In this document: piece after piece, positions 1-64,000 of the stretch | Numbering within the stretch: the first letter of the stretch is position 1 | Layout: each line of letters begins with the position of its first letter | Assembly (NCBI GenBank): GCA_964527835.1 | Contig: CAZGNV010000004.1 | Coordinates: 40,079 to 104,078 of the forward strand | DNA: 64,000 bases | From: an uncultured Desulfosarcinaceae bacterium | GTDB lineage: Bacteria; Desulfobacterota; Desulfobacteria; Desulfobacterales; JAFDCJ01 | Direction of reading: 5' to 3' | Program-made: the position numbers and the translations under genes | Notes under the pieces: generated by a model | What the model was told of the DNA's origin: nothing | Databases searched by the model: none | What the model saw: only the letters and a program-made list of their open reading frames with translations

Positions 1-207
1 TTCTCCGGCGGCGATGGCCGCCCCGATAAAGCCGACCCAGACCACCAGGTAGCGCACCAGGGCGTCACTCCATGGCAGTCCCGTGGAAAAAAAATTGCGC
101 AGCACGATTTGAAAAAACGCCAGCAGGATCATCACCGTCAGCAGGATGGTGATCAGAACCTGTTCCACACGGCCGATTTTTTTATCCAGCTGATCCCAGA
201 TATTCAT
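1..207 (-). CDS. dctQ: TRAP transporter small permease (partial, runs off window start)
   Basis: Manual translation MNIWDQLDKKIGRVEQVLITILLTVMILLAFFQIVLRNFFSTGLPWSDALVRYLVVWVGFIGAAIA matches the DctQ pattern (RxFF..G..W..EL.RY..VW..F.GA); lies directly downstream of dctP. Confidence 0.85.
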   Translation of the reverse strand, partial: MNIWDQLDKKIGRVEQVLITILLTVMILLAFFQIVLRNFFSTGLPWSDALVRYLVVWVGFIGAAIAAGE

Positions 208-231
208 GGTCGTTATTTTTTTACGATTTCA

Positions 232-1254
232 TCATTTTTTGGATTTGCGATAGGCCTCCAGCAGGTCGGTGACCTGTTTTTTGACCTCGGGCGAAAAGCT
301 TTTGCCCATCTGGCGCGCCATGGCTTTGCGCGCGATTTCCTTGAAGCGCGCGATTTGATCCGGTGGCAGTTTGACAAGCTTGACCCCATGGCGGACCATC
401 ACCTGGATGGCTTCCTGGTTTTCCCGGCGAATGATTTGTTTTAAGCGTTCCATGTGTTCTGAGCAAACCGCCAGCAGGATTTTCTGGTTTTCCGGCGACA
501 GCCGGTTAAAGGATTTTTGGGTGACAACCAGGGCACCGACGAGATAAAGCAAGGGCAGATCGGTCATATATTTGGTTTTGGTAAACCACTGCAGGGAAAT
601 GGCTCCGCTCGGCGGGGCGTATACCACGTCCACCAGGCCGGTCTGAAGGCCCACCAGGACGTCGGGCAGCGAAAGCGGGATGGCGGATATGCCGGCCTCA
701 TCGAAAATAGCCTTGGCCATGGGGGCGTCCTCCCAGGTCCAGACCTTGGCTTTGTGCAAATCATCCAAAGAGGCGATGGGTACGGTGGACATCAGACGGA
801 TGAATCCGCCTTCGGACCAGGACAGCAGCATGTAGCCTTTTTTCGCAAAGCCCTTCCTGAACTGCGCGATCATTTTGCTTTCCACGTAATCGACTTCATC
901 ATAGGATTCAAACAGAAAGGGGATTTGAAACACGTCCATTTCACTGTAGATGGTTGACAGACCGGCAGAAGTTAGCACAGCGCCCTGGATCTGTCCGACG
1001 TACATCTTGCGGATCATGTCCCTTTCATCACCCAGGACCCCGCCCGCATAAACTTTGAACCGTACGGTGCCATTGGTTTTTTTCTTCAACTCGGCATTGA
1101 TGCCCTCAAAGGTTTCGATCCAGGCGCTTCCTTCCGGCGCCAGGGTGGCAATCTTAATGACGCTCTTACGGGGGCCGGCGTCGGCTGCCATGGCCGTTAC
1201 AAGCAGGACCAGAATTCCCAATCCCATTAATTTAAATGGTTGCCTTGATTTCAT
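232..1254 (-). CDS. dctP: TRAP transporter substrate-binding protein (TatP-type DctP)
   Basis: Signal peptide, IKIATLAPEGSAW, YAGGVLGDE, LQTGLVD motifs; adjacent to tatT and dctQ. Confidence 0.93.
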   Translation of the reverse strand: MKSRQPFKLMGLGILVLLVTAMAADAGPRKSVIKIATLAPEGSAWIETFEGINAELKKKTNGTVRFKVYAGGVLGDERDMIRKMYVGQIQGAVLTSAGLSTIYSEMDVFQIPFLFESYDEVDYVESKMIAQFRKGFAKKGYMLLSWSEGGFIRLMSTVPIASLDDLHKAKVWTWEDAPMAKAIFDEAGISAIPLSLPDVLVGLQTGLVDVVYAPPSGAISLQWFTKTKYMTDLPLLYLVGALVVTQKSFNRLSPENQKILLAVCSEHMERLKQIIRRENQEAIQVMVRHGVKLVKLPPDQIARFKEIARKAMARQMGKSFSPEVKKQVTDLLEAYRKSKK

Positions 1255-1268
1255 CAGCGATTCTCCGG

Positions 1269-2141
1269 CTAGAAATATTCGTCGGTTAAGGCCAACATCT
1301 TTTTGGCTTTGACGTGGGCCACGGTGTTGAGCAGGGTCAAAGCGGGTTCGACATCCGCCGGGGTGTCCAGCACTGTTTCCAGGGTGGATACGAACAACTG
1401 GCGGTCCAATGCCTTGCGGGCGTAGTAGTTGGCGTAATAGACCCGGGCCATCAGAAATTTTTTCCCACCCAGCTCGATGGCTTTCAGAAAATGATCCCGG
1501 GCCCGGTTCAGATCACCGCCGGCGATGGGGGGCCTTGACGCATCCATGATGCCCATGAAAATATGCGCCCCTCCGTAATAAAAGGCTTCGTCCAACTCCA
1601 GCACCCGTCTCATCATCAGCTCCACCCGGGGGATTTCCGCCCGGGCCTCCATGGAACGCAGGTTCAAACTGATCCAGTTCGCCCAGCAGGATCCGGCCCA
1701 GAAAAGATAAGGCACATCGTTTTTACCTAGCGCCTTGATCTGTTTTTCAAAGTCCTCAAAGGAGCTGGCAGGCGGATCCTGAACCCCGATCTGCTCCAGG
1801 GCGCGCAGCGCGTATTGCCGCGCCCGGCTGAAAAGCAGGCGGGCATGGGCTTTGTCCGTATCCTGGACAAAGGCTGAGGCGTAGGAGGCATACGTCTGGG
1901 CGGCGGTAATCAGCAGGCGTTTGTTGTCGGGCACGGCCTCGACCATGCCGTCGATCAGCATCAGGTAAGCGGGCATTCCCTGGCGGACCAGTTCCAGGTC
2001 GGACTGGCGGTTGGCGGATCTGGCGACATCTTCCAGCAGCGAGGCGGTGGCCCCCACGGTCAGGGTCTTGTTGGTCAGGCAGGCGGTGGGAAGGAGCATG
2101 CATATCAGTGCGCACCATCTGGCAGCCTTCATCGAAAACAT
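1269..2141 (-). CDS. tatT: TRAP transporter TatT component (TPR-like lipoprotein)
   Basis: Lipobox-like LLPTAC, all-helical content, LELDEAFYYGGAH and C-terminal EYF; upstream of dctP. Confidence 0.87.
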   Translation of the reverse strand: MFSMKAARWCALICMLLPTACLTNKTLTVGATASLLEDVARSANRQSDLELVRQGMPAYLMLIDGMVEAVPDNKRLLITAAQTYASYASAFVQDTDKAHARLLFSRARQYALRALEQIGVQDPPASSFEDFEKQIKALGKNDVPYLFWAGSCWANWISLNLRSMEARAEIPRVELMMRRVLELDEAFYYGGAHIFMGIMDASRPPIAGGDLNRARDHFLKAIELGGKKFLMARVYYANYYARKALDRQLFVSTLETVLDTPADVEPALTLLNTVAHVKAKKMLALTDEYF

Positions 2142-2172
2142 TTGTCAGTCCTCCCCCAAAAAAATATCAAAA

Positions 2173-2201
2173 AGTATAGAAGACGGTACGTTGTGCGTCA
2201 A
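2173..2201 (-). promoter_or_regulatory. Sigma70-type promoter for tatT-dctP-dctQ
   Basis: Minus strand TTGACG-17 nt-TATACT, about 30 nt upstream of the tatT start. Confidence 0.6.
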
Positions 2202-2212
2202 GCAAAAAAGCG

Positions 2213-2228
2213 CCACAATATATTGTGG
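2213..2228. promoter_or_regulatory. Perfect 16-bp palindrome, NrdR-box-like operator
   Basis: CCACAATATATTGTGG; matches the NrdR consensus acaCwAtATaTwGtgt at 14 of 16 positions by eye; lies in the divergent tatT/aor intergenic region. Confidence 0.5.
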
Positions 2229-2253
2229 TTGTTGCCCTTAAGCGAGAAAATTC

Positions 2254-2273
2254 GACTTTTTACGACTTCATCA
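2254..2273. repeat. Isolated terminal repeat of a MITE-like family
   Basis: GACTTTTTACGACTTCATCA is the reverse complement (19/20) of TGATGAAGTCGCAAAAAGTC at 22984-23003. Confidence 0.6.
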
Positions 2274-2390
2274 TCTATAGTCAATTCGTCTATTGTTTTT
2301 GTTCGCTCCCTGTTCTTTTTTACATAATTACATGCACATTGCAACCGAACCCATTTTACGTTCCTTCAGGGTTTTGAAGGCGATAGTTTT

Positions 2391-2419
2391 TTGACATGCG
2401 GCGGTCTTTCGCTTATACT
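2391..2419 (+). promoter_or_regulatory. Sigma70-type promoter for aor
   Basis: TTGACA-17 nt-TATACT upstream of an AGGAG RBS and ATG 2465. Confidence 0.65.
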
Positions 2420-2464
2420 GCCGCCCAGTATCCACTGATAACCTCGAAACAGGAGATTCGTTGT

Positions 2465-4363
2465 ATGCCCTATGGATACGCCGGCAAAATTTTACATGTC
2501 GATCTGGACGATCGCCGGATCGAGATTGAAGAACAAGACGAAGCCTTTTACCGACGCTATCTGGGCGGCCGGGGCATCGGCTACCATTATCTGATGCAAA
2601 TGGTGCCGGCCGGGATCGATCCCTTTTCGGCGGACAACATCCTGGTGCTGGCCACCGGGGTGATGACGGGTTGTCCGCTGGCGGCTGCCTGTCGTTTTGC
2701 CGCGGTGGGAAAATCGCCGCTCACCGGCACGGCGGGCGAATCGGAGGCTGCCGGTTTTTTCGGGCCGGAGCTTAAAAAGGCCGGCTTTGACGCCGTGGTG
2801 TTGCGGGGACGCTCGGAAACGCCGGTTTACCTGTGGGTCCATGACGGCCGGGCCGAGATCAAGGATGCCTCCCGGATCGCCCGGCTGGGCGCCCGGGAGG
2901 TGGAAGACGCCATCCGGGAGGAGTTGGGCGGCCGCCGCATCCGGGTGGCCCAGACGGGTCTGGCCGGCATGAACCGGGTGCGCTATGCCAACATCACCAA
3001 CAACCTCGGCCATTTCAACGGCCGGGGCGGCTTCGGCGCCTTGATGGGTGCCAAAAACCTTCGAGCCGTGGCCGCCCTGGGACGCGGCAAAATCGATTTT
3101 TTTGATCCTGGTTTTCTGCGGCAGACCGCTGCAGACTATGCCCGCAGTTTTCGCGACAATCCCCTGGGAGAAGCGCTTTATGAGTACGGCACCACTGCCT
3201 TTCCGGAACTGCTGTCGGCCGCCGGCGCGCTGCCGGTGGATAATTTCCGGCGCAGCCGCCTGGACGATGCCGCCCCGGTCAGCGCGGAAGAATACAACCG
3301 GCTGCTGTTGAAGAAAAAAAAGGGCTGTTATGCCTGCCCGATCCAATGCAAGCGCGTGGTCGCCCTGGAGGATCCCCGCTACGGATTGGATTCACGCTAC
3401 GGCGGACCTGAATACGAAACCATCGCTGCTCTGGGGACCAATCTGAATATCGTGGATTTAAAAGCCATCGCCAAGGGCAATGAAATCTGCAACCGCTATT
3501 GCCTGGACACCATTTCCGCGGGGATGACCATTGCCTTTGCCTGCGAGTGCTTCGAGCAGGGTGTGATTTCAATAGAAGATACCGGCGGGCGGCAACTGCG
3601 GTTCGGCGATGCCGATTTGATGATTGAGCTGCTGGAAATGATCGCCCACCGGCAGGGGTTCGGCGACCAGCTGGCGGAAGGCATGGCGCGCCTGGCGCAA
3701 CAATGGGGGGTTGCCGACCGGCCGTGGAATCTTGCGGTCAAGGGCCAGGAAATCCCCATGCACGATCCGCGCGTCAAGGTTTCCGTCGGGCTGGGATATG
3801 CCCTCAGTCCCTACGGTGCGGATCACATGACCGCCGCCCACGACCCTTATTTTACCGATGAAAACTCGTTCATGTTTCAATCAGTCAAACCGCTGGGCAT
3901 CTACCGGCCCATGGTCGCCACCGAGATTACCAACGAGAAGGTTCGCAGCTACCTGCGCCTGGAAAACCTTTGGCGGATGATGGATGCACTGGGCCTGTGC
4001 GTGTTCGGCTATGCTCCGCGCGGTGTCATGCCGCTGCCGGTCATGGTCCGGTGTGTGACGGCCGTCACCGGGTGGCAGACCAGCCTCTTCGAGATGCTCA
4101 AAGCCGCCGAGCGCGGTTCCATGCTGGCGCGGGCGTTTAACAGTCGGGAGGGGTTTTCCATCAAGGATGATCGGCTGCCCCTGCGGTTGTTCGATCCCAA
4201 ACCGGATGGACCCGGCGCCGGCAAGACGATTTTCGAACAGGACGATTTTGACCGGGCCGTGGCATTGTTTTACGAAATGATCGGCTGCGATCCCAAATCC
4301 GGCCGTCCCCACAGGGGCAAGCTCATGGAGCTGGGCCTGGAATGGGCGGAAGCACTGCTTTAA
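2465..4363 (+). CDS. aor: Aldehyde:ferredoxin oxidoreductase (tungsten/molybdopterin AOR family)
   Basis: GYAGKILHVDL start, KSPLTG, GRGGFGALMGAKNLRAV, CYACPIQC, GPEYET, DTISAG, DDRLP motifs; start moved to ATG 2465 behind the RBS. Confidence 0.93.
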   Translation: MPYGYAGKILHVDLDDRRIEIEEQDEAFYRRYLGGRGIGYHYLMQMVPAGIDPFSADNILVLATGVMTGCPLAAACRFAAVGKSPLTGTAGESEAAGFFGPELKKAGFDAVVLRGRSETPVYLWVHDGRAEIKDASRIARLGAREVEDAIREELGGRRIRVAQTGLAGMNRVRYANITNNLGHFNGRGGFGALMGAKNLRAVAALGRGKIDFFDPGFLRQTAADYARSFRDNPLGEALYEYGTTAFPELLSAAGALPVDNFRRSRLDDAAPVSAEEYNRLLLKKKKGCYACPIQCKRVVALEDPRYGLDSRYGGPEYETIAALGTNLNIVDLKAIAKGNEICNRYCLDTISAGMTIAFACECFEQGVISIEDTGGRQLRFGDADLMIELLEMIAHRQGFGDQLAEGMARLAQQWGVADRPWNLAVKGQEIPMHDPRVKVSVGLGYALSPYGADHMTAAHDPYFTDENSFMFQSVKPLGIYRPMVATEITNEKVRSYLRLENLWRMMDALGLCVFGYAPRGVMPLPVMVRCVTAVTGWQTSLFEMLKAAERGSMLARAFNSREGFSIKDDRLPLRLFDPKPDGPGAGKTIFEQDDFDRAVALFYEMIGCDPKSGRPHRGKLMELGLEWAEALL

Positions 4364-4373
4364 TGGAGGGGCC

Positions 4374-4820
4374 ATGTTCGGCCGAGACAGGAAAAACAAA
4401 AACTGCAGGGCACCGTCGACCGGGACGGTTGCTGCTGATGAAGGCAGATCCTGGCTACCGGGTGAAAACAATGGCAATGCAAAAACCGTCATCGGCGAGC
4501 ACGTTGCCGTTGAAGGTCATTTTAAGGGCTGGCAGGATCTGGTAATTGAAGGTGCGGTAAAGGGCACCATCGACATCCGCCCCCATGATCTGGAAGTGGG
4601 TCCCGGGGGGCGGGTGGAAGCCGAAATCCGCGCCCAAAACGTCAGCCTCCGTGGCCGGCTCTGGGGCAGTGTTGACGCTTTGGAAAGGGTGGTCATTGCC
4701 CGGCAGGCGGAATTTTTCGGCAATATCAAAACCCGCCGCCTGGCGGTTGAAGACGGGGCCTGCTTCAAAGCAATGATTGAACTGGCAGCGCCGCCCGCGG
4801 CGCAAAAAAAGGAGGACTGA
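4374..4820 (+). CDS. Bactofilin (polymer-forming cytoskeletal protein)
   Basis: TVIGEHVAVEGHFKGWQDLVIEGAVKGTI and LEVGPGGRVEAEIRA beta-helix repeats. Confidence 0.85.
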   Translation: MFGRDRKNKNCRAPSTGTVAADEGRSWLPGENNGNAKTVIGEHVAVEGHFKGWQDLVIEGAVKGTIDIRPHDLEVGPGGRVEAEIRAQNVSLRGRLWGSVDALERVVIARQAEFFGNIKTRRLAVEDGACFKAMIELAAPPAAQKKED

Positions 4821-4823
4821 CCC

Positions 4824-5444
4824 TTGGCGCATGCAAGTCCGCCATCTCTAGGCGCAGCAGTGCCCGGTTCCATCCCGTCAGGGTACACCAGCACGATCTT
4901 AAAACTGTTTATGGATCACCTGGCCCGCTGGAAGGAGGTCCAGATCCTTGATGTGGGACCGGTCTGCGAAGAAAACATCATGTTTTTCGCCCGGCGCATG
5001 AAACGGCTTTATGTCTGCGATATGTTCAGGCATTTGCAGCGGGAAATGTCCGAGGGACCCGGTTTTTCCAGTTGGCTGGATCATCTGGATTACCCGCAGC
5101 GCCATTTTGACGGCATCATGTTGTGGGATCTGTGTGATCACCTGCCCGATGCGCCAATGCGTCAGCTGTTCAAGCGCTGTTTCAGCGTGCTGCGGTCCAA
5201 AGGCCTGCTGATGTTGACGGCTTTTGAAAAACCCCCGCAACCCCCGCAGGTCGCCACCTTTGTCATTGGTCAGGATTTTCGCATGGATCTGCGGCGGCAG
5301 CCTCACCTGGAGCTTGGCTGGCATTGTCGGCACAACCGGGCGCTGATGTCAGAGCTGACCGATTTTAAGCATGTCAAATCCTATCGCCATCGCAGCGGTC
5401 TGAGGGAGTTATTGTTCAGAAAACCGGGGTTGATCCGAGATTAA
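4824..5444 (+). CDS. Class I SAM-methyltransferase-like protein with degenerate motif I
   Basis: ILDVGP, LYVCD, FDGIMLWDLCDHL, LRSKGLL pattern. Confidence 0.6.
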   Translation: MAHASPPSLGAAVPGSIPSGYTSTILKLFMDHLARWKEVQILDVGPVCEENIMFFARRMKRLYVCDMFRHLQREMSEGPGFSSWLDHLDYPQRHFDGIMLWDLCDHLPDAPMRQLFKRCFSVLRSKGLLMLTAFEKPPQPPQVATFVIGQDFRMDLRRQPHLELGWHCRHNRALMSELTDFKHVKSYRHRSGLRELLFRKPGLIRD

Positions 5445-5520
5445 AAGCAATTTTTCAATAAATTGCGGTCTGAGCCGCGCAATATGCATTTGGCCTTGCT
5501 CCCGGTTCCAAGCGGTCTAC

Positions 5521-6105
5521 ATGCAGAATTCACGTCTAACATGGCTTGCAAGCTTCATTGTTATGGTGGTGGCACTGGGCAATTTGCATGTTGCCCGGGC
5601 GGGTGACGGTCAACATGAGGTGATCCCGATGCGCTATGGAATGGCTGCCGTCGGGGGACGAACGTTTGACCCGGTCTCTGATATTTACTATGGCCAACTG
5701 ATGGGCTTTGTCATGTGGGATTATGATAAAGTGTGGCGTCACTGGGCGCCGGAGCCGCTGCGTTTCAAAGTCGAGGCCACCGTGGGCATGACGGTGTCGC
5801 CCCGGGTGCGACCCATGGCGTCGGTGGGCATGATGGCCCTGTATTACCTGGAATTTCTTTCGAGCCACCGGCTGGATCCTTACCTGGAAGGTGGCATCGG
5901 ACTGATATATACCGATTTTCAGGTCAAAGGCCAGGGATCCGACTTCAATTTTAATCCCCGCATCGGCATGGGCACCGAAATCAGCGTCAAATCCGGGGCG
6001 CCGTTTTTTTCGGCTGTGCGCCTTTCCCACATCTCCAATGCCGGGCTGAAAAGTGACAATCGCGGGGTCAACGCCGTGGAGTTGATCATCGGCCGGTTTT
6101 TCTAG
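5521..6105 (+). CDS. Acyloxyacyl hydrolase / PagL-like outer-membrane beta-barrel
   Basis: Signal peptide, PYLEGGIGLIY, FNFNPRIGMG, RLSHISNAGL..DNRGVN, terminal Phe. Confidence 0.78.
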   Translation: MQNSRLTWLASFIVMVVALGNLHVARAGDGQHEVIPMRYGMAAVGGRTFDPVSDIYYGQLMGFVMWDYDKVWRHWAPEPLRFKVEATVGMTVSPRVRPMASVGMMALYYLEFLSSHRLDPYLEGGIGLIYTDFQVKGQGSDFNFNPRIGMGTEISVKSGAPFFSAVRLSHISNAGLKSDNRGVNAVELIIGRFF

Positions 6106-6161
6106 TGTAGCGGTCCGATGCAAATTGCAATTAACAATGAATCCGGGATTGTAAAGCGAAG

Positions 6162-7307
6162 GTGAACCGATCAACCAACAATGAATCCAGACGGGTGGTC
6201 ATTACGGACATGGCGGCTGTCACTGCCTTGGGGGCCGACCTGGAAACGCTGTGGCAGGCGCTGGTGGCCGGCAGCAGCGGCATCGGACCGGTCACCCGTT
6301 TTCCCGTGGACGGCTATGATGCAAAGGTGGTTGCCGCAATTGACGATCTTGTTCCCTCCGGCAGCCGTTCCATGCTGCACGAATTGCTGGGCCGGCTTTT
6401 GTCCGCCATGGGACCGGTGCCGTCCGATGCCTTTTTGATTGCCGCCACCCTAAAGGCCGGCATCGACAACCTTCAGGCGGTGTGCCGCGGAAATCCGGCC
6501 GGCTTTGAAGATGTTTTACTTTCTTCTTTATGCGGCATCGTCGGCCGCAATCTGGGCTTGACGTGCAGCGGCATCACCATCAGCGCCACCTGCGCCTCTT
6601 CGACCATCGCCCTGGCCCATGCAGCGGCCCTGATTGATGCTGGTCGCATGGACGCGGTGCTGGTTTGCAGTGCGGAGCTGATCACGGAATACGCTTTTGC
6701 CGGTTTTTCGGCTTTAAAAGCCCTGTCGCCGGTTGCCTGCCGCCCGTTTGACCGTGATCGCAACGGCTTGTCCCTTGGCGAGGGAGCGGCCGGGCTGCTG
6801 TTGATGAGTGCCGCCCGGGCCCGGCGGGAAAATCGAACTCAGCTGGGCACCCTCCTGGGCTGGGGGATCTCCAATGATGCCACCCATATCACGGCCCCGG
6901 CAAAAAGCGGCCAGGGGCTGGTGCAGGCCATTGAGCAGGCCCTGAAAACAGCCGGCTGCAAAGCCGAAGCGATCGGGGCGGTCAACACCCATGGCACCGG
7001 CACGGTTTACAACGATTTGATGGAGCTGACCGCCTTGCGGCAGATATTCGGCAGCCGCCGGCTGCCGATCTATTCGATCAAGGGGGCCGTCGGGCATACC
7101 CTCGGGGCGGCCGGGGCCGTGGAGGCCATCGTGGGAGTCAAAACCCTGGCGACCGGCATGGCGCCGCCCACGGCGGGATTCAGGCACCCCGAAAATGGGG
7201 CTGAAGGCCTGGTGAACAGCGAGGTCCAGCCGGTTGCCGGGGATTTTCTGTTAACCACCAATTCAGGGTTCGGCGGTGTGAATGCCGCCCTGATTATCGG
7301 AAAATAG
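6162..7307 (+). CDS. Beta-ketoacyl-ACP synthase (FabF-like KS)
   Basis: ATCASS catalytic Cys, NTHGTGT, KGAVGHTLGAAG, NSGFGG. Confidence 0.92.
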   Translation: MNRSTNNESRRVVITDMAAVTALGADLETLWQALVAGSSGIGPVTRFPVDGYDAKVVAAIDDLVPSGSRSMLHELLGRLLSAMGPVPSDAFLIAATLKAGIDNLQAVCRGNPAGFEDVLLSSLCGIVGRNLGLTCSGITISATCASSTIALAHAAALIDAGRMDAVLVCSAELITEYAFAGFSALKALSPVACRPFDRDRNGLSLGEGAAGLLLMSAARARRENRTQLGTLLGWGISNDATHITAPAKSGQGLVQAIEQALKTAGCKAEAIGAVNTHGTGTVYNDLMELTALRQIFGSRRLPIYSIKGAVGHTLGAAGAVEAIVGVKTLATGMAPPTAGFRHPENGAEGLVNSEVQPVAGDFLLTTNSGFGGVNAALIIGK

Positions 7308-7309
7308 CC

Positions 7310-8029
7310 TTGAAAATGAATGTCCACATTACCGGAATCGGCTGGATCACTGCAGCCGGCAAGGGTTGCGGCCACCAGCAGGCGCATTTTTCGATGCCCG
7401 GCGGCCAGCTGCTGGAGATCAAAGCTTCAGACATTACTGCCGAGCCGTATCCGAATTTCAGACGCCTGGATGCTTACTGCCGCTTAGGGCTGGCGGCGGT
7501 CGCCTTTGCCCTGCGCGATGCCGGCCTGGATCAATGGGATGTCAAACGCGATATCGGCGTCATCGTCTCCACCGTGTACGGCTGCCTGGGCACTGACGTG
7601 GATTACTACCTGACCTTAATCCCCGAAGACGGCGCCAATGCCAGCCCGGTCCTGTTTTCCTATACCTCCCCAAACAGCTTTCTGGGGGAAGCCGCAATTT
7701 TTTTCGGGCTGACCGGACCCGGCTTTGCCATCGCCGAACAGCACCCCACAGGACTGGGCGCCTTGCAGGCGGCCATGATCCAGCTTTTCCGGCATGATGT
7801 GGGAAAACTGCTGGCCGGTGTGTGCGATGTGGGATGCCCCCCGCTTTTCAACCAACCCGCCACCGTGCCCCCCGGCGCTGTTTTTTTGATGCTCGAAAAA
7901 TTCCCGGACGCAAACCCCCGATCTTATGGCCAGCTTGACTTGAGTCCCAAAGGCGCTTTGCGGTTCAATGCAAATCCGGTCACGGACTTGACGACCCTGG
8001 TTCAGCACTGCCTGGATTCCCGCCGTTAG
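7310..8029 (+). CDS. Truncated non-catalytic KS partner (chain-length-factor-like)
   Basis: RRLDAYCRLGL, SPVLFSYTSPNSFLG, GLTGP; lacks catalytic Cys and His; immediately follows the KS. Confidence 0.8.
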   Translation: MKMNVHITGIGWITAAGKGCGHQQAHFSMPGGQLLEIKASDITAEPYPNFRRLDAYCRLGLAAVAFALRDAGLDQWDVKRDIGVIVSTVYGCLGTDVDYYLTLIPEDGANASPVLFSYTSPNSFLGEAAIFFGLTGPGFAIAEQHPTGLGALQAAMIQLFRHDVGKLLAGVCDVGCPPLFNQPATVPPGAVFLMLEKFPDANPRSYGQLDLSPKGALRFNANPVTDLTTLVQHCLDSRR

Positions 8030-8033
8030 CTGA

Positions 8034-8668
8034 GGGTCAAATTTGATTGCCGGGTCCTGGGTGGTTACGTAATAGCCTGACGACGGGGAAATGGCAGTTG
8101 GAGGTGGAGGTGGTGCCGGTGTTCCGATTGTGACATCGTCAATATACCATCCATCAGTGGTGGCACCACCGCCTCTTTCACGCAACCGGAAACGAACTTT
8201 AACCGTCTGGCCGCTGTAGGCGCTCAAATCGAGACGCCGTTCGTGCCACGTACTGATACTACCGGCATAATGTGCAAGATAATCTCAGGTCAAACCACCG
8301 TCCGTGATTATTTCTACATAACCGTAATCATCATCGGAAGAATAAAAATGATTGGCGAATTCATAATGCTGCCAGAAGGTCATGATGATGGAGGTAGATA
8401 CTGGTAACTCTATGCATGGTGAAATAAGAGCAGTACTCGCATCGGCAGGATAATTTTCATCCGGGCTGTCTGTCATGCAATGGTCAGCACTATGGTAGTC
8501 GGTTGTAATTAAAGCCCAGGTTCCTTCCGCTGTCCAACCTGCAGCTCCGCCCTCGAAATTCTCAGTAAAAGCCTCCGCGTGTCCGGGTAAGATCAGCAAA
8601 ACGAAAATAAATAGCAGAATCATTGACCATGCGCTTGCTTGTTTAAAAAAAACACCCATTTTTTTCAT
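8034..8668 (-). pseudogene. Secreted jelly-roll (MAM/immune-inhibitor-like) domain protein, interrupted by an in-frame TGA and 3' truncated
   Basis: ORFs 8285..8707 and 7616..8227 are in the same frame; read-through gives ITDGGLT*DYLAHYAGSISTWHERRLDLSAYSGQTVKVRFRL..GWYIDDV; signal peptide from ATG 8668. Confidence 0.72.
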
Positions 8669-8789
8669 CGTTCTCTCCCTTCCATGTTGATGTGAAAGGC
8701 TGAACATGAAAAGCTCAATTGCAAATAAAGATACAAAAGCTTTTCCCTATTGACCTGCTCGCTTTAAAACAAGTACAGGCAGAAAAGCA

Positions 8790-8830
8790 AAAGCCTCCAA
8801 AGAGGTTAAAATACCCTCCTTGGAGGCTTT
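8790..8830 (-). terminator. Intrinsic-terminator-like hairpin
   Basis: AAAGCCTCCAA..TTGGAGGCTTT stem followed by TTTTGCTTTT on the minus strand. Confidence 0.55.
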
Positions 8831-8980
8831 GTATCGGCAACTTCATAAAACCCTTCTTCATGGCTTGCTCCAGAAGATATTGGGTTGTTAACGGCCGAAT
8901 ATTAATAAAAAAGCAAGCTGCCCTATAATAGAACACTCCTCAATGTCAAGACAATTGTGGTTGCGGAAATTAATAGGGGA

Positions 8981-9120
8981 TCACATCTTGACTGGCAATT
9001 TAATATATTCAAGTTTTTTGTGTATGCCCTTGTTTTTTCCAGTAGGTCATTGAAAACTGCCGCCCGTCGGCTTACCGCGGAATAGGCCTGCCCGAACTTG
9101 TCTCCGATTTGCCAGTTAAT
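8981..9120 (-). pseudogene. C-terminal HTH remnant of a Y1 (REP-associated/IS200-like) transposase
   Basis: QIGDKFGQAYSAVSRRAAVFNDLLEK; adding one base in the A-run gives NKGIHKKLEYIKLPVKM-stop; homologous to the remnant at 51230-51343. Confidence 0.6.
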
Positions 9121-9147
9121 TGTTATTAGAGAAGACTCCACGGTCTT

Positions 9148-10290
9148 CTATGGCGGTGTGATGCTTATCTCGACATCGTCATAATATAAAGGCTGATCCA
9201 GTTTGCCGTTGCTGCTGCCGTCAATGCCGAAATAAAAAGTGTAACTTCCCATGGGCAGATCCGATATGTTCAGGACCTCGAGTGGAGGAGACAAATCAAA
9301 TAAAGGTCCTTGATACGAAACCTGGAATCCCGGCCGCCATGTCCCCGAATTATGGTAGTAGTACCACCCGAATGCCGTATCGGCGACACACCACCAGTCT
9401 GCCGGCATGCCCGGGCTGTTTCCAGCATCAAGCTCTATGGTTACCGAAAGCGGTTGACCATGAGCGATCTGTATGGGGCCGTCTGAACCGTTGGCCTTGA
9501 TTTTAGGAAAAATGCAAGGGCTTATCGCGGTAAGCCATGGATCGAAGTCAACATTGTCACTTACGTTATCGCCTGACCCGCCGGGATTGGAAGCATGACT
9601 CGGCCCACTGGCATCGCCCCACCAATTGTTTTCGGCTGATATGTCAGTTGAAGACGAATTTTGCAGCCCGTAGGTCATGTTGCCGAAGATATTATTATAA
9701 ATGATAGTCGGAGTGTTTTCATAGCCCTGGTAATGAATACCAATGTTGTTTTCGGTAAAATCACAGCATGAGATTTCAGCTGTACTGTTATATATGTACA
9801 GTCCGGCACCCGCGCTTTTTCGAGAAATACATTTTTTGATGGTGGGCTGTGAGCTGTGTATTTGTATGCTCCCGGAAAAACCGCCATATTCAATGATCGC
9901 ATTTTCTATAATGCTGTCATCTGCGGCATTTGAGCTGAAATAGATATCATTCCAATCCCCGGGCTGCGGGATGTCGGCATTGGAGGTAAATATGATTTTC
10001 TGTGAAGCCGTCCCCCGGGCGATCAGCCTGCCCGTCGTACCGGAAAGCTCGCCTATAATCAGCCTGGGATTGATGGCATCCGGATTGAACCTGACCTCAA
10101 CGCCCGGCTCGATGGTCAGGGTGGCGCCATTAATTACATGCAATAACGAATTGACAATATGAGGATTTAAATCAGGTGTCCATGTCTCGTCCGAAGAAAT
10201 CGTCCCACCGTGAATAACCGCACCAGCGAAGCCTGCAATGCTGAAAACGAATACCAAAACAAGAGAAGGAATGCCGATACTCTTTTTCAT
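9148..10290 (-). CDS. Secreted protein with right-handed parallel beta-helix (pectin-lyase-like) repeats and a C-terminal beta-sandwich
   Basis: Signal peptide MKKSIGIP.., TLTIEPGVEVRF, IIFTS..GDW, AENNWWGDASGP, NVDFDPWL. Confidence 0.78.
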   Translation of the reverse strand: MKKSIGIPSLVLVFVFSIAGFAGAVIHGGTISSDETWTPDLNPHIVNSLLHVINGATLTIEPGVEVRFNPDAINPRLIIGELSGTTGRLIARGTASQKIIFTSNADIPQPGDWNDIYFSSNAADDSIIENAIIEYGGFSGSIQIHSSQPTIKKCISRKSAGAGLYIYNSTAEISCCDFTENNIGIHYQGYENTPTIIYNNIFGNMTYGLQNSSSTDISAENNWWGDASGPSHASNPGGSGDNVSDNVDFDPWLTAISPCIFPKIKANGSDGPIQIAHGQPLSVTIELDAGNSPGMPADWWCVADTAFGWYYYHNSGTWRPGFQVSYQGPLFDLSPPLEVLNISDLPMGSYTFYFGIDGSSNGKLDQPLYYDDVEISITPP

Positions 10291-10418
10291 TATAAAACCT
10301 CCCATGTAAAAATATTAGTCAACAGTTAATGCAAGAAATAGCTTCCTTTTATTGAACAAAACAGATGATCACGTTAACCTTGTCAATAAAGCAATAATTC
10401 TGGGGACATCAAATTATT

Positions 10419-10455
10419 AATGATGTCTTGACATCATTTAAAAAGATGCTATGAT
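10419..10455 (+). promoter_or_regulatory. vapBC promoter with overlapping operator
   Basis: AATGATGTC-TT-GACATCATT inverted repeat overlapping TTGACA (10428); TGcTATGAT extended -10 at 10447-10455. Confidence 0.62.
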
Positions 10456-10461
10456 GCCAAC

Positions 10462-10707
10462 ATGAGAACGACACTCACCATAGATGACGATGTGATTGAA
10501 CGGGCACGAACTATCGCAGCTAAATTGAACACCCCGTTTAAGCGGGTTATCAACGAAGCGCTTCGTGCTGGCCTAGACCAGGTGGAACAGCCCGCGAAGC
10601 AGCGCCGCTACAAAACAAAACCGCACAAAATGGGCCTCCGGCAGGGCCGCAATCTGGACAATATCCAGGAACTATTGGCTCAGATTGAAGGCGAGGAATC
10701 CCGTTGA
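10462..10707 (+). CDS. vapB: VapB-type ribbon-helix-helix antitoxin
   Basis: MRTTLTIDDDV..VINEALRAGL; overlaps the toxin start. Confidence 0.85.
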   Translation: MRTTLTIDDDVIERARTIAAKLNTPFKRVINEALRAGLDQVEQPAKQRRYKTKPHKMGLRQGRNLDNIQELLAQIEGEESR

Positions 10708-11132
10708 TTCTCGTCGATGCCAATATTCTATTATACGCGGAAGACGCTTTACAGCCTTGTCACCAGAAAGCGCGGGCATGGTGGGATGGCCAGTTGTCCG
10801 GAACTGAAGTGGTCTGCCTGTGCTGGACAGTTCTGTCCGCATTTATTCGTATAGGAACCAATCCCAGGGTTTTTGAGCACCCACTCTCTCTCGAACAGGT
10901 ACTTGAGCGGGTGCAAAGCTGGTTGAATCAGCCCTGTACGCGAATCATTCGGCCGACCGAGCGACACTGGACTGTTTTCCGGCAGATGCTCACGGAGGGT
11001 CAGGCTGTCGCCAATCTGGTATCCGATGCGCATTTGGCAGCGCTTGCCATTGAACATGGCTGCGAATTGGCCTCCACCGATTCTGATTTCAGCCGTTTCC
11101 CCAAACTCAAATGGAAAAATCCCCTGGCCTAA
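10704..11132 (+). CDS. vapC: VapC PIN-domain toxin
   Basis: MILVDANILLYA, LVSDAHLAALAIEHG, STDSDFSRF. Confidence 0.92.
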   Translation: MILVDANILLYAEDALQPCHQKARAWWDGQLSGTEVVCLCWTVLSAFIRIGTNPRVFEHPLSLEQVLERVQSWLNQPCTRIIRPTERHWTVFRQMLTEGQAVANLVSDAHLAALAIEHGCELASTDSDFSRFPKLKWKNPLA

Positions 11133-11377
11133 GCCACTGTTTCGGGGGACACAATTCCAAATCCGGGATTTGTGCTTTTCGGCTGCCGATATTGCTTCTG
11201 CACATAAGGAGAGGCCATCAACCGACTGAGTGCAAAATATCCGACGGAAATGATCGATAGTGCAATGCCGCACTTCCGTTTTAGTTCTCCGGCCAATGCA
11301 ACCAGACATTGCTGTGCGGCAAAATGCAAACCGGCAAAGAAATTGAGCCTCACCGAACAGATGGTTTTCACCGGCTT

Positions 11378-12670
11378 TCAGGCAACCATATTTTCGACTG
11401 TGCAAAGGGCGTGTTCGTATGCTTCGGCCGTAAACCGGAGTCTAAGCGCGGTTTTCAGCATTTCCATGGTCAGCACCCTGTTTTGCCGGGCCAGCACTGC
11501 CAGGACGGCCAGCGCCCGATCCTGGGATTTGATTTTGCGGGATTTAAAATCCACTTCGACAATGCTTGCTTGACTGGGCGGCAGTTGCACGTCCGCTGCT
11601 TTGAGCACCCGTGTTTCAGGGGTCAGCGCAGCCAGCATTTTGCGGCGGCGATTGACGCCTTCCGGTGCCAGGGCAATGACGACCGAAGGCTTCTCAATGC
11701 CCGTATAATCGATTTGACTGTCGGCAAGAATCACCTCGCTGACCGAGTGGCCCCGCATGACCGTAATGGGGTAGTCATTTTTTTGGGTGCCGTGGCAGCC
11801 CGCTGCCGCGCCGGCCAGGCAAAGCAGCTCGCCGGCGGTAATGATTCTCTGGCCGGCGCCACCCAGCAAAACGATTTCACGGCGTCCTCTCCACGGAGGG
11901 GTGCAGATGGCTGCAATGCGAACCGGCTCCGATAGCGCCTTTTGCCGGGCCGCCTCCTGCCGGTAGGCCTTTGAGTATTCCATTCTGGCGTTCAGTGCTT
12001 TGAAATCATCTGCCTCAGGCAGTTGTGCCAGGGCCGCGGCGATGCTTTTGGGGGTCAGCCGGTTGCGGCGGGTGTAGCGGCCGGGGCAGATGCCCCAGAT
12101 GTCCACCAGCGAAAACCCGTTAAAGGCAATGGCCTCCTTGAGAGCTTCCACAAGGCCTTTATCATAGGTCGATATTCGCGATACAAAAGGGGCGCCCGCC
12201 GCACCGGCCACCTGGCAGATATCCATGGGCTTTTCAATTTTGTTTAAAAAGCCCGATCCGACCGCCGCATCCTGTGGCGTGGTGGACGAACACTGGCCGC
12301 CGGTCATCCCGTAGTTAAAATTGTTGAGCACCAGCAGGGTCAGATCGATATTGCGCCGGCAGGTGCTCAACACATGGGCGCCGCCGATGCCCAGCCCGCC
12401 GTCGCCCATGGTGACAATGACCTTCAATTGCGGTCGGGCCATCTTGATCCCGGTGGCATAGGTCAGCGCTCTTCCATGCAGGCCGTGAAAGGCGTGGGTA
12501 TTGAAAAAGGTGTCAAAAAGACCCGAACAGCCGATATCGGTTACAATCACCACCTGTTCACCGGCCAGGCCCATTCCTTTCAGGGCCTGATCCAAGGCGT
12601 GCAGCACATTTTCATGGGAACAGCCCGGGCAGAAGACGGCGGGACGGTTGCGGTTTAAGAGACTATCCAT
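11378..12670 (-). CDS. 2-oxoacid:ferredoxin oxidoreductase, fused beta + gamma subunits
   Basis: FCPGC, DIGCSG, HGRAL, GDGG, NNFNYGMTGGQ (TPP-binding beta part), then GGAGQRIITAG gamma domain. Confidence 0.9.
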   Translation of the reverse strand: MDSLLNRNRPAVFCPGCSHENVLHALDQALKGMGLAGEQVVIVTDIGCSGLFDTFFNTHAFHGLHGRALTYATGIKMARPQLKVIVTMGDGGLGIGGAHVLSTCRRNIDLTLLVLNNFNYGMTGGQCSSTTPQDAAVGSGFLNKIEKPMDICQVAGAAGAPFVSRISTYDKGLVEALKEAIAFNGFSLVDIWGICPGRYTRRNRLTPKSIAAALAQLPEADDFKALNARMEYSKAYRQEAARQKALSEPVRIAAICTPPWRGRREIVLLGGAGQRIITAGELLCLAGAAAGCHGTQKNDYPITVMRGHSVSEVILADSQIDYTGIEKPSVVIALAPEGVNRRRKMLAALTPETRVLKAADVQLPPSQASIVEVDFKSRKIKSQDRALAVLAVLARQNRVLTMEMLKTALRLRFTAEAYEHALCTVENMVA

Positions 12671-13784
12671 GCTGGATCACCTCCATGATCTGTGCGGGCT
12701 TGATCAGCTCACCGTTCATCTGTCCCAAAAAATCGATCTTTTTGTCGGGCAGCAGCCGCTGGAGCTCTCGCACGTATTGACCCAGGTTCATTTCAACCAT
12801 GACCACGCGCCGGTAAGGGGCGGCTTTTTCCCGAATCAGCGTTTCGGCAACCGGCCACAGGGTCTTTAAAACCAGCAACGAGGCCGATTTGCCCGTTTGC
12901 TGCAGCGTTTTTGCCGCCGTCCTTGCTGCGCGGGCTGTAATTCCGTAGGCAATCACCAGCGTATCGGCACCCGCGACAGCATATTCATCATAGCAGGTAA
13001 ATTCAGCGACGGATTTGTTAAGCTTGGCATTCAGACGCTGCAGCATCTTTTCAATCTGCACGGGGTCCGTGGTGATATAGCCGTCAGGGCCGTGGGTTGA
13101 AGAGGTTTGCCGGACCAGGCGTTTGGCACCTATGGGTAGAAAATCAGGGACTGCCTGGTCCTGCCGTATATCAAAGGGCAGAAAAGCCTTGTCTGGATCC
13201 GCCATGCGGCGCTGCACCACCGCCGGCCGGTCAAGGTCTTCGGGATCGAAGGTTTCCCGGGTCATGGAGATTTCCTTGTTGGCGGCAATGAATACCGGAC
13301 AGCGATACTGTTCGGCGAGATTGAAAGCCTGCATGGTGAGCACGTAACAGTCGGCTACATCCACAGGAGCCAGCACGATCACCGGCAGCCCGCCGCTGTT
13401 GCCCCAGCGCAAAAACTGGATGTCGCCGTCCGCTCCCTTGGTGGCCGATCCGGTCGACGGCCCCAGGCGCTGGACGTCAACAATGACAATGGGAATCTCG
13501 CTGCCGATGGCAAAGGAAATCTGCTCGCTGCACAGGCTGATGCCCAGACCCGAGGTGGCCGTCATGGTCTTCATGCCGCCCATGGCCGCCCCCAGGCAAA
13601 AGCCCATGGAGGCGATTTCATCCTCCCCCTGAAGACAGATGCCCCCTGCGGGCGGCAGCAGCTTGAGCATGGTGTTGTATATGGTGGTGGCCGGGGTGAT
13701 GGGGTAGCCGGCAAAAAAATTACATCCCGCCGACAGCGCCCCCCAGCCAATGGCTTCGTTGCCTTCCATTAAAGTGAGCGGCAT
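12663..13784 (-). CDS. 2-oxoacid:ferredoxin oxidoreductase alpha subunit
   Basis: MEGNEAIGWGAL, FFAGYPITPAT, EDEIAS, TATSG, QRLGPSTG, VEMNLGQY. Confidence 0.93.
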   Translation of the reverse strand: MPLTLMEGNEAIGWGALSAGCNFFAGYPITPATTIYNTMLKLLPPAGGICLQGEDEIASMGFCLGAAMGGMKTMTATSGLGISLCSEQISFAIGSEIPIVIVDVQRLGPSTGSATKGADGDIQFLRWGNSGGLPVIVLAPVDVADCYVLTMQAFNLAEQYRCPVFIAANKEISMTRETFDPEDLDRPAVVQRRMADPDKAFLPFDIRQDQAVPDFLPIGAKRLVRQTSSTHGPDGYITTDPVQIEKMLQRLNAKLNKSVAEFTCYDEYAVAGADTLVIAYGITARAARTAAKTLQQTGKSASLLVLKTLWPVAETLIREKAAPYRRVVMVEMNLGQYVRELQRLLPDKKIDFLGQMNGELIKPAQIMEVIQHG

Positions 13785-13968
13785 GAAACACCTTCCTGAA
13801 AGTATCTTCCATTTGATTGCTGCAGCTTACAATAGCCCGGGCTTTTTAAGTTTGGATTTATCAATTTTCCCATCTTTTGCCCATTCACGCAACTCTAATT
13901 CCGGGGACATCCATACTTAATGATTGTCAATTGCAGGACTTCCTGAGGAGCTGTGGTCCACATCTGTT

Positions 13969-14817
13969 TCAGGCTACCTGTTCTTCCTGCAATCCCTTGT
14001 CTTCGCTGGCGGCAATCATCACCGGCCGGTCGATCATTTCAGCCAGCGGCAAAACCGTCAGACCTTTGGCCCGGATGCCGTCCAGAAGCCGCTCGATTTG
14101 TTTTAGCCAGGCGGGCAGAAGCGCTGGGTTGGGGGGGGCGGCATCATGCAGGGCGATAATATCGCCGGGTTGAATGCGCCTCAATATTTTTTGCGCAAGG
14201 TTTTTTATCCACCGGTTGCCGCCATCCATGGCGCGGCAGCTGAAGTTGACGAGATACAAGCCGGCCTCTGACAGCGCCGGCTGCAGCCGCGGGCCGGTGA
14301 TTCCCATCGGCGGGCGAAAGGCCAGGGGGCGGACGTCCAGTTTTTGCAACACCTGCTGCGTGGCAATAATTTCGCCGGCAATGGAGCTGGAGCTGCGAAA
14401 CATCACCAGGCTGTCGTGGGTATAGGAATGATTTCCAATGGTATGCCCCTGGTGCACGATTTCTTTTACCAGTTCCGGATGGGCGGCAGCCCGCTTGCCG
14501 AGTACAAAAAACGTTGCTTTTATCCCGTGCTTTGCGAGCAGTCTCAGCAACGGCGTGGTGAAAAGCGGGTCCGGGCCGTCATCAAAGGTCAGGGCCACCG
14601 CCTTTTTAGCGGCATCCCCCCGGCTGATGATCGGCAGGAAAAAGCCGAAACGGGGAAGAAGCGACGCCACCGCGCACAGCAGGATAAAGCCAGCCAGGAC
14701 AATCACAGACAGCCGCGGGTCCCAAAATGCCAGCAACGCGGCCCCGGCCAGGGCGCCGATGCCGATGCGCTCTCCCAGCGACAGCCGCGTGGCGGCTGCA
14801 GGAGCCGCCTGGATCAT
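13969..14817 (-). CDS. Polysaccharide deacetylase (NodB homology) with N-terminal membrane anchor
   Basis: ALTFDDGP, IGNHSYTH, FRPPMG, IIALHD; ATG 14817 overlaps the MMPL stop (ATGA). Confidence 0.88.
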   Translation of the reverse strand: MIQAAPAAATRLSLGERIGIGALAGAALLAFWDPRLSVIVLAGFILLCAVASLLPRFGFFLPIISRGDAAKKAVALTFDDGPDPLFTTPLLRLLAKHGIKATFFVLGKRAAAHPELVKEIVHQGHTIGNHSYTHDSLVMFRSSSSIAGEIIATQQVLQKLDVRPLAFRPPMGITGPRLQPALSEAGLYLVNFSCRAMDGGNRWIKNLAQKILRRIQPGDIIALHDAAPPNPALLPAWLKQIERLLDGIRAKGLTVLPLAEMIDRPVMIAASEDKGLQEEQVA

Positions 14818-17800
14818 GCGGCCGGCTGGATCTTTGCGATCATCCAAATCAATTCTCCATTGGCTCCTGAAGGTTGCGTGTGTTCAATGGAAAATCCGGC
14901 CTGCAGGAGCATGCTTTTGTTCTGAGCCACGGAGCGGTAATAGGCTGGTGTGCCGGAAAGTTTCAGCTTGAGGTTTTCCAGCCACCAGACCCAGGGCAGC
15001 CGTCTTTGGGGCGGGATGGTTGCCCTGACGATGAAACGTCCGCCGGGCCGAAGGCACTGGTAAATTCTTTTCAAGGCCAGGGGCAGGTCACGGTCATCCA
15101 GGTAGTGCATGATATCCATCATGACCACCAGGTCCGCCGGCTGCTCCGGGCAGGGGATGTCCGGGGCGCGGCCGATCTCAATTCGGCCCCTGTCTCCCAC
15201 GGCCCTGGCGGCGATCCGCACCCGCCCGGGGTCCGGATCGATTCCATGGACGCGGGCCAGGGGATACCGCTCCAGCAGCCAGCAGGCCGGAACCCCGTAA
15301 CCGCAGCCGATGTCGACAATCGTCTCGACCCCATCGCCGGGGGTCAAGATCTGCGGCAGTTCGGAAAACATCGGATCCAGGTCGACTTTAAACCTTGCAA
15401 ACAGGCGCGGATAGGCCTCCATGTTGCGGTAGCGCCCTAGCAGCCGCTGGCGCAGGGTCCCGCTGCATCGGCTTTTTTCCCGGCGGTGTTGAAACACCCG
15501 CTCCAGGACCGGCGGTAAAATGACAAAGGCTCCGATCAGACAATAGCCGATGCCCAGCAGCGAGGTCAGCCCGGCGCTTTTCAAAAGGTCGTGCTGCGCC
15601 GTGCACAGGACCCCGAACCCGATAAGAGTCGATGCCGCCGCCAGAAAAACCGTCATGCGGATCAGGGAGAAATAGGGATGGGCAAAATCGCCGTAGCGCT
15701 GATAGGAGCGGACGAAAAACAGGGAATAGTCCACGCCCATGCCGATGACGATGATGGCCAGCATCAGTCCGGGAATATCCAGCGGATGGCCGATGAGTTT
15801 TAAGGTGCCCAGGGTGCAGACCAGCCCGAAGACGACGGGCAGCAGGGCAATCACGGTCAGCGTGATGTCGAAGAAGAACACCAGCAGCAGCACCACCACG
15901 CTGAGGCCCACGATGGCCAGCATTTTCACGAAGGTGGCAAACAGCAGCTTGCCCATGTTTTGCGAAAACAGCTGCGGATCAAACACTTTGCCCAGCTGTC
16001 GGTAGCGGGCATAAAACACTGCCGCGTTGTAAGCCGGCCCGGTGCCAAGGGTCGAGACCTGCAGCCAGGAGTTTTCTGCCGGGCCGGGCACAATGCCCAG
16101 CAGGCTGAAAAATTTGGGTGGAATCGGCAGGGGCTGCAGTTGGACGGCATCGGGTTGCAGCATCTTGTAAAAGGGCGCGAACGCATCGGCGGCAAAGCCC
16201 AGCTCCCGGGAAGCCGCCTGGAGCACCTTTTTCACGGCGGTGATGCGCTCGGTGGTCCAGAAGTTTTTCCAGGCTGCAAGATTTTGCCGGCGGCGGCTTT
16301 CGCCGGGAAAAATCATGGAGGAGACAAAACCCGAAGAAAGCATGCCCGAGCGCCGGTCCTGCTCCAGCAGCTCCAGGAGCCGGTCATCCTTGTTTTGAAG
16401 GGCGCTGACGCTGTCGGCGGCGGTCAGCACGTAAATTCTGTCGAAGACCCAGCCCCACACGGCGGCAAGTTTTTTGTCGGCGGCAGCGGTCTGCGGCCTG
16501 ACCGTGTTCATGGCACTGAGTTTGACATTGAAATCCGGTTTGGCGAAAAACAGCATCAATGCGGCGAAGGCCAGGGCCATCCAGGCGCCTTTTTTGCCTG
16601 TACCGGAAAGCTTGTCGACCAGGTTATGAAGCGGCAGCGGCCGGGGACTTGCCGGCGCCATGGCGGGCAAAACCAGGGGCAAAACGCTGTGGACGAAGAT
16701 AAATGCAAAGGCGATGCCCAGGGCGGTGAATTGTCCCAGCTGGGCCAAAATGGGAAAACCGCTGAAATTGAGAGCGGCAAAAGCGCCGATGGTAGTCAGC
16801 ACCGCCAACAGGCCCACGGCCTTGACCTCGGCTGAGGCCTGCCGCCCGTAAGTTTGGCTGGGACGATCGACAAACAGCAGGTAGGCGATGGCATGATCGA
16901 CGGATATCGAGATGATAGCCCCGCCGAAACCGAGCACCATCAGCGATATGGACCGGTGCAGCAGGGAAAATACGAAAAACGCCAGCATGGCCCCGGCCAC
17001 GGCCGGCAGCAGCGACAGCAGGCCGATATAGGGCCGGGGAAATGAAATCAGCAGCAGCAGGATGATGCCCGCGGTTGCTAGCACGATTGCGTTGCGCACA
17101 TCGCGCCTGATAATCAGCTCGTTGTCCAGTGCCGCCCGGTAAGCCCCCACCGGGGTCAAAACAACCCGCTGGCCGGCGGCGGCCGGCTGTTGATTGAGCT
17201 GCCCGGCGATGTTGTCAATGACCGCCGCAGCCCGCCGGGCAAACTGCGTGTCAGTGCTCGAAGCTGCGGGATGGGCGATGACCAGCAGGTGCCTGCCGTC
17301 CGGCGACAAGATCTGCCCCCTGTAGATGTGCACCGACTGCGAAGGCGCCAAGTCGGCCAGCCGGGCCATCACCAGGTTTCTCAGCTCCAGCGGGTCTGCG
17401 GCAATAAACTGCGCCTGCCCGATGGCGTCGAGGCTTAACAGGTTTCGCCGCGTGGCGGCCAGCTTTTGCCGGATCTTTTGCGGTTCCAGCAATGGTTTGA
17501 CGTTGTCTTCGAGTTGGACGGCACTGAACATGGCCGGCAGATTGCTGACAACGTGAAATGCCAGTTTGGGGATCAGATCGCGGGTTTGCTGCAGGCCGAC
17601 TTTTTTAAACAGGCCGCTGTCTCTCAGGCTTTTTTCAACCTGCCGGCCGTATTCAACCAGCGCATCTTTGTCGGCCCGTTCAAGGTTGACATCGATGACC
17701 AGCTGATCCTGGATCGGGTTGTGGCGGAAGATGTAAAGCGCATCGGCGATGACGGGATCATTGCGGGGCAAAAATCCCATGATGTCCGCATCGATCTTCA

Positions 17801-17885
17801 GGCGCTTGATCCCCACCCCAAAAAGGACCGTTACCACCAGGGCGATGACCAGCAGCCGGCGCCAGTGAAAGATGGTTGGTTTCAT
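14814..17885 (-). CDS. MMPL/RND-family lipid exporter fused to a C-terminal class I methyltransferase
   Basis: Two TM bundles with GAIISISVDHAI and GMGVDYSLF; C-terminal IVDIGCGYG, HGIDPD, LRPGG. Confidence 0.88.
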   Translation of the reverse strand: MKPTIFHWRRLLVIALVVTVLFGVGIKRLKIDADIMGFLPRNDPVIADALYIFRHNPIQDQLVIDVNLERADKDALVEYGRQVEKSLRDSGLFKKVGLQQTRDLIPKLAFHVVSNLPAMFSAVQLEDNVKPLLEPQKIRQKLAATRRNLLSLDAIGQAQFIAADPLELRNLVMARLADLAPSQSVHIYRGQILSPDGRHLLVIAHPAASSTDTQFARRAAAVIDNIAGQLNQQPAAAGQRVVLTPVGAYRAALDNELIIRRDVRNAIVLATAGIILLLLISFPRPYIGLLSLLPAVAGAMLAFFVFSLLHRSISLMVLGFGGAIISISVDHAIAYLLFVDRPSQTYGRQASAEVKAVGLLAVLTTIGAFAALNFSGFPILAQLGQFTALGIAFAFIFVHSVLPLVLPAMAPASPRPLPLHNLVDKLSGTGKKGAWMALAFAALMLFFAKPDFNVKLSAMNTVRPQTAAADKKLAAVWGWVFDRIYVLTAADSVSALQNKDDRLLELLEQDRRSGMLSSGFVSSMIFPGESRRRQNLAAWKNFWTTERITAVKKVLQAASRELGFAADAFAPFYKMLQPDAVQLQPLPIPPKFFSLLGIVPGPAENSWLQVSTLGTGPAYNAAVFYARYRQLGKVFDPQLFSQNMGKLLFATFVKMLAIVGLSVVVLLLVFFFDITLTVIALLPVVFGLVCTLGTLKLIGHPLDIPGLMLAIIVIGMGVDYSLFFVRSYQRYGDFAHPYFSLIRMTVFLAAASTLIGFGVLCTAQHDLLKSAGLTSLLGIGYCLIGAFVILPPVLERVFQHRREKSRCSGTLRQRLLGRYRNMEAYPRLFARFKVDLDPMFSELPQILTPGDGVETIVDIGCGYGVPACWLLERYPLARVHGIDPDPGRVRIAARAVGDRGRIEIGRAPDIPCPEQPADLVVMMDIMHYLDDRDLPLALKRIYQCLRPGGRFIVRATIPPQRRLPWVWWLENLKLKLSGTPAYYRSVAQNKSMLLQAGFSIEHTQPSGANGELIWMIAKIQPAA

Positions 17886-18607
17886 GCGTGGAAAACCAGT
17901 TTGAAAAGAATCAACAGTAAAACGACATGCACGGCGATGACCATTGTCTTTCGGCGGTGGTAGAATTCATTGGCTTTCTGAATCCGACGCAATCCGCCCC
18001 ACAACCGGCGGAATTTATCCAGCCGCCGGCAACGGTCATTGTCCGAATCCGTATCACTCTGAAAGGCAAAGGCGGGGTAAATGGCGTAAAAGCCTTTGGC
18101 CCGAGCACGCAGCATGTCATCGTAGGCGATCCCCTGCCAGGGGGTTTTGACCAGCTCCTGGGCATACCGGCGAGACAGGGCATACCCGTGGGCCAGGCAG
18201 CGGTATTTTATTTTCAGTACCGAATGGTTGTGTGTTTTTCGACTGCCGGTCACCAAGCAGCCGAAAAACAGGATGTTGCAGCCGGAATTGGCCGTCAAAA
18301 AATCAATGCCGCTTTCAAGCCGCACCGGGTCAAAGCTTTCAAACAGGATGTCGTCTTCGAAAATGGCGATGGTTTCAGCACCCGCCTGGAGGGCTTTTTG
18401 CAGGCAGGCCAAGTGAGATTCATAGATGCCCTGCTCGCGATTGCGGGGATGCCGGTTCACGGTCATGAATTCGACTTTGCCGGCCAAGCCGACCCGTGCA
18501 AACTGCTGTTTTGCGGCCGCGCGCCGGTCCGCGCGTTCCACCAGCGAGATGCAGTAAATTTTGTCAAAACAATTCCAGCAGTTCGTTGATGCCTCGGCGC
18601 TCATCAC
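17882..18607 (-). CDS. Glycosyltransferase family 25
   Basis: KIYCISLVERADRR, GIYESH, IFEDD, AHGYALS. Confidence 0.75.
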   Translation of the reverse strand: MMSAEASTNCWNCFDKIYCISLVERADRRAAAKQQFARVGLAGKVEFMTVNRHPRNREQGIYESHLACLQKALQAGAETIAIFEDDILFESFDPVRLESGIDFLTANSGCNILFFGCLVTGSRKTHNHSVLKIKYRCLAHGYALSRRYAQELVKTPWQGIAYDDMLRARAKGFYAIYPAFAFQSDTDSDNDRCRRLDKFRRLWGGLRRIQKANEFYHRRKTMVIAVHVVLLLILFKLVFHA

Positions 18608-18999
18608 TTATCCTGGTATGCTTTTTCAATGGCGGTTTGCACCGCATTCATGATCACGCGGCTGCTGTTGGTGGCCCCGCTGACGGCATCGACCCGGGTG
18701 GATTGGCGGGCGATGATTCTTTGCACAACAGGCGCTGCGGCTTTTTTACCCTTCCAGGCCTGGTTTTCAACGATTTCGATGTCGGCAATGGCATGATCTT
18801 TAATGGTAACCTTGACCACTGCCTTGTTGGGTCCGCTCCGGTAGCTGCCCTCGTAGATGCCGTCGGTGAGCTTTGTGCTGTCAACCGGTGCGCCCAGCAC
18901 CGGGGCAGTCGCACATCCTGCCAGCAGCATGGAGCCGAGGATCAGGACGGGGATCACAACAATCACCAAGACGCCAGATTTTGTTTTCACTTTGCGCAT
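18604..18999 (-). CDS. FMN-binding domain lipoprotein
   Basis: LLAGC lipobox, DGIYEG, VDAVSGATNSS FMN-binding motif. Confidence 0.82.
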   Translation of the reverse strand: MRKVKTKSGVLVIVVIPVLILGSMLLAGCATAPVLGAPVDSTKLTDGIYEGSYRSGPNKAVVKVTIKDHAIADIEIVENQAWKGKKAAAPVVQRIIARQSTRVDAVSGATNSSRVIMNAVQTAIEKAYQDK

Positions 19000-19079
19000 T
19001 GAATTTTTCCTTCAAAAATCTTATTCCCATGTTAAAATAAAAACTCAAGTTTTGCACCTGATTATTGGGGCAATAAGGT

Positions 19080-19284
19080 GTGAATTGACCGGCGCATGAT
19101 ATTTTCTGCAAACCGGTATGAAACTATTTTTCAGCAGCGTGTCCCTTGTTTGGGATGAGGCCCAATCAGTTGCTAAATTGAATCGGTCCCGTGCCATTCA
19201 TCCCAAACAAGGGACACTGCGAAAATAAGGTGTTGCTGAGTATTATACCGGTTTGCAGAAAACACCATCCCCCGGCCAATTCAC
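19080..19284. repeat. About 205-bp nested palindrome (MITE/REPIN-like)
   Basis: Arms GTGAATTGACCGG / CCGGCCAATTCAC, TTTTCTGCAAACCGGTAT / ATACCGGTTTGCAGAAAA and a perfect 20-bp GTGTCCCTTGTTTGGGATGA / TCATCCCAAACAAGGGACAC. Confidence 0.85.
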
Positions 19285-19414
19285 GTCGTTTAATGTCTCC
19301 TGTTGTATTGGCCATTTGTTTATGTGAAACTTTAGTCAGTTGTTGCACTATGCGGTTCGAAGTTACCCGCAAGAACCCGGCAAGTTATACGGCCGTACTA
19401 TTTAAGAGTCATCA

Positions 19415-19762
19415 ATGAGCCTCATCGATCGCTTTTGTAAAACTGAATATGTCCGTTCCGCGCTGGCAGACAAAGCCGATTTGAGCGCTTTTAAAGAAAA
19501 GCCCACGCTGCGCATCATTGTCGGCGTGGCAGCCATCGGCTTGAGCTATGTCATCGGTTGGCCAGCGATCAGCGCTCTGGGGGCCCTGGCGGTTTATGTG
19601 AACAAGCCCCTGCTGCTGGTCATCGGCGGTCCCATGCTCTACGGGCTGTCCCACCTGGTGTTTATCTTCGGCATGTATCTTGCCGGCGCGAAATACACCA
19701 AAATCTTTCTGCGCTGGGCCACCCGGGTGGCCGTTGAACGCTGGATGCGCAAAACCTCCTGA
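19415..19762 (+). CDS. Small hypothetical membrane protein
   Basis: 115 aa with 2-3 hydrophobic segments; fills a gap not covered by other genes. Confidence 0.6.
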   Translation: MSLIDRFCKTEYVRSALADKADLSAFKEKPTLRIIVGVAAIGLSYVIGWPAISALGALAVYVNKPLLLVIGGPMLYGLSHLVFIFGMYLAGAKYTKIFLRWATRVAVERWMRKTS

Positions 19763-19785
19763 ACCCCACCAAGACCCTCCGGGCG

Positions 19786-20367
19786 TCAGATGCCGGGTTT
19801 TTTCCATTGCCGGATCTGTTCACCGATGTTGGGTCTATGGGCCCAGTAAATCAGCGCCACGGTGGCCAGCACCCCGGCGGCTGCCGTTGGATGAAAGCTG
19901 CAGGCAGCCATGGTTCCAGTTCCCAGCAAAGCCACCATGGCCAGCGAGCCGAGAAAAGGCAGCCGGCAAACAGCGAAGACCGCCAGCCACGCCATCACGC
20001 CGGCGCCCGCCCAAAGCGGGGTTAACGCCAGGGTAAAGCCCAGGTAATTGGCCACGCCCTTGCCGCCGCGAAAGCCGTGAAAGCAGGGAAAACGGTTTCC
20101 CGCAATCAACGCCAGACCGGCCCAGGGAACGAGTTGCATCTTCAACAGCTTGAGGCAGATCAGCGCCACGGCCACGGCCCGGCCCATATCCAAAAGCAGG
20201 ATGAGCACCGCCCAGACCATCCCGAGCTGGCGGTAGACATTGGTGGCCCCGGGATTTTTGCTGAAAGCGTCGCGCGGGTCGCCTTTTTTAAGGATCCTGA
20301 AAAGCAGAATCGAAAAATTGATCGAACCGGCCAGGTAGGCGACGGCGAGCAGGGCACTAAGGCGCAA
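19786..20367 (-). CDS. plsY: Acyl-phosphate:glycerol-3-phosphate acyltransferase
   Basis: AYLAGSINF, SKNPGATNVYR, LLDMGRA, FRGGKGVAN, AHRPNI; TTG start at 20367 behind AAGGAG. Confidence 0.88.
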   Translation of the reverse strand: MRLSALLAVAYLAGSINFSILLFRILKKGDPRDAFSKNPGATNVYRQLGMVWAVLILLLDMGRAVAVALICLKLLKMQLVPWAGLALIAGNRFPCFHGFRGGKGVANYLGFTLALTPLWAGAGVMAWLAVFAVCRLPFLGSLAMVALLGTGTMAACSFHPTAAAGVLATVALIYWAHRPNIGEQIRQWKKPGI

Positions 20368-21253
20368 TGAAAACTCCTTTCTGATGGTCGGCCGCCATCC
20401 AGCCCGGTGGTTTGAGCCGGCCGGCGCTGACATCGCGCATGTGCACACCGGATGCGATTTCAAAAAGAGTCCCGTCGCGGTCATAGATATGGATGTCAAA
20501 CACCAGCAGATCCGGGCTAACCTTGACAGGCGTAATCCGGCAGCTGCAGGTTTGGCCGGCGCCGGTGGGTTTGAAGACCACCCGCTGCTCAAACCCTACC
20601 GGAAAGGCAACAATGCCAGCGTAGCGCTGCCCCCAGACACAGGCGGCATGAAAGGCGGCATCCAGGGCAAAGGGCGAACCCAGCTCCCCCACAGGCCCGG
20701 CATCTGCCTGCGCGGCCGGCAGCGCGATTCGGGCCCGGGCACCGTCGCGAGCAAGTTGAACTCCATCGCGGATGTTGTGATAGGCTGGACCAAAGGGCAC
20801 CAGCTCCCGGTAGATGACATCCGCGGGGATCTCAGCACACTGGCCCTCCAGAGCAGTGCGCGGTTGTACCGGTGGCCGGGGAGCATCCGGTTTTGTTCCT
20901 GGAAAACAGCAGCTTGCGTGTTTCTTGATGCGGGTGATGGCGACCTTGGGGGCCCGGCTGCGGGTCAGCAGTCCGGCGGTGATCTCTCCGCTGGCATGTA
21001 CGGCCAGATCGACTTGGACGTCGATTTGACGGGCAGCGGGTTTGATGTCCAAAAACTTGTCAAAACGGGCCGCCGTCATCCAGCCGATGGTTGTGTCCGG
21101 TCGAAATTTCCTGACAGCCGCCGCCAGCACCTGCACCGCCTCCACCGCGGGCAATACGGCCCGGCCTTCAAAACAGTGATCCGCGAAGTGGGGATGCACG
21201 TCAATTTTCATGGTCAGACGGGCCGTATCCGTTATTTGGGAAAGATGCTCCAT
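20357..21253 (-). CDS. Double-hotdog polyketide-type dehydratase
   Basis: HPHFADHCFEGRAVLPAV, YRELVPFGPAY, LDAAFHAACVW. Confidence 0.75.
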   Translation of the reverse strand: MEHLSQITDTARLTMKIDVHPHFADHCFEGRAVLPAVEAVQVLAAAVRKFRPDTTIGWMTAARFDKFLDIKPAARQIDVQVDLAVHASGEITAGLLTRSRAPKVAITRIKKHASCCFPGTKPDAPRPPVQPRTALEGQCAEIPADVIYRELVPFGPAYHNIRDGVQLARDGARARIALPAAQADAGPVGELGSPFALDAAFHAACVWGQRYAGIVAFPVGFEQRVVFKPTGAGQTCSCRITPVKVSPDLLVFDIHIYDRDGTLFEIASGVHMRDVSAGRLKPPGWMAADHQKGVFIAP

Positions 21254-21711
21254 AGATGGGCCGTTTTTTCGTCGACCTGCACCGGGATGCCGGAGGCGTT
21301 GATGGCGCAGTGGCGGGTGAATCCATGGCAGACGATTTCGCCGGTCTGTTCATGGGTGATGACGTAATCAAAGCGCAACCGGACCCGCTCCAGCTGTGAA
21401 GGCCGGGTGTAAATGCAGATCGCATCATCGTAATACAGCGGGCGGTAATAGGTGACGCCGATTTCAATAACCGGATAGACATAGCCGCTTTCTTCAATTT
21501 CGCGGTAGGGATAGGCCGCATCGCGCATCAAAGACGCCCGGCCGAATTCGAAGTAACGCAGATAGTTGGCATGGTAGACCACCTGGGAGCGGTCTGTGTC
21601 GGCATACAGCGTGCGGTGTTGGCAGCGGTGCCAGACCAACCCGTCCGTGGTGTTTCTCACGTAGCGCTCATCACCGTCAAGGATGACGGGCACGAAAGGC
21701 TGCGGTTTCAC
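21232..21711 (-). CDS. Acyl-CoA/ACP thioesterase (YbgC/4HBT hotdog)
   Basis: LYADTDRSQVVYHANYLRYFEFGR; GTG start at 21711. Confidence 0.86.
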   Translation of the reverse strand: MKPQPFVPVILDGDERYVRNTTDGLVWHRCQHRTLYADTDRSQVVYHANYLRYFEFGRASLMRDAAYPYREIEESGYVYPVIEIGVTYYRPLYYDDAICIYTRPSQLERVRLRFDYVITHEQTGEIVCHGFTRHCAINASGIPVQVDEKTAHLWSIFPK

Positions 21712-21712
21712 G

Positions 21713-22978
21713 TTACACCCCTTTGAATACAATACAGCAGTTGGTTCCGCCGAAGCCGAAGGCATTCGAAAGCACAAATTCACACCGGTGCCGGCGGGTG
21801 ACATTCGGAACGACGTCGATATCGGCAAATTCCGGGTCCGGAATATGGTTGATCGTGGGCAGAACCAGACCCTGGGCCATGGCCTCGATGCTCAGGGCCG
21901 CCTCGATGGCAGCCGAAGCGCCCAGGGTATGCCCGATCTGGGACTTGTTGGAGGAAACCGGAATTTTTTCGATCCCGCGGCCGAATACCGTCCGCAGGCA
22001 CTGCACCTCGGTGGCATCTCCCTTGGGCGTCGATGTCCCGTGGGCGTTGACATAATCAATGTCCGCCGGCTGCAGGCCCGCATCGTCGATGGCCTCATTT
22101 ATCGCACGCACGATGGTCTCGGCATTGGGCCGGGTAAAATGAAAGGCATCCGAGGTCCAGCCGACGCCCAGCACCTCGGCCCGGGGAGTCAGCCCGTAGG
22201 CCGTCAGGCGGTCTTCGGCGGCCAGCACTACCACCCCGGCGCCTTCGGAAAGCACAATCCCCTTGCGGTCGATGGAAAACGGCCGGCAGGCCTGGGTTGG
22301 ATCGTCGAAAGCCCGGTCTGCAGGCCCTACACTGATCGTGGCCAGCATGTTGGCAAACCCCTGGATGATTTCAGGGATCAGACAGGTGTCCACCCCGCCG
22401 GCCAGGACAAAGTCGCAATCCCCGTCGCGGATCATGCGCGCGCCGATGCCGATGGCGTGATTGCCGGACGCGCAGGCCCCCTGGGGGGAAAAAATCGGGC
22501 CCGTAAAGCCCAGCAGCATGCCGGCTTTGCCCGCCGGCAGGTTGGCGCACAGGTTGGGCAGCAGGTAGGGACTGACTTTCAGCGGTCCCCGGTTGACATA
22601 ATTGTCCATGGCGATGCGATATGCATCGGTGCCGTTGAGGGCCGATCCGATCAGACAGGCGGTGCGCGGTGCGGTATCGGCATTGATTTCAAGCCCGGCA
22701 TGGTTCAGGGCCTCCTTGCAGACGGCAATGGTCAGAAATACATAATCCGCATTCCAGTTGTAGGCTTCCTTGGCGTCAATAAAATCCAGGGTTGCAGGAT
22801 TCCAGTCCGGGATTTCGCCGACGATGTTGGCGCGGGTATCCATCTGGCAGCGGGTCAGCCGGCGAAAACCGGCCTGCCCTTCAACGGCGTGCCGCCATGT
22901 CTTTTCAAAGGTGGCCCCCAGGGGGGTGGCCGCACCGTAGCCCACGATAAATACGCGCCTGTTTTTTGGAGTTTTCAT
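21713..22978 (-). CDS. fabF: Beta-ketoacyl-ACP synthase II-like
   Basis: GACASGNHAIG, NAHGTST, KSQIGHTLGA, NAFGFGG; start moved to ATG 22978 because the longer ORF runs through a MITE. Confidence 0.9.
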   Translation of the reverse strand: MKTPKNRRVFIVGYGAATPLGATFEKTWRHAVEGQAGFRRLTRCQMDTRANIVGEIPDWNPATLDFIDAKEAYNWNADYVFLTIAVCKEALNHAGLEINADTAPRTACLIGSALNGTDAYRIAMDNYVNRGPLKVSPYLLPNLCANLPAGKAGMLLGFTGPIFSPQGACASGNHAIGIGARMIRDGDCDFVLAGGVDTCLIPEIIQGFANMLATISVGPADRAFDDPTQACRPFSIDRKGIVLSEGAGVVVLAAEDRLTAYGLTPRAEVLGVGWTSDAFHFTRPNAETIVRAINEAIDDAGLQPADIDYVNAHGTSTPKGDATEVQCLRTVFGRGIEKIPVSSNKSQIGHTLGASAAIEAALSIEAMAQGLVLPTINHIPDPEFADIDVVPNVTRRHRCEFVLSNAFGFGGTNCCIVFKGV

Positions 22979-22983
22979 AATTT

Positions 22984-23194
22984 TGATGAAGTCGCAAAAA
23001 GTCCAATTTTTCGCTCCGCAAGCCTTTTCGGGAGCTGTTGCGGGTTTCGCTATCCACCTGAGGCGGACAAGAATTCGTTTCAAGAACTCGTCGCAAGCTC
23101 CTCAAACAGCTTGCGATTTTAACGCTCAACCCTCACAGCTCTTTCTCCGAAAAGGGTTGATGTCGCTCAAAATTAACTTTTTACGATTGCGTCA
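22984..23194. mobile_element. MITE-like element between two KS genes
   Basis: Imperfect TIRs TGATGAAGTCGCAAAAAGTC / AACTTTTTACGATTGCGTCA (15/20); flanking direct repeat TAATTT (22978-83, 23195-200); internal inverted repeat CCTTTTCGG..GAGCTGT. Confidence 0.72.
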
Positions 23195-23225
23195 TAATTT
23201 AGGTCTCGCAAGCGCCGTAGCAAAA

Positions 23226-24482
23226 CTATGCCAAGCGATGCAAAACGATGCAAGCATTGCAGCCGCCGAAGCCGAAGGAATTTTTAAGGACATATTCCTG
23301 CTCCAGCTTACGGGCCCCTTCAGGAACACAGTCCAGCTCCAGTTCCGGGTCGGCGGTGTAATTAATCGTCGGCAGCGCAACCTCCCGGCGCATGCCTTCC
23401 ATGGCAAATATGGCCTCGATGGCGCTGGAGGCGCCCATGGCATGGCCGATCTGCGATTTGTTGGCCGTCACCGGCGGAATCGCATTTTTGAAGACGGCCC
23501 GCAGGGCTTCGTATTCCACCCGGTCACCGATTTTGGTGGAAGTGGCATGGGCATTGACGGCGGCGATATCATGCGCTGATATGCCCGCGTTGTCAATAGC
23601 GGCGGCCATGCAGGCGGTAACGGTTTTCATGTTGGGGGCCACGAAATGATGGGCATCCGCGGTCATGCCCCAGCCGGCCAGCTCGATGGAGCTGTCCAAG
23701 CCGTGGGCGGCGGCAAATTCCCGGGTGGTGATAATCATGCAGCCCGCCCCTTCGGAAACCACAAATCCCCTGCGGTCAACGGAAAACGGCCGGCTGGCCC
23801 GCTCGGGGGGCTCCTGCGGGCCAGCCGGCATTTGCTGGTAAGCCCCGTTCATGGTGGCAAAACCGGCCACGATGGGCTCCACCAGGGCAAAATCAACGGC
23901 CCCGCAAAGGGCCACATCGGCCTGACCCAGTTCAAGCAGCATGGCGCCGAAAATCAGCGAGGAAACTCCGGTGGCGCAGGCCGTCACCGGGGCGGCGATG
24001 GGGCCGGTGGCGCCGGTTAGAATGGATATTTTGCCCCCCACCATGTTGATGCACGAGTTGGGGTTGACATAGGGGGGCGGCAGGCGGTTTTCGGCGATCA
24101 TGCGCCGATCGGCCTTGAGCACCGCATCCTGGCCCCCCACGGCGGAGCTGAAGGTGACGGCCACCCGGGGGGCGAGTGCCGGGGTAATTTCGATGCCGCT
24201 TTTGGCCAGGGCGCGATGGACCACCAGCATGGCATACCTGAAAATCGGAGACGGCCACAGGGCCAGGCTGCGCGGGCTTAAAAAGGGATAGGGTCCGGGG
24301 TCGACATCGTCCACCTGGCCGGCGATGGTGACCGGAAAGCCGTCGGTAATTGCAAAACGGGTCAGCGGCCCGATGCCGCTTTCGCCGTTGAGAGCACGGG
24401 TCCACTGGGTCTGCATGTCGATGCCCAGCGGGGATACGGCGTCATAGGCGATGATCAGGGGTTTGTTGGATGCTGCCGGCAT
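23226..24482 (-). CDS. fabF: Beta-ketoacyl-ACP synthase II-like
   Basis: TACATG, NAHATST, KSQIGHAMGA, NSFGFGG. Confidence 0.9.
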   Translation of the reverse strand: MPAASNKPLIIAYDAVSPLGIDMQTQWTRALNGESGIGPLTRFAITDGFPVTIAGQVDDVDPGPYPFLSPRSLALWPSPIFRYAMLVVHRALAKSGIEITPALAPRVAVTFSSAVGGQDAVLKADRRMIAENRLPPPYVNPNSCINMVGGKISILTGATGPIAAPVTACATGVSSLIFGAMLLELGQADVALCGAVDFALVEPIVAGFATMNGAYQQMPAGPQEPPERASRPFSVDRRGFVVSEGAGCMIITTREFAAAHGLDSSIELAGWGMTADAHHFVAPNMKTVTACMAAAIDNAGISAHDIAAVNAHATSTKIGDRVEYEALRAVFKNAIPPVTANKSQIGHAMGASSAIEAIFAMEGMRREVALPTINYTADPELELDCVPEGARKLEQEYVLKNSFGFGGCNACIVLHRLA

Positions 24483-24521
24483 CAGACTCTTCCATCAGGC
24501 ATTGTTCGCCATGTTGAAGTT

Positions 24522-25520
24522 TTACCACGGAATAAACTGGTACAGCTTGGCAAACATCTCGTAGACTTCAATCCAGTTCTGGAGATCCCGGGTTGTGCGG
24601 ATGTGGGCCCGTTTGTTGACCATCACCCAGCTCATGTGGGCCGCTCCGTCCTTGCAGCTCGAACAGTCCCGGGTTTCGGAAGTACAACAGCGGTGCATGG
24701 TTTTCAGGTCGGAGGCCCAGCGGATAAACTCGATCAGGCGTTTGGGCCGCGGCTCGCGGTTGTCCAGCGGCTGGGTGACCGAAGGGCATTCGTTCCAGCC
24801 GAAGCTGCGGCCCAGCATTTTGCCGGTGGTGATGATTTCATGATAATATTTGGAGGAAATGACCGTATCCGGGTAGCGGTCCAGCATGGCATCCATTTCA
24901 AGCCGGATGGCCTCGAGCTGCTCAGGTTGCCAGCTGAATCCGTCCACCCCTTCATCGTTGGACAGCAGCTGCATGTGGACTTTGAGCCCGGCATCTCTTA
25001 TTTTGCCGATAACGCGTTCGGTTTTGCCGATTTGCCTGGGGGTCAGGGTATAAAGGTAATAGACATTCGGGTCCCCCGCATAGTTTTTACTCGAGATGCT
25101 GAAGGTGTCCCTGCCCCTGAGAATTTTCTCATCGTTTTCATCGCCCCACAGGGAAATGCCCAGCATCAAATCCGGAAACCGCTCCCGCGGTATTTTGATC
25201 AGGCCGTTGGTGGCGCAAAAAGACGGCAGCCGCCGGTAAAAAGCCTCCACCCGGTCCAGGTGCAGGGTGGGTTCTCCGCCGATCAGGATGGCCAGGTTGA
25301 CCCCGCGCTGTTTTTCACGGTCGACGAAGGCCTCCCATTTTTTGATATCCTTCTCTTCGGCGGCCGCCTTGTCCTCACCCGAGGAAAAAAAGAAGCAGCC
25401 CTTGCAGCGCAGGTTGCATTGATTGGTGACATCGTAGATCGAGCTGCGGATATTGAGCTTCGAAATTCGCTTGTAACGCTGGTACCACTGGGGGTCCAGC
25501 AGGGAGCTTACCGTGATCAT
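24522..25520 (-). CDS. Radical SAM protein (paralog A)
   Basis: CNLRCKGC, GGEPTL, C-terminal CC-x6-C-x2-C; start moved to ATG 25520. Confidence 0.88.
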   Translation of the reverse strand: MITVSSLLDPQWYQRYKRISKLNIRSSIYDVTNQCNLRCKGCFFFSSGEDKAAAEEKDIKKWEAFVDREKQRGVNLAILIGGEPTLHLDRVEAFYRRLPSFCATNGLIKIPRERFPDLMLGISLWGDENDEKILRGRDTFSISSKNYAGDPNVYYLYTLTPRQIGKTERVIGKIRDAGLKVHMQLLSNDEGVDGFSWQPEQLEAIRLEMDAMLDRYPDTVISSKYYHEIITTGKMLGRSFGWNECPSVTQPLDNREPRPKRLIEFIRWASDLKTMHRCCTSETRDCSSCKDGAAHMSWVMVNKRAHIRTTRDLQNWIEVYEMFAKLYQFIPW

Positions 25521-25522
25521 CG

Positions 25523-26620
25523 TCAAAAAACCTCGTGGCCGGGGGGCGCTGTCGGTTGTTGGCACAGGTTTTCCCCCTTTTCATATCCCATCACCCACAC
25601 GGCCAGGTACGTGTCGACATAGTCCAGCCAGGCCCTGAACGTATCCGGAGTCGAGGCGTGGCGAAACAGCCGGGCGGTGACCACCGCGCTGCCGGCCGCA
25701 TAATGCCGGCAGTCGGCACAGTCGGTGTCCGGCACACAGCAGGCCACGTCCCGGTCCCATGTCAGGTCCGCGCGGTACTGCCGGAAAGAGCGCCCCAGGC
25801 CGATGGCGGTAGACGGGTTCATCCGGGGATAGGAGCAGCCATACAATTCATGCAATCCGCGCCGGTGGGTGTGGGCCACCGCGTTGTAGGCTGAAAACAG
25901 TATGGTTTCAGGAAACTGCGACAGCAGCTCGAGCATGACTTTGCGGGTTTGTCCCAGGGAGGCCGGGGTATGGCGCAGGTCACCGTCGTAGTCCACCGGC
26001 GCAGAGAACATGTTGAAGGTCAGCCGGCAGCCGTGGTCGGCCAGGATTTGGGCCACCTCGCCGGCCTGGTCGATGTTGTCCCGGGTAAAGGTGTAAACAA
26101 AAACCGCCCGCGGATCGTGGCGATAATTTTTCACCTGCCGGGCCAGCATGTTGTCGGCCCGGCGGATTTTCAGGCTGGTTTCGTCATTTCCCCAGACCGA
26201 GATGTGAATTTTGTAGTTGACCGCTGCCGGGATGAACTTCAGTCCGTTGGTGGCAATCGCCCCCAGGGGCATTTGCTGAAAACAGACTTCACAAAGCTCG
26301 GAAACCATGGAAGGCTCGGCCCCGGCCAGCACGACATAGGTGATGCCCCTTTGCTTTTCAGCCTCCATGAGCCTGCGCCAGGACTGCGGATCCCTGTTTT
26401 CCCGGGCGAACTGCTTTTCGCCTTCGTAATAGTAGCAGCCCTGGCAGCGGATATTGCAGCGGTTGGTCATGTCATAGGTGGATTCACGCAGAAAAAAATA
26501 CTGGCGGACTTTTTCCCAGCGCTGCCGGATTTGCGGATCGGCCAGGATTTCTGAAAATTTCCACTGCTTGCCGGGGGTGGTTTTTGTGCTGCCGCCGGAA
26601 GTCGTTTTCAAGGTGTCCAT
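25523..26620 (-). CDS. Radical SAM protein (paralog B)
   Basis: CNIRCQGC, GAEPS, C-terminal CC-x5-C-x2-C. Confidence 0.88.
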   Translation of the reverse strand: MDTLKTTSGGSTKTTPGKQWKFSEILADPQIRQRWEKVRQYFFLRESTYDMTNRCNIRCQGCYYYEGEKQFARENRDPQSWRRLMEAEKQRGITYVVLAGAEPSMVSELCEVCFQQMPLGAIATNGLKFIPAAVNYKIHISVWGNDETSLKIRRADNMLARQVKNYRHDPRAVFVYTFTRDNIDQAGEVAQILADHGCRLTFNMFSAPVDYDGDLRHTPASLGQTRKVMLELLSQFPETILFSAYNAVAHTHRRGLHELYGCSYPRMNPSTAIGLGRSFRQYRADLTWDRDVACCVPDTDCADCRHYAAGSAVVTARLFRHASTPDTFRAWLDYVDTYLAVWVMGYEKGENLCQQPTAPPGHEVF

Positions 26621-26640
26621 CTTTGTCTTGCCCGCCGGAG

Positions 26641-26919
26641 CTAGGCGTCGGCTGCCTGCGTCAGTTTGTTGGCGATATATTCGGAAATCAGCCGCACACT
26701 GGTCAGTTTGGGATAATCGTCCTCATCGATTCGAATGGCGTATTCGTCGCGCAGCACAAGGGCCACCGTGGCCAGGTCCATGCTGTCGATGCCCACCTCG
26801 TCAATCAGGTCGATGTCCGGGTCAAAGGTTTGGGGGGTCACATCCTCCAGTTTGAGTTCGGCGATCATGATTTGCGCTACGTGCAGAATGATTTTTTCAA
26901 CATCCGGTGCTGTCGACAT
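26641..26919 (-). CDS. Acyl carrier protein 1
   Basis: Acidic 92 aa, GIDSMD phosphopantetheine site. Confidence 0.9.
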   Translation of the reverse strand: MSTAPDVEKIILHVAQIMIAELKLEDVTPQTFDPDIDLIDEVGIDSMDLATVALVLRDEYAIRIDEDDYPKLTSVRLISEYIANKLTQAADA

Positions 26920-26934
26920 TCGGATTTTTCTCCT

Positions 26935-27309
26935 TTAGCTGCCGGGTCCATCCCGGTTTTCAACGGTTATGATGCCGCTGCAGGCCAGCTCTTCTGCAGC
27001 CATGATACGAAAGGAAAACGAGCCGGGCTTTTTTTCCCGGGCGGCCGCAAAAATGTGCAGGCGGTCATCGGGACCGATGCGCTGCTTGAACCGGATCCGC
27101 GAAACACTGGCAATTTTCAGCGCTGATTCGCCGGCCTGATCAATGGCGTCAAACACCATTGCCAGCTGGGCGATGCCCGGAAGAACCGGCGCTTGCGGGA
27201 AATGTCCGCAAAACCAGGCCGAATCCGGCGGGATGTGAACATCGGCGCGGATTTCCCCTGATTGGGACCGGCTGACGTTGGTTAGCGTATGCCATGACAT
27301 AAAATTCAA
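26935..27309 (-). CDS. FabA/FabZ-like hotdog dehydratase (ApeI-like)
   Basis: WFCGHFPQAPVLPGIAQL, RIRFKQRIGP. Confidence 0.82.
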   Translation of the reverse strand: MNFMSWHTLTNVSRSQSGEIRADVHIPPDSAWFCGHFPQAPVLPGIAQLAMVFDAIDQAGESALKIASVSRIRFKQRIGPDDRLHIFAAAREKKPGSFSFRIMAAEELACSGIITVENRDGPGS

Positions 27310-27353
27310 ATTTAAACGAAATCAATCCAATATTCAAGCCCAAAAAGCGCATC

Positions 27354-28703
27354 TCAGCGGATAAGGTATTCCCACAGCGGTCCACTGTGCCCCCGCCGGT
27401 AAAGCCTGGCAATGATTGCGGCGGTTTGCTCCCCGCCGGCGCCGATGACCCAGTTCGGCCGCGTATGCGCCTGTTTTTCAACCCGTTGCACCAGTTGTCG
27501 GGAATCGATGGCAGGGGAGCGGTAAAAAACGGGTTCCAGGATGTTGCGATCCATTGACAGCTGGCCTTCGGCCACTGCCAGATCATATAGTGCCGTGTGC
27601 GGATAGATGCGCATGCCGCAAAAGAAAAACAGCACACAGCGCTGCAAACTTTCGGCATTGATCATGGTTTCGTCGAAGGTCGCGGCCGTTTCCCCGGGGC
27701 CGCCCAGCAGCAGGTAGTGGGCCACGTAGAGCCCGGCACTGTTGGCCGCCTGGTGGGCTTCGAAGACCTCTTCTGTCCGAAACGGCTTGCGGTAGGCGGC
27801 CAGGACCGGGTCTGCCAGGGATTCCGTGCCGAATTCCACGTGGGTCAGCCCGGCGTCGGCCAGGATTTCAAAATAATGATCCGGCATCGGCAGGGGCGCA
27901 AAAAACGCGCCCCAGGGCATGGCAACCCCGGCTTTTTTAAATGCCCTGGCCACCGCCAGACTGTGGTCGCAATCGGCGTTGAACACCGAATCGGTAACAA
28001 ACAAATACTTCGCCCCGGCCCTTTGAAGCGCCAGGGCGGTAGCGGCCGCCTCATTCGGATCCACCCGGCGCAGGTGACGGCCCTCGATGTGCGGATAGGT
28101 GCAGTAGATACAGTTGAAGCGGCACCCCCTTTGGGTCTGCAGGTTCAGCATGCCTCCGTTTTGCAGATAAAAGGACAGGTGGGAATTACCGGCGCGAAAA
28201 CGGCGCTGGATCGCTCCCCCCCAGGGCGCCGGGAACACCGCGGGGCTGCGGGGGCTAACAATTCCGGCAATTTGAGCCGGATCTTCCCCTGTTTCAAAGG
28301 CCTGCAGCAGTCGTGCGAGCCGCTCTCCTTCGCCGATGACGCCGTAATCGGCTTTCAGCGCCTGCATGGCCTGCTCCGGAAAGATGGTAAATCCGCTGCC
28401 GCCGAGAACCAGCAGGGCCTTGGATTGTTTGCGGATCACGTCTGCAATTTCACGGTAATGGTCGAAAAACCCCTTCGGGTCCGTGGTGTCCGTGTTGTCG
28501 ATGTTGCGCAGGGCAAGGCCAACGACCGCCGGCGAAAATTGGCGGATCAAATCCTGCAGCGCATCGCAGCCGCCCAGGCTGTTCATGTCCGCGATCTGCA
28601 CCTCGTGATCCGGTTCCAGGGCCCCGGCCACGTAGTCGATGCCCAGGGGGTAGACCGGGTACGGTTCCGTCAGTATATTGGCCGATACCAGCAGCACTTT
28701 CAT
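27354..28703 (-). CDS. Lipid-biosynthesis B12-binding radical SAM protein (ladderane-cluster-associated type)
   Basis: MKVLLVSAN..EPYPVYPLG, LRNIDN, LGGSGF, QRGCRFNCIYC. Confidence 0.88.
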   Translation of the reverse strand: MKVLLVSANILTEPYPVYPLGIDYVAGALEPDHEVQIADMNSLGGCDALQDLIRQFSPAVVGLALRNIDNTDTTDPKGFFDHYREIADVIRKQSKALLVLGGSGFTIFPEQAMQALKADYGVIGEGERLARLLQAFETGEDPAQIAGIVSPRSPAVFPAPWGGAIQRRFRAGNSHLSFYLQNGGMLNLQTQRGCRFNCIYCTYPHIEGRHLRRVDPNEAAATALALQRAGAKYLFVTDSVFNADCDHSLAVARAFKKAGVAMPWGAFFAPLPMPDHYFEILADAGLTHVEFGTESLADPVLAAYRKPFRTEEVFEAHQAANSAGLYVAHYLLLGGPGETAATFDETMINAESLQRCVLFFFCGMRIYPHTALYDLAVAEGQLSMDRNILEPVFYRSPAIDSRQLVQRVEKQAHTRPNWVIGAGGEQTAAIIARLYRRGHSGPLWEYLIR

Positions 28704-30868
28704 GGCAGCCCCACTTCCACGGCCGTGACAAAATCACCCAGTCCCAAAAGCAACACCTTTTTGGGGTTCAATGCAACGGTGCCGCCGTTTGCGTAAGCTG
28801 TGGGGATCTTGCCGTTTTCCAGGAATTTGACGGCCAGCACGGCCGCCACCGCCGAGGCGGATGCGAACTGGCCGGTGATTCTGCGATAGTCGATGACGGG
28901 TTTGCCGAAACCGGTCTGAGCCAGAAACGCTTTCAGCTGACGCTGCCCTTCGCGGCGGCCGGCCGCGGGGATCCCCGCCAGCAGGGCGCCATAGCGGGCG
29001 TTTACTTGATCAGGGCCTCCCAGTTGTTTCGCCAGGGAGGCGACCACCGCAGGGTTGGCGGCCGTACTTTCAAAAAACAGGACTTTAATTGACAAGCAGC
29101 CGGGGACCTGACCGCGTTTGACACACAGGGCCCCGCCGCCGTCTGAAAGTCCGGTGCCGGCGGTGGCCGACGGGTCGAACAGGGGCGTCAGCACCCCGTG
29201 GCCCTCATCGGTACCCATGACAAGAAAGCTGCCGTCGATGTCTGCGGCCAGCAGGCCGGCGGCCAGCAGCGCCTGCTCAAAGGAATAGTCGCCCCCGGTC
29301 ATGGTGATGTTGGCGCCGGTGGCCTGAAACTGCAGGGCCACCTGGCCGGCGGCCGCATTGTGAACCGAGCCGACAAAATCAGTGGGGCTGGGAAACTGTT
29401 CGTTGCTTTCAAAAAGGCGGGTGAGAAAATCATGGGTTTCCGACTGGGCGCCCCAGCCTGTGCCCAGAAATACCGCCGTCGGCCAACGGGTGGAAGACGC
29501 ATTGTCCACCGCTTCAAGGGCCAGCGACAGGGCCAGGCGGGAAAAACGCTTCAGTCGTCGGGCCTGGCGGGCGGCAATGTTTTCCGAAACGAGTTTGGTG
29601 GACAGCATGCCCGTGCAGGTTTTTCCGGCGCGAATATTTTCCAGGGTCTGCCGGGTGCGCCCGGCTCCCGTCACACAGGCGCATCCCAGGATGGACAGGG
29701 GGGTGACGTCCGTTTTAGTACCGCCCGGATGGTCGGCATCGGCGGCGCCGATGACCAGCGCCGCATTGTTGCCGCCGAATCCAAAGGAGTTGGAAAGCAC
29801 GGTCTTCACCGGCTGGCGCAGCGGCCGCATGACCGGCTCCAGTTTCAGCTCGGGGTCCGGCTGCCGGCAGCCGGTGTTGGCGGGCACCAGTTGCCTGCTG
29901 ACACTGACAGCGCCGACCACCGCCTCAAGGGCACCGGCGGCGGCCAGGCTGTGCCCGCAGGCGCCTTTGATCGAGGATACCAGGGGCTGCGAGGAATGAA
30001 AAAGGGACCGGATGGCCCGGGCCTCGGCAAGATCATTGTCCACGGTGCCCGTGCCGTGCAGGTTGACATAATCGATGTCATCGGCTGAAATTGCGGCATC
30101 GTCAAGGGCGGCCTGCATGGCCGCCAGGGCCCCCTCACCGCCAGGTTGCGGTTTTACCGGGTGGTGGGCATCGCAGGACAGGCCCCCTCCCAGCAGGCGG
30201 GCGACGGCTCCCTGCCTGTCGTCTGCCGTCAGCAGCAGCATGGCCGCCGCCTCGGCCACCGACATTCCCCGGCGATCCTTGTCCAGGGGTCGGGCGCCCC
30301 GCGGGTCGATGAGCTGCAGTGAATGAAAACCGTAATAGGTCAGCCGGCACAGGCAGTCGGCGCCCCCGGCCAGCACCCGCGTAGCCAATCCGGCACGCAG
30401 CATTTCCAGGGCGATCTTGATGGCCACCGCCCCCGAAGAGCAGGCCGTGGAAACGGTCAACACCGGTCCGGTGCATCCCCAGCGGCGGGCAATGTCCTCG
30501 GCCACCGAACCGGGGCCGTGGCGGCGAAACAGGTGCGGGTCGCGGGCGTTTTTTTTTAGATGGACTTCGGTGCTCAGCATGCCGCCGGTGGTCACTCCCA
30601 GCACGACGGCATCCGGAGGGCTGCCGCTTCCGGCCATGGCCTGCTCAGCGGCCAGCCGCGCCAGTCGATGGGTGCGCGGCAGCGGGCCATTTTCATTCAG
30701 AGCGGAAACTTCTCCCACCGGCGGCGGTGGATGGCAGGACGTTGAAAAAAGCGTTAGCGGGCGCAGGCACGGCCGTCCTTTTTCAAGCGCTCTGATTGTC
30801 TGCGGGATGCCGTTGCCCAGGCAGCTGACCACTCCCGTGGATGCAATGTAAACCTGCACACCGGTCAA
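28700..30868 (-). CDS. Fused KS + chain-length-factor-like didomain protein
   Basis: N-terminal half: STACSSG, LHGTGT, GHSLAAAG, NSFGFGG. C-terminal half: RRLKRFSRL, SPTDFVGSVHNAAAG with no catalytic Cys. Confidence 0.88.
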   Translation of the reverse strand: MTGVQVYIASTGVVSCLGNGIPQTIRALEKGRPCLRPLTLFSTSCHPPPPVGEVSALNENGPLPRTHRLARLAAEQAMAGSGSPPDAVVLGVTTGGMLSTEVHLKKNARDPHLFRRHGPGSVAEDIARRWGCTGPVLTVSTACSSGAVAIKIALEMLRAGLATRVLAGGADCLCRLTYYGFHSLQLIDPRGARPLDKDRRGMSVAEAAAMLLLTADDRQGAVARLLGGGLSCDAHHPVKPQPGGEGALAAMQAALDDAAISADDIDYVNLHGTGTVDNDLAEARAIRSLFHSSQPLVSSIKGACGHSLAAAGALEAVVGAVSVSRQLVPANTGCRQPDPELKLEPVMRPLRQPVKTVLSNSFGFGGNNAALVIGAADADHPGGTKTDVTPLSILGCACVTGAGRTRQTLENIRAGKTCTGMLSTKLVSENIAARQARRLKRFSRLALSLALEAVDNASSTRWPTAVFLGTGWGAQSETHDFLTRLFESNEQFPSPTDFVGSVHNAAAGQVALQFQATGANITMTGGDYSFEQALLAAGLLAADIDGSFLVMGTDEGHGVLTPLFDPSATAGTGLSDGGGALCVKRGQVPGCLSIKVLFFESTAANPAVVASLAKQLGGPDQVNARYGALLAGIPAAGRREGQRQLKAFLAQTGFGKPVIDYRRITGQFASASAVAAVLAVKFLENGKIPTAYANGGTVALNPKKVLLLGLGDFVTAVEVGLP

Positions 30869-31131
30869 TTGGGCAGCTCCGGGGCGTTTTCATGGATGTA
30901 GGCGGCCAGGGTTTGCAGGGTGGCAAACACCTTGACCCCCAGCTCGCGGTTGTCGATTCGAAGGCCATAGTCTTTTTCGATCATGATCACCATTTCCAGC
31001 ACATCAATGGAATCGATTCCCAGACTTCCGCCCACCAGCTGTTCATCGGGCTTGATATCATCCGGCTGCACGTCTACCAGGTTCAAGACAGCAACGATTT
31101 TGCGCTGAAGTTCCTTGATTAAATTTTCCAT
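30865..31131 (-). CDS. Acyl carrier protein 2
   Basis: LGIDSIDVLE. Confidence 0.9.
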   Translation of the reverse strand: MENLIKELQRKIVAVLNLVDVQPDDIKPDEQLVGGSLGIDSIDVLEMVIMIEKDYGLRIDNRELGVKVFATLQTLAAYIHENAPELPN

Positions 31132-31287
31132 TTACGTTTATTCCATACGTGGTTTACAGGTTAATTATCCAAACGCTTGTTTCTTTACAGCCCCTTGGTT
31201 TTATAGTATCGTTTCAATTTATTATTATCGAGTTGATTTTTCAATGTTTTTTTAGGGCTTTTCTGGCAGGCCCCGGGATGTCGCCCC

Positions 31288-31728
31288 ATGAACCCGTTTA
31301 ATTTCAGCCTGGAGGACCTTCTGCCCCACCGCGACCGCATGTTGCTGATCGATGAGATCCTGGAGCTCGACGATAAAGTGGCGGTCACCCGGGCGACGGT
31401 CAGCGAGCAATGGCCGCTTTTCGACGGGCAGGCGGTGGCACCCCTGGTGCTCATTGAACTGGTGGCCCAGACCGCCGGTGTCTCCAATGGCTGGGTCCGA
31501 ATTCAGCAGCGCGGATTGGATTCTGAAAAGAAAGGCTGGCTGGTGGGGATCAAGCAGGCCCGTTTTTTCGTGGACGCGCTTTTAATAAATCAGCAGATCA
31601 TTACCCGCGCGGAAAATCATTTTGCCTATGAAGGCTTCCGGCACATCCGGGGAACCGCCCGCATCGGCCCTGAGATTGTCGGCGAGGTCGAGCTGCAGGT
31701 CATTCAAACCGATTCAGAAGGGGAATAG
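31288..31728 (+). CDS. Hotdog dehydratase (ApeP-like)
   Basis: LLPHRDRMLLID, IELVAQTAG, GWLVGIK. Confidence 0.82.
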   Translation: MNPFNFSLEDLLPHRDRMLLIDEILELDDKVAVTRATVSEQWPLFDGQAVAPLVLIELVAQTAGVSNGWVRIQQRGLDSEKKGWLVGIKQARFFVDALLINQQIITRAENHFAYEGFRHIRGTARIGPEIVGEVELQVIQTDSEGE

Positions 31729-31734
31729 CGGCCA

Positions 31735-32472
31735 ATGGAAGAATCAGGTGACGCAAAGACTGCCCTGGTCACGGGGGGCAGCAGGGGGATTGGACGGGCC
31801 ATTTGTGTTGAACTGGCAAAATCCGGCTACCAGGTGGTGGTCAATTACCGCTCGGACGAAAATGGCGCTTTGAAAACCCTGGCAATGGTCCGCCAGGAGG
31901 GTTCCGACGGCAGGATCCTGGGTTTTGATGTTGCCGATTATGACGAAGCCCGGGGGGCCGTGGATGAGATTGTCAAAGATTATGCCGCCATTGATGTGCT
32001 GGTCAACAACGCCGGCATTACCGCGGACGGCCTGTTTATCATGATGCCCCGCAAAGACTGGCATGCAGTGATCGATGTCAGCCTGAGCGGGTTTTACAAC
32101 GTGACCAAGCCGGTGCTTGAAAAAATGATCCGCCGCAAAAGCGGAGCGGTGGTTTCCATCGCATCGGTGGCGGGGCTGATCGGCAACCGGGGCCAGGCCA
32201 ACTACTCGGCAGCCAAAGCCGGGCTGATCGGCGCCAGCCGGGCGGTGGCCTCCGAAGTCGCGCGGCTGGGCATCCGGGTCAATGTGGTCGCCCCCGGGCT
32301 CATCGAGACGGACATGATCAAGGAGGCCCCCGTGGACAATATCAAGGCCCTGATTCCCATGGCGCGCATCGGCGAGCCGCGGGAGGTGGCGCGGGTGGTA
32401 CGGTTTCTGTGCTCCGATGATGCGTCCTATGTGACCGGGCAGGTCATATCGGTCAATGGCGGCATGTTCTAG
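31735..32472 (+). CDS. fabG: 3-oxoacyl-ACP reductase
   Basis: TGGSRGIG, NNAGIT, YSAAK, VAPGLIET. Confidence 0.95.
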   Translation: MEESGDAKTALVTGGSRGIGRAICVELAKSGYQVVVNYRSDENGALKTLAMVRQEGSDGRILGFDVADYDEARGAVDEIVKDYAAIDVLVNNAGITADGLFIMMPRKDWHAVIDVSLSGFYNVTKPVLEKMIRRKSGAVVSIASVAGLIGNRGQANYSAAKAGLIGASRAVASEVARLGIRVNVVAPGLIETDMIKEAPVDNIKALIPMARIGEPREVARVVRFLCSDDASYVTGQVISVNGGMF

Positions 32473-32615
32473 AAGTGGTTGCAATGTCGCGTCTAATACT
32501 CGATAGCGGCGTTGTCCCGAGAATTTAAATGCTCACGTACTGCGTGTACGCTCCGCTTTAAATTCTCGAGACGCCTTGCTCTCGAGCATGATCCGGGGCA
32601 CTGCAACCACTTCTA
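32470..32615. mobile_element. MITE-like element with 14-bp perfect inverted ends
   Basis: TAGAAGTGGTTGCA / TGCAACCACTTCTA; inner GAGAATTTAAA / TTTAAATTCTC; CTAG and CTAA flanks; the left end supplies the fabG stop. Confidence 0.75.
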
Positions 32616-32633
32616 ACTGGAAATTTCACCATA

Positions 32634-33251
32634 ATGAAGCATTTACAAAAAGTGCATTGTGTTTTAAGTGCAACCCTGCTTGTCGCGGCGGTTTTGTGTA
32701 TGGGGTGGGCGGACAGCTGGCAGGGGCTCAAGGCCGGTGCCGGCAAGCTGAGCACAGTTCAGGCGCAGTTTGTCCAGCAAAAGCACATGAAGATTCTTGC
32801 CCGGCCGCTGGTGTCAAAGGGCATCATGTATTTTCGCGCTCCGGCCTCGCTGCGCTGGGAATACCGCGAGCCGGTGACAAGTATTTTGCTTTTGCACCAA
32901 GGAAACACCAGGCGTTATGTCGAAAAAGACGGACAGCTGGTGGAAGACGCCTCGGCCCACCTGCAGTCAATGCAGATGGTGGTCCAGCAAATCAGCGCTT
33001 GGATGAGCGGGCGCTTTGACGAAAACCCGGCATTTGCCGCCACCCTGGCGGCCGGGCGCAAAATCGTGCTCGTCCCCCGTGACAAGTCCTTTGCCCGGCT
33101 CATCAAGCGCATTGAAATCCTCCTGGCCGACCAGCCGGGGGTCATTCAATCGGTGATGATTTATGAAAGCCGGGATTCCTACACCCGGCTGTTGTTCGAA
33201 AATGCGGTGCTGAATCAGCCCCTGGACGATCTCATTTTCCGGAAGAAATGA
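32634..33251 (+). CDS. LolA-like outer-membrane lipoprotein carrier
   Basis: AQFVQQKH, SKGIMYFRAPASLRWEY. Confidence 0.82.
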   Translation: MKHLQKVHCVLSATLLVAAVLCMGWADSWQGLKAGAGKLSTVQAQFVQQKHMKILARPLVSKGIMYFRAPASLRWEYREPVTSILLLHQGNTRRYVEKDGQLVEDASAHLQSMQMVVQQISAWMSGRFDENPAFAATLAAGRKIVLVPRDKSFARLIKRIEILLADQPGVIQSVMIYESRDSYTRLLFENAVLNQPLDDLIFRKK

Positions 33252-33911
33252 ATGCAGCGGTTTTTCTTTTTACCAGTGGTCCTGCTTGTGATTTTTTCCT
33301 GCAGCGGTCTGCCCCGGGTGTACTCCACCGGCGGGAAGGATGGGCCTCAGATCCGGCGGGCGTGTGAGGCGGTATTTCCCAGCGGCAAATGGCAGCTTTT
33401 GCACTCCATCGAAACCAGCCTGCCGGGCGGCCGCAAGGGGTTTGTGATGGGGTTGAGCGTCATTTCGCCGGCTGACGGATCCGTGCACAGCGTCATCATG
33501 ACCATGGAGGGGCTGGTGCTTTTCGATGCCGCCGATGACGGCCGGCTGGTCGTCAAGCGGGCGGTGGCCCCCTTTGATGCGGACAATTTCGCCGCCGGGC
33601 TGATCAATGACGTCCGGCTGATGTTTTTCAGACCCCGCGAGGCACCGGTTGAGACCGGAAGGCTGGAAAACGGGGCTTCCGTATGCCGGTACCGGCGCTC
33701 GGACGGGCACATCGTCGATGTCATCTCCGGCCAGGACGGTAGCTGGGAAATACGGCAATACGATCGGCAGCTGCGCATGATTCGCAATGTAACAGGTTCT
33801 GGGCCGACGGAGAATGCGGGAATTTTTAAGCGCATCGAGCTTGTCGCCCGGGGCCCGTCCCGCTACGCCCTGGCCATGGACCTGGTGGAAGCCGTACAGT
33901 TAAAAAAATAA
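33252..33911 (+). CDS. Lipoprotein, possibly LolB/DUF3261-like
   Basis: Lipobox IFSC; directly after the LolA-like gene; MTMEGLVLF motif. Confidence 0.55.
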   Translation: MQRFFFLPVVLLVIFSCSGLPRVYSTGGKDGPQIRRACEAVFPSGKWQLLHSIETSLPGGRKGFVMGLSVISPADGSVHSVIMTMEGLVLFDAADDGRLVVKRAVAPFDADNFAAGLINDVRLMFFRPREAPVETGRLENGASVCRYRRSDGHIVDVISGQDGSWEIRQYDRQLRMIRNVTGSGPTENAGIFKRIELVARGPSRYALAMDLVEAVQLKK

Positions 33912-33985
33912 AGGCTAAAATTCCAACAGCAGGGCAACGAAGCACTTGTTTTTTCATCAATTCAAAAACAAAAACGGGTTTATTT

Positions 33986-35257
33986 GTGAAATTTAAGCTC
34001 ATTTATCCAAAATGGCCGAAGCTCGAGCGGCAAACCGAATTTCATCTGCCGCCCCATGGGCCGGTGGTTTTTGCCGCCACCCTGCCCGATGACGTGCAAG
34101 TCGAATTTGTCGACGAGAACCTGGAAGCGCTTGATTTTGACGATCCGATGGACTTGGTGGGGATTTCCATGATGCTGACCGCCCAGGTCAAACGCGGCTG
34201 GGAAATTGCCGACACCTATCGGCAAAAAGGCGTCCCGGTCATCTGCGGCGGCATTGCCGCCATGCTGCACGCCGAAGAGACCAGGGGCCATGCGGACAGC
34301 GTTTTTCTCGGCGAGGCCGAGGGCCGCATGGAGGAGGTTCTGGCGGATTTTAAAAAGGGGCGGCTCAAACCGGTTTACGACTACCTGGAGGATCGGCCGC
34401 CCATCGAAACCGTGGGCCCGGCCCGGCGCGACATCCTTAATAAGGACCTCTACAATTACAAGGGCATCCAGATGGTGGATCTGGTGCACGCTTCCCGGGG
34501 CTGCCGGTTTTCCTGCTATCCCTGTGCTGTGGCTTACCTGGGCGGCAGAAAATTCAGGCCGCGCCCGGTGGACCGGGCGGTTGAAGAGATGGCCGGCATT
34601 GACAACAACCGCCTGTTTCTGGTGGACAATTCCCTGGCCCAGGATACGCGCTGGGAAATGGAGCTGTTCCGCGCCATGATCCCCCTGAGAAAAAAATGGT
34701 GCAGCCATCCCATCGAGGACAAGCCGGAGGTGCTCGAGCTGGCCGCCCGGGCCGGCGCGTGGTACGTCTACCAGGCGGTTTTCGACACTTCGGATTACAT
34801 CCGGCAGCGCATCGAACGCTACCACGATCACGGCATCGGGGTGGAAGGCACCATCCTGCTGGGCCTGGACCATCACACCGAAGACAGCATCAAGCGGCTG
34901 ATTGATTTTTTGCTGGAAATCGAACTGGATACCGCCGAGTTCACGGTGCTCACGCCTTTTCCCCATACCAAGGCCTATGACGATCTGAAGCAGCAGGGCC
35001 GGATATTTTCCTACGACTGGAATGACTATACGGCTGACAAGGTCGTCTACCATCCCCGGCACATGTCGGCCGAGCGGCTGCAGGAATTATTTTACTACGC
35101 CTGGGATGCATTTTACGCCGATGAGTCCCAGGAATTGAAAATGTTCAAGCTGTTTCATCGGGTGGTGCAAAAGGAGATGGCCGACGGTACGTTCCGGCCC
35201 CGCGACCGGGCGCTGGCATCCCGCGCATTTGGCAAAAAGATCTGCCCCGCAATTTGA
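33986..35257 (+). CDS. B12-binding radical SAM protein
   Basis: DLVGIS, VICGG, SRGCRFSCYPC, LTPFPHT. Confidence 0.9.
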   Translation: MKFKLIYPKWPKLERQTEFHLPPHGPVVFAATLPDDVQVEFVDENLEALDFDDPMDLVGISMMLTAQVKRGWEIADTYRQKGVPVICGGIAAMLHAEETRGHADSVFLGEAEGRMEEVLADFKKGRLKPVYDYLEDRPPIETVGPARRDILNKDLYNYKGIQMVDLVHASRGCRFSCYPCAVAYLGGRKFRPRPVDRAVEEMAGIDNNRLFLVDNSLAQDTRWEMELFRAMIPLRKKWCSHPIEDKPEVLELAARAGAWYVYQAVFDTSDYIRQRIERYHDHGIGVEGTILLGLDHHTEDSIKRLIDFLLEIELDTAEFTVLTPFPHTKAYDDLKQQGRIFSYDWNDYTADKVVYHPRHMSAERLQELFYYAWDAFYADESQELKMFKLFHRVVQKEMADGTFRPRDRALASRAFGKKICPAI

Positions 35258-35283
35258 AACAACAACCGATTCAACGGGATGAA

Positions 35284-36306
35284 ATGACAAGCGAGAAAAA
35301 TGATAAACCTGCATCCGAAATAACCCGCAGAGATTTTATCCGGTATTCCGGTGTGGTCGGCGGAGCTTTATTTTTTGGTTTACACGGAGATTTGGCTATG
35401 TCCGATCCAAATAAAAGTCGCGTTGCCCTGGTCAGTACCCAAAATCGCAAAACCGGAGTTGCTGCAAGCATTCGGGCACTGGATCTCAATCCGGTTAAGA
35501 ATAAGGATGTACTGATCAAGCCCAATTTCAACACGGCGGATCACGCTCCGGGATCCACTCACAACGATACCCTGGTGGCCCTGGTGGAGGAAGCCTGGAA
35601 GATGGGAGCCAAAACGGTCAGCCTGGGGGAGCGCAGCTATCCGCCCACCCGTGAAGTTATGGCCCAAAAGGGCATCATCCCATTAATGGAAAAGCTGGAT
35701 GTCACCATCATCGATTTTGACGAGCTGGCAGCAAAGGACTGGATCAAGGTTGACGCTAAAGATTCCCACTGGCAGGACGGATTCCGGGTGGCCCGGCCGG
35801 TTCTGGAGTCGGAGTGTCTGATTTCCACCTGCTGTCTGAAAACCCATCAGTTCGGCGGGGTGTTTACCATGTCGCTCAAACTTCATGTGGGGGTAGTCCC
35901 CACCACGCGGCACGGCTATCATTATATGCGCGAACTGCATTCATCTCCCCATCAACGGAAGTTGATTGCTGAACTGAACGCCCCCTTTACACCGGCCCTC
36001 ATTGTCCTGGACGGCATCGATGCTTTTGTCGACGGTGGTCCGGCCAGCGGAAAACGTGCCAGGGGCAATGTTTTTCTCGCTGCCACCGATCGGGTGGCCA
36101 TTGATGCTGTCGGGCTGGCGGTCTTAAAATCGCTGGGAAGCAACGATCAAATCATGAACACCAAGATTTTCGATCAGGAACAGATTGCCCGGGCGGCGCA
36201 ATTAGGGCTGGGAGCGTCATCCCCGTCGCAAATCGAGGTGCTTGCCGCAGGAGAGCAAAGCCGTGCATACCGAAATCGGGTGGTTAAAATTCTTAGCCAA
36301 GGCTGA
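35284..36306 (+). CDS. Tat-exported DUF362 Fe-S protein
   Basis: TRRDFIR twin-arginine signal, VLIKPNFN, LKTHQFGGVFTMSLK, DRVAIDA. Confidence 0.8.
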   Translation: MTSEKNDKPASEITRRDFIRYSGVVGGALFFGLHGDLAMSDPNKSRVALVSTQNRKTGVAASIRALDLNPVKNKDVLIKPNFNTADHAPGSTHNDTLVALVEEAWKMGAKTVSLGERSYPPTREVMAQKGIIPLMEKLDVTIIDFDELAAKDWIKVDAKDSHWQDGFRVARPVLESECLISTCCLKTHQFGGVFTMSLKLHVGVVPTTRHGYHYMRELHSSPHQRKLIAELNAPFTPALIVLDGIDAFVDGGPASGKRARGNVFLAATDRVAIDAVGLAVLKSLGSNDQIMNTKIFDQEQIARAAQLGLGASSPSQIEVLAAGEQSRAYRNRVVKILSQG

Positions 36307-36910
36307 CGCGCTTTGGAGGGCTCCAGTAAAGGCAGGCATTGACTTCGTACCATGCGAGGCCGGTGGTCAGGGGCCCCCGGGTGCAGGGGCTGATGATGCC
36401 GCAGACAACAAAAAGATCAATCACCGCATGCAGATCCAGGGAAAGTTTAAGTGGTTGCATGATGGCCCCCATGAGCCCGGCTTCGACGGTATAAGACGGC
36501 GCATGGCGTTTGAGGTGCCGGAAAAATTGAACCAGAGCTTCGATGTGATCTCCGGCTTCGGCGGCCAGTGATTCTTGCACCGCCCTTTCAGGGTCCAGGG
36601 TGCCGGTTTGCCCGGCGTTTTCCACCAGCTTGCGCGCCACCGGCGGCATAAAATAGGTTTCTCCGGCGCCCAGGGCAAGAATCCGGTCTTCCCAGGCCGG
36701 GCTTTGGCCGGATTTTACGGGGATCAGCAGGCGTTCTTCAAAGGCCGTCAAGATGCAATCATTTATCTGATGCGGTGGCAGGTCAATAGTTTCATAGGAT
36801 ATGACTTCTGCACCCATTGCGGTTGCCAGCAGTCTGGCCAGGTTGGCGGCTTCCTTTTGCTGAAGCTGGGATCGCAGTGCCGTTTCAAGATGGTGGATTC
36901 TTTTTATCAT
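36293..36910 (-). CDS. Hypothetical protein (tandem paralog B)
   Basis: Coupled ORF; shares LLIPV, AGExY, TGT, GIISP, YEVN with its neighbour. Confidence 0.75.
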   Translation of the reverse strand: MIKRIHHLETALRSQLQQKEAANLARLLATAMGAEVISYETIDLPPHQINDCILTAFEERLLIPVKSGQSPAWEDRILALGAGETYFMPPVARKLVENAGQTGTLDPERAVQESLAAEAGDHIEALVQFFRHLKRHAPSYTVEAGLMGAIMQPLKLSLDLHAVIDLFVVCGIISPCTRGPLTTGLAWYEVNACLYWSPPKRVSLG

Positions 36911-37512
36911 GGCCGTTGCGGCCCCGGATAGACGCTGGGGTTGACTTCATATAGCGGGGCTTTGGTTCTGGCCACCGGTTCGATGGCGGCCAGCTTCGGG
37001 CTGATAATGCCGCCGCCCTTCAAAATCGCAATCATGGCGCCGGTTTTGTCTTTGATTCCGGCTTTGAGGCAGGCGGCATTGATGGCCGCCGCACCGATGG
37101 TATAATTGACGGCTCGCCCGGTGATTGCCGCGACCAGCGGCGGCATTTTCTGCCAGTCCGGCTCCCCCATGTCCCGGTACAAAGACAGAACAGCCCCCGG
37201 GATGTTCCACGTTCCGGTGGCAGCCGCCACCTCGATCAGGTAGCGGGAGATGTTCGGTTTTTCATACATCTCACCCGCTTCCATCCTCATCACCCGGTTG
37301 TCCCATTCGCTGCACTGGGAGGCCGCCACGGGTATCAGCAGCTTCCAGTCCCACGCAAACAGCAGCAGTTCCTCGATGTCCCGGGGTTCAATTTTCCGGA
37401 TGTCCTCAAATGCAATCGTGGGCTGGCGACAGGCAGCCATTAAAACATCGGCAAGCCCGGGAGGCATTTTTTCACCATAGCGGGCGTAAAACGCGCTGGA
37501 CAGATGCTGCAT
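36907..37512 (-). CDS. Hypothetical protein (tandem paralog A)
   Basis: Starts immediately after the radical SAM stop; same shared motifs. Confidence 0.75.
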   Translation of the reverse strand: MQHLSSAFYARYGEKMPPGLADVLMAACRQPTIAFEDIRKIEPRDIEELLLFAWDWKLLIPVAASQCSEWDNRVMRMEAGEMYEKPNISRYLIEVAAATGTWNIPGAVLSLYRDMGEPDWQKMPPLVAAITGRAVNYTIGAAAINAACLKAGIKDKTGAMIAILKGGGIISPKLAAIEPVARTKAPLYEVNPSVYPGPQRP

Positions 37513-39015
37513 TTAATATTCCCCGATGGCGGCTTCCAGATCCCGGAAAACGTTGACGGTTTTCTGCCGCTGGATGACCCGCTCGTAGCGTCCCTGCCAG
37601 CCGTATTTTTTCAGGCTCCGCCCGATGACAATCTTGGCCGCCGGCCGAAAAGCGTAGCGCCAGATGCCGGTCCACAGGGGGCCCCGGCTCCGGACGCGCT
37701 CCGAGGGCTCCCACCAGCCCAGCACCTTCTGGCGGTGATACCAGAACAGGTACTGCAGCCGATCGGAATCCAGGTGACGGGTTTTCACATTGGCCCACAT
37801 GCCGTTGTACCAGCGAAAGTCGTCCGGGTTGGTCACCAGCCCTTCGTCGATCAGGTGCCGGCGCATGCCGGTTTTGGGGTAGGGGGTCAGGATCTGGCAG
37901 TAGGCGGTGTCGGCCTGGACTTCCTTTAGAAAGCGGTAATTTTCGATGATGTCCGGTTCTTCGTCATCCGGAAAGCCGAAAATCATCCCTCCCACCACCA
38001 TGATGTCGTATTTGTGACACATCTGCACGGCTTTGCGGGAGGCCTCCACGATGTTGCCCTTGCCGGCGGTGGCCAGGTTTTTCCGGGAGGCGTTTTCAAT
38101 TCCCAAAAAGACGGTTTTCACCCCGGCCAGCGACATTTTGCGCACCATCTCCTCGTTGCGGGACATGGAAATACAGTCGGCCTGGACCACCAGTTGCAGG
38201 TTTTGATATTCGCGGGCGATGATGGCATCGCAGATGGCGATGACCCGCTCGGGATCCAGCACCAGGTTGTCGTCGGCCACGAAAATCCAGTGGGTTTTAC
38301 GGTTGTAGTAGATATCGTCAATGTCCGCCAGCACGCGCTCGATGGGAAAGGTGCGGAAGGTCCGGCCGTACATGTGCCGCATGCTGCAGTAGTTGCAGGT
38401 GCGGGTGCAGCCGCGGGAGGTTTCCATGACCTCGACCTTGGAGTTCATGATGTGGTAGCCCCAGGTCAGCCGCCGTTTGTCGCGGATGGGATGCTTCAGC
38501 CGCGCCAGGTCCAGCAGCTCGCCCTGGGCATTGTGCACGAAACGCCCGTTGCGCTTGTAGGACAGCGACGCAATGTCTTCCAGCCGGTCTTTGCCGGCCA
38601 GGGCGTTGACCAGCCGGCGGCAGGCTTTCTCGCCTTCGCCGCGGACGATAAAATCGATCAAAGCGGCTTCAGGAGAAGCCGCAATTTCTTCATGCATCAG
38701 GGTGGCGTGATAGCCGCCGATGACGATTTTGACGTCAGGCAGCAGCTGTTTGATCAGGCGGATCAGCTTGACGCAGGTGTCGTACTGCCATGACATGGTG
38801 GACAGGCCCACCAGCTCGGGACGTATCTTGAGCAGGGTCCGGGTCAGGTATTTGACCAGCGTGCGGCGTTTGCGGATCAGGTCGATGAGAAAAACTTGGT
38901 GGCCGTCATCAATGTTGGCACCCACACTGGCAATGCCGCAATTGGGCATGTGAAAGGCGGCTTCATGCATGATGACCGGGGCCACGTCCGGCATGGACAT
39001 CAGGACAACTTTCAT
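37513..39015 (-). CDS. B12-binding radical SAM protein
   Basis: VGLSTM, VIGGYHAT, ETSRGCTRTCNYC, LTPYPKT. Confidence 0.92.
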   Translation of the reverse strand: MKVVLMSMPDVAPVIMHEAAFHMPNCGIASVGANIDDGHQVFLIDLIRKRRTLVKYLTRTLLKIRPELVGLSTMSWQYDTCVKLIRLIKQLLPDVKIVIGGYHATLMHEEIAASPEAALIDFIVRGEGEKACRRLVNALAGKDRLEDIASLSYKRNGRFVHNAQGELLDLARLKHPIRDKRRLTWGYHIMNSKVEVMETSRGCTRTCNYCSMRHMYGRTFRTFPIERVLADIDDIYYNRKTHWIFVADDNLVLDPERVIAICDAIIAREYQNLQLVVQADCISMSRNEEMVRKMSLAGVKTVFLGIENASRKNLATAGKGNIVEASRKAVQMCHKYDIMVVGGMIFGFPDDEEPDIIENYRFLKEVQADTAYCQILTPYPKTGMRRHLIDEGLVTNPDDFRWYNGMWANVKTRHLDSDRLQYLFWYHRQKVLGWWEPSERVRSRGPLWTGIWRYAFRPAAKIVIGRSLKKYGWQGRYERVIQRQKTVNVFRDLEAAIGEY

Positions 39016-39830
39016 GATTTTTTCACTCCATCAGTATTTTTTGCAGTTTGGGATTCAAGCAGCCAGCGCACCCGGGCCATCAATTCAGCAACTGCAAATG
39101 AGTCGCTATGGTAGTCCGGTTCAATACGGGCCAGCTGTTGAACGCGGATGGTATCGGTTGCGCAGGCGTTGAACAGAAACCGGCCGGGTTCAAACAGTTT
39201 GTCGGTGTTGTCAATTCGCAGGACGACAATCGGGGCCCGGCACAGTCGGGCGATTTTAAACGCTCCCTTGTTGAGGGGTCCGATGGTGCCGTCGCGGCTG
39301 CGGGTGCCTTCCGGGAAAATGAACAGATTGCCGCCCGAGGCCAGGTACGGCTCCATGGTTTCCATGCGCTGGATCATGACTTCCGCCAGCCGGCCTTCGG
39401 AAGCCGACGGAATGTATCCGGACCACAGCAGCATGCGGCCGAATATGGGCACCCTGAAAAAAGTGCTTTTGACAATGGTTTTGTGCCGCGCAAACAACGA
39501 GATCAGCACCAGCGGATCCAGGTACGACAAATGGTTGCAGACAATCACCGCGCAGCGCAGCGACCGGATCTCATCGGGTATCCGCCATTTGTGCCCCGGA
39601 ATCAGGATGCGGGCGACAAAAAAGAACCCCCGGTAGAACTTGTGGTTCAACCGCTGAAAGGCAAGCTCGCGGTTTTCGGCCACCAGCCAGGCGATCAGGT
39701 AGCGCGGGGAAAACAAAACCACAAAACCGAGGGTAAAATAAATCCAGATCCCCGCGGTGGCGCCAATATCCAACACCGGTTTCAGGAGGCGGCAGAAAAA
39801 ATGCTGTTCGGATTTGTTATAATGGTTCAC
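39012..39830 (-). CDS. plsC: 1-acyl-sn-glycerol-3-phosphate acyltransferase family
   Basis: NHLSYLD (NHxxxxD), FPEGTRS. Confidence 0.88.
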   Translation of the reverse strand: MNHYNKSEQHFFCRLLKPVLDIGATAGIWIYFTLGFVVLFSPRYLIAWLVAENRELAFQRLNHKFYRGFFFVARILIPGHKWRIPDEIRSLRCAVIVCNHLSYLDPLVLISLFARHKTIVKSTFFRVPIFGRMLLWSGYIPSASEGRLAEVMIQRMETMEPYLASGGNLFIFPEGTRSRDGTIGPLNKGAFKIARLCRAPIVVLRIDNTDKLFEPGRFLFNACATDTIRVQQLARIEPDYHSDSFAVAELMARVRWLLESQTAKNTDGVKKS

Positions 39831-39833
39831 GGA

Positions 39834-41066
39834 TTATGGCTTTTTGATAATCAAGCAGGTGTTCACCCCGCCAAAGGCGAAATTCTGGACGGCGGCGATG
39901 CGAATGTCGGCCTCCATAAGGCTGCGGGCATGCCGGATCATGGCGCAGCGCTCATCGATCTCCTCCAGGTTCAGGGTGGGGGCGATAAAGCCTTTTTCCA
40001 TCATGTACAGGGTGAGCAGGGCTTCGATGGCCCCGCACGACCCCATGGTATGTCCCATGTAGCTTTTGAGCCCGGTGACCACCGGACCGTCCGCGTACAC
40101 CCTGCCGGTGGCCTGGGCCTCGATGGTGTCGCCCATTTTGGTGGCCGTGGCATGGGCGCTGACAAAATCCACCGCATCGGCGCTGACGGCCGCATCCTCA
40201 AGCGCCAGCCGGATGGTGGCGGTAATGCCCTCCGGGTTCGGCAGAATCAGATCCCCGCCGTTGTTGGTGCAGGAAAAGCCGATGATTTCCCCCAGGATCT
40301 GAGCGCCGCGCTTTTTGGCGAATTCAAAATCTTCCAGCAGCAGGGCGCCGGCCCCCTCGGCCACCACCAGGCCGTCGCGGTGCTTGTCGAAGGGCCGCGG
40401 CGTCAGGTGCGGCGTGTCGTTGTATTCGGTGGAGCAGGCCAGCAGGTTGTCAAACACCGCCACCGTGGTGGTGTCATACTCGTCGGCGCCGCCGCAGAGC
40501 ATGGCATCCTGGCGGCCGAATCGGATCATTTCGTAGCCGAAGCCGATGGACTGGCTGCTGGTGGTGCAGGCCGTGGAGGAGGAAATCACCCGTCCGGTGA
40601 TGCCGAACATCTTGGTGATGTTGACCGCCGTGGTGTGCACCATGGATTTTAAATAATCCACGGCTCCGATGGAGGAAAAACGGGTGCGCGATCCGCTGAA
40701 AAAGGATTTGTATATTTCCCTTTGAACCGACGGGCTGCCGTGGGTGGAGCCGAAAGCCACCCCCAGTCTGCCGGAGGTGATAAAGGCATTGTCCAGCCCG
40801 GAGGCTTCCAGGACTTCCTTGGCCACCTGGCAGGCATAATAGGACACCGGGCCCATGGTCTTGCGATAGTGGCGTTTGAAATCGAAGCTGATGGGATAAT
40901 CAACGGTGCCGAACACCCCGGAATGAATATAACCGGACAGCAGGTCGTCGGGTTTCATTTTTTTAACCCCGGAGACCCCCTGCTCCAGGTGACGGATAAT
41001 TTCATCTTTGCTATGGCCGATGGGGGTGATGGCGCTGCCGGCCGTAATGACGACTCTGCGTTGCAT
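39834..41066 (-). CDS. Beta-ketoacyl-ACP synthase
   Basis: TACTTSSQSIG, SAHATAT, KSYMGHTMG, NFAFGG; start moved to ATG 41066. Confidence 0.9.
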   Translation of the reverse strand: MQRRVVITAGSAITPIGHSKDEIIRHLEQGVSGVKKMKPDDLLSGYIHSGVFGTVDYPISFDFKRHYRKTMGPVSYYACQVAKEVLEASGLDNAFITSGRLGVAFGSTHGSPSVQREIYKSFFSGSRTRFSSIGAVDYLKSMVHTTAVNITKMFGITGRVISSSTACTTSSQSIGFGYEMIRFGRQDAMLCGGADEYDTTTVAVFDNLLACSTEYNDTPHLTPRPFDKHRDGLVVAEGAGALLLEDFEFAKKRGAQILGEIIGFSCTNNGGDLILPNPEGITATIRLALEDAAVSADAVDFVSAHATATKMGDTIEAQATGRVYADGPVVTGLKSYMGHTMGSCGAIEALLTLYMMEKGFIAPTLNLEEIDERCAMIRHARSLMEADIRIAAVQNFAFGGVNTCLIIKKP

Positions 41067-41148
41067 TTCCAAAATCCCGGGGTGCGCTGATGGCGGCCCC
41101 AATGTTGTTAGGTGGAATTTCCGGCCGCTGTTGGGGACGGATTTGTGA

Positions 41149-41430
41149 TCATGCCTGCCGGGTCTTTGCTTCTCCGGGGGCCCGGCTGCCTGCCAGCATT
41201 TCAATGTAATCCAGAATCTGATTGATGGTTCGGATTTCCATGGCCATCTTTTTTTCGGCCCGGCTCAATTCCGAGCCGAGCATAATTTCGATCTCGCGCA
41301 GCAGCTCGATGGCATCGATACTGTCAAACTCGTGTATCTCCCTCAGGTCATCGTCGAGCCCGGGATTGTCGATCTCAAACTGATCGCTGAAGATCCTGAT
41401 AATCTCGGATTGTATTTCGTCACGCGTCAT
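41149..41430 (-). CDS. Acyl carrier protein 3
   Basis: EFDSIDAIEL. Confidence 0.88.
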   Translation of the reverse strand: MTRDEIQSEIIRIFSDQFEIDNPGLDDDLREIHEFDSIDAIELLREIEIMLGSELSRAEKKMAMEIRTINQILDYIEMLAGSRAPGEAKTRQA

Positions 41431-41463
41431 GAAAGCTGGCCCCTGGATGATAAAAACAAAATA

Positions 41464-42396
41464 TTACATCTTCTGCCCGGTTTGTTCAACCCCAAATGAT
41501 TGCGGCGCCGGTTTCGCTCCAGCGCGCAGAAAGGGCTTGAAATGATACCATTGCAGCGGATGGCGTCGCAGCGCCGCTTCCAGGGCATCGGCATATTCTT
41601 GGGCTGACTGCCGGATGGCCGCATCTCGCTGGTCGCGGGCGGCGGCAGTGATGGATATGGGCGGCGACATGTTGAACTGGTAGTGGTTTTTTCCGGTGCG
41701 GAAGGCAAAAAAAATGAAGATGGGGGCGCCCGATACCAGCGCCAGCACATGGGGCGTCTGGGGCAGTGCGATTTCATGGCCCAAAAATTTCGCCGCCACC
41801 GTGCGTTGATCCTTTTTCCACACCAGATCCCCGGCCATTGAAACCACGCCGCCTTCCTGAACGAATCGGATGCCCTCGACAATATCCAGGGGCGATCCGC
41901 CGTGTTCGTCCGCCGCCACGATCCGGATGTCATTTTGAACCAGGCTCTGTTTTTGAATCCGTTCGATCTGTTCTTTCTGTTTGGCTCCCATGTACAGCAG
42001 CAGCGGGGTTTTCTTGAGCCGGCGTTTGAGCAGGTGGGCGCCCACCTCCCAGTTGCCCATGTGGGACATGAGCAAGATGGCGCCGCGGCCGCCGGCCAGG
42101 TTTTGCTCCAGGTGCTCCAGGCCGCTGGAAGTATAGGTGATGGCATCAAATTCCTGCAGCACAAAGCGGTCGAAAACGACATCCGTAAAATTATGAAACT
42201 GCCGCCAGGCGCACCACAGGTGAAACAGCCGGCCGCGATCGGGGTACAGGGCACGGTATAATCTTACGGAGTTGTTGACCCGGGCCGGGAAAAACAGGAA
42301 ATATCCCGTGGCCACAAACCAGGCAAACAGCCCAAAGACCCAGGGGCCCAGGATTTTCGTCAGCCGGGTGGTGGTTTTATAGAATAATTCGCTCAT
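41464..42396 (-). CDS. LpxL-like lysophospholipid/lipid acyltransferase
   Basis: SHMGNWE, SMAGD, PLQWYHF. Confidence 0.85.
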   Translation of the reverse strand: MSELFYKTTTRLTKILGPWVFGLFAWFVATGYFLFFPARVNNSVRLYRALYPDRGRLFHLWCAWRQFHNFTDVVFDRFVLQEFDAITYTSSGLEHLEQNLAGGRGAILLMSHMGNWEVGAHLLKRRLKKTPLLLYMGAKQKEQIERIQKQSLVQNDIRIVAADEHGGSPLDIVEGIRFVQEGGVVSMAGDLVWKKDQRTVAAKFLGHEIALPQTPHVLALVSGAPIFIFFAFRTGKNHYQFNMSPPISITAAARDQRDAAIRQSAQEYADALEAALRRHPLQWYHFKPFLRAGAKPAPQSFGVEQTGQKM

Positions 42397-42410
42397 GACC
42401 GTTCAAAGGC

Positions 42411-42509
42411 TTGAATGGCGCTCAAAAATGGCTTTTTGCAACTCAATCAAGTTCGTTTCTCATCGGCTGCCGCCGGGCGGCATAAACAAGCTTTTTACGA
42501 ACCCATCAA
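42411..42509. mobile_element. Short degenerate MITE of the same family as 22984 and 2254
   Basis: Right end GCTTTTTACGAACCCATCAA; degenerate left end TTGAATGGCGCTCAAAAATG. Confidence 0.5.
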
Positions 42510-42521
42510 CCGATTAAGGCC

Positions 42522-43253
42522 TCAATGTTTTCCCACGAAAGGGTGCAGCAGGATCCTGCGGGTGATCAACCGCGAAAAGGTGCAGGTGTTTCTTAAAAAG
42601 TCGACAAACGGCCGGAAATGGGAGACCCGTTCGCCGGCCGGGGCATAGCAAACCCCGACCGGCACTTCGACAACCGGGATTTGCTTCCAGCAGGCTTTTA
42701 CCAGGATTTCGATTTCAAATTCGAAGCGCCGGGCCTTGACGTTCAGTTCCAGAGCTTCCGGCAGGGGATAGATCCTGAACCCGCTTTGGGTGTCCCGCAG
42801 GCGGGGCCCTCCCGCACAGGCGATCCAGAAATTTGAAAAACGGCGGCCGAAGCGGCTGGTCCAGGGGACATTTTGTCCGTCCATGCCCTGCCGCAGGCCC
42901 ACCACGATGGGGCGGGCGTGTTCCCCGATGGCCCGCATCATCAGCCGGGCATCGGCCGGGTTATGCTGTCCGTCGGCATCGATGGTAATGGCCCAGTTCG
43001 CCACTTCGGCGGCGGCGGCAAAACCGGTGAGCAGGGCCGCTCCCTTGCCGCAGTTTTGCGGATGGTGCAGAACGTGGATATGCTTGAAGGCGCTGATTCT
43101 TTCATAACTGCCATCCGTGGAACCGTCATCGACCACGAAAACCGGCATATCCAGCTCCAGGGATTTTTTGACCACGTCTTGGATGTGCCGTTGATGGTTG
43201 TACACCGGGATGACAACGGCAAATCGCTGTTTTTGCGCAGGTGACAGGTCCAT
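42522..43253 (-). CDS. Glycosyltransferase family 2
   Basis: VIPVYN, VDDGSTD, NCGKGAAL, IDADGQH, DTQSGFR; ATG 43253 overlaps the upstream TGA. Confidence 0.92.
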   Translation of the reverse strand: MDLSPAQKQRFAVVIPVYNHQRHIQDVVKKSLELDMPVFVVDDGSTDGSYERISAFKHIHVLHHPQNCGKGAALLTGFAAAAEVANWAITIDADGQHNPADARLMMRAIGEHARPIVVGLRQGMDGQNVPWTSRFGRRFSNFWIACAGGPRLRDTQSGFRIYPLPEALELNVKARRFEFEIEILVKACWKQIPVVEVPVGVCYAPAGERVSHFRPFVDFLRNTCTFSRLITRRILLHPFVGKH

Positions 43254-44980
43254 CAGGATCCGTGCACAGCTGCAGGCAAAAACGCCACGGCCCACGTCCC
43301 CGGCCCGAAATGAACCCCGGAGGTCAACGATATGGGCTGCAGCAAGATTTCACTGGACTCAAACCGGGCGGCGATGGCTTTTTGGGCCGTAGTCTCCACC
43401 CAGTCGCGATTATCACTGTACTCCAGCATGATCAGGGGAGCCGAGCCGAACGGGCAGGCGGAGTTCAGTTTTTCAAGGGCGAATTTCAGCTGGGCGGCTG
43501 CGTTTTTTGCCGTGCCCATCTTTTTGGCACCTTCAGCCGTGGGGCTGATGATGGGCTTGACATGCAGCATGTCGCCGAAAAATGCACTGGATTTGGACAA
43601 GCGCCCGCCGGCGGCAAGATATTTGAGCTTGTCCAGAAAAACATATTCCTCACAAGTCCGGACCGCCCGCCGGGCAAAATCGATCACCGCTTCCGGGTCG
43701 TCGGTTGTTTGGGCATACCGGGCGGTGGCCAGGGCAATGGTGCCCAGGCGGCCCGAGGCCGCCCCCGTATCGATGACGATCAGGCGGCTGCCCGCATCAT
43801 TGTGGTTTTTCCACTGCATGGCAACGTCAAAGTTGCCCGTATAAACAGAGCCGACGCAAAGGTACAGCACCCGGGGGTATAGTTCCGTCACCCGCTGGTA
43901 ATACTGGTGGCGCTCGAACATCGAGGCCTGGGAGGTGGAGGCCTGGATGCCGGCCCGCATGTTCTGATAAAGTTCGGTGGCGGTAAACAGACTTTCCGGC
44001 AGGGACTTGTCGCCGGCGATGATGTAGCTGTCCAGCAGGGTGACACCCAGTTGGCGGGCCATTTCCCGGCTCATGGAGCCGGCGGCATCGGTCATGATAT
44101 GAAGAGCGCCTTGTGGGCTGGATTGTTTGAAAGCGTTGATCTGGGCGGCGAGATCGTCGTCGGTCCACTGCACCACCTGCCCGAGATCCTCCATTTTGCG
44201 GCGTAAAGACGCCACGTCTGCGGTGTGCAGGTGAACCTTCAGGTAGTCCTTGTGGGGGATCAGCACCACGTTGTCGCCGTTTTGGCGCAGGCGGTCGATT
44301 TTTTCCTGTTCATTGCCGTCCAGGCGGATGACGGTGTCCACACAGTGGCCGGCTTCCATTTGAGCCTGAAAGGACGAAGAGATTGCAAGCAGACCCTTGA
44401 ATCGCGCTGCCAGCGGTTGAAACCCGTCGGTCCGGCCGGCGAGGTGCTTGAAAAAACTTTCAAAAAACAGATACATCCCCAGCGCGCCGGAGTCCACAAC
44501 GCCGGCGGGCTTCAGACCGGGCAGCAGTTGGGGGGTTAATTTTACGGCCGCCTCCAGCTGGTCGATGATTTCGTCAACGGATGCATCCAGGGCCGGCCTG
44601 CCGTTTTTGGCCAGGACATCCACCAGGGTGTCGAAAACCGTCAGCATGGTTCCGTGGACCGGGTTGCTGACAGCCTGCCAGGCTTGGTCGCGGCCCAGTT
44701 TCGCAGCCTGCAGAAGATCTTCCAGGGTGTCGGCCGTCAGAAAGCCGGCGAAAAAGCGGGCTGCGATGTTGCCGGAGTTTCCCCGCGCGGCCAGCAGCAG
44801 CTGCTGGATGGTCGCATCCCGGTTTTCATCCAGGTAGCGCAAGGGCGTGAGGCTGGCGATCAGGTTGCGACCGGTATCACCGTCGGCCACTGGAAAGACA
44901 TTGATGCTGTCCAGAACGTCGGACCAGGCGGCCACCCTTTCAACACCGGCAATGTGGGCTTTTTGAAAATCCGGTTTCAT
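43253..44980 (-). CDS. DAK2 (FakA-like) + DegV (FakB-like) fusion, putative fatty acid kinase
   Basis: INVFPVADGDTGRNL, ARGNSG, GTMLTV, VVDSG; then DegV part IMTDAAG, TSQAS, IDTG, GVHFGPG. Confidence 0.88.
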   Translation of the reverse strand: MKPDFQKAHIAGVERVAAWSDVLDSINVFPVADGDTGRNLIASLTPLRYLDENRDATIQQLLLAARGNSGNIAARFFAGFLTADTLEDLLQAAKLGRDQAWQAVSNPVHGTMLTVFDTLVDVLAKNGRPALDASVDEIIDQLEAAVKLTPQLLPGLKPAGVVDSGALGMYLFFESFFKHLAGRTDGFQPLAARFKGLLAISSSFQAQMEAGHCVDTVIRLDGNEQEKIDRLRQNGDNVVLIPHKDYLKVHLHTADVASLRRKMEDLGQVVQWTDDDLAAQINAFKQSSPQGALHIMTDAAGSMSREMARQLGVTLLDSYIIAGDKSLPESLFTATELYQNMRAGIQASTSQASMFERHQYYQRVTELYPRVLYLCVGSVYTGNFDVAMQWKNHNDAGSRLIVIDTGAASGRLGTIALATARYAQTTDDPEAVIDFARRAVRTCEEYVFLDKLKYLAAGGRLSKSSAFFGDMLHVKPIISPTAEGAKKMGTAKNAAAQLKFALEKLNSACPFGSAPLIMLEYSDNRDWVETTAQKAIAARFESSEILLQPISLTSGVHFGPGTWAVAFLPAAVHGS

Positions 44981-45405
44981 GGTGAAAGCTCCAGGGCCTG
45001 GCGGATATCATCCGGTATTTCAAACAATATTTCCATGGCGGGATATTTTACCGCCACCTGCTCGCTTCTGCCTTTGGCGCAAAGCTGGTCGTTTTTGATC
45101 AGCTTGATTTTAAAATCGATCACGATCTTGTATTGGGCCTCGGCCACCGTGGCCTCGCAGATGAATTCATCGCGGTATTTCAGGGAAACGATGTACTTTG
45201 TGGCGGTTTTTATTATCGGAAACAGACAGCGGGTCTTTTGATAATAATCAAACAGATCGATTCCCACGTCATGAAAGAGCGCTGAGCGCGTCTGATCGAA
45301 ATATTTCAGGTAATTTCCATGCCACACCATGTTCATGGGGTCCAGGTCGTAAAACGGCACCGTGAAGGTCATCGCATGGCTTTTGTACACTTGGTTATTC
45401 ATCAC
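44977..45405 (-). CDS. Acyl-CoA/ACP thioesterase (4HBT hotdog)
   Basis: FYDLDPMNMVWHGNYLKYFD. Confidence 0.88.
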   Translation of the reverse strand: MMNNQVYKSHAMTFTVPFYDLDPMNMVWHGNYLKYFDQTRSALFHDVGIDLFDYYQKTRCLFPIIKTATKYIVSLKYRDEFICEATVAEAQYKIVIDFKIKLIKNDQLCAKGRSEQVAVKYPAMEILFEIPDDIRQALELSP

Positions 45406-45513
45406 CGAAAACTCAAATCAGGCCCTTATTACGGGTTCATCAATAAAATGCATAAATAATAAAATTATATTATTTTAATTTCAGAATCAACTAAAAAGCC
45501 GGAAATTCGTTAT

Positions 45514-45542
45514 TTGACACATCCGCGCCTTTACTTTATATT
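45514..45542 (+). promoter_or_regulatory. Sigma70-type promoter
   Basis: TTGACA-17 nt-TATATT upstream of GGAGG RBS and ATG 45608. Confidence 0.55.
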
Positions 45543-45607
45543 GCCTCGCAAAAAACCACATTCTACCCGTCCAATCAGGGCAGGGACACCCCAGGAGGAA
45601 ATGCAGG

Positions 45608-46594
45608 ATGGCGGATAAAAACCGGATCTACCTTGAAGACATCGGCGAAATCGTCATGTCGCGCGGCGGCAGAGACATCTGGCTGGTGAAGGAAATTTCG
45701 CAGCATGAAGCCTTTCGGGGCCGCAGCCTGCCGGATAAGATTTATGTGGTCGATTTTCCCGGCCGGGGGCTGGGCGAGGAATTTTTGCTCAGCCGCCAGG
45801 CCTGCGGCGCCGAGAAGTTTTTAATGATCAAGGAAATCGGCCATGACATGATGCGCCTTTTCGAACGCATGTTTGACGGGAAACTGGCGCAGTTTGTGAT
45901 CCTGTGGGGGGGACGCCCGCTGGATCTGCTGGATGCCAACCCGCCGCTGCACCGTTCCCGGCTGCCCGACACGACTTACATCAAATTGACCCGCATTGAG
46001 GACAGCACCGTTTCCCGCGGCTGGAACATTGTTGAAAGCTCCTTTGTCGGCGAGTGGTGGCGGGATGAGACCTGGATTATCATGGAAGAATGCATCGCTT
46101 CGGGTTCGACTTTGACCTATTTCGTGGAAGAGGCCCTGCACCATCACCGACCCGAGAAGATCTTCCTGTTTCCGGTGTGCGCCAGCCTCGAAGGGCTGGA
46201 GGGGATCTGCCGGATATGCAATGAACGGGGGGTCGAGCTGATCCCGGTTTACAACGGTGCGCTGATCCAGGTCGCTGAAAAAGGCGTGACCCTGCCGTAT
46301 ACCGATCTCGGCCTTCAGCCCCAGACCATTGTCACCCATCATTTTTTCCATGACCTCAATGAGCGCTACCAGGGCCGGCCGCTTTGCTGGGTGGGGGATA
46401 TCGGCGATTCGATCTACAAGCCGGAAGATCATCTCATCGAGACGCTCAGTGACATGCTGGCGGTGGGGATGGATTTTGAAAGAGAAGATTTTTCGCTCTG
46501 GAGTCCCATCGTGCGTTCGGAGCGGTTTCTCACCCGCCTGGAGGCCTCCCACGGCGGATTGTTCCGGGCGGTGGGCAAGTACCTGAAGTCCTGA
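45608..46594 (+). CDS. Type I phosphoribosyltransferase-like protein (divergent uracil-PRTase-like)
   Basis: PRPP loop IIMEECIASGSTL followed by VCASLEGL (compare Upp IAAPEGI). Confidence 0.6.
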   Translation: MADKNRIYLEDIGEIVMSRGGRDIWLVKEISQHEAFRGRSLPDKIYVVDFPGRGLGEEFLLSRQACGAEKFLMIKEIGHDMMRLFERMFDGKLAQFVILWGGRPLDLLDANPPLHRSRLPDTTYIKLTRIEDSTVSRGWNIVESSFVGEWWRDETWIIMEECIASGSTLTYFVEEALHHHRPEKIFLFPVCASLEGLEGICRICNERGVELIPVYNGALIQVAEKGVTLPYTDLGLQPQTIVTHHFFHDLNERYQGRPLCWVGDIGDSIYKPEDHLIETLSDMLAVGMDFEREDFSLWSPIVRSERFLTRLEASHGGLFRAVGKYLKS

Positions 46595-46616
46595 ACCAGA
46601 AAAACGGTGAACACGA

Positions 46617-47450
46617 ATGCATTTCAAAGTTACAACCCTGTCCGAAAACAACATTGGCCCCTCCAGCCAGGGCTTGATCGCAGAGCACGGCCTTGCGTTT
46701 TACATTGAGGCTGCAGATCGACGTATTCTGTTTGATACCGGGCAGAATCTCGTTATCGCCAATAATGCCGAAGTCCTGGGCATTGATCTTGTCCGTATCG
46801 ATACGGTGGTCTTAAGCCATGGCCATTACGATCACACCAGCGGCATTAAAACCCTTTTGAAGTGCAACACGGGTTTTACGCTTTATGCCCATCCGGATGT
46901 ATTTGACGCCAAACTAAGGGAGAAAGGCGATGATTACAAATATATCGGTATACCCGTTGACCGAAAGGAGCTGGAACAAAAGGGCATAAAAATCCAGCTC
47001 GACAGGGATCCCGTCTCCATAGCCCCCGGCATCACCACCACCGGAGAAATACCGCTTGATAATGATTTTGAAAAGGTGGGGTCAATTTTCTATCTTAAAA
47101 AAGGGGAGGATTATCCGGCCGATACCATGGTTGACGACCGGGCGATGATCCTGGATACGGACCAAGGAGTGGTGGTGCTGCTGGGCTGCACGCACCGGGG
47201 GGTGATCAACACCTTGGATCACGTTACCCAAATTAGCGGCCGCAACACGATCCATGCCATCATGGGCGGTCTGCACCTGGGCAACGCCTCAGGCGAGAAG
47301 CTGGCCACCGTAATCGAACACCTGCATGCCTTCGGGCTGGAAAAAATAGGCGTCGGGCACTGCACCGGCTACAAGGCCTTTGCGGCCCTTGCCAGTGAAT
47401 TCAAAGACAAGGTTTTTCTCAACGTGGTTGGCAATGTGATGCAATTTTAA
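46617..47450 (+). CDS. Metallo-beta-lactamase-fold hydrolase
   Basis: EHGLAF, LFDTG, SHGHYDHTSG, GCTHRG, GGLHL, HCTG. Confidence 0.88.
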   Translation: MHFKVTTLSENNIGPSSQGLIAEHGLAFYIEAADRRILFDTGQNLVIANNAEVLGIDLVRIDTVVLSHGHYDHTSGIKTLLKCNTGFTLYAHPDVFDAKLREKGDDYKYIGIPVDRKELEQKGIKIQLDRDPVSIAPGITTTGEIPLDNDFEKVGSIFYLKKGEDYPADTMVDDRAMILDTDQGVVVLLGCTHRGVINTLDHVTQISGRNTIHAIMGGLHLGNASGEKLATVIEHLHAFGLEKIGVGHCTGYKAFAALASEFKDKVFLNVVGNVMQF

Positions 47451-47629
47451 GATTGTGATCGTCTGGATCGTTTTGATGGTTTAGATCCTCCGCTTCTTCT
47501 AAGCCTTACCGGATCAAGCCAGAATTTTGCAACCTTATCATCATGTTCAACATGTATGTGCAGCGGCTCATCTCTATCATCGGCATAAAAGAAAAACCGA
47601 TATGGCCCAATTCTCATCACTGTTGGCAT
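47447..47629 (-). pseudogene. DUF4160-family protein, C-terminally truncated, no DUF2442 partner
   Basis: MPTV..GPYRFFFY..EPLHIHV..AKFWL; loses family-like sequence after SGG. Confidence 0.7.
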
Positions 47630-47648
47630 TGGTTAATTTTTCATTAAT

Positions 47649-47738
47649 AGTTATCGTGGCATGGTGGAATCATTGTGGGGCCCGAACCCGCATTACTGGA
47701 TTACCCCGGCATCTGAGCTGCAACGGAAATACCAAACT
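47649..47738. other. Intergenic segment with AGTT..AACT ends, possible degenerate recombination site
   Basis: Occupies most of the SLATT-DUF4160 gap; only short terminal complementarity. Confidence 0.25.
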
Positions 47739-47741
47739 CGT

Positions 47742-48251
47742 TCAATCGTCCTGGACTTGGGGCGCGCCAACCTGTTTTGCTGCTTGTCGGTGAATTCTGG
47801 TGGGCACAATAGGTGCTTCGCGTTCAATTTCCGCCCAGCGATCCCCTATTGCTTGCATGACCTGAGCTCGGGTTTCGCCACCGTGTGGACTGGTGTCAAG
47901 CGCTCGCTCTAAATCGCGCCGCAGCGCTCCGAAAGCAATGCTTGCAATGTTGTGCTTTTCGGCGAGAACTCCGTAATTGAGAAAAGTCTGAAGTGCGGCC
48001 AATACCGCTGCAAGACCCGACATCAGACCGGCGATGATTTTCCAAGTATCCGAGATGGCCTGTTCTGAAATCGTCGCGAAGATGCTAGTTCCAACGATGG
48101 TGGTGAGTATGACGACAGGCACGCCGAGCAGGCGCCCACGCCGCCGGAAGTTGGCAGCCGCCTTTGCGTGAGCGATATGCCACAATCTGATACCACGGTG
48201 CCACTGATTGAAGAGATCCGGCTTCCCGCAAGATTGTTCGTTATTCGTCAT
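47742..48251 (-). CDS. SLATT-domain 2TM effector
   Basis: H..AA..F..R..LLGVPVVILTTIVGTSIFA and GL..GLAAVLAALQTFLNY..AEKH; ATG 48251 overlaps the upstream stop (ATGA). Confidence 0.82.
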   Translation of the reverse strand: MTNNEQSCGKPDLFNQWHRGIRLWHIAHAKAAANFRRRGRLLGVPVVILTTIVGTSIFATISEQAISDTWKIIAGLMSGLAAVLAALQTFLNYGVLAEKHNIASIAFGALRRDLERALDTSPHGGETRAQVMQAIGDRWAEIEREAPIVPTRIHRQAAKQVGAPQVQDD

Positions 48252-50245
48252 CGTTTTACCTTTGCCTCCAAATGCCTTAAAAAGGATGTTATCGGCGATT
48301 CCGATCGGTTCTGTTGAATGCAATAGCGAATCAGTGCTTCCATAACCTGCCGAACCGTCGCCAGCAAAGACTCCAAATCGGAATCATTGTCTTTCCCATT
48401 CCACCGGCCGTGTGCTACAGTGTTGCGGAACGCGCGGCCTCGTTCGCGAAACCACCCGGACTCGGCGGCTTCGGTTACCTGGGCAACGAGATCCTCGAGC
48501 TGGACGGCGGCGCGCAGGGGGCGGAATCTGCCGAGAATTTCCTCCAGGACCGCAAAAAGCATTCCGGCACTTGCCTTGCCCGGAAAAAAACGGCTGGGGT
48601 GGGCCCTCAAGAATTCACCAATCAGTTCGTCAAGCTGGCCGTCGGAATGGTCCGCGGCGCATTGGGCCAGCAGCGCAGCCAAAGCTTCGATTCGTTCCAG
48701 GTCGTTTTGGGAGATGCGTTCATCAGGTTCATGGACCATTGTTTTCAGAATCGACTGACGAAAAATCGTCGGTATCCTGTACCGCACCATTCCTTCGTAT
48801 ATATACCAACCCAACAGCTCAGGATCAATGAACTTCGTAAAGCCGGCAAGGCGCAATACGGCAATCGCCTGACGGCGTCGCCGCTTTAAATCGGCCAGGT
48901 CGTGGCGGCCCTGGTCAAAGAGCCCAATGCACCCAACCGGCTGGACCAATTGGGTCTCGAGCGCCCCTTTGACCCGCAGTTCACCAATGAAATCTCTTTT
49001 GATGTCTCTTTCTTCCAACTCTACGAGTTCAACCGCATTTAACGGTACGATGGCGAAACTTCCTTCTCGCACAGCTAGCGTTTCATTGCAGGCCAGACCA
49101 AGCAGGGGGGACCAACTTGCCACCACGCCCTCTTCCGCGTGCATGACGCCCCCAGATACGTACGAATATGTTATGGAAGCATAATTCGCATGACTGAGAC
49201 GGTTGCTTGTTCTAAGTCCCGGAGGAGAGTCCAGGTCGAGAGGGCTGGCTGGAATTGGATGTTCCGGTGCGTTGCCCGCATCGAGTTGCTCGCGAAGGGC
49301 AGGTAATGGAATACCCGCGAGTACACTGGGGCCAAAAGCAAGTATCGATGCAGCCAATAGCTGCTGCGCGCCGCAGCCGTGGGTCAGCGCCTCGGCAGCT
49401 GACAAGTCTTTCGGATGCGATCCATGGAGGGCCGCGCTGCGGGTGTCGTAGAGAAGCCGTGCGGTCCGGGCGATGGTGCTCGCGTCATATGTGGCGGACA
49501 GCAAAGTTGTAAGTCGATCCGCAAAGGTTTTCTTTAACTGAGACCTCACCTCTGGAAGCAACAACGCCTCGAGAGCGATCGTTGCAAGAACCAGTTGATC
49601 CCGTGGCAGCAAGCTCGGTTCAGCGCACAGCAATAGTGCGTTGATCGCACCTGAGAGTGTCTCGTTCCGGCCCGCCGCTTCCACAAAGTTCCAGATGCTC
49701 GATGCAAAATCAACCGAACTTGCGGGTAAAGGTGGACCACTGGCTTCTGGAAGCAGCAGCCATTCGTGGTCAGCGTCTCCCTGTATGCGGGCTAGTATTC
49801 CACTGGTTTCGCTAATTTGGAAGTAGTGATCATCGGGCACGCAGATTGTCATCGAAGAGCGTGGTGATGCCGGAGCCGCGGCCGGGGCGGCAAGCGTCAG
49901 GGCCGCCTGTGCCGTCCAGCAGAAAGTCTTCTGGAATTGGGTCAAAAACCCGAATCCCATCTGCTCGAATTCCTCGTCGAACCCGTAGGTGGGTTTCTTT
50001 AGCTCGATATTGTTTGGCTTCTCTGGTTGACCCGGAACCAAAAAGGGCCAGTCGACTTCGATTTCGATAAAGAAAAAAACCGGCGCAGTTTGATCATAGG
50101 CTTCCTGATGCTCTTCGAAGGCTCCGGCCGTTTGCGCGTTCCATGCTACAAACGGGAATCGCCACAAAGATCCAGGCCCGAGGGGGCAGACTTCCTCAGT
50201 GCTTCGAATCATGGGAATGTGCGAGTAGTAGTTGACTATGGCCAT
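48248..50245 (-). CDS. Tandem ApeA-like HEPN-HEPN protein
   Basis: ALEALL..LYDTRSAALHG and LFAVLEEIL..FRNTVAHG: two RxxxxH motifs, each after a helical HEPN-like core. Confidence 0.75.
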   Translation of the reverse strand: MAIVNYYSHIPMIRSTEEVCPLGPGSLWRFPFVAWNAQTAGAFEEHQEAYDQTAPVFFFIEIEVDWPFLVPGQPEKPNNIELKKPTYGFDEEFEQMGFGFLTQFQKTFCWTAQAALTLAAPAAAPASPRSSMTICVPDDHYFQISETSGILARIQGDADHEWLLLPEASGPPLPASSVDFASSIWNFVEAAGRNETLSGAINALLLCAEPSLLPRDQLVLATIALEALLLPEVRSQLKKTFADRLTTLLSATYDASTIARTARLLYDTRSAALHGSHPKDLSAAEALTHGCGAQQLLAASILAFGPSVLAGIPLPALREQLDAGNAPEHPIPASPLDLDSPPGLRTSNRLSHANYASITYSYVSGGVMHAEEGVVASWSPLLGLACNETLAVREGSFAIVPLNAVELVELEERDIKRDFIGELRVKGALETQLVQPVGCIGLFDQGRHDLADLKRRRRQAIAVLRLAGFTKFIDPELLGWYIYEGMVRYRIPTIFRQSILKTMVHEPDERISQNDLERIEALAALLAQCAADHSDGQLDELIGEFLRAHPSRFFPGKASAGMLFAVLEEILGRFRPLRAAVQLEDLVAQVTEAAESGWFRERGRAFRNTVAHGRWNGKDNDSDLESLLATVRQVMEALIRYCIQQNRSESPITSFLRHLEAKVKR

Positions 50246-50277
50246 AAAGTCCTATTCGTCGTCAGAGTTAATTGATT

Positions 50278-50371
50278 AAAGATAGGAATACAAAAGGCAT
50301 TCGTCGGCGAAGGTATGTCCTGTGGACCCAAGGCGTTGACGAAGCAAAATACATGTCGTATCCCTATCTTT
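50278..50371. repeat. 94-bp bulged hairpin upstream of the HEPN gene
   Basis: AAAGATAGGAATAC / GTATCCCTATCTTT (13/14) and inner TTCGTCGGCG / CGTTGACGAA. Confidence 0.75.
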
Positions 50372-50375
50372 TACT

Positions 50376-50400
50376 GGCTAACGGCACCGAGTTTGCTCGA
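50376..50400 (-). other. Possible right half of a disrupted attC site
   Basis: Minus strand ..ACTCGGTGCC-GTTAGCC resembles the R' end of the attC at 52618; no left half present. Confidence 0.35.
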
Positions 50401-50404
50401 TCCC

Positions 50405-50520
50405 CCAACCATTTATCCAGAGGAGGCCAAGCTCATAAATTTTTTCAACCAGCAACAAAGGTATTACTGAAAGGACAATCCAAACACAATCTAAAAATGT
50501 GGATTAGCATTTTTGCTGGT
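50405..50520 (+). mobile_element. Degenerate IS110-family 5' remnant (tentative)
   Basis: GGAGG RBS then INFFNQQQRYY-stop and frameshifted HNLKMWISIF, resembling the MxFYxxQHxYYCGIDLHxxxMYVCIL N-termini of IS110 transposases. Confidence 0.35.
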
Positions 50521-50533
50521 TACTGCTACTATG

Positions 50534-51202
50534 TCAGGCATCCCAGGTTTTTGGGTTTTCACTTTTTTCTGCAAAGGCGTCCCAGGGGCAGGCCTTTCGA
50601 CAGGGGGCGGGACAAGCGGAGCAGGGATCAAAGTCAACAACCCCCGTGCTGGGCAGCTCGGCGCTTGTCAGCATGACACGAAGGCGCAAGCGCGGCCCGT
50701 AGCGAGGCGTGACCAGCAGATTGTTTTCGCCGCTACACCCCAGTCCGGCCAATACGGCGGCATCTTTCATGTAAACCCCACCGCGTTCAATATGGTAGGG
50801 CAACTTAAAACAGCGAATTCCATGCTTTCTTTCCAGCCACCCGGCCATCCTGGCCACCACCTCCATGAGCAGGAGGTCGCCGGCAGAATAAGCGCTGGTG
50901 GCGCCGATTATCCACCAGTCCAACTCGGGCTTTGCCGGTGGATGGCTCACTGCGACCACTACGGCGGAGCGTGCATCGTCGGGCCATTTTACGATACCGC
51001 GCCGGCGGCCGTCCAGCGGCATGGTGCCCTCGCCTTCAAATGCGGGCAGCTTGGGGGAAATTACATAGGAAGGTGCATTCCGCAAATCCTTTAGGTTGAC
51101 CACCCCGGCCAGGTCTGCTCCGAATTCTTTGGTCTTGGCAATGATCAACCTGATGAGGTCTCGTTCTTTTACTATACGGGAATGGTGGTTTTGAGATGGC
51201 AT
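50534..51202 (-). CDS. Epoxyqueuosine-reductase-like Fe-S/B12 protein, C-terminally truncated
   Basis: FGADLAGV, KDAAVLAGLG, NNLLVTPRYGPRLRL, CSACPAPCRKACP; second Cys cluster absent. Confidence 0.72.
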   Translation of the reverse strand: MPSQNHHSRIVKERDLIRLIIAKTKEFGADLAGVVNLKDLRNAPSYVISPKLPAFEGEGTMPLDGRRRGIVKWPDDARSAVVVAVSHPPAKPELDWWIIGATSAYSAGDLLLMEVVARMAGWLERKHGIRCFKLPYHIERGGVYMKDAAVLAGLGCSGENNLLVTPRYGPRLRLRVMLTSAELPSTGVVDFDPCSACPAPCRKACPWDAFAEKSENPKTWDA

Positions 51203-51206
51203 CTGT

Positions 51207-51232
51207 GGAAGTGGTGTCAGGAAGTGGTGTCA
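51207..51232. repeat. 13-bp tandem direct repeat
   Basis: GGAAGTGGTGTCA twice, at the end of the transposase remnant. Confidence 0.85.
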
Positions 51233-51343
51233 CATCTTGATTTGTGATTTAACGTGTTGGTATTTTCTCTTGAACGGCTTGTCTTTGTTCAGTTTTTCCT
51301 TTACCACGCGTACTCGTTGACTTACAGCCGAATAGCTCAGTCC
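51230..51343 (-). pseudogene. C-terminal HTH remnant of a Y1 (REP-associated/IS200-like) transposase
   Basis: Manual translation GLSYSAVSQRVRVVKEKLNKDKPFKRKYQHVKSQIKM-stop, starting next to the attC core. Confidence 0.65.
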
Positions 51344-51412
51344 AATGAACGGCAAAGCTGTGCGGGGCAAACGGAACGCAGCGTAGTTTGCGTCCTAACG
51401 AGCGCATTAGCG
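51344..51412 (-). other. Degenerate integron attC site
   Basis: Minus strand CGCTAAT..GGACGCAAACTACGCTGCGTTCCGTTTGCCCC..GTTCATT; the cassette stop codon lies in the inverse core. Confidence 0.65.
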
Positions 51413-51808
51413 GTTAAATTCAGCCAGTAATTCAAGGGCTAGTTTCTCCATTTTATCCAGGCTTATATCAGCTTTATCCAGGAACTCTTTGTCATAATGT
51501 CCTGGATCTGACCAATGCTTGCCTTTAATCTGGCAGCGCTTAGCTAGCTTTTTAATACCAAGATCTTCAAGTGCGAAACCGAGACCTGTCCAAAGTAATG
51601 ATAAGTGCCTTTCGGTGTTGTGATCTCGATTTCCATTATCATTCAATTGCCGGATGTATACCGCGGTTTCTCGCGATGCTGTTACGACCTTCCTCAATGC
51701 TTGAATGGATTCGTGCTTTCTTTCTGTTTTTGCGCGACGAAGATTTAGTAACCATTTATAACCATGATTAAAAAGGTCTCCTAATATTTTTGTTGTTAGT
51801 GCTTCCAT
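51407..51808 (-). CDS. Hypothetical 133-aa integron cassette protein
   Basis: Single AT-rich ORF filling the space between two attC sites. Confidence 0.75.
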   Translation of the reverse strand: MEALTTKILGDLFNHGYKWLLNLRRAKTERKHESIQALRKVVTASRETAVYIRQLNDNGNRDHNTERHLSLLWTGLGFALEDLGIKKLAKRCQIKGKHWSDPGHYDKEFLDKADISLDKMEKLALELLAEFNR

Positions 51809-51818
51809 TTGTTTTTAC

Positions 51819-51924
51819 CGCTATCGTCGTGGGTAACCAGCGGGCCGGACGAAATTCAAGATAGCACAGCCTTTAACGAAAACCGCACAGTTTCTTTACG
51901 TCTGATTCACCCGCCTTGTTAGCG
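51819..51924 (-). other. Integron attC site
   Basis: Minus strand R'' CGCTAAC, 5-nt spacer, L'' GGGTGAAT ... L' GGTTACC, R' GATAGCG. Confidence 0.82.
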
Positions 51925-51947
51925 TCCTTGTTCAATTTTATGCAGCC

Positions 51948-52253
51948 TTAAGCAGCAAATGTTTCAACAACTGGATCAATTTTTCGCCATTCTTTCGATT
52001 TGTTTGCGGCCTGCCACAAATCATAATTTCTTTGAAGATTGATCCAAAATTCTGGGCTCGTGTCAAAAGCCCTCGATAGTTTTAAAGCCATCTCTGGGGT
52101 TACTGATGCCCTTTCGTTTATGATTTTTGACAACGTCTTCCTGGATATTCCAAGAATATTGGATAGTTCAGTAATCGTTATGGATAATGGCTCCAAATAG
52201 TCTTCCTTTATTATCTGACCAGGATGGGTTGGCTTTCTTTTCATGATATTCAT
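51948..52253 (-). CDS. higA: HigA-family HTH antitoxin
   Basis: HPGQIIKEDYL, VTPEMALKLSRAFDTSPEFWINLQ. Confidence 0.93.
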   Translation of the reverse strand: MNIMKRKPTHPGQIIKEDYLEPLSITITELSNILGISRKTLSKIINERASVTPEMALKLSRAFDTSPEFWINLQRNYDLWQAANKSKEWRKIDPVVETFAA

Positions 52254-52268
52254 AAGATTCTCCTTTAT

Positions 52269-52547
52269 TCAATGATAGTCGAGATAATCAACATCAAAGG
52301 CATGACCCTGTTCGAACCGAAATATAATTCTCCAGTTACCGGATACTGAAACTGCATGCATGCCTTCATATTGGCCACTCAATAAATGTAAATTTGAACC
52401 GGGATAATGCATGTCTCTCAATTCGGTTGCCGCCTGGAGCCTGTCCAATATTTTGCCAAGTTTATTAGCATGTTCCGGCTTTATTCCCCTTTTTGATCCT
52501 GTATAAAAATATTTCTCAAGGCCTTTATGTTTGAATGATTTAATCAT
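52269..52547 (-). CDS. higB: HigB/RelE-family toxin
   Basis: MIKSFKHKGLEKYF, LHLLSG, VSVSGNWRIIFRF, LDYH. Confidence 0.93.
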   Translation of the reverse strand: MIKSFKHKGLEKYFYTGSKRGIKPEHANKLGKILDRLQAATELRDMHYPGSNLHLLSGQYEGMHAVSVSGNWRIIFRFEQGHAFDVDYLDYH

Positions 52548-52556
52548 ATATCTAAT

Positions 52557-52575
52557 CGTAACCACTTAGGTTACG
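52557..52575. promoter_or_regulatory. higBA operator palindrome
   Basis: CGTAACC-N5-GGTTACG just upstream of higB. Confidence 0.7.
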
Positions 52576-52617
52576 AATTGCAATAAAAAAAGAGACGACA
52601 CCGCCTTCTATATGTGG

Positions 52618-52690
52618 CGCTAACGGCCGAGCTCACTTGCCGCTGTGGAGCGCAAGCGAAACAGCGGTCAGGTGCAGCGGCTTGATACTA
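52618..52690 (-). other. Integron attC site (R'' damaged)
   Basis: Minus strand TAGTATC-AAGCC-GCTGCACCTGACCGCTG..CAGCGGCAAGTGAGCTCGGCC-GTTAGCG. Confidence 0.82.
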
Positions 52691-52909
52691 GTTATGGCCT
52701 TCCCTCAGATGAAAGGTTAAAATGGAAATACCTTTAACTCCAAAACCTTTCACCCAAAGGAGGCCAACTTATGTTAAAGCAATTCACAGAAAAGATTTTT
52801 CTTGCTGAGGAGAAAAATAAAGGGCGCTTTTCCTTATTAAAGTCCCCTGAGATCTTATGGAAGTCCAGCTTTTGCCGGCGGCCTAGCCGGAACTTTATTT
52901 TAGCCCTCC

Positions 52910-54193
52910 TTAAAATTTTTCTGGAAAACGAAAATCAACCTCGTAGGTTGAGTCTGCCAGCTCCAGGCGGCTGACGACCGGGGGGGTCCGGGCGATGACG
53001 TTGCCGCGGCGAATCACGAACAGCCGGGCCGGCTTCAGCCGCAGCGCTTCGTGCACATTGGCGGCCTGAACGATGACGATGTCGGCATTGCATCCCGGCT
53101 CCAGGCCGTAGCCCTGCAGTCCCAGTATTTTGGCCCCGTTGGTGGTGATGGCCGCAAATATCTGCTGCATCTGGTCGACACCGGTCATCTGGGCCACGTG
53201 CAGCCCCATGTGGGCGACTTCCAGCATGTCGTGGGAGCCGAAGCTGTACCAGGGATCCATGAGGGCATCGTGACCGAAGGCCACGCTGATGCCGGCTGCC
53301 ATGAGCTCTTTGACCCGGGTCATGCCGCGGCGTTTGGGGTAGGTGTCATGGCGTCCCTGGAGGGTGATGTTGATCAGGGGATTGGCCACCACCTGCATCC
53401 GGGCTTCGGCCATCAGGGGCAGCAGCTTGCTGACGTAGTAGTTGTCCATGGAATGCATGGATGTCAGATGGGATCCGGTGACCCGACCCTGCAGTTCCAG
53501 GCGCTGGGTATGATAGGTCAGGGTTTCGATATGGCGGGAATGCGGGTCGTCGCTTTCGTCGCAGTGCATGTCCACCGGCAGCTGCCTTTCAGCAGCCAGT
53601 TCGCACAGGGCCTTAATGGAAGCCGCACCTTCGGCCATGGTTCTTTCAAAGTGAGGAATTCCCCCCACAACATCAACGCCCATATCCAGCGCACGCTCGA
53701 GGTTGGCGGCACTGGAGGGGTGTCGAAAGTATCCGTCCTGGGGAAAGGCCACCAGCTGCAAATCGATATAAGGCTTGATTTCTTCGCGCAGTTCAAGGAG
53801 CGCTGCAACCGCCGGCAGCCGGTCATCGCTGACATCCACATGGCTGCGGATAGCCAGCGTGCCCCGGGCGATGGCCCAGCGGCAAAGCTGCCGCGCGCGC
53901 GCCTTGATGCTTTCAGCCGTCAGACTGGGCTTCAGTTCGCCCCACAGCTCGATGCCCTCCAGCAGGGTGCCGCTTTGATTGACCCGGGGCTGGCCGTAGC
54001 TCAGGGTGGAATCCAGGTGAAAATGGCTGTCAACAAACGGGGGGCTGGCCAGACATCCGGCGGCATCGATTTCCCGGTTTGCCTGGGCCTTCAGGCGGGG
54101 TGCGACCTGCACGATCCGCGCATTTTCCACGGCAATGTCGACTCCCGTGCGTCCGTCGGACAGGTTGGCGTTGCGGATGATCAGATCGAACAT
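52910..54193 (-). CDS. codA: Cytosine deaminase (amidohydrolase)
   Basis: DSHFHLD, VDVVGGIPHFE, DMHCDESDD, LQGRHDTYPKRRGMTRVKEL, FGHD..DPWY. Confidence 0.92.
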   Translation of the reverse strand: MFDLIIRNANLSDGRTGVDIAVENARIVQVAPRLKAQANREIDAAGCLASPPFVDSHFHLDSTLSYGQPRVNQSGTLLEGIELWGELKPSLTAESIKARARQLCRWAIARGTLAIRSHVDVSDDRLPAVAALLELREEIKPYIDLQLVAFPQDGYFRHPSSAANLERALDMGVDVVGGIPHFERTMAEGAASIKALCELAAERQLPVDMHCDESDDPHSRHIETLTYHTQRLELQGRVTGSHLTSMHSMDNYYVSKLLPLMAEARMQVVANPLINITLQGRHDTYPKRRGMTRVKELMAAGISVAFGHDALMDPWYSFGSHDMLEVAHMGLHVAQMTGVDQMQQIFAAITTNGAKILGLQGYGLEPGCNADIVIVQAANVHEALRLKPARLFVIRRGNVIARTPPVVSRLELADSTYEVDFRFPEKF

Positions 54194-54205
54194 GGCGACC
54201 TCCCT

Positions 54206-55153
54206 TCAGCCTCCTTTTTCTTCCCTGCGGTAGGGCTTGAGCAGACCGGCTGGGATGGAGGCCTTTCTGGAAACACTGATCAGGGCCACAATGGTCAGCA
54301 GGTAGGGAATCATCAGAAACAGATGAAAAGAAACGGCGATGCCCAGGCCTTGGAGCCTGAGCTGCAGACCGTCCAGAAAGCCGAAGATCAGCGCGCCGAC
54401 GGCCCCTTTAACGGGGTCCCAGTTGCCGAAAATCACCATGGCGATGGCCACCCAGCCCCGGCCGCCAACCACATCGATCAAAAACATGTTCTGGTGGGCC
54501 AGGGTGAGAAACGCACCGCCGATGCCCATCAGGGCGCCGCCCGCCACCAGGCACAGGGTGCGGGTCAGCACCACATTGACGCCGACGGTGTCGGCGACCA
54601 CGGGATTTTCGCCCACCGTGCGGATTTTCAAGCCGAGATGGGTCTTGTAAAGCAGAATTGACAGGGCCGGAATCAGCAGCCAGGCGATATAGGTCAGGGA
54701 ATATTGGGTGAACAGGCCCGGGCCGATCAGCGGGATTTTTGAAAGCAGCGGGATGGTGATCTGCTTGAAGGGCTGGACGATGGGCGGCACGGTGGGAGAC
54801 CCGAAATGCAGCCGGTAAACGTACATGGCCAGACCGGTGGCAAACAGGGTGATTCCCAGTCCGGATACGTGCTGGCTCAGCCCCAGGTGCACCGCCAGAA
54901 ACGCCATCAGCAGCCCCAGCAGCATGCCCACCCCGGCAGCAGCCAGCACGCCCAGCCAGACGGACCCCGATGCAAAGGTGACCAGAAAGCCGGTCATGGC
55001 CCCCATCAGCATGATGCCCTCGATGCCCAGATTCAGCACCCCGGCTCTTTCCGAAAGGATCTCACCGAGGGTGGCGAAAATAATCGGGGTGGCCATTCTC
55101 ATGGTCGCTCCGATGAGACCGGAGATGAAGGCAATATCGAAAAGCGCGTCCAT
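54206..55153 (-). CDS. Nucleoside/sugar ABC transporter permease
   Basis: SERAGVLNLGIEG, GLKIRTVGENP, GRGWVAIA, MIPYLLT. Confidence 0.92.
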   Translation of the reverse strand: MDALFDIAFISGLIGATMRMATPIIFATLGEILSERAGVLNLGIEGIMLMGAMTGFLVTFASGSVWLGVLAAAGVGMLLGLLMAFLAVHLGLSQHVSGLGITLFATGLAMYVYRLHFGSPTVPPIVQPFKQITIPLLSKIPLIGPGLFTQYSLTYIAWLLIPALSILLYKTHLGLKIRTVGENPVVADTVGVNVVLTRTLCLVAGGALMGIGGAFLTLAHQNMFLIDVVGGRGWVAIAMVIFGNWDPVKGAVGALIFGFLDGLQLRLQGLGIAVSFHLFLMIPYLLTIVALISVSRKASIPAGLLKPYRREEKGG

Positions 55154-56214
55154 TATTTTTTTGTCACCCTGATCTTATATTCCGTAAAAAGCAGAAAAAT
55201 CAGCATCACCATCAGCGCCATTCCCTGGATGACTTCGGCGATATAGGTCGGCACCCCGGTCATGCGGCTCATGGTCTGGGCACCGACGATAATGACACTG
55301 AAAAAAAGCGAGGAAAACAGCACCCCCACCGGATGCAGGTTGCCCAGCATGGCGATCACGATCCCCGAATAGCCGTAGCCGGGGGATATATCCATGATCA
55401 GTCGATATTGAATGGCGCACAGCTCGCCCACTCCGGCCAGGCCCGCCAGTCCGCCGGAAATCAATGCGGTCCACACGATCACGGCGGTGGTGTTGATTCC
55501 GCCGAAATGGGCGGCCCGGATATTGACCCCCACGGCCCGGGACCGATAGCCAAAAGTCGTCTTCTGGTTGACAAACCAGATGACAAAGACCGCCAGCAAG
55601 GCGATGATAATTCCCAGATGAAACCGCGAGCGCGGCAGCAGGACGGGATAGATGGCGGCCTTGATGATGGCCGCTGAGCGGGGCCAGCTCGATCCGGGCT
55701 GCTGCAACGGTCCGAAGAGCAGTGCGCCCATGATGTGCCACATGACATAATTGAGCAGCAGGGTGGAAACCACATCATCGACTTTGAGCCGGGTCTTGAG
55801 AATCGCCGGGATGACGGCCCACAGGCCCCCGGCGAGAAAACCGCCTAGAATGACCAGCGGCAAAACCAGGGGCCCGGGCACACCGCCCAGGTGAACGCCG
55901 AGCACGGTGGCGGTCAGCGCACCGGCCAGAAGCTGGCCTTCGGCACCGATATTCCAGAACTTGGCCCGGAAGGCAAACGCCACCGCAAGCCCCGTTAGCA
56001 AAAGCGGGCTGGCCTTCACGAAGGTTTCCAGGAGGTTGAACCGGGTTCCCAGCGCCCCGTAAAACAGGTAGTAGTAGGATTTCCACAGCTGCCCGCCGGC
56101 CAGCAGGATCGGAATGGCCGACAGGATCAGGGTGACCAGAATCGCGGCGATCGGAATGACGACCCTGGCCCACCCCGGCAGGGGTTGGCGCTTGACGATT
56201 CTGAACCTGATCAT
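55153..56214 (-). CDS. Nucleoside/sugar ABC transporter permease
   Basis: WNIGAEGQ, GYRSRAVG, GYGYSGIVIA; ATG 56214 overlaps the ATPase stop. Confidence 0.92.
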   Translation of the reverse strand: MIRFRIVKRQPLPGWARVVIPIAAILVTLILSAIPILLAGGQLWKSYYYLFYGALGTRFNLLETFVKASPLLLTGLAVAFAFRAKFWNIGAEGQLLAGALTATVLGVHLGGVPGPLVLPLVILGGFLAGGLWAVIPAILKTRLKVDDVVSTLLLNYVMWHIMGALLFGPLQQPGSSWPRSAAIIKAAIYPVLLPRSRFHLGIIIALLAVFVIWFVNQKTTFGYRSRAVGVNIRAAHFGGINTTAVIVWTALISGGLAGLAGVGELCAIQYRLIMDISPGYGYSGIVIAMLGNLHPVGVLFSSLFFSVIIVGAQTMSRMTGVPTYIAEVIQGMALMVMLIFLLFTEYKIRVTKK

Positions 56215-57731
56215 TGACTGACCCCGCTCATCCAAAGACCGATCTGTTCCCGGGAGGCCTTTTGACCGGCGACTTCGCCCATGATTTTGCCTTCATAGAT
56301 GGCTGCGATCCGATCGCTCAATGCGAAAACCTCGTCGAGATCCTCGGATATCAGCAAAATGCCGGCCCCGCGTTGTCTTTCCTGCAAAAGGCGCTGGTGA
56401 ATGTATTCCATGGCGCCGACATCCAGGCCGCGCGTGGGCTGGGCAGCGATGACCACCGCCGGTTTTCCCGCCAGTTCCCTGGCCAGCATGACCTTTTGCA
56501 GGTTGCCGCCGGACAGGCTCTTGGTGACCGCCTCCCGGCCGGCGGTCGCGATACCGTAGGCCTCGATCAGCGCATCGGTGTAGCGGTGGATTCTTTTGGC
56601 TTTCATCAGACCGCAGGTTTGAAATTCGGCTGACCCATGTTTTTCAAGGATCATGTTTTCCTCGACGGAAAGATCCATCAGCAGGCCCGTATCCATGCGG
56701 TCCTCGGGGATGCGGCCCATTTTCAACTTGATGGCCGATGGGGGGTGGCCGAATTTGAGGGGCCGGTCATTTATTTTGACGACCCCCCGGGCGGGAGTGC
56801 GCAGGCCGAAGAGGACTTCGGCAAGTTCGCGCTGGCCGTTGCCGGAAATGCCGGCCATGCCCAGGATCTCATTTTGCCTGACCACCAGGTTGAGATTTTG
56901 CACGGCCGGCAGCTGCTTGTCGTTGAGGACGTCGAGATTGCGGATTTCCAGCACCGGCCGGCCGGGGTCAAGCTGTTTTTTGTCGAGGCTTTCAATCAGG
57001 TCCCGTCCCACCATCAGGTTTGCCAGCTCCCGGGTGCTGGTTGCAGCGGTATGCCGTTGCGCCACGACCCGACCGGCCCTTAAAACGACGATGCGGTCAG
57101 AAATATCCATGACTTCATTTAGTTTGTGGGAGATAAATACAACCGATCGGCCTTCGTTGACGAGGATTTTCAAGGTCTTGAAAAGCTCTTTGGTTTCAGC
57201 CGGGGCCAGAACGGCCGTGGGCTCATCCATGATGAGGATATCCACGTCCCGGTAAAGGGCTTTGAGGATTTCGATTTTCTGCTGTTCGCCCACCGACAGG
57301 GTCCACACCGGGGCGTCGGGATCGACTTGCAGACCGAAACGTTGCTCAAGGGCCAGCAGCTTGCGGCGGGCGGTCTTTAAATCCAGCAAAACGCTTTTAC
57401 CGGGTTGGGTGCCGATGACAACGTTTTCAAGCACCGTTTGCGAGGCCACCAGGGCAAAATGCTGATGAATCATGCCGATGCCGCGGGCGATGGCGTCTCT
57501 GGGTGATGCAAGATCGGCTTTTTGCCCCTTGATATAAATTTCTCCCGCATCACAGGTGTAGTAGCCGAAAAGGATATTCATCAGCGTCGTTTTGCCGGCG
57601 CCGTTTTCACCCAGCAGGGCACAGATCTCCCCTCGATAAAGGTCGAAGTCAATATTGTCGTTGGCCTTCACATCCAGAAAACATTTCGTAATCGAGGACA
57701 TGTTGACCACTGGCTGTTCGGCAGCGACCAT
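56211..57731 (-). CDS. Two-domain nucleoside ABC transporter ATPase
   Basis: GENGAGKT, LSVGEQQ, MDEPT, LSGGNLQK, SEDLDE. Confidence 0.95.
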   Translation of the reverse strand: MVAAEQPVVNMSSITKCFLDVKANDNIDFDLYRGEICALLGENGAGKTTLMNILFGYYTCDAGEIYIKGQKADLASPRDAIARGIGMIHQHFALVASQTVLENVVIGTQPGKSVLLDLKTARRKLLALEQRFGLQVDPDAPVWTLSVGEQQKIEILKALYRDVDILIMDEPTAVLAPAETKELFKTLKILVNEGRSVVFISHKLNEVMDISDRIVVLRAGRVVAQRHTAATSTRELANLMVGRDLIESLDKKQLDPGRPVLEIRNLDVLNDKQLPAVQNLNLVVRQNEILGMAGISGNGQRELAEVLFGLRTPARGVVKINDRPLKFGHPPSAIKLKMGRIPEDRMDTGLLMDLSVEENMILEKHGSAEFQTCGLMKAKRIHRYTDALIEAYGIATAGREAVTKSLSGGNLQKVMLARELAGKPAVVIAAQPTRGLDVGAMEYIHQRLLQERQRGAGILLISEDLDEVFALSDRIAAIYEGKIMGEVAGQKASREQIGLWMSGVSQ

Positions 57732-57830
57732 TTTACACTCTGGTTGAAGCGGCGGGAAATTCTACAGTTTACTGAAATCATATTGGTTCTTGCGGCCCCC
57801 GCCCGTGCCGCCCCATGGCAGGTTGGAAAA

Positions 57831-57872
57831 ATGGAATAATGGGATGCCATCCAGCCAATCCCATTATTCCAT
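57831..57872. repeat. REP-like intercistronic hairpin
   Basis: 15-bp perfect arms ATGGAATAATGGGAT / ATCCCATTATTCCAT between the binding-protein and ATPase genes. Confidence 0.85.
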
Positions 57873-57900
57873 TGGTGAGCGAGGTGAACCCGGTGCGATC

Positions 57901-58887
57901 CTAGTCTGAAACCGGCTTCTGCTCATCCACCGGGACACGGAAGGTTCCGTTTAAAATCTTCTGTTCCAGCTCGCGGACCTCCTTGAGGACATTGATCGGC
58001 AGGGTTTTTTCAAAAGCATGGAAGGGCGCCAGCCGGGCGCCGCCCTTGGCCATCATGGACCATTCTCCCAAGTCCATGGCCACCCAGGCTTTTTTCTTGA
58101 CCATTTCAATGGCGAACTTGATGGTGGGATACATATCCCAGACAGGACCGGTAATCACCACCGAGGGGGCCAGGGCGTTCTGGTCGGACATGTTGCCGAA
58201 GGCCAGAATCCCCTTTTCCTTGGCGGCTTCAAAGACGCCGAACCGTTCGGCATAGATCAGGTCCGCGCCGGCTTCGATCTGGGCGATGGCGGCTTCCTTG
58301 GCCTTGGGGGGATCAAACCAACCGCCGATGTAAGATATTTTGACCTTGACTTTGGGATTGACTTTCAGGGCGCCGGCCTTGAAGGCGTTCACCAGGCGGT
58401 TGACCTCGCCGATGGGGATGGCCGCCACCACGCCCAGCACGTTGGTCTTGGTCAGTCTGCCGGCAATAATACCACAGAGATAGGCCGGTTCATGGATCCA
58501 GTTGTCAAAGACGGAAAAATTCGGGGCCACCGGGCCGAACTCCGATCCGAAGGCAAAGGCGATGTCGGGATAATCCTTGGCCACCCGGCGGGCCGGTTCC
58601 TCACCCGCCAGAAAGGCATCGCCCACGATCAGGTCAAAGCCTCTTTCCGCATATTCGCGCAGAACTTTTTCGAAATCAGCGGCGGCCACTTTCTCGGTAA
58701 ACTCATATTCGATGTTACTCATTTCCTTTTTGGCCTTCAGGCAGGCCTGGTGGATGACCCCGTCCCAGGGTTCCTCGATGGCGGTTTGAAAAATGGCGGC
58801 TATCTTGAATTTTTTAGCATAACTTGCAGAAATGCCGAATGAAACCGATAAGAGGACAACCATGACGATCAGTGCAATTTTTTTCAT
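57901..58887 (-). CDS. BMP/PnrA-family nucleoside-binding protein
   Basis: Signal peptide MKKIALI, EPAYLCGIIAG, GGWFDPPKAKE. Confidence 0.92.
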   Translation of the reverse strand: MKKIALIVMVVLLSVSFGISASYAKKFKIAAIFQTAIEEPWDGVIHQACLKAKKEMSNIEYEFTEKVAAADFEKVLREYAERGFDLIVGDAFLAGEEPARRVAKDYPDIAFAFGSEFGPVAPNFSVFDNWIHEPAYLCGIIAGRLTKTNVLGVVAAIPIGEVNRLVNAFKAGALKVNPKVKVKISYIGGWFDPPKAKEAAIAQIEAGADLIYAERFGVFEAAKEKGILAFGNMSDQNALAPSVVITGPVWDMYPTIKFAIEMVKKKAWVAMDLGEWSMMAKGGARLAPFHAFEKTLPINVLKEVRELEQKILNGTFRVPVDEQKPVSD

Positions 58888-59290
58888 TTTTACGACCTCC
58901 TTTCTGTTGTTGGCTAAAAGTAAAAGGGAAACAGGGGATAATGCCGAAACCGCATGCGAACGCATCATTCGCGGCTTTTTGCAGCGAAACGCAAAATTAC
59001 CCGTCTGGAGGATTTATTCGTCTCAGACGGATCTACCCCCCCCTGGCGGGTCCCGCTTGCGGGGCCGCGGGGAGCTTCAACTGCGTATCGGAATCAGCGC
59101 ACACCCGCAAGGCGGTGCTGTATCGTGAGCGGAAATAATGGATTTCAAAGTAGCGAAGCCACAATGGGTTGTCAAGATGGTTTTTCAGCCGCAGCTCACC
59201 GTTTGTAAATTAAGGCCCAAAACTTTGGTTGCTTTTTATAGCGGCGGCGCTAAAATGGACCTCCCCCATATACACGAAAGGAGGTGGCCC

Positions 59291-59971
59291 ATGAGTCCTG
59301 CCATTCACACTCTTTCTTTGGGCATTGCCAACGCGTTTGTCCTCCGAGATCAGGGTGCGGTGCTGGTGGACTGCGGCCCTCCCCAAAAGGTCGATGTCTT
59401 TGTCAAGCAGCTGTCCACAGCCGGCATCGAGCCCCGGCAAATTAAGCTGATCATCATCACCCACGGCCACTGGGACCATATCGGCTCGGCAGCCGAGATC
59501 AAGCAGCTGACCGGCGCCCAAATTCTGATGCATCAACAAGAGCGCAAATGGCTCGAAGACCTGTACGCAGCTCCCCCCCAGGGGGTGGGAGGCTGGGGGC
59601 GCTTCCTGGCAAAAACCATGGCGGCCGTGATGGCGCCCTTTATCCGTGTGCCATCCGCTGCGGTGGACATCGGCTTCGAGACCGGCGAGCTGTCATTGGA
59701 ACCATACGGCATTGCCGGCCGGATTGTCCATACCCCGGGGCATACCATTGGGTCGCTCAGCGTTTTGCTGGATTCCGGCGAGGCCATTGTGGGGGACATG
59801 GCCATGAACAGCCTGCCCATGCGGCTTTCCCCCGGACTGCCCGTTTTTGCCGAAAACCTTTCCCAGCTCATGGAAAGCTGGCGGATGTTGCTCAGACAGG
59901 ATATTCAGACGATATACCCTTCCCACGGCGGACCCTTTTCTCCGGATGTTATGCGCCGGGCGGTGTCCTGA
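59291..59971 (+). CDS. Metallo-beta-lactamase-fold hydrolase
   Basis: VLVDCG, THGHWDHIG, HTPGHT, GDM, PSHG; start moved to ATG 59291. Confidence 0.88.
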   Translation: MSPAIHTLSLGIANAFVLRDQGAVLVDCGPPQKVDVFVKQLSTAGIEPRQIKLIIITHGHWDHIGSAAEIKQLTGAQILMHQQERKWLEDLYAAPPQGVGGWGRFLAKTMAAVMAPFIRVPSAAVDIGFETGELSLEPYGIAGRIVHTPGHTIGSLSVLLDSGEAIVGDMAMNSLPMRLSPGLPVFAENLSQLMESWRMLLRQDIQTIYPSHGGPFSPDVMRRAVS

Positions 59972-60007
59972 GACTCAGGGGGAAAACACCTTTAAAAGGA
60001 CAACGCG

Positions 60008-61321
60008 ATGAACGACATATTTTTCGGCAATCAGGATGTCGATGTTATTGTTGTCGGCAGCGGGCCCGGCGGCGCCACGGTGGCAAAGGAGTTGTCCCGG
60101 CGGCAGAAAAAAGTGCTCATGGTCGAATGGGGGGATAATGACCCGCTGACGAACAGCTTCTGGTATGGTGTCAAAACCCTTTTGACGCCGGGCAAAAGCC
60201 TGCTGCTGACCGGCCAGCTGCTGGGAATGGTCCGGGGCATTACCACCGGGGGGAGCACGGTGCACTACTATGCCACCTGCTATCCGGTTCCCTTTGAGAT
60301 GCTTAAATCCCATGGCGTCGATATCGCTCAAGAAGTAGCGCAGGCCCGCAAAGAACTTCCTGTCGCCCCCCTGAAAGACGAGATGATGGGGCCCATGGCC
60401 CGGCGGATCATGGAAAGCGCCCGGAATCTGGGCTACGACTGGCACAAACTCGACAAGCTCATGTACCAGGACCGGTGGCGGCCCGGATACGCGTTCGGCC
60501 ATTACGGGGATCCCTACCGGGTCAAATGGAGCTCCCGGATGTACGTCGAAGAGGCCCTGATCCACGGGGCGCAGCTGATTTGCGGTGCTCGGGCAAAAAA
60601 GGTGATCATTGAAAACGGCGCCGCCGGGGGGGTGGAATTTATAAAAGGGTCCAAATCGTTCAAGGTCTATGCCCCGACGGTGGTTGTGTCCGCCGGCGGC
60701 ATCGGCAGTCCGATGATTTTGCGGGCCAGCGGCATAAAAAGGGCCGGGTACAATTTTTTCTTTGACCCCCTGATCGGGGTGCGGGGCACCGTGGCCGACA
60801 TCGAAGTCCCGGCCAGCGAGATTCCCATGTCGGCCGGTGTGCACCTGGAAGAGGAAGGCTACATGATGACCGACATGGCGCACCCGGCGGCCACGACCGC
60901 CCTGTTTGCCGCCGGCGCCCTGCGGTTCGACCAGATGTTTTCCCGCCGCCGCACCTTGCAGATCATGGTCAAGGCCCGCGATGAGCTGGGCGGGCGGCTG
61001 ACCGAAGGCGGCGGGGTGCGCAAGAACCTGGACAAAGGCGAAAAGCGCAAGCTGCTGTGCGGTTATGAGCGGGCCCGGCAGATATTGCAAAACGCCGGCG
61101 CCAAAAACATATTCAAAACCGGGTACCTGGCGGCCCATCCCGGCGGGACCGTGAAAATCGGCGACCTGGTGGATGCCGACCTGAAAACCGAGTATGACAA
61201 CCTGTATGTGTGCGACTGCTCGGTGATTCCCGAGGCCTGGGGTCTGCCGCCGACATTGACCCTGATCGGCCTTGGCAAACGCCTGGCGCGGCATCTGGCC
61301 GGTGAACCCGGGCGTTGCTGA
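60008..61321 (+). CDS. GMC-family FAD oxidoreductase
   Basis: VVGSGPGGA, TGGSTV, SAGGIGSP, AHPGGT, LYVCDCSVIP. Confidence 0.88.
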   Translation: MNDIFFGNQDVDVIVVGSGPGGATVAKELSRRQKKVLMVEWGDNDPLTNSFWYGVKTLLTPGKSLLLTGQLLGMVRGITTGGSTVHYYATCYPVPFEMLKSHGVDIAQEVAQARKELPVAPLKDEMMGPMARRIMESARNLGYDWHKLDKLMYQDRWRPGYAFGHYGDPYRVKWSSRMYVEEALIHGAQLICGARAKKVIIENGAAGGVEFIKGSKSFKVYAPTVVVSAGGIGSPMILRASGIKRAGYNFFFDPLIGVRGTVADIEVPASEIPMSAGVHLEEEGYMMTDMAHPAATTALFAAGALRFDQMFSRRRTLQIMVKARDELGGRLTEGGGVRKNLDKGEKRKLLCGYERARQILQNAGAKNIFKTGYLAAHPGGTVKIGDLVDADLKTEYDNLYVCDCSVIPEAWGLPPTLTLIGLGKRLARHLAGEPGRC

Positions 61322-61393
61322 GTATAACCATGGGTTGAGGGCGAGGCTTCTAAATGAATCTCAAAGCTGTTTATTGATGCCTTGCAGGAGGGG

Positions 61394-61519
61394 ATGATGG
61401 CGCAAGAAGATTTCAGAAACAAAAGCTACTGGATGACGACCCGGGACTATGTGCCCGGCGATGCGCTGCAGGGGGAACTCGATGTGGACGTGGCCATAAA
61501 TATGACCCCCTGCCTGTGA
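61394..61519 (+). pseudogene. N-terminal stub of a DAO/PuuB-like FAD oxidoreductase
   Basis: MMAQEDFRNKSYWMTTRDYVPGDALQGELDVDVAI, ending just before the expected GxGxxG; good GGAGG RBS. Confidence 0.6.
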
Positions 61520-61532
61520 AAGGATGTGACCG

Positions 61533-62918
61533 ATGAAAACCCAGATCGTATTCGGCGACCGGATGATGCCGGTGACGCTGCCCGGACCGGTGCAAAGCGC
61601 CCCGCCGGGGCTGTCCACCACCCTGGCGGCCACCGCTGATATCGAGGGCGCAATTCAAAGGGCCCTCGCCCAGCCCCTGGGCCGGCTGCCGCTGGCCGAG
61701 ATGGCCCGGCCGGGCTGGAAGGTGACCATCGCCTTTGACGATCCCACGGTTCCGTGTTTTGCGCCGGTGTGGGAGCCGGCGATCAAGGCCGTGATCGCCG
61801 AACTTGAAAAAGCCGGCGTGAAAAGATCCAACATCACCCTGCTGTGCGCCAATGCCCTGCACCGCAAGTTCACCCGCCGGGAACTGGCCCGGGTCATCGG
61901 CGATGATCTGGTCAGCACCTTCGGCTATCGGCTGATCTGCCACGATGCCGAAGATGCCGCCAACTTGACCTACCTGGGCACCAGCGCATCCGGCTATGAT
62001 GTGGAGATCAACCGGCGGGTGAGCGATTCGGATCTTACCGTTTACGTCAACACCGTGGTCTGGCGCGGCTTTAACGGCGGCTGGAAGTCCATCGGTGTGG
62101 GGCTGGGGTCTTACCGCAGCATTCGCTGGCACCACACCCCGGACAGCATGTCCATGTCCATGAACAAAAACCGGATGCACAAAATACTCGACGAGATGGG
62201 GGCCGTCATCGAGGAAAAAATCGGCAGCCAGCGGATTTTCAAAATTGAAACCGTCCTGGCCAACCCCCTTGAAGTTCACAAAATCTGGGCCGGCGGGGTC
62301 ACCGAAACCCGCCGGGCCGTACTGGAGGTCATGAAATCCCAGCTCAAGCCCCGGCGTGAAATCCTGGCCGACAAGGCCGATATCGTTCTTTACGGCATCC
62401 CGAACTGGAGCCCCTATGCCGCTTTTTCGGTAATGAATCCGCTGCTCACGCTGGTTTCAACGGGCCTAGGCTATTTCGGCGGCGTGATCGAAGCCATGGG
62501 AAAACCCGGATGTACGGTCATCCTGGTCACCCCCTGTCCGGATCAGTGGAATCACGCCCACCACCCTTCCCACCGGGAGATCTGGCAAAACATACTTCCC
62601 CATTGCCGGGATCCTTATGAAATAATCGATCTTTTTGAAGACGATTTCGCCCATCGACCGGATTACATATACAAGTACCGCTTCTGCCACGGATTTCACC
62701 CCCTGCACGGACTGATGACCACCTATCCGCTCAAGCGCCTGCAGCATGCCGCCCGGGTCATCGTGGCGGGGGCCGAAAATCCGCAGGACATCCAACAGGC
62801 TCTCGGCTTTGAAACCGCTGCCAGCGTCGAGGTCGCCGTTGAAAAAGCCCGGGGCTATCATGGCCGGGAAGCGTCAATGGTATTTGTCGAGTATCCCCTG
62901 CTGGCCTGCCGGCAATAA
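61533..62918 (+). CDS. Lactate racemase (LarA/DUF2088) domain protein
   Basis: VTIAFDDPT, NALHR, CHDAE, VEINR, GFNGGWKS. Confidence 0.75.
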   Translation: MKTQIVFGDRMMPVTLPGPVQSAPPGLSTTLAATADIEGAIQRALAQPLGRLPLAEMARPGWKVTIAFDDPTVPCFAPVWEPAIKAVIAELEKAGVKRSNITLLCANALHRKFTRRELARVIGDDLVSTFGYRLICHDAEDAANLTYLGTSASGYDVEINRRVSDSDLTVYVNTVVWRGFNGGWKSIGVGLGSYRSIRWHHTPDSMSMSMNKNRMHKILDEMGAVIEEKIGSQRIFKIETVLANPLEVHKIWAGGVTETRRAVLEVMKSQLKPRREILADKADIVLYGIPNWSPYAAFSVMNPLLTLVSTGLGYFGGVIEAMGKPGCTVILVTPCPDQWNHAHHPSHREIWQNILPHCRDPYEIIDLFEDDFAHRPDYIYKYRFCHGFHPLHGLMTTYPLKRLQHAARVIVAGAENPQDIQQALGFETAASVEVAVEKARGYHGREASMVFVEYPLLACRQ

Positions 62919-62969
62919 GGGGAGATTGGCTCAATGTCTTAACGGTTGAAAAACAGGAGGTGCCATCCC

Positions 62970-63182
62970 ATGAAATGCCCGGTGTGCGGCTGCGAATATT
63001 TTTATGTCAAAAATCCGGACAATCCTAACAAGTACTACCAGTTCAGCTGCAAGGACGGAAAAGTTCACTTCAGCGCTGAAGTCAATAAAGACGAGGTACC
63101 CCAAATTACCGACAAGACCCAGGCCCACTGCATCCAGTGCGTGTGGCAGGGGGAGTTTAAAAGCCTGGTTCAGGCCGGTTAA
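62970..63182 (+). CDS. Small Cys-rich (zinc-ribbon-like) hypothetical protein
   Basis: MKCPVCG..HCIQCVW, AGGAGG RBS. Confidence 0.65.
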   Translation: MKCPVCGCEYFYVKNPDNPNKYYQFSCKDGKVHFSAEVNKDEVPQITDKTQAHCIQCVWQGEFKSLVQAG

Positions 63183-64000
63183 GGCGCTTTTCCGAGATTT
63201 TTCAGCATCTGTTTGACGTCGGTGGTGGGCAGCCGGCAGGCGAACTGCCGGCACACGTAGGCGGTGGCCCGGCGGCTTTTGGCGGTCATCGTCCGGGCAA
63301 ACGGGGCGATGTCCACAATGCCCGCAGCGGCTGCGGAATCAGCAGGACGCAAAAGCACCACCGTCTGCGGCAAAAAGCGGCGCTGCAAGGCCGCCAGCAG
63401 CTGGCGGGTGTCTTCTTTTTGCGCCTCACCGACAATGACGACTTCATAACCGGGGTTGAGGGCAAAGGCCAGAGCGGTCATGAACTGGCAATGGCCGGCG
63501 GGAAATTGGCTGACAACACCTGAAAACGCCTTGATCATGCGCTCGGCCCGGTCCATATACATGGTTTTGCCTGTCAGGCGGCCCAGGCGCAACAGGTTGA
63601 GCAGGGCCACGGAGTTTGCCGACGGAATGGCGCCGTCGTAAATCTGCTTGCTGCGCAGCAGCAGTTTTTCACTGTCATCGGCGGTCAGATACAGTCCCCC
63701 GTTGGAAGCGTCCCAGAAGTGGGACAGCATCTTCCCGTTGAGCGCAACGGCCTGGGCCAGGTATTTTGTTTGAAAGGTCGCCCGGTAAAGCTCCAGCAGG
63801 CCCCAGACCATGAAGGCATAATCGTTTAAATGGGCGGGCAAACCGGCCTTGCCCGCCCGGTAGCGTTTCAGCAAGCGGCCCCGATCGTCGACGAGATTGT
63901 GAAGGACGAAATCCGCGGCTTTTTGGGCGGCCGCCGTGTAGCGCGGTTTTTTGAAAACCCTGCCGGCCCTGGCCAAAGCGGCGATCATCAACCCATTCCA
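63179..64000 (-). CDS. YyaL/SPATA20 thioredoxin-domain protein, C-terminal part (runs off window end)
   Basis: WNGLMIAALA, LNDYAF..GLLELY, YDGAIPSANS, AYVCRQFAC..P. Confidence 0.9.
   Translation of the reverse strand, partial: WNGLMIAALARAGRVFKKPRYTAAAQKAADFVLHNLVDDRGRLLKRYRAGKAGLPAHLNDYAFMVWGLLELYRATFQTKYLAQAVALNGKMLSHFWDASNGGLYLTADDSEKLLLRSKQIYDGAIPSANSVALLNLLRLGRLTGKTMYMDRAERMIKAFSGVVSQFPAGHCQFMTALAFALNPGYEVVIVGEAQKEDTRQLLAALQRRFLPQTVVLLRPADSAAAAGIVDIAPFARTMTAKSRRATAYVCRQFACRLPTTDVKQMLKNLGKAP

Follow-up and report, generated by a model that had tools for sequence, protein, structure and literature searches.

The window that we analyzed, a stretch of 64,000 nucleotides from an uncultured Desulfobacterales bacterium, carries between positions 5521 and 45405 a real and strongly conserved gene cluster, in which genes of the aryl-polyene (APE) lipid type are joined to those of five radical SAM enzymes. 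Its gene content had been anticipated in the original prediction, and searches with Pfam and NCBIfam models recovered all of it: five catalytic KS, two CLF-like units, three ACPs, three dehydratases, two thioesterases, and a FabG, each where it had been placed, together with the five radical SAMs, three acyltransferases (PlsY, PlsC, and LpxL-type), two glycosyltransferases, a deacetylase, and MMPL, LolA-like, and PagL-like genes. The region also holds genes left off that list, namely a Dak2-FakA_M-DegV fusion, DUF362, an FMN_bind lipoprotein, a LolA-adjacent lipoprotein, two AF_2141-family genes, and a small 2-TM protein.

The core synthase and the radical SAM enzymes

The core of the cluster is operon C (19786-31131, minus strand), which was delimited by Pfam/NCBIfam assignments and synteny. 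In order of transcription, it encodes ACP2 (30865-31131); a KS-CLF fusion of 722 aa (28700-30868), in which the N-terminal half is a catalytic KS and the C-terminal half a CLF without the Cys; a B12-radical SAM (27354-28703); an ApeI-like hotdog dehydratase (26935-27309); ACP1 (26641-26919); two radical SAMs of the non-B12 kind, rSAM_b (25523-26620) and rSAM_a (24522-25565, the end being approximate, with ~25520 possible); the FabF-like KS3 (23226-24482) and KS2 (21713-23083, end again approximate, with ~22978 possible); a 4HBT thioesterase (21232-~21710); a double hotdog dehydratase with a PfaA-type PS-DH domain (20357-21253); and, last, the PlsY acyltransferase (19786-~20400). The fusion is close to ApeO, whilst KS2 and KS3 score about 330-380 bits against the fabF model, under its cut-off. 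Active sites are intact: the Cys-His-His triad is kept in KS2, KS3, the N-terminal half of the fusion, KS1 (6162-7307, plus strand; 381 aa), and KS4 (39834-41204), and the active-site Cys is missing from both CLF-like units, the second of which is CLF1 (7310-8029, plus strand; 239 aa). As originally predicted, the sizeable ORFs of the 64 kb yielded neither an enoyl reductase (ER) nor an AMP-binding enzyme, and no phytoene desaturase turned up among them either.

The two non-B12 radical SAMs are paralogues with 30% identity. In the predicted structure of rSAM_b, which is of mediocre quality (mean pLDDT 65), the nearest folds, at TM-scores of about 0.4, would be the SPASM/twitch enzymes SkfB, CteB, BlsE, SuiB, and anSME. 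The other three radical SAMs have a B12-domain architecture, and the one beside the KS-CLF fusion passes the curated cut-off of NCBIfam TIGR04072 (short name “rSAM_ladder_B12”). Enzymes of the TIGR04072 type occur in nature fused to an LpxL-type acyltransferase, a hotdog dehydratase, or a second radical SAM, which connects the B12 enzyme with the dehydration and transfer of acyl chains. B12-domain radical SAMs can also carry out non-methylating reactions, as do BchE, HpnJ, and AprD4.

Anchoring and export genes

Divergent from operon C is operon B (31288-36306, plus strand), which is syntenic in the related contigs L001, L002, L082, L107, and L108. It encodes an ApeP-like hotdog dehydratase (31288-31728), which by analogy with APE systems probably forms one heteromeric dehydratase with the ApeI-like protein; a FabG-type ketoreductase of the SDR family (31735-32472), with a YxxxK motif and without the FabI-type Yx6K; a LolA-like protein (32634-33251); the adjacent lipoprotein, to which no family was assigned (33252-33911); the very conserved B12-domain radical SAM B12rSAM_2 (33986-35257); and DUF362 (35254-36306), which has a TAT signal only with one choice of start codon and which in relatives lies beyond the thioesterase end instead.

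Operon A (36293-45405, minus strand), assigned by Pfam/NCBIfam and synteny, starts with a 4HBT thioesterase (44977-45405) and continues with the single-chain, Fak-like Dak2-FakA_M-DegV kinase (43253-44980), a GT2 glycosyltransferase (42522-43295), an LpxL/LPLAT-type acyltransferase (41464-42396), ACP3 (41149-41430), the ApeR-like KS4 (its start is approximate, with ~41066 possible), a PlsC-type acyltransferase (39012-39830), and the BchE/HpnR-like B12-radical SAM B12rSAM_3 (37513-39015), an order kept in L107 and L108. Last come two AF_2141-family paralogues (36907-37512 and 36293-36910), labeled from precomputed Pfam hits and missing from L082 and L107. KS4 scores 313-335 bits against AbApeR/PpApeR, compared with about 225 bits against FabB. 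The Fak-like protein has a DegV domain above the curated cut-off as well as Dak2 and FakA-middle domains; however, it reaches only 99 of 975 bits for the FakA equivalog and 49 of 350 for FakB, so that fatty-acid kinase activity is suggested at the level of domains only. The LpxL-type protein falls under all lipid A acyltransferase cut-offs and best matches a PIM acyltransferase model.

Operon D (13969-18999, minus strand; Pfam and NCBIfam) has its order kept in at least 15 loci and comprises the FMN_bind lipoprotein (18604-18999), a GT25-like glycosyltransferase (17882-18607), an MMPL/RND transporter of 1023 aa fused to a C-terminal SAM-methyltransferase domain (14814-17885), and a polysaccharide deacetylase (13969-14847). 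The small 2-TM membrane protein (19415-19762, plus strand), recognized by hydropathy, is 56-84% identical in relatives and lies on the same relative strand there; a minus-strand ORF that overlaps it (19412-19807) was rejected as a shadow ORF.

Extent and conservation of the cluster

The left end of the conserved cluster is a PagL-like outer-membrane lipid deacylase (5521-6105, plus strand; Pfam PagL, 67 bits), which adjoins KS1 in L087, L098, L100, and L102 and the deacetylase in L091 and L099. KS1 and CLF1, the former assigned by Pfam and a triad check, form a small KS/CLF pair (6162-8029) that in relatives lies beside the deacetylase, with 47-83% identity. The span had been predicted to be one giant cluster, but it is interrupted: Pfam, GC content, and the synteny of relatives place the stretch from 8030 to 13968 outside it. 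This insertion contains a low-GC gene of unknown function, a beta-helix protein, VapB/VapC, and a two-subunit 2-oxoacid:ferredoxin oxidoreductase, and the GC fraction over 8-10 kb is 0.46. None of the relatives has any of these genes at the same place; there, the deacetylase directly abuts CLF1, or a sixth B12-radical SAM stands between them, and the similarity between the window and L085 ends at the CLF1 stop codon.

Without the insertion, the syntenic unit is common to many metagenome contigs of Desulfobacterales and Thermodesulfobacteriota. The clustering is far beyond chance: dozens of independent contigs show the same gene order, with protein identities of 50-90%. The order of operon C is kept in L082 and L086-L094, and several genes overlap by 4 nt at their start and stop codons (ACP2 with KS-CLF and KS-CLF with its B12-radical SAM; thioesterase with Fak-like kinase; PlsC with B12rSAM_3; FMN_bind with GT25 and GT25 with MMPL). 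Most conserved of all are the radical SAM genes: the best 120 of 2045 homologues of rSAM_b are 72-87% identical, the best 120 homologues of B12rSAM_2 are 79-91% identical, and between L082 and the window rSAM_a is 91% and KS2 84% identical. In L083 and L084 the core forms a 13-kb unit on its own, and L082, L107, L108, and the window have it along with the remaining genes (module 2), which supports a two-module design. None of the RNA sequencing runs that were searched contains the cluster sequence.

Related pathways and the likely product

Both resemblances in the original prediction, to APE clusters and to candidate ladderane clusters, stand. With the APE clusters (apeB-R) of E. coli CFT073, Xenorhabdus doucetiae, and Acinetobacter baumannii, the cluster shares the ApeO/ApeC-type KS-CLF, the ApeR-type KS, at least two ACPs, the ApeI/ApeP dehydratase, an ApeQ-type KR, the lack of an ER, and the ApeD-type LPLAT, ApeJ-type GT2, ApeK-type thioesterase, ApeL LolA-like, and ApeM RND/MMPL proteins. 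Its predicted product logic is also that of APE systems, with several chains on a glycerol-phosphate-hexosamine scaffold that would go to the outer membrane. In contrast to them, it lacks the adenylating enzyme ApeH and an aryl starter supply, and adds five radical SAMs, the PS-DH protein, two extra FabF-like KS, its own PlsY, the Fak-like kinase, the deacetylase, PagL-like, FMN_bind, and DUF362 proteins, and the transporter-fused methyltransferase.

Rattray et al. (2009, PMC2649909; genes listed in PMC4790861) reported “FASII + SAM” clusters in Kuenenia stuttgartiensis, Desulfotalea psychrophila, Geobacter, and Pelobacter. Going by the published gene list, clusters of this kuste3335-3352 type resemble ours in an adjacent radical SAM pair, several FabF paralogues of which one is non-catalytic, two ACPs, FabG, a hotdog dehydratase, a glycosyltransferase, a polysaccharide-deacetylase-like gene, and SAM methyltransferase domains, and both types occur in Deltaproteobacteria (now Desulfobacterota). 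The window is without their phytoene-desaturase-like and phenylacetyl-CoA-ligase genes; an AMP-binding gene occurs in the relative L092, and desaturase-like genes in a Bacteroidaceae variant. The anammox “Cluster I” (kuste3603-3608: amxACP, amxFabZ, amxFabF2/amxFabFmut, PDH, and a B12-radical SAM) and kuste2802-2805 likewise have an ACP, a KS/CLF-type heterodimer (here fused), a hotdog dehydratase, and an adjacent B12-domain radical SAM. However, Cluster I is reported only in ladderane producers and has a phytoene dehydrogenase homologue (PDH), whereas our cluster comes from a lineage of sulfate reducers, has no PDH, and encodes dehydratases of the ApeI/ApeP type. Near-complete synteny with a characterized cluster of known product was not found.

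We put at roughly 55% the probability of the reading that follows, in which the region 5521-45405 is a dedicated lipid-biosynthesis island with two co-inherited modules. The chemical steps, their order, the acceptor, and the product given below are those that we infer from the gene families. Most likely, an ER-less type II synthase makes acyl chains that are tailored by radical SAMs on the carrier and then released, phosphorylated, esterified, glycosylated, and exported to the outer membrane. In module 1 (operon C with ApeP and FabG), the KS-CLF fusion would prime chains and extend them on dedicated ACPs, each round would be brought to the enoyl stage by FabG and the ApeI/ApeP dehydratase, and the two FabF-like KS would extend the chain further. 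The TIGR04072 enzyme and the twitch-like non-B12 pair would tailor the carrier-bound chain, most likely by C-methylation and/or C-C bond formation at or beside double bonds, which would explain why no ER is needed. A mechanistic precedent is jawsamycin, in which the radical SAM cyclopropanase Jaw5 acts repeatedly on an α,β-unsaturated carrier-bound intermediate of a synthase without enoyl reduction (PMC13459092); Jaw5, however, is HemN-like, serves a type I iterative PKS of Streptomyces, and has no sequence relationship to the B12-domain and twitch-like enzymes of the window, with its type II components. Module 2 (operons A, B, D, and E) is homologous to that half of the APE clusters which serves anchoring and export. 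In it, the ApeR-like KS with its own ACP and the small KS/CLF pair would make or extend a second chain; the hotdog thioesterases would release free acids, which the Fak-like kinase may convert into acyl-phosphates for PlsY; the PlsC-type and LPLAT-type enzymes would attach additional chains; a hexosamine head group would be built by GT2, the GT25-like enzyme, and the deacetylase; and the MMPL-methyltransferase fusion, LolA-like protein, lipoprotein, and PagL-like protein would move and trim the product towards the outer membrane. The precedent is the APE lipid, a phosphatidyl-GalNAc with a polyene and a conjugated fatty acid, and its proteins ApeD, ApeJ, ApeL, ApeM, and ApeN (bioRxiv 10.1101/2020.12.19.423268). 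The original suggestion, a polyene that undergoes radical methylation or cyclization and ends up on a glycolipid, is plausible; it comes close to this pathway, against which several points count: housekeeping FabI, FabK, or FabV could supply the ER; the reactions of radical SAMs cannot be read from their sequences; and the Kuenenia counterparts gave no new fatty acids when expressed in E. coli (PMC4790861).

The 2009 hypothesis, that the cluster makes polyunsaturated fatty acids or hydrocarbons by a route independent of oxygen, with radical SAMs or PS-DH introducing or isomerizing double bonds, seems to us unlikely, if the least so of the alternatives. It would account for the missing ER and the PfaA-type PS-DH domain, a twitch-like fold of the kind modeled is common to radical dehydrogenases such as anSME, and polyunsaturated hydrocarbons were found in D. 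psychrophila, where their link to the cluster is a proposal (PMC2649909). However, the phytoene-desaturase-like gene central to that proposal is not in the window, and five radical SAMs, three of them B12-type, exceed the needs of desaturation. Somewhat more doubtful is lipid A/LPS as the acceptor. In rhizobia, acpXL-lpxXL provide a special acyl chain on a dedicated ACP and its LpxL-type transfer; here, a long or branched chain would be added similarly, and PagL-like and GT25-like enzymes would then remodel LPS. The PagL-like, LpxL-type, and GT25-like genes (GT25 being an LPS family) would fit this acceptor equally well, as would the deacetylase, and the LpxL-type gene directly adjoins ACP3 and KS4. 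The scores of the LpxL-type protein speak against it, as do PlsY, PlsC, and the Fak-like kinase, which point to glycerolipid assembly, and the homologous ApeD, which works on a lysophospholipid (bioRxiv 10.1101/2020.12.19.423268).

We regard as improbable an ordinary APE pigment cluster, which would make an aryl-capped polyene lipid against oxidative stress and have the radical SAMs as incidental neighbors. The APE complement listed above is all there, and 12-17 genes are shared with Bacteroidales and proteobacterial APE-type loci, but ApeH and aryl-starter genes are missing from the window, translational coupling links the highly conserved radical SAMs to the genes for KS-CLF and PlsC, and in some contigs the core has its radical SAMs but none of the APE export genes. 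That the products are ladderane (concatenated cyclobutane) fatty acids, which have been proposed for homologous clusters of anammox bacteria, is very improbable, even though the TIGR04072 member lies beside KS-CLF and ACP much as the B12-radical SAM does in kuste3603-3608 and kuste2803-2805, the radical SAM pair and FabF paralogues mirror kuste3342/3343 and kuste3346-3349 (PMC4790861), and such clusters carry the antiSMASH label “ladderane”, with hits on record outside anammox bacteria (PMC9902471). Ladderanes are known only from anammox Planctomycetota, the organism here is a Desulfobacterales bacterium, and the phytoene-dehydrogenase homologue is absent; TIGR04072 also occurs in Bacteroidota (Flammeovirga), Elusimicrobiota, and non-anammox-labeled Planctomycetota MAGs; Desulfotalea psychrophila, which carries a syntenic cluster, has no ladderanes (PMC2649909); and the link is unproven even in anammox bacteria (PMC10139942). 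That housekeeping genes for fatty acids, phospholipids, and the envelope lie side by side by chance, without a common product, is hardly credible, for all that the insertion interrupts the span and KS2 and KS3 resemble ordinary FabF, given the repeated gene order, the overlapping and fused genes, and the absence of the FabD, FabH, FabI, and AccABCD expected of a housekeeping fab operon.

The two-module lipid island is the explanation that we prefer. The original prediction had called the pathway a “hybrid”, and the idea that it is an unusual one found no support: judged by their homologues, clusters that combine APE-like genes with radical SAMs are a standard type in the Desulfobacterota, widespread and highly conserved.

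Gene content, synteny and boundaries

Genes were called across the 64-kb window from ORF length and codon-position GC, after which all sizeable ORFs were scanned against Pfam and the key ORFs against NCBIfam. Every gene type named in the original prediction for 5521-45405 was recovered. Five catalytic ketosynthases have an intact Cys-His-His triad (KS1, 6162-7307; KS2, 21713-23083; KS3, 23226-24482; the N-half of a KS-CLF fusion, 28700-30868; and KS4, 39834-41204), and two CLF-like units lack the Cys (CLF1, 7310-8029, and the C-half of the 722-aa fusion). The Pfam scan also gave three ACPs, and the cluster encodes three dehydratases (ApeI-like, ApeP-like and PS-DH), two 4HBT thioesterases (the second at 21232-~21710), PlsY, PlsC-type and LpxL-type acyltransferases, GT25-like and GT2 glycosyltransferases, a polysaccharide deacetylase, and MMPL, LolA-like and PagL-like proteins. 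The one short-chain dehydrogenase carries the FabG-type TGxxxGIG and YxxxK motifs and lacks the FabI-type Yx6K motif. All five radical SAM proteins contain the CxxxCxxC motif; three have an N-terminal B12-type domain, and the other two are ~350-aa paralogues (rSAM_a, 24522-25565, and rSAM_b, 25523-26620) with 30% mutual identity and a C-terminal CC-x(5-7)-C-x2-C in each. As predicted, the ORF scan found neither an enoyl reductase nor an AMP-binding enzyme (AMP-dependent ligase) encoded in the whole window, nor any phytoene-desaturase-like protein.

Several genes came to light beyond those originally listed, namely a Dak2, FakA-middle and DegV fusion (43253-44980), DUF362, an FMN_bind lipoprotein, a lipoprotein adjacent to LolA, two AF_2141-family paralogues, a 2-TM protein, and a SAM-methyltransferase domain at the C-terminus of the MMPL transporter. 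The conserved 2-TM gene lies on the plus strand at 19415-19762, and a minus-strand ORF at 19412-19807 was rejected as its shadow. The MMPL/RND transporter with its SAM-dependent methyltransferase domain (14814-17885) is 1023 aa long, and the fusion is kept full-length in relatives at 47-84% identity. The AF_2141 genes are tandem paralogues (36293-37512; 30% mutual identity) that follow the B12-radical SAM gene B12rSAM_3 (37513-39015) in the same operon, and are absent from the clusters of two relatives (L082 and L107).

Start/stop overlaps and strand runs delimit five operons: E (plus strand: PagL, KS1, CLF1); D (minus: FMN_bind, GT25-like, MMPL-methyltransferase, deacetylase); C (minus: ACP2, KS-CLF, B12-radical SAM, ApeI, ACP1, rSAM_b, rSAM_a, KS3, KS2, thioesterase, PS-DH, PlsY); B (plus: ApeP, FabG, LolA, lipoprotein, B12rSAM_2, DUF362); and A (minus: thioesterase, Fak-like kinase, GT2, LpxL-type acyltransferase, ACP3, KS4, PlsC, B12rSAM_3, two AF_2141 genes). 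In operon C, 4-nt overlaps couple the ACP2, KS-CLF and B12-radical SAM genes. A search of RNA sequencing runs for the window sequence gave no match, and the sequence was found in the source DNA run only.

The nearest genome contigs belong to two Desulfobacterales MAGs (79-80% identity), homologues come from sources named Desulfobacterales, Thermodesulfobacteriota or Deltaproteobacteria, and window GC is ~57%. Gene order is shared by 22 metagenome loci anchored on the MMPL-methyltransferase gene and by five further loci anchored on rSAM_b or the Fak-like gene, in both cases at ~50-90% protein identity. When the KS-CLF fusion was searched against the genome collection, it matched two short Desulfobacterales contigs, the remainder being mostly generic KS or APE (aryl-polyene) loci, with no anammox or Desulfotalea locus among the matches.

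In every locus sharing this gene order, CLF1-KS1(-PagL) comes straight after the deacetylase, or else a sixth B12-radical SAM gene lies between the deacetylase and CLF1-KS1-PagL. In the window, two convergent cluster genes are instead separated by 5.9 kb of partly low-GC DNA (8030-13968), the position that the sixth B12-radical SAM gene holds in many relatives. This segment encodes a low-GC ORF without known function (8285-8707), a beta-helix/NosD-like protein (9148-10305), a VapB/VapC toxin-antitoxin pair (10462-11132) and a two-subunit 2-oxoacid:ferredoxin oxidoreductase (11378-13784). Because the beta-helix gene, VapBC and the oxidoreductase occur in none of the relatives' loci compared, and similarity to the closest relative ends exactly at the CLF1 stop codon, 8030-13968 is an insertion that lies outside the pathway. 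The repeats around it were short chance matches only, with no IS ends or target duplication, and a tRNA scan of the window found none, and thus no clue to an integration site. The oxidoreductase was considered as a source of starter or reductant for the cluster, and was rejected because it sits in an insertion common to no relative.

The left boundary of the cluster is PagL, beyond which genes for NAD kinase and an ABC transporter follow in one relative (L087). The right boundary is the thioesterase gene ending at 45405; the window genes beyond it are unlike those in two relatives (L107 and L108). DUF362 is a conserved member (77% identity) that is placed elsewhere in relatives. Both flanks consist of ordinary metabolic genes: on the left (232-5444) TRAP transporter parts, aldehyde:ferredoxin oxidoreductase, bactofilin and a weak methyltransferase match, which also neighbours KS1 in another locus (L085), and on the right (52910-63991) an amidohydrolase, a Bmp-family ABC transporter, an MBL-fold protein, a GMC oxidoreductase and a LarA-like protein. 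Also to the right, a stretch of lower GC (47742-52565) resembles a defence or mobile islet, with a DUF4231/SLATT-like 2-TM protein (47742-48323), a 665-aa protein without family (48248-50245), small unknown ORFs, and a HigB-like toxin (52269-52565) with its HTH antitoxin (51948-52253).

Operon C together with ApeP and FabG occurs as a stand-alone 13-kb unit in two relatives (L083 and L084), where KS and CLF are separate genes and export genes are absent. The arrangement in these relatives indicates that the cluster consists of a conserved core plus an accessory module.

Likeness to ladderane and aryl-polyene clusters

The resemblance to ladderane clusters that had been proposed is real. The B12-radical SAM protein of operon C (27354-28703) scores 397.7 bits against TIGR04072 (rSAM_ladder_B12, "lipid biosynthesis B12-binding/radical SAM protein"; cut-off 360), with residues 2-449 aligned to model positions 1-443 of 443, and the published gene tables match closely. 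At 41 and 103 bits, the two remaining B12-type enzymes fall outside this family. Among the Kuenenia candidate clusters, a KS/CLF-type pair accompanies a B12-radical SAM gene in both kuste2802-2805 and kuste3603-3608, and kuste3335-3352 comprises a radical SAM pair, three FabF paralogues (one non-canonical), two ACPs, FabG, FabZ, a glycosyltransferase and a deacetylase-like gene (PMC4790861, including Table 2; PMC2649909). The window has the adjacency of ACP, KS/CLF-type FabF pair and B12-radical SAM seen in Cluster I (kuste3603-3608). By gene content compared with the published table, it also has the radical SAM pair, FabF paralogues (one non-catalytic), two ACPs, FabG, dehydratase, glycosyltransferase and deacetylase-like gene of the kuste3335-3352/Desulfotalea type. 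The core can thus be described as "ladderane-cluster-like". It differs from Cluster I in that the latter is reported to be restricted to ladderane-producing anammox bacteria, whereas our cluster belongs to Desulfobacterales. No Amino_oxidase/phytoene desaturase domain corresponding to the phytoene-dehydrogenase homologue of Cluster I was found in 5521-45405, and the only broadly similar flavoprotein is the GMC oxidoreductase at 60008-61321, outside the cluster.

The predicted likeness to aryl-polyene clusters also held, and the accessory module is, judged by its genes, aryl-polyene-like. A KS:CLF of the ApeO:ApeC type is present as the 722-aa fusion with its catalytic N-half and Cys-less C-half. 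The N-half is about as near to AbApeO (7f28_B, 185 bits) and XdApeO (6qsp_A, 169 bits), both among its top three PDB matches, as to anything else. Its best match is 9s5h, chains B and C, which may be the anammox amxFabF heterodimer and which we kept out of the evidence. KS4 represents the second, ApeR-type KS, scoring 335 bits to PpApeR (4ewg), 313 to AbApeR (7f27) and ~225 to FabB (identities of the ApeR entries 4EWG and 7F27 from PMC8358021), and 400 bits against NF006587, under the cut-off of 470. The window also has the ApeI/ApeP pair, ketoreductase and at least two ACPs of APE clusters, and shares their lack of an enoyl reductase. The ApeI-like protein (36.9 bits) is over its cut-off of 28.5; the ApeP-like protein (25.3 bits) is slightly under its cut-off of 27, but is among the precomputed Pfam hits and has XdApeP (6qsr_B) in its top three PDB matches. 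The anchoring and export set (ApeD LPLAT, ApeJ GT2, ApeK thioesterase, ApeL LolA-like, ApeM RND) is represented by Lip_A_acyltrans, Glycos_transf_2, 4HBT, LolA and MMPL, respectively, and 12-17 window genes are common to Bacteroidales and proteobacterial APE-type loci. An assignment of KS1 as cispentacin AmcF-type (236 bits; cut-off 325) was rejected as specific, because all KS genes match the AmcF model.

Aryl-starter activation (an ApeH-type adenylating enzyme and 4-hydroxybenzoate supply) is absent from every window ORF, whereas ApeH is the defining aryl-starter enzyme of APE clusters. One relative (L092) has an AMP-binding (adenylating) enzyme inside the cluster (16842-18488 of that locus), between ACP-like and LpxL-like genes; therefore, starter activation exists in some variants of the family.

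The original prediction spoke of a hybrid. Both resemblances stand, but the hybrid is not unusual: this is a standard, widespread and previously described type of cluster, of which the window holds an ordinary member. Rattray et al. described the synteny between such clusters and Desulfotalea psychrophila as "striking", noted similar clusters in Geobacter and Pelobacter, and did not find ladderanes in D. psychrophila (PMC2649909). antiSMASH "ladderane" calls have been noted in Desulfobacterota and other non-anammox phyla, with function left open (PMC9902471), and reviews and preprints to 2026 state that ladderane biosynthesis and the role of these enzymes are not known (PMC13459092; PMC10139942; bioRxiv 10.64898/2026.05.19.726425). 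Our literature search found no paper on the TIGR04072 family, and none characterising a non-anammox cluster of this kind.

Radical SAM enzymes and the Fak-like kinase

By sequence identity, the radical SAM genes are the most constrained in the cluster. rSAM_b has 2045 homologues at E<1e-10, of which the best 120 cluster representatives are 72-87% identical, and the best 120 for B12rSAM_2 (33986-35257), from Desulfobacterota, are 79-91% identical; both homologue lists are filled by close Desulfobacterota relatives. In L082, rSAM_a (91%), KS2 (84%) and ACP1 (86%) compare with 52-61% for KS-CLF, ApeI, PS-DH and thioesterase. In rumen Bacteroidaceae MAGs, two phytoene-desaturase-like genes and then a B12rSAM_2 homologue of 69% identity (17751-19046 in locus L063) come after an APE-like operon; therefore, B12rSAM_2 travels with APE-type modules across phyla, and its conservation could reflect either horizontal transfer or very strong constraint. 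The sole PDB sequence match of B12rSAM_2 is AprD4, a diol dehydratase. The AlphaFold model of rSAM_b, of mediocre confidence (mean pLDDT 65), has SPASM/twitch enzymes as its nearest folds (SkfB, CteB, BlsE, SuiB, anSME). Foldseek gave this general placement with no specific functional match; the predicted fold is compatible, non-specifically, with oxidation or cross-linking by an auxiliary-cluster enzyme after H-abstraction.

TIGR04072 is a broad family, with 631 clusters (50% identity) at E<1e-30, and the members with a named source belong to Flammeovirga (Bacteroidota) and to Planctomycetota, Bacteroidetes and Elusimicrobia MAGs. Natural fusions join the enzyme to an LpxL-type acyltransferase (protein P0247), a hotdog dehydratase (P0256, P0409) or a second radical SAM (P0248), which supports the view that the enzyme acts on acyl chains at a stage between their dehydration and their transfer.

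Fatty acid kinase usually consists of two proteins. The Fak-like protein at 43253-44980 combines Dak2, FakA-middle and complete DegV (FakB-like) domains in one 575-aa chain; the DegV domain scores 143.6 bits (cut-off 99.7), and the protein is below the equivalog cut-offs for both FakA (99 vs. 975 bits) and FakB1 (49 vs. 350 bits). The fusion is conserved in relatives at 60-83% identity, always adjoining a 4HBT thioesterase, and the order thioesterase, Fak-like kinase, GT2 is kept. In combination with the PlsY and PlsC that the cluster encodes, this order suggests that free acid is turned into acyl-phosphate, then lysophosphatidate and finally phosphatidate.

A proposed lipid pathway, its alternatives and significance

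In the APE lipid, glycerol-phosphate-GalNAc bears an aryl polyene together with two further chains, one a conjugated C26:5 fatty acid and the other saturated. Its lysophospholipid acyltransferase is ApeD, its glycosyl/acyltransferase ApeJ and its RND exporter ApeM, and ApeL and ApeN serve as LolA/LolB-like carriers (bioRxiv 10.1101/2020.12.19.423268); operons A, B and D can be modelled directly on this system. We propose that a type II synthase lacking an enoyl reductase (KS-CLF, ACPs, FabG, ApeI/ApeP, two FabF-like KS and PS-DH) would make unsaturated acyl-ACPs, and that the radical SAM enzymes would tailor these carrier-bound chains, perhaps by adding methyl groups and/or forming C-C bonds at enoyl positions, for which the Jaw5 iterative PKS system provides a precedent (PMC13459092). 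Thioesterases would free the acids, and the single-chain Fak-like kinase with PlsY/PlsC would place them onto glycerol phosphate. The second chain and a hexosamine head would come from the LPLAT, GT2, GT25-like enzyme and deacetylase, and the MMPL-methyltransferase fusion, LolA, lipoprotein and PagL would deliver the lipid to the outer membrane and trim it; FMN_bind and DUF362 hint at an extra periplasmic redox step. We give this scheme, an inference from the gene facts shown above, a probability of roughly 0.55.

Anaerobic synthesis of polyunsaturated fatty acids or hydrocarbons is an unlikely alternative. That the acceptor is lipid A, as the LpxL-type and PagL-like genes might suggest, seems somewhat less likely still, with PlsY and PlsC pointing to glycerol phosphate. 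We regard a plain APE pigment cluster as improbable: the export set and KS4 would suit it, but the aryl-starter enzyme is missing. True ladderane synthesis, for which the TIGR04072 enzyme might speak, is very improbable in a lineage outside the anammox bacteria, and a chance juxtaposition of genes whose order recurs in so many relatives is scarcely credible.

Returning to the proposed glycerolipid scheme, a bolder version is a long shot: the radical SAM enzymes might replace the enoyl reductase in each round, such that common marine sulfate reducers would make an undescribed poly-methylated or small-ring (cyclopropane, cyclobutane-type) acyl lipid. If true, orphan sedimentary biomarkers with branched or cyclic structures could have their source in such a lipid, which would also provide a cultivable and genetically tractable model for the chemistry behind ladderanes.

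The cluster itself will not surprise a specialist. What these clusters make is a question that dates from 2009 and is tied to unsolved ladderane biosynthesis. What is new here is the clean split into a 13-kb core, found also alone, and an APE-type anchoring and export module; the thioesterase/Fak-like kinase/PlsY/PlsC route, which predicts that the product lies among the glycerophospholipids; the gene fusions linking the TIGR04072 enzyme to dehydration and acyl transfer; and the indication of carriers that can be cultivated, namely Flammeovirga together with the previously published Desulfotalea and Geobacter, and that would allow knock-outs and lipidomics. With the split, the Fak-PlsY route and these cultivable organisms, the old question becomes more testable. 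Sediment sulfate reducers carry this cluster family in abundance (thousands of homologues, with radical SAM enzymes 70-90% identical), and its lipid is therefore probably a significant, unrecognised component of their envelope.

Follow-up and report, generated by a model that had tools for sequence, protein, structure and literature searches.

A sulfate-reducer-type bacterium has a lipid gene cluster with a putative one-piece fatty-acid kinase and a variant PlsY

The window analysed here, a stretch of 64,000 nucleotides from a sulfate-reducer-type bacterium, carries a large orphan lipid cluster that, as read from its sequence, possesses its own one-piece fatty-acid kinase (the Fak fusion), a pair of thioesterases and a special form of the acyltransferase PlsY, PlsY2 (Table 1). 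This suggests that the unusual fatty acids of the cluster reach glycerol phosphate via an acyl-phosphate intermediate, a route through a fatty-acid kinase that, to our knowledge, has so far been shown only for the ordinary lipids of Gram-positive bacteria. The explanation we favour, with confidence a little above even, is that thioesterase, kinase and PlsY2 (or an ordinary PlsY) would act in succession to yield a phosphoglycolipid with a cluster chain on glycerol-3-phosphate (G3P). The four genes for which an earlier note had proposed such a route (the fusion, a thioesterase, plsY and plsC) are all present at the positions it gave.

Table 1 Features of the lipid gene cluster, by position in the window
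Feature	Position	Strand	Evidence
TE1, hotdog thioesterase (4HBT_2, YbgC/FadM-like), ApeK counterpart	44977..45405	-	Pfam and NCBIfam matches
Fak fusion: FakA_N (Dak2), FakA_L (middle), DegV/FakB domain	43253..44980	-	575 aa, domain matches, invariant residues, AF2 model
GT2, polyprenyl-phosphate glycosyltransferase type (PpgS/DPM1-like), counterpart of ApeJ glycosyltransferase half	42522..43253	-	
LpxL/PatA-type acyltransferase (Lip_A_acyltrans), counterpart of ApeJ acyltransferase half	41464..42396	-	PF03279, 72 bits
ACP1	41149..41430	-	PP-binding
KS1, FabF/FabB-like ketosynthase	39834..41204	-	Profile matches
LPLAT-family acyltransferase, ApeD counterpart	39012..39830	-	PF01553, 73 bits; HX4D and FPEGTR motifs
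B12-binding radical SAM enzyme, 500 aa	37513..39015	-	Profile matches
KR (FlxB-like), LolA-like, 219-aa protein without assigned function, B12-like radical SAM enzyme (423 aa), DUF362	31735..36306	+	
Chain-building module: ACP2, KS-CLF fusion, TIGR04072 radical SAM, ApeI-like DH, ACP3, two radical SAM, KS418, KS456	21713..31131	-	
TE2, second YbgC/FadM-like hotdog thioesterase	21232..21828	-	Profile matches
PKS-type double-hotdog dehydratase (PS-DH)	20357..21253	-	
PlsY2, cluster-linked PlsY paralogue	19786..20367	-	PF02660, 130.8 bits
Conserved 115-aa membrane protein, unassigned, convergent on plsY2	19415..19762	+	
Polysaccharide deacetylase; MMPL/RND exporter fused to methyltransferase (ApeM-like)	13969..17885	-	

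The one-piece fatty-acid kinase

The fusion had been described as FakA plus FakB; its domains are FakA_N, FakA_L and DegV, with FakA_C dropped. In Pfam searches it matched Dak2 (residues 30–176, 68.6 bits), FakA-like_M (residues 210–281, 29.7 bits) and DegV (residues 293–569, 143.5 bits, profile positions 2–279 of 280), with no match to FakA-like_C. The NCBIfam profile YloV covers it only over positions 1–338 of 530, followed by a full DegV domain (TIGR00762, 143.6 bits against a cut-off of 99.7), and the protein scores under the NCBIfam cut-offs for both FakA and YloV. A full DegV/FakB fatty-acid-binding domain stands where FakA has its FakB-docking C-domain; the minimal active unit is FakA_N plus FakA_L, and FakA_C only docks FakB (PMC9136124).

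All the published catalytic and carboxylate-binding residues of Fak are invariant in the fusion. Across 37 homologues, down to 45% identity, this holds for N27, D33, D35, T36, N68, D163, C213, H250 and H252, and equally for the FakB carboxylate residues T349, S353, S378/T381, R460 and H557. The fusion and the FakA/FakB of Firmicutes (S. aureus, S. suis; PDB 7RM7, 6W6B, 7W7H) have in common the Mg/ATP residues of the Dak2-type domain, the Cys-His-His catalytic residues of the middle domain and the Thr/Ser/Arg/His carboxylate cage of the DegV fold. A confident AF2 model (pLDDT 88, pTM 0.89) matches FakA_N at an RMSD of 2.4 Å and reaches TM-scores, relative to target length, of 0.78–0.87 against FakB/DegV structures. 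The kinase therefore looks active, retaining in sequence and model the full set of residues on which Fak catalysis and fatty-acid binding depend, and its presumed product is likewise an acyl-phosphate feeding PlsY. Unlike the two-component Firmicutes system, which serves host fatty acid scavenging, it is a single polypeptide with DegV in place of FakA_C, is found in Gram-negative-type anaerobes, and forms part of a specialised lipid cluster, in which a thioesterase is coupled to it. Its own genome encodes neither PlsX nor a canonical FakA, and the only DegV is that of the fusion.

Gene order around the kinase

The coupling of the thioesterase to the fusion, which the earlier note had pointed out, is translational: the stop codon of TE1, a protein with the catalytic-Asp motif YDLD, overlaps the start of the fusion (ATGA), and the stop of the fusion overlaps the start of GT2 (TGATG). 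The LpxL-type acyltransferase also matches PIM and lipid A acyltransferases in NCBIfam. A frame at 41427–42254, considered as the gene between GT2 and the ACP, was rejected in favour of the PF03279 gene listed in Table 1.

For synteny, the loci compared were the best-matching 80 out of 437 relatives, from Desulfobacterales, Syntrophales, Spirochaetota and SAR324. Among these best 80 of 437 the order TE–Fak–GT2–(LpxL-like acyltransferase) is kept in 66–70, with TE1 immediately ahead of the fusion in 70, GT2 downstream in 66 and an LpxL-like gene present in 47; the TE1–Fak module always lies within the same 'ladderane-type' KS/ACP/radical-SAM cluster, and in many of the loci it is adjoined by the plus-strand module that contains the LolA-like gene. 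Because this recurrence extends over several phyla, the arrangement is far beyond chance. Across phyla the fusion is a fixed component of the cluster type, and the plsY, a cluster-specific paralogue, co-occurs with it.

The gene formerly labelled plsC is an ApeD-like LPLAT that scores under the TIGR00530 cut-off (68.5 against 102.95) and has the fusion in its neighbourhood in only 20 of the best 80 of 437 loci. It adjoins PlsY2 in loci L095, L100, L171 and L179, and probably acylates sn-2. TE2, which is ~70% identical across phyla and more conserved than TE1, is encoded two genes upstream of plsY, and TE2–(DH)–PlsY2 forms a conserved sub-operon. The antisense 131-aa frame of the membrane-protein gene that converges on plsY2 gives conserved tblastn matches beside PlsY2 and, in Spirochaetota, beside the fusion.

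PlsY2 and the housekeeping route

PlsY2 forms a separate PlsY clade (support 100/100) and scores under the TIGR00023 equivalog cut-off (104.9 against 137.2); the gene may begin further upstream, at the earliest at an ATG at 20433. PlsY2 keeps the residues that bind G3P and the GGKGVA phosphate hole, Arg183 is lost, and all members carry H92N together with a variable T41. In A. aeolicus PlsY, acyl-phosphate is bound by just two side chains, those of T41 and His92, and an H92N mutant has only 7% activity left (PMC5700162). The donor of PlsY2 could therefore differ.

In 19 of the 20 genomes sampled, PlsY2 is the last gene of a ...KS418–KS456–TE2–DH–PlsY2 or ACP1–KS1–LPLAT–PlsY2 operon. It shares one operon with the fusion in loci L095, L100 and L148 and lies 4–67 kb away on the same contig in eight genomes, but within 10 kb in only 3 of the best 80 of 437 loci. 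Among 201 genomes of the order, 20 hold both, 7 PlsY2 only, 33 the fusion only and 141 neither (odds ratio 12, p 2.6e-8, by statistics that ignore phylogeny), and across phyla PlsY2 is present in 39 of 50 fusion-bearing genomes. In six of the seven PlsY2 genomes without the fusion, the flanking sequence examined around PlsY2 showed no other cluster gene. The 53 fusion-bearing genomes of the order include 27 with canonical PlsY alone and 6 without any PlsY, and in genome G340 a DH–PPTase fusion occupies the usual place of PlsY2. PlsY2 is not an obligatory partner of the fusion and is optional in some lineages.

These observations bear on whether the kinase product bypasses PlsY2, the acyl-phosphate being used otherwise (for instance in ACP reloading or on another acceptor) or DegV serving mainly as a lipid carrier or sensor, with PlsY2 acting on another donor. 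The H92N signature and variable T41 point that way, as do the far tighter linkage of the fusion to TE1, GT2 and the LpxL-like gene and the many PlsY proteins of the order without a visible acyl-phosphate source. We regard this bypass as quite improbable: the genome holds no PlsX-like transferase, the phosphate hole and every G3P residue of PlsY2 are preserved, all kinase catalytic residues are strictly conserved, and 93 of 103 fusion-bearing genomes hold some PlsY.

With the PlsX/PlsY/PlsC pathway the cluster shares a PlsY-family enzyme that retains its G3P and phosphate sites and an LPLAT for the second acylation. However, PlsX was found in none of 45 genomes of the window's order (113 of 151 in the phylum have it), and acyl-phosphate would here be made by the successive action of thioesterase and kinase, which consumes one ATP. 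The lack of PlsX would suit a housekeeping role in which thioesterase, kinase and PlsY2 feed bulk phospholipid or recycle free fatty acids after PlsX loss, next to a merely adjacent cluster; the cluster plsY is also the sole plsY of its genome, and among genomes with PlsY2, 25 of 27 in the order and all 39 across phyla have no other PlsY. We give this account little credence. Elsewhere in the genome lie genes for a PlsB-like GPAT, matched over its full length at 447 bits, and for a PlsC that exceeds its cut-off, and cluster linkage recurs in many other genomes, so these genes are not the sole, elsewhere unlinked housekeeping copies that the earlier note had considered. The PlsB-like GPAT, present in 193 of 201 genomes of the order (no PlsY in 50, the fusion in only 53), probably supplies the bulk GPAT activity; since the order has it and lacks PlsX, the cluster genes do not appear to be the housekeeping route. 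Of 9 genomes outside the order that carry the fusion, at least 7 have PlsX too, and the fusion is thus not simply a PlsX substitute. The confinement of the fusion to the cluster type (best 80 of 437 relatives) and the place of PlsY2 at the end of cluster operons argue in the same direction. About 104 of the 201 genomes have PlsY and neither PlsX nor Fak, so another acyl donor or acyl-phosphate source must exist in the lineage.

Likeness to aryl-polyene lipid clusters and the proposed pathway

By gene content, the assembly genes of the cluster mirror aryl-polyene lipid (APEL) assembly, and the Fak module adjoins the ApeK, ApeJ and ApeD counterparts. APEL assembly in Xenorhabdus and E. coli (ApeK, ApeD, ApeJ, ApeL, ApeM) has in common with the cluster a hotdog thioesterase, an LPLAT, a GT2 plus acyltransferase, a LolA-like protein, an MMPL exporter, an ApeI-like DH and a FlxB-like KR, and an acylated glycerol-phosphate-sugar lipid is the product class also expected here. 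The solved APEL is a diacylglycerol-phosphate-GalNAc; ApeD works on sn-2, ApeJ is both a glycosyl- and an acyltransferase, and one glycerol position (sn-1) bears an ordinary saturated chain, myristate or palmitate, the special chains being handled only by ApeD and ApeJ (bioRxiv 10.1101/2020.12.19.423268). In work on the E. coli APE, ApeK showed no thioesterase activity towards ACP-bound intermediates in vitro (PMC8253772). The present cluster differs in having no aryl starter and no ApeH AMP-ligase and in dividing ApeJ over two genes. It also encodes a fatty-acid kinase and a PlsY paralogue, both missing from APE clusters, and a number of additional radical SAM and B12 enzymes. The earlier view that the kinase replaces the AMP-ligase step of APE clusters was a wrong analogy: ApeH puts the aryl starter on the ACP (PMC8253772), whereas the Fak module sits at the lipid-assembly end. 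With that analogy and a constant PlsY2 set aside, the idea of a dedicated acyl-phosphate route gained from the comparative genomics of residues, coupling, synteny and PlsY2 co-occurrence.

The cluster also resembles the 'ladderane-type' FAS/radical-SAM clusters (an antiSMASH class; Kuenenia, Desulfotalea; PMC2649909, PMC9902471) in its TIGR04072 B12/radical SAM enzyme above cut-off (397.7 bits against 360), its multiple FabF paralogues and ACPs, and its occurrence in Desulfobacterota without known ladderanes. The published descriptions of such clusters (PMC2649909, PMC9902471) make no mention of a DegV/Dak2 protein, a thioesterase or an acyltransferase.

The APEL precedent bears on which chain the kinase handles. 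The same enzymes could serve an ordinary chain, kinase and PlsY2 making lyso-phosphatidate from a common or salvaged C14–C18 acid while the LPLAT and the LpxL-like enzyme move special chains directly from ACPs. The plain sn-1 chain of APEL fits such a division, characterised FakB proteins bind C14–C18 acids, the DegV domain of the fusion aligns with them over its full length, and in an order without PlsX any PlsY-dependent scaffold needs a kinase. We nevertheless think it unlikely, if the strongest of the alternatives: the kinase and PlsY2 are each tightly coupled to a dedicated thioesterase of their own; a PlsB-like GPAT that is nearly universal in the order could give ordinary lyso-phosphatidate, so that a second route seems redundant; and the donor-binding site of PlsY2 is changed.

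For the favoured route, in which the cluster's own chain is phosphorylated, we infer the enzymatic steps, their order and the identity of the chain from the gene content. TE1 and/or TE2 would hydrolyse acyl-ACP from the KS/ACP/radical-SAM machinery, the DegV domain would hold the free acid, and the tethered FakA_N/FakA_L would phosphorylate it with ATP. PlsY2, or an ordinary PlsY in lineages without it, would convert the acyl-phosphate to 1-acyl-G3P, after which the ApeD-like LPLAT may add a second cluster chain from ACP, the PpgS-like GT2 set a sugar on the phosphate, and the LpxL-like acyltransferase supply a further acyl group before the lipid is exported by the LolA-like protein and the MMPL protein. 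The resulting phosphoglycolipid would resemble the aryl-polyene lipid in architecture but carry chains modified by radical SAM enzymes.

Layout and type of the lipid cluster

A single large lipid cluster spans ~14 to 45.4 kb of the window, whose source is a draft genome of 4.46 Mb and 95% completeness, and each of the four genes on which the earlier note had built its acyl-phosphate route (thioesterase, kinase, plsY and plsC) is present within it at the position listed in the table. The cluster is of the kind that antiSMASH terms 'ladderane', with a TIGR04072 protein above cut-off lying beside KS and ACP genes. Clusters of the 'ladderane type' are frequent in anaerobic sediment bacteria. They are known, as orphan clusters, from non-anammox Desulfobacterota (PMC2649909; PMC9902471), and their natural expression has been reported (PMC9902471).

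Genes of the lipid cluster and its borders, in order from the high-coordinate end
Feature	Coordinates	Strand	Place and remarks
TE1, hotdog thioesterase	44977-45405	-	first of block 45405 to 36293
575-aa Dak2/FakA-M/DegV protein (the fusion)	43253-44980	-	second in block 45405 to 36293
GT2, polyprenyl-phosphate glycosyltransferase type		-	third in block 45405 to 36293
LpxL/PatA-type acyltransferase (Lip_A_acyltrans)	41464-42396	-	
ACP1, then KS1		-	block 45405 to 36293
PF01553 acyltransferase (LPLAT; plsC of the earlier note)	39012-39830	-	after KS1, block 45405 to 36293
B12-radical SAM enzyme (500 aa)		-	after the PF01553 gene, block 45405 to 36293
Two adjacent paralogous ~200-aa proteins	36293-37512	-	no Pfam family; 3' of the 500-aa B12-radical SAM gene
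FlxB-like ketoreductase, LolA-like protein, unknown gene, B12-like radical SAM enzyme, DUF362	31735-36306	+	
ACP2, then KS-CLF fusion		-	start of block 31487 to 19786
TIGR04072 'lipid biosynthesis B12/radical SAM' protein	27354-28703	-	397.7 bits, cut-off 360
ApeI-like dehydratase, ACP3, two radical SAM enzymes, KS418, KS456		-	block 31487 to 19786
TE2	21232-21828	-	end of block 31487 to 19786
PKS-type dehydratase (DH)		-	end of block 31487 to 19786
plsY (PlsY2)	19786-20367	-	end of block 31487 to 19786
Conserved membrane protein (115 aa)	19415-19762	+	no family; convergent with plsY
GT25			beyond plsY
MMPL/RND exporter fused to SAM methyltransferase (1023 aa), then polysaccharide deacetylase	13969-17885	-	beyond plsY

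The MMPL-methyltransferase and the deacetylase, together with the PpgS-like GT2, presumably resemble the lipid-phosphate-GalNAc synthase and deacetylase pairs of lipid A modification. Scans for promoters and terminators at the cluster ends yielded nothing above shuffled expectation. Homologues of the paralogous protein pair adjoin a stand-alone PlsY2 in one of the compared genomes (G337). In Spirochaetota loci, homologues of the 115-aa membrane protein are encoded ahead of the kinase gene in divergent orientation. Two open reading frames were dismissed: the frame at 41427-42254 (-) is W/R/C-rich nonsense without a family, the true gene being that of the Lip_A_acyltrans protein; and the 131-aa frame at 19412-19807 (-), which in Spirochaetota had seemed to take the place of TE1 upstream of the kinase, is antisense to the 115-aa membrane protein gene, has no Pfam match and is not a thioesterase.

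A predicted single-chain fatty-acid kinase

As described in the earlier note, DAK2 and DegV domains are joined in one chain coupled to a thioesterase: Dak2, FakA-M and DegV domains were all detected, and the stop codon of TE1 overlaps the start of the fusion gene (ATGA), just as the stop of the latter overlaps the start of GT2 (TGATG). The NCBIfam model for FakA (YloV) aligns over profile positions 1-338 of 530 only (167 bits, cut-off 396), FakA_VfrB reaches 99 bits (cut-off 975), and a Pfam search of the fusion found no match to FakA-like_C (PF13684), the FakB-docking domain. After the YloV-matching part comes a complete DegV domain (TIGR00762, 143.6 bits, cut-off 99.7; PF02645, 143.5 bits). 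Since the minimal catalytic unit comprises FakA_N and FakA_L, with FakA_C serving to bind FakB (PMC9136124), we read the fusion, from its sequence, as a putative FakA_N-FakA_L unit with FakB itself tethered where the docking domain would be. FakA_C would thus be dispensable once FakB is tethered, a point that may help both enzymologists and those who build lipid pathways into synthetic cells, since this one-chain kinase is a natural protein.

Residues N27, D33, D35, T36, N68 and D163 of the fusion align with the ATP/Mg residues of the S. suis and S. aureus FakA proteins (reference residues Asn32, Asp38, Asp40, Thr41, Asn82 and Asp185, S. aureus numbering), and C213, H250 and H252 of the middle domain, within GHCVD and KVHLHT, correspond to the catalytic Cys240, His282 and His284. 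The DegV domain retains the carboxylate cage (T349, S353, S378, T381, R460 and H557, compared with FakB reference residues of the Thr61, Ser93, Arg170 and His264 type), its TSQ, GSxxTG, GGR and HxGPG motifs being aligned. Together these positions cover all that have been published as essential, and in the three regions alike they are invariant in 37 homologues with identity down to 45%. The AlphaFold2 model is confident (pLDDT 88.3, pTM 0.89); parts of it superpose on FakA_N with an RMSD of 2.4 Å and match ~40 fatty-acid-loaded DegV/FakB structures with TM-scores of 0.78-0.87 relative to target length, the DegV-fold matches including 1PZX, 2DT8, 6DKE and 4X9X (TM-scores 0.8-0.87).

In their source records, close homologues of the fusion carry the labels Desulfobacterales, Desulfobacteraceae or Thermodesulfobacteriota, and a scan with one genome per species recovered at least 437 relatives, whose organism labels are Desulfobacterales, Syntrophales (Smithella, Syntrophus), Spirochaetota/Leptospirales and SAR324. 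The gene order TE, fusion, GT2, Lip_A_acyltrans, ACP, KS, PF01553, B12-rSAM is repeated on three long contigs, whose fusions are 62-67% identical. Among the best 80 of the at least 437 relatives, TE1 lies directly upstream of the fusion in 70 and GT2 downstream in 66; an LpxL-like gene occurs in 47 loci, the gene for the 423-aa radical SAM protein in 46, and KS, ACP and radical SAM cluster genes flank the fusion wherever the loci reach far enough. The kinase is a fixed component of this cluster type. The Dak2-M-DegV architecture as such is widespread, as follows from the 296 clusters found at E <= 1e-30 in a library of 50%-identity representatives and from remoter full-length proteins with identity down to 25%. 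NCBI and JGI annotate such proteins merely as 'DegV family protein', and a literature search found neither a described Dak2-DegV single-chain kinase nor a part for Fak in clusters of this type.

One protein (P0199) looks like a natural fusion of thioesterase, Dak2 and DegV, but it contains frameshift-like garbage stretches and was excluded, as an assembly artefact, from the evidence for gene fusion. In a genome of the same genus (G007, C22:489-2213) the kinase gene is split into several frames with internal stops, so that it is a pseudogene or was misassembled.

A cluster paralogue of PlsY and its association with the kinase

The plsY of the cluster is the only one in its genome, and its product scores 130.8 bits on PF02660 and 104.9 bits on the TIGR00023 equivalog, below the cut-off of 137.2. 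Within the order (Desulfobacterales), PlsY proteins fall by Pfam score and identity to the window protein into two sharp classes, one canonical (160-178 bits, <=41% identity) and one, PlsY2, that resembles the window protein (101-132 bits, >=45% identity). A maximum-likelihood tree separates the two with 100/100 support and nests the SAR324 and Leptospirales members in PlsY2, and the window's plsY is a cluster paralogue rather than an ordinary gene. In the numbering of aaPlsY (PMC5700162), the G3P-binding residues S35, N37, R45, K104, H177 and N180 and the GGKGVA phosphate hole are kept in all 30 PlsY2 proteins that cover them. Of the two side chains that bind acyl-phosphate, His92 and Thr41, the former, which is 97.8% conserved in PlsY and whose mutation to Asn leaves 7% activity (PMC5700162), is Asn in every PlsY2; Arg183 is lost, and Thr41 varies (T, V, F or S). 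The exchange at position 92 may reflect a different acyl donor.

Of 20 genomes taken from different phyla, 19 have PlsY2 as the terminal gene of a run ending in rSAM-KS418-KS456-TE2-DH-PlsY2 or of ACP1-KS1-LPLAT-PlsY2, a position kept even when the operon lies hundreds of kb away from the kinase module; within this set, the thioesterase TE2 shows the highest conservation (~70% identity). Two loci (L095, L100) read Fak-GT2-LpxL-like-LPLAT-PlsY2 and another (L148) TE2-DH-PlsY2-TE1-Fak. In G030 (C1:2346309-2346566), all of PlsY2 that follows TE2-DH is a similar N-terminal piece (residues 3-68, 59% identity) inside an 879-aa frame, perhaps a fusion, perhaps a remnant.

The co-occurrence proposed as a check in the earlier note is seen among 201 genomes of the order: PlsY2 and the fusion occur together in 20, PlsY2 without the fusion in 7, the fusion without PlsY2 in 33, and neither in 141 (Fisher's exact test, odds ratio 12, p = 2.6e-8, kinship ignored). 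Where both are on one contig (8 genomes), they are 4-67 kb apart, and across phyla 50 fusion-bearing genomes have PlsY2 as sole PlsY in 39 cases, canonical PlsY only in 7 and no PlsY in 4. The link is strong, yet not obligatory, since in the order canonical PlsY is the only one in 27 genomes with the fusion, and 7 PlsY2 genomes lack the fusion; PlsY2 is optional in some lineages. The kinase module is present in all eight of those 27 genomes whose fusion neighbourhood was fetched. The sequence fetched around PlsY2 held no other cluster genes in six of the seven PlsY2 genomes without the fusion, and the seventh (G251) carries part of the cluster. G340 has both modules, but a DH-PPTase fusion occupies the PlsY2 position; at this locus (L197:3560-5098) one gene joins a PKS-type dehydratase to an Sfp-type phosphopantetheinyl transferase and is followed by an alpha/beta-hydrolase gene.

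PlsX is absent from the window's own genome (a Pfam search was negative, and tblastn with six PlsX proteins of the same phylum gave a best E of 0.49) and from all 45 genomes of the order, whereas 113 of 151 genomes in the phylum have it. The kinase is not simply a substitute for the lost PlsX and travels with the cluster, because outside the order PlsX accompanies the fusion in at least 7 of 9 genomes that have the latter. Bulk glycerol-phosphate acylation in the order most likely runs through a PlsB-like enzyme, with PlsY accessory, given that a PlsB-like GPAT of ~880 aa occurs in 193 of 201 genomes and 50 of 201 have no PlsY whatever. The own genome encodes an 881-aa protein of this type (NF003441, 447 bits, aligned over its full length, below the 610-bit cut-off), as well as a PlsC above cut-off. 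The earlier note had named, as one ground for rejecting its route, that the proposed genes might be the sole housekeeping copies and unlinked to the cluster elsewhere; instead, PlsB-like GPAT and PlsC are encoded elsewhere in the genome and the linkage recurs in other genomes.

Canonical PlsY without PlsX, FakA or the Fak fusion is found in ~104 of the 201 genomes of the order, so another acyl-phosphate source or donor must exist in the lineage. A search beside the order's canonical plsY for an alternative acyl-phosphate-making partner found that only IspH-UbiA-like and Smr genes recur. At L006-L017, canonical plsY adjoins a gene for an IspH-like/UbiA-like membrane prenyltransferase fusion and a small Smr-domain gene.

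Assembly of the predicted lipid

The solved aryl-polyene lipid (APEL) is a diacylglycerol-phosphate-GalNAc whose sugar bears the polyene; the LPLAT ApeD places a special chain onto sn-2, ApeJ transfers both glycosyl and acyl groups, ApeK belongs to the hotdog thioesterases, and the lipid is exported by ApeL and ApeM (bioRxiv 10.1101/2020.12.19.423268; PMC8253772). In vitro, ApeK did not hydrolyse ACP-bound intermediates (PMC8253772). The corresponding assembly and export set (hotdog TE, LPLAT, GT2/acyltransferase, LolA-like, MMPL) is present in full in the window cluster, and by analogy its LPLAT, its GT2 and LpxL-like pair, TE1/TE2, and its LolA-like and MMPL proteins would take the matching roles. 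The LPLAT scores 73 bits on PF01553, with HX4D (NHLSYLD) and FPEGTR (FPEGTRS) motifs, and 68.5 bits on TIGR00530, the 1-acyl-G3P acyltransferase domain, below the cut-off of 102.95 that a PlsC paralogue on contig C54 exceeds (115.6 bits). The best NCBIfam match of the ketoreductase is the flexirubin reductase FlxB.

The window cluster differs in having a fatty-acid kinase and a PlsY, neither of which occurs in aryl-polyene clusters, and in its lack of an aryl starter; none of the ORFs scanned from 11.4 to 47.5 kb showed the AMP-binding domain expected of an ApeH-type ligase. The earlier note had the kinase replace the AMP-ligase step. This analogy is wrong, since ApeH loads the aryl starter onto an ACP (PMC8253772); the place of the kinase is at the attachment end.

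The account that we favour, by a modest margin over even chances, is that a thioesterase would free the cluster-made chain, which the single-chain kinase would convert into acyl-phosphate; PlsY2, or canonical PlsY, would then make 1-acyl-G3P, the LPLAT, GT2 and LpxL-like enzyme would finish a phosphoglycolipid, and the LolA-like and MMPL proteins would export it. From an assembly end made up of thioesterase, kinase, PlsY2, LPLAT, GT2 and LpxL-like enzyme, the predicted product class is an acylated glycerol-phosphate-sugar lipid. The dedicated glycerolipid of the earlier note, released, phosphorylated and esterified, is partly supported, by residues, coupling, synteny and co-occurrence. The main rival of the favoured account employs the same enzymes, but the acid that passes through the kinase and PlsY2 to sn-1 would be an ordinary one, as in APEL; we consider this improbable.

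The system appears to combine known kinds (the Fak system, PlsY and APE-like lipid assembly) in a new variation. More tentatively, a cluster family shared across phyla (Desulfobacterales, Syntrophales, Spirochaetota and SAR324) could place radical-SAM-modified chains onto glycerol phosphate via acyl-phosphate, using a self-sufficient single-chain kinase together with a PlsY paralogue that is adapted to the unusual chain at its donor site (His92 to Asn). If this is true, the outcome would be an undescribed class of outer-membrane phosphoglycolipids and the first physiological role of Fak outside Gram-positive fatty-acid scavenging, extending fatty-acid kinase biology to dedicated lipid biosynthesis.

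Follow-up and report, generated by a model that had tools for sequence, protein, structure and literature searches.

A rare, unannotated bacterial gene pair with a constant double-HEPN-type core and an exchangeable partner looks like an undescribed anti-phage suicide module

The DNA analysed here, hereafter the window, is a stretch of 64,000 nucleotides from an uncultured Desulfosarcinaceae bacterium (GCA_964527835.1 CAZGNV010000004.1:40079-104078). Between positions 47,742 and 50,245 it carries two overlapping genes on the minus strand, here called A and B. Their features and nearest relevant neighbours, numbered from the first letter of the window, are these:

48248..50245, minus strand: gene A, read as an open reading frame (ORF), encoding a 665-aa double-HEPN protein, a fused pseudo-heterodimer
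49769..50245, minus strand: alpha/beta domain 1 of gene A, residues 1-159, from the secondary structure of the AF2 model
49271..49768, minus strand: probable HEPN-type helical domain 1, residues 160-325, all-alpha in the AF2 model
49424..49441, minus strand: RSAALH motif, R269-H274, predicted catalytic half-site 1, from its invariance
48710..49180, minus strand: alpha/beta domain 2, residues 356-512, from the AF2 model
48251..48709, minus strand: probable HEPN-type helical domain 2, residues 513-665, with a pLDDT of 92 in a domain-only AF2 model
48410..48427, minus strand: RNTVAH motif, R607-H612, followed by G613, predicted catalytic half-site 2, from its invariance
47742..48251, minus strand: gene B, SLATT_4 protein with two transmembrane (TM) helices, 169 aa, by NCBIfam NF033632
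48066..48134, minus strand: SLATT TM helix 1, about residues 40-62 (Kyte-Doolittle 19-residue window, maximum 2.16)
47976..48050, minus strand: SLATT TM helix 2, about residues 68-92 (Kyte-Doolittle maximum 1.91)
48248..48251, minus strand: ATGA stop/start overlap of the two genes (TGA of A at 48250-48248, ATG of B at 48251-48249)
50246..50533, minus strand: upstream intergenic region of 288 bp, presumed promoter and leader of a two-gene operon
51948-52565, nearby: HigB/HigA, a type II toxin-antitoxin (TA) pair
47447-47629, nearby: DUF4160 ORF

A sequence-only reading of the window had described gene A as a 665-residue ORF with the motifs RSAALH and RNTVAH, and the translation places these at residues 269-274 and 607-612, respectively. 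The AF2 model of the whole protein (pLDDT 89.3, pTM 0.90) comprises two repeats, each an alpha/beta domain of about 155 residues followed by a helical domain of about 160. In the models RSAALH terminates a helix spanning residues 255-274, with a loop and a kinked helix next, while RNTVAH terminates helix 593-611, then succeeded by a loop and a long helix. An invariant Glu lies upstream of the Arg of each motif, by 43 residues in the first domain (E226, in helix 214-229) and by 39 in the second (E568, in helix 556-571), and inserts formed by residues 230-254 and 572-592 separate the glutamate helix from the motif helix. Across 25 homologues sharing 32-82% identity, R269, S270, H274, R607, N608, H612 and G613 are all invariant. 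Of 77 full-length cluster representatives, about 75 retain both RxxxxH motifs, far above chance, the first taking the form R[STNH]xxxH in the full-length representatives listed.

The two helical domains are related to each other: hhalign aligns them with E=1e-4 when 68 sequences are used, the motifs falling in register and E226 aligning with E568. Comparison of the N-terminal and C-terminal halves with 25 sequences gave an E value of about 0.1, which is not significant, and the two alpha/beta domains show no sequence relationship by hhalign (E=0.31). Both alpha/beta domains carry conserved motifs in the 25-homologue alignment, HxPxxR and QGDADxE in the first and the invariant SPLxGL, EERDIRRDF and ALRLAGFxxFxDPELLG in the second. 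The first matches neither Pfam nor the PDB, and is possibly a sensor or docking domain. The gene A protein consists of two paralogous subunits joined in one polypeptide, each with one RxxxxH motif, and the earlier claim of a single chain containing two HEPN-type units is supported.

HEPN domains are defined by an Rx4-6H motif located where core helix 3 ends and the loop towards helix 4 begins, within an all-alpha bundle that has an insert between helices 2 and 3 (PMC3710099). Both helical domains, as well as the split forms described below, contain Rx4-6H with a polar residue after the Arg; in the predicted structures of both, the motif is positioned as in that definition and a second conserved acidic residue, the Glu above, occupies the preceding helix. 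Matches to curated family profiles were without exception below threshold. Among 79 members, Pfam HEPN families yielded eight member-hits with E=0.083-0.26, and the sub-threshold list was enriched for HEPN, which provided 7 of 27 family rows from five families (RiboL-PSP, Apea, MAE_28990, Swt1 and DUF4145). No Pfam model scored above threshold on the core protein, and the N-terminal repeat had no Pfam match. HEPN_Apea reached E=0.16 (12.9 bits, cutoff 24.4) on one motif region, that of domain 2, and was seen in only 2 of the 79 members (E=0.16-0.26); together with the alpha/beta plus helical architecture, this tells against the initial description of the repeats as ApeA-like. On helical domain 2 the NCBIfam Cas13e HEPN region scored 15.9 bits (E=0.0054) against a cutoff of 175, and RNxxAHG was matched, below threshold, by 'RNSVAHG' of the PDB Cas protein 8y7f (E=1.7). 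The gene A protein, its alignment and the sub-alignment of the second helical domain gave only E>1 against PDB sequences (phmmer/hmmsearch), and a profile search of proteins with this domain turned up nothing but fragments belonging to this family and no link to any annotated HEPN family. AlphaFold modelling, proposed earlier as a check, put the motifs at HEPN positions, but structural proof of HEPN failed because Foldseek gave no significant match: the best E values were 0.46-0.86 for the full model and residues 505-665 against the PDB, and 0.19-0.86 once the search of BFVD with the full model is included. HepT (7ae8, E=5.1) and Csm6 (6tug, E=3) appeared among generic helical bundles from the PDB. 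Judged by motif, glutamate and predicted fold position, both helical domains are probably HEPN-type.

Because HEPN RNases work only when two RxxxxH motifs meet, the two HEPN units of the fused protein are predicted to build a single composite, metal-independent RNase site within one molecule, as in Cas13, and the protein is a probable RNA-cutting enzyme. Natural two-gene versions also occur. In one of these, P0166, a 325-residue N-repeat protein is followed by an overlapping gene for 333 residues, which matches the profile of the C-repeat with E=1e-30 and that of the N-repeat with 1e-8; L064 and P0169 have the same split arrangement. The gene A protein corresponds to a fused heterodimer, since such split versions exist.

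Gene B had been read as a two-TM SLATT-type gene, and it is recognised as such by NF033632 (103.3 bits, cutoff 55, residues 15-161), with two hydropathy peaks, at residues 39-62 and 69-92; the Pfam SLATT_4 score of 22.9 bits is slightly below the cutoff of 27. It also matches the PADLOC 2TM effector PDLC00712 (E=1.5e-12) and, at 2e-3, the RT-associated SLATT. Two TM helices followed by a helical cytoplasmic tail are found in gene B and, in the same pattern, in the L001 and L064 homologues. No ligand-binding domain was recognisable in it beyond the SLATT core, and it had no match in the PDB. The ATGA overlap of its start with the stop of gene A, reported previously, was read directly, and the same 4-bp overlap recurs in L056/L057, L058/L029, L001/L002 and L055. 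Gene A itself has an AGGA about 9 nt ahead of its ATG. Upstream of it, a sigma-70-like match (50537->50509) is at consensus level only and not above shuffled sequences; a promoter and terminator scan found none above chance, and the upstream region holds no Rfam family. The sole public run holding the locus is apparently DNA.

As had been noted, TA genes lie nearby in the form of HigB/HigA. In the flanking ORFs, scanned with Pfam and PADLOC, there was no cyclase, in agreement with the sequence-only reading, and no reverse transcriptase; a cyclase was also missing from those related loci whose genes had been called. A nucleotidyltransferase domain was absent from the neighbours, a CRISPR array from positions 38-60 kb, and tandem or dispersed repeats above chance were not found. 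Neighbours in the window gave only weak PADLOC matches. The attC context suggested earlier did not hold up: a regular expression for the cores RYYYAAC..GTTRRRY, crude compared with a covariance model, found no pair in 44-54.5 kb and a single site in the whole window, where shuffled sequences lead one to expect 8.2. By the same regular expression, no attC sites flank the locus as they would an integron cassette.

The family is rare. Out of 5.8 billion proteins, clustering at 90% identity gave 26 close homologues, of which 25 are full length, and a profile search returned 904 matches among 1.84 billion representatives. Their distribution is patchy, taking in Desulfobacterota, Actinomycetota, Burkholderiales, Hyphomicrobiales, Planctomycetota, Chloroflexota and Saccharimonadales; flanks differ locus by locus, and the neighbourhoods are mostly metabolic rather than classical defence islands. 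No homologues were found on IMG/VR viral contigs or PLSDB plasmids.

Of about 46 distinct loci, 7 have SLATT_4 as a neighbour, and three arrangements occur among them: a fused core with SLATT downstream, a fused core with SLATT upstream and a split core with SLATT upstream. All three loci of at least 65% identity keep the downstream SLATT with its 4-bp overlap in unrelated flanks, and the more distant fused and split versions have it upstream. The identity of the SLATT protein follows that of the HEPN protein (82/77, 69/69 and 40/43%), and the two co-diverge. The proposed HEPN-SLATT pairing is thus conserved. About eight alternative partners were recognised, SLATT being one. The others include a 1-TM protein (PADLOC RT-associated TM, 5e-6), an AHSA1-TM-GHSLGS lipase-like hydrolase, an MBL protein (PADLOC LmuA 5e-17, RTasMBL, Avs1a) with an HExxH protease, and a HEAT-2TM protein, while other forms have C-terminal TPR/Sel1 fusions. 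About 9 of the roughly 46 loci have no recurrent partner. YhhN (L009/L028/L049), Maf (L008/L060), DUF998 (L011) and DUF6273 (L012) were dropped as partners, each looking like an ordinary neighbour. Several of the alternative partners are defence effectors already known to be interchangeable; Mestre et al. 2022 (PMC9226505) describe SLATT and the MBL/protease pair as modules that defence systems swap with one another. Since SLATT is only one of about eight partners, a double-HEPN core with a swappable partner describes the system better than HEPN-SLATT: the core is constant across bacteria and the partner is swapped. PADLOC-DB v2 gives no match for the core protein, and for its split relatives and several of the partners PADLOC points to no named system, in line with the earlier statement that the architecture is not a named system.

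With slightly better than even confidence, we consider the locus a two-gene, horizontally mobile conflict module, most likely a modular abortive-infection anti-phage system. An infection cue would be sensed by the alpha/beta domains or at the partner interface, whereupon the composite RNase would become active and SLATT, a predicted membrane-perturbing co-effector made in fixed proportion through translational coupling, would be released or opened. RNA cleavage and membrane depolarisation would then halt the cell before the phage completes its cycle. Cas13b-Csx28 already offers one example of a membrane pore acting together with a double-HEPN RNase (bioRxiv 10.1101/2021.11.02.466367).

As to how SLATT would be controlled, we prefer direct protein-protein contact to a diffusible signal derived from RNA. 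The sequence-only reading had suggested that oligonucleotide products released by the HEPN protein might gate the SLATT pore; in this model, which follows the cyclase-SLATT systems by analogy, the double-HEPN RNase would generate the signal, and its cleavage products (short RNAs, or oligonucleotides ending in a 2',3'-cyclic phosphate) would bind and open the pore. This would suit SLATT as an effector of nucleotide-signalling systems, as its PADLOC matches to CBASS-type 2TM proteins recall, and the lack of an adjacent cyclase or RT; depolarisation through the pore in Cas13b-Csx28 requires RNase activity (bioRxiv 10.1101/2021.11.02.466367), and the trigger proposed for the DRT10 SLATT is a nucleic-acid product. 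We nonetheless think such signalling improbable. It is unlikely that partners as unrelated as the lipase-like, MBL/protease, 1-TM, HEAT-2TM and fused TPR proteins would all recognise a single ligand derived from RNA, and activation by protein contact fits more easily with a set that includes a lipase-like hydrolase and an MBL/protease pair. The 169-residue SLATT has nothing beyond its core in which a ligand-binding site is recognisable, and a physical complex is suggested by the close coupling over 4 bp and by the co-divergence of the two proteins. A different division of labour, in which the HEPN-type domains bind nucleotide or RNA without cleavage and all harm to the cell comes from the variable partners (SLATT, lipase, MBL), has in its favour that the partners are a typical effector set, that some HEPN domains are non-catalytic binding domains (PMC3710099), and that no characterised HEPN RNase is significantly matched. 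Such non-catalytic domains usually lack Rx4-6H, however (PMC3710099), whereas here both repeats keep Arg, polar residue, His and upstream Glu unchanged across a very deep divergence that takes in the split forms. The loci without a recurrent partner also imply that the core can act alone, and a sensor devoid of cleavage seems to us improbable.

Roles other than defence must also be considered. The pair might be a selfish addiction module of TA type, with SLATT or the RNase as toxin, the other component restraining it and the carrier DNA segment being stabilised. HEPN RNases are common as TA toxins (HepT/MntA; PMC3710099), another TA, HigBA, is found in the region, and the module, whose flanks vary, is small and mobile. 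A two-repeat protein of 665 residues with sensor-like domains and swappable partners, among them fused TPR and HEAT forms, does not follow a simple TA pattern, though; neither MNT nor another known HEPN antitoxin is present and there are no plasmid copies. A TA role without anti-phage function is in our view unlikely, bearing in mind that TA and defence roles are not mutually exclusive. Very unlikely, we believe, is a housekeeping or stress RNase tethered to the membrane by SLATT for membrane-proximal RNA processing, like Ire1 or RNase Y, with no part in conflict. The mostly metabolic neighbourhoods and the number of membrane proteins among the partners would suit it, but the family is very rare and patchy over distant phyla, its partners vary and include defence-type MBL and RT-associated TM and SLATT families, and there is no conserved synteny with RNA-metabolism genes.

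Among known systems, the preferred abortive-infection module may be compared with type VI-B2 Cas13b and Csx28, where two HEPN domains in one polypeptide likewise make an intramolecular RNase site (bioRxiv 10.1101/2021.11.02.466367; PMC12165695). There too a small membrane protein adjoins; Csx28 forms a pore that depolarises the cell, and the pair gives the abortive-type defence that is here predicted from the genes. Unlike that system, the present pair has no CRISPR array, crRNA or Cas13 homology, the partner is SLATT_4 rather than Csx28, each HEPN unit has an alpha/beta domain, and the family includes split two-gene forms and many alternative partners. The absence of an array and the low Cas13e score given above place it outside type VI CRISPR-Cas13.

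ApeA (Gao_Ape) is also a HEPN-type RNase with large non-catalytic domains (bioRxiv 10.64898/2026.01.26.701840; 10.64898/2026.03.20.713152), and by analogy it offers a plausible model for the invariant non-HEPN motifs of the gene A protein. As a single-gene defence, however, ApeA lacks a partner gene, and its chains, each with a single HEPN, form homodimers that build up into decamers or dodecamers. Its fold is mostly helical and comprises an N-terminal, a Mid and a split HEPN domain (bioRxiv 10.64898/2026.01.26.701840). Assignment of our pair to ApeA was rejected on the sub-threshold HEPN_Apea score, the lack of matches to the ApeA N-terminal domain and in PADLOC, and the presence of the partner gene. 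HepT of the type VII HepT/MntA TA and solo HEPN defences such as HepS and Tha share an Rx4-6H RNase, a dependence of its activity on paired motifs and an abortive or toxin logic (PMC13043305, PMC11087260). Those are small homodimeric or tetrameric single-HEPN proteins, whereas here two diverged paralogues are fused, with extra domains and a membrane partner, and the minimal nucleotidyltransferase antitoxin of HepT/MntA is not among the neighbours.

Other SLATT-containing systems (CBASS/Pycsar 2TM effectors; DRT10, which pairs the UG17 RT with SLATT-5; accessory proteins in RADAR, DRT3 and AbiA) resemble the present pair in the stop/start overlap of SLATT with an enzyme gene (PMC9226505; bioRxiv 10.64898/2026.04.29.721553), in the occurrence of both gene orders and in SLATT serving as a module, effector or accessory, that can be exchanged. 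In the present pair the enzyme belongs neither to the cyclases nor to the RTs, no ncRNA was detected, and the SLATT belongs to family 4 rather than to family 5 as in DRT10; neither a CD-NTase/SMODS nor a pyrimidine cyclase, as in CBASS or Pycsar, is encoded with the effector. Families combining a constant core with swappable effectors (Lamassu LmuA variants, Avs, UG/Abi RTs) draw on the same MBL (LmuA/Avs1a/RT-associated), MBL/protease, RT-associated TM and SLATT proteins (PMC9226505), although their cores are an SMC-like ATPase, a STAND NTPase or an RT and not a double-HEPN protein.

More tentatively, and with the odds in our judgement against it, the double-HEPN protein may be the sensor-activator hub of an unrecognised, widespread but rare modular immune family, a CRISPR-independent counterpart of Cas13b-Csx28. 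The HEPN RNase, intramolecular in the fused protein and heterodimeric in the split forms, would sense infection through its alpha/beta domains and switch on whichever effector adjoins it (SLATT pore, 1-TM protein, TM lipase or MBL/protease) by direct contact or through RNA cleavage products.

Were the pair a defence system, it would represent a new architecture of HEPN immunity, with a heterodimeric HEPN RNase in one chain outside CRISPR, putative sensing domains of its own and a menu of exchangeable effectors. It would also supply a simple two-gene model for the switching of a SLATT pore without cyclase or reverse transcriptase, and for the cooperation of a HEPN RNase with a membrane effector, a matter that bears on Cas13b-Csx28 as well. 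The coexistence of split and fused forms is a natural experiment on the origin of intramolecular HEPN pairs such as that of Cas13. The family is experimentally tractable, because cultured carriers exist in Pelomonas sp. Root405 and Jiella pelagia HL-NP1.

The two genes of interest occupy the minus strand:

50245 to 48248, minus strand: ORF A, the double-HEPN gene, 665 aa
48251 to 47742, minus strand: ORF B, the SLATT gene, 169 aa

Reading the sequence directly confirmed the reported overlap of the ORF A stop with the ORF B start, TGA (48250-48248) and ATG (48251-48249) forming an ATGA junction at 48251-48248. The sequence-only reading of ORF B as a two-TM SLATT protein was upheld by a score of 103 bits (cutoff 55) against NCBIfam SLATT_4 (NF033632) and by two TM helices in the hydropathy profile, at about residues 39-62 and 69-92. 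ORF B also matches PADLOC CBASS-type 2TM effector models (best 1.5e-12), RT-associated SLATT models more weakly, and Pfam SLATT_4 and DUF4231 slightly below their own cutoffs.

Both RxxxxH motifs claimed for the ORF A protein are present:

residues 269-274: RSAALH
residues 607-612: RNTVAH

A search of 5.8 billion proteins yielded only 26 clusters of homologues, 25 of them full length and none carrying a name or Pfam domain. Across their alignment (32-82% identity) R269, S270, H274, R607, N608, H612 and G613 are invariant, as are E226 and E568, each lying about 40 residues N-terminal to its arginine. Searching 1.84 billion cluster representatives with the family profile gave 904 matches, and both motifs are retained in approximately 75 of 77 full-length representatives: their conservation is beyond chance.

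The AlphaFold2 model, built from a 25-sequence alignment, is a confident single body (pLDDT 89.3, pTM 0.90) in which each repeat consists of an alpha/beta domain (1-155; 356-511) followed by a helical domain (160-322; 513-664). Each motif sits where a long helix (255-274; 593-611) reaches its C-terminus, ahead of a loop and another long helix, and the invariant glutamates lie in the core helix preceding the motif helix, with an insert between the two. This layout agrees with the HEPN fold and active site described by Anantharaman et al. 2013 (PMC3710099), where the motif ends helix 3, a polar residue follows the arginine, helix 2 bears an acidic residue, an insert separates helices 2 and 3, and helix 4 is frequently kinked. 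No curated HEPN model scored above threshold: values were E=0.16 for Pfam HEPN_Apea and E=0.0054 for the NCBIfam Cas13e HEPN region (15.9 bits, cutoff 175), while a Cas protein in the PDB aligned on RNxVAHG at E=1.7. Sub-threshold Pfam matches across 79 family members (two lists, 27 family rows in all) include five HEPN families (RiboL-PSP, Apea, MAE_28990, Swt1 and DUF4145), far more than a library of 24,736 models should give by chance, yet weak evidence. Foldseek returned nothing significant for the whole model in PDB or BFVD, nor for residues 505-665. Since neither curated models nor Foldseek gave a significant match, we term the helical domains 'HEPN-type', on the basis of motif, topology and convergent weak matches; membership is not proven. 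The earlier description of the repeats as ApeA-like fails both on that HEPN_Apea value and on architecture: ApeA, which functions as a decamer assembled from homodimers, is largely helical and divides into N-terminal, Mid and split-HEPN domains (bioRxiv 10.64898/2026.01.26.701840), whereas the ORF A protein is built of alpha/beta plus helical repeats.

Alignment of the two halves by hhalign was not significant with 25 sequences only; with 68, the two helical domains matched each other at E=1e-4 across about 120 columns, placing RSxxxHG on RNxxxHG and glutamate helix on glutamate helix. The N-repeat is also matched by stand-alone proteins of about 300-336 aa; in all three loci inspected, the gene that follows, either overlapping or abutting, codes for a 333-343-aa protein. 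Two of these loci are:

L063, 194-2169: split double-HEPN, N-repeat gene then C-repeat gene
L064, 993-3533: split double-HEPN, N-repeat gene then C-repeat gene

Translations of their second genes match the C-repeat profile (E=1e-30 and 4e-38) and the N-repeat profile (about 1e-8), and carry RNxVAHG. Because of these two-gene forms and the helical-domain homology, the 665-aa protein is equivalent to a pair of paralogous subunits fused into a single chain. The pseudo-dimer proposed earlier gains further support from the need of HEPN RNases for two motifs brought together (PMC13043305) and from Cas13, which pairs its two HEPN motifs intramolecularly (PMC12165695).

The 64 related loci examined represent about 46 distinct ones, and in seven of these SLATT_4 adjoins the double-HEPN gene. 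In the window, L056/L057 (82% identity) and L058/L029 (68%) it lies downstream and keeps the 4-bp overlap, amid unrelated flanks; in L001/L002, L027 and L055 it lies upstream and overlaps the double-HEPN start; and in L064 it lies upstream of the split pair, together with a 154-aa ORF without assigned function. SLATT identity parallels HEPN identity (82/77, 69/69 and 40/43%), so the pairing is old and co-inherited. Other partners recur:

~340-aa protein, one N-terminal TM helix: 11 loci, co-directional or divergent, PADLOC RT-associated TM 5e-6
AHSA1-TM-GHSLGS lipase-like hydrolase: 7 loci, mostly overlapping, downstream
MBL protein plus HExxH protease: 3-4 loci, PADLOC LmuA 5e-17, RT-associated MBL, Avs1a
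HEAT-repeat protein, two C-terminal TM helices: 2 loci
multi-TM 278-aa protein: 3 loci
soluble 367-aa protein: 3-4 loci

The lipase-like partner, downstream in L012, L015, L031, L033, L042 and L062, pairs an AHSA1/SRPBCC-like domain at its N-terminus with 2-3 TM helices and a serine-hydrolase motif, GHSLGS; no PADLOC model covers it, and its sole match, to Lipase_3, is weak. The metalloprotease-like and MBL-fold genes (L009/L028 1-3221, L059 2394-5032, L061 1-582; orientations vary) resemble the exchangeable module of UG/Abi RT systems, and both SLATT and the MBL/protease pair are modules exchanged among defence systems (Mestre et al. 2022, PMC9226505). Double-HEPN variants of 800-944 aa (P0072-P0076, P0081) bear C-terminal TPR/Sel1 repeats (Pfam TPR_2 6.6e-18, Sel1 5e-10), typical of a sensor-type extension. 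About nine of the distinct loci have no recurrent partner.

On balance, though with little more than even confidence, we read ORF A and ORF B as an abortive-infection module. This draws on the observed anatomy, conservation, repeat homology, split forms, co-divergence and partner exchange; catalysis, trigger, defence role and SLATT activation we infer. The fused protein is predicted to assemble a single composite RNase site, the alpha/beta domains would sense a cue or dock the partner, and SLATT would contribute membrane damage. Those alpha/beta domains carry the invariant motifs QGDADxE, EERDIRRDF and ALRLAGFxxFxDPELLG, with roles unassigned. For the additional conserved sites the ApeA ligand pocket offers a model. 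Cas13b-Csx28 is the closest working analogue of the module and DRT10 that of the SLATT coupling. Neighbourhoods of the double-HEPN loci are mostly not classical defence islands, which counts against the defence reading. A toxin-antitoxin or addiction module is improbable; a non-catalytic sensor is a shade more so, as is the earlier suggestion that RNA fragments gate SLATT, direct protein control being more economical because the alternative partners are unrelated. A housekeeping membrane-tethered RNase seems the least probable of these.

The ORF A protein has no Pfam family, PADLOC v2 model or solved relative. A literature search, which did not extend to the 2015 SLATT-defining paper, found no description of a double-HEPN plus SLATT system. 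The building blocks and logic are known; the architecture is not.

The abortive-infection candidate is flanked on the SLATT side by an MBL-fold gene (46617-47450) and a DUF4160 ORF, and on the double-HEPN side by two ORFs without annotation, HigBA and an amidohydrolase:

47447-47629, minus strand: DUF4160 ORF, 60 aa (2.7e-10), directly downstream of the SLATT gene
50534-51202, minus strand: ORF, 222 aa, Cys-rich C-terminus (CSACPAPCRKACPW), upstream of the double-HEPN gene
51407-51808, minus strand: ORF, 133 aa, upstream of the double-HEPN gene
51948-52253, minus strand: XRE/HigA-type antitoxin (HTH_3, 1.4e-11)
52269-52565, minus strand: HigB-like toxin (PF05015, 9.8e-20)

At its 3' end the DUF4160 ORF overlaps the terminus of the MBL-fold gene, which is convergent with it, and no DUF2442-type partner was seen for this ORF. 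Neither unannotated ORF has a Pfam or PADLOC match or is conserved beside double-HEPN homologues. HigB and HigA form a type II TA pair (51948-52565, minus strand) where G+C in the window is lowest (0.42-0.45). G+C at the gene pair is somewhat below that of its flanks; dips to 0.42-0.49 at 8001-11000 and 51001-53000, against about 0.58 elsewhere, suggest horizontally acquired segments. The attC sites reported around the pair did not materialise: the whole window holds one RYYYAAC...GTTRRRY core-like pair (17433-17519), where shuffles predict 8.2, so there is no sign of an integron. Around the gene pair no CRISPR array, Rfam RNA or RT was found and, as already stated from sequence, no cyclase.

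Neither the viral contigs of IMG/VR nor the plasmids of PLSDB contain a double-HEPN copy. The family occurs in Desulfobacterota, several classes of actinobacteria, Burkholderiales, Hyphomicrobiales, Planctomycetota, Chloroflexota and Saccharimonadales. Copies in four long-read soil MAG loci (L023, L025, L026 and L027) are fragmented into 2-4 ORFs, reflecting either sequencing frameshifts or real pseudogenes.
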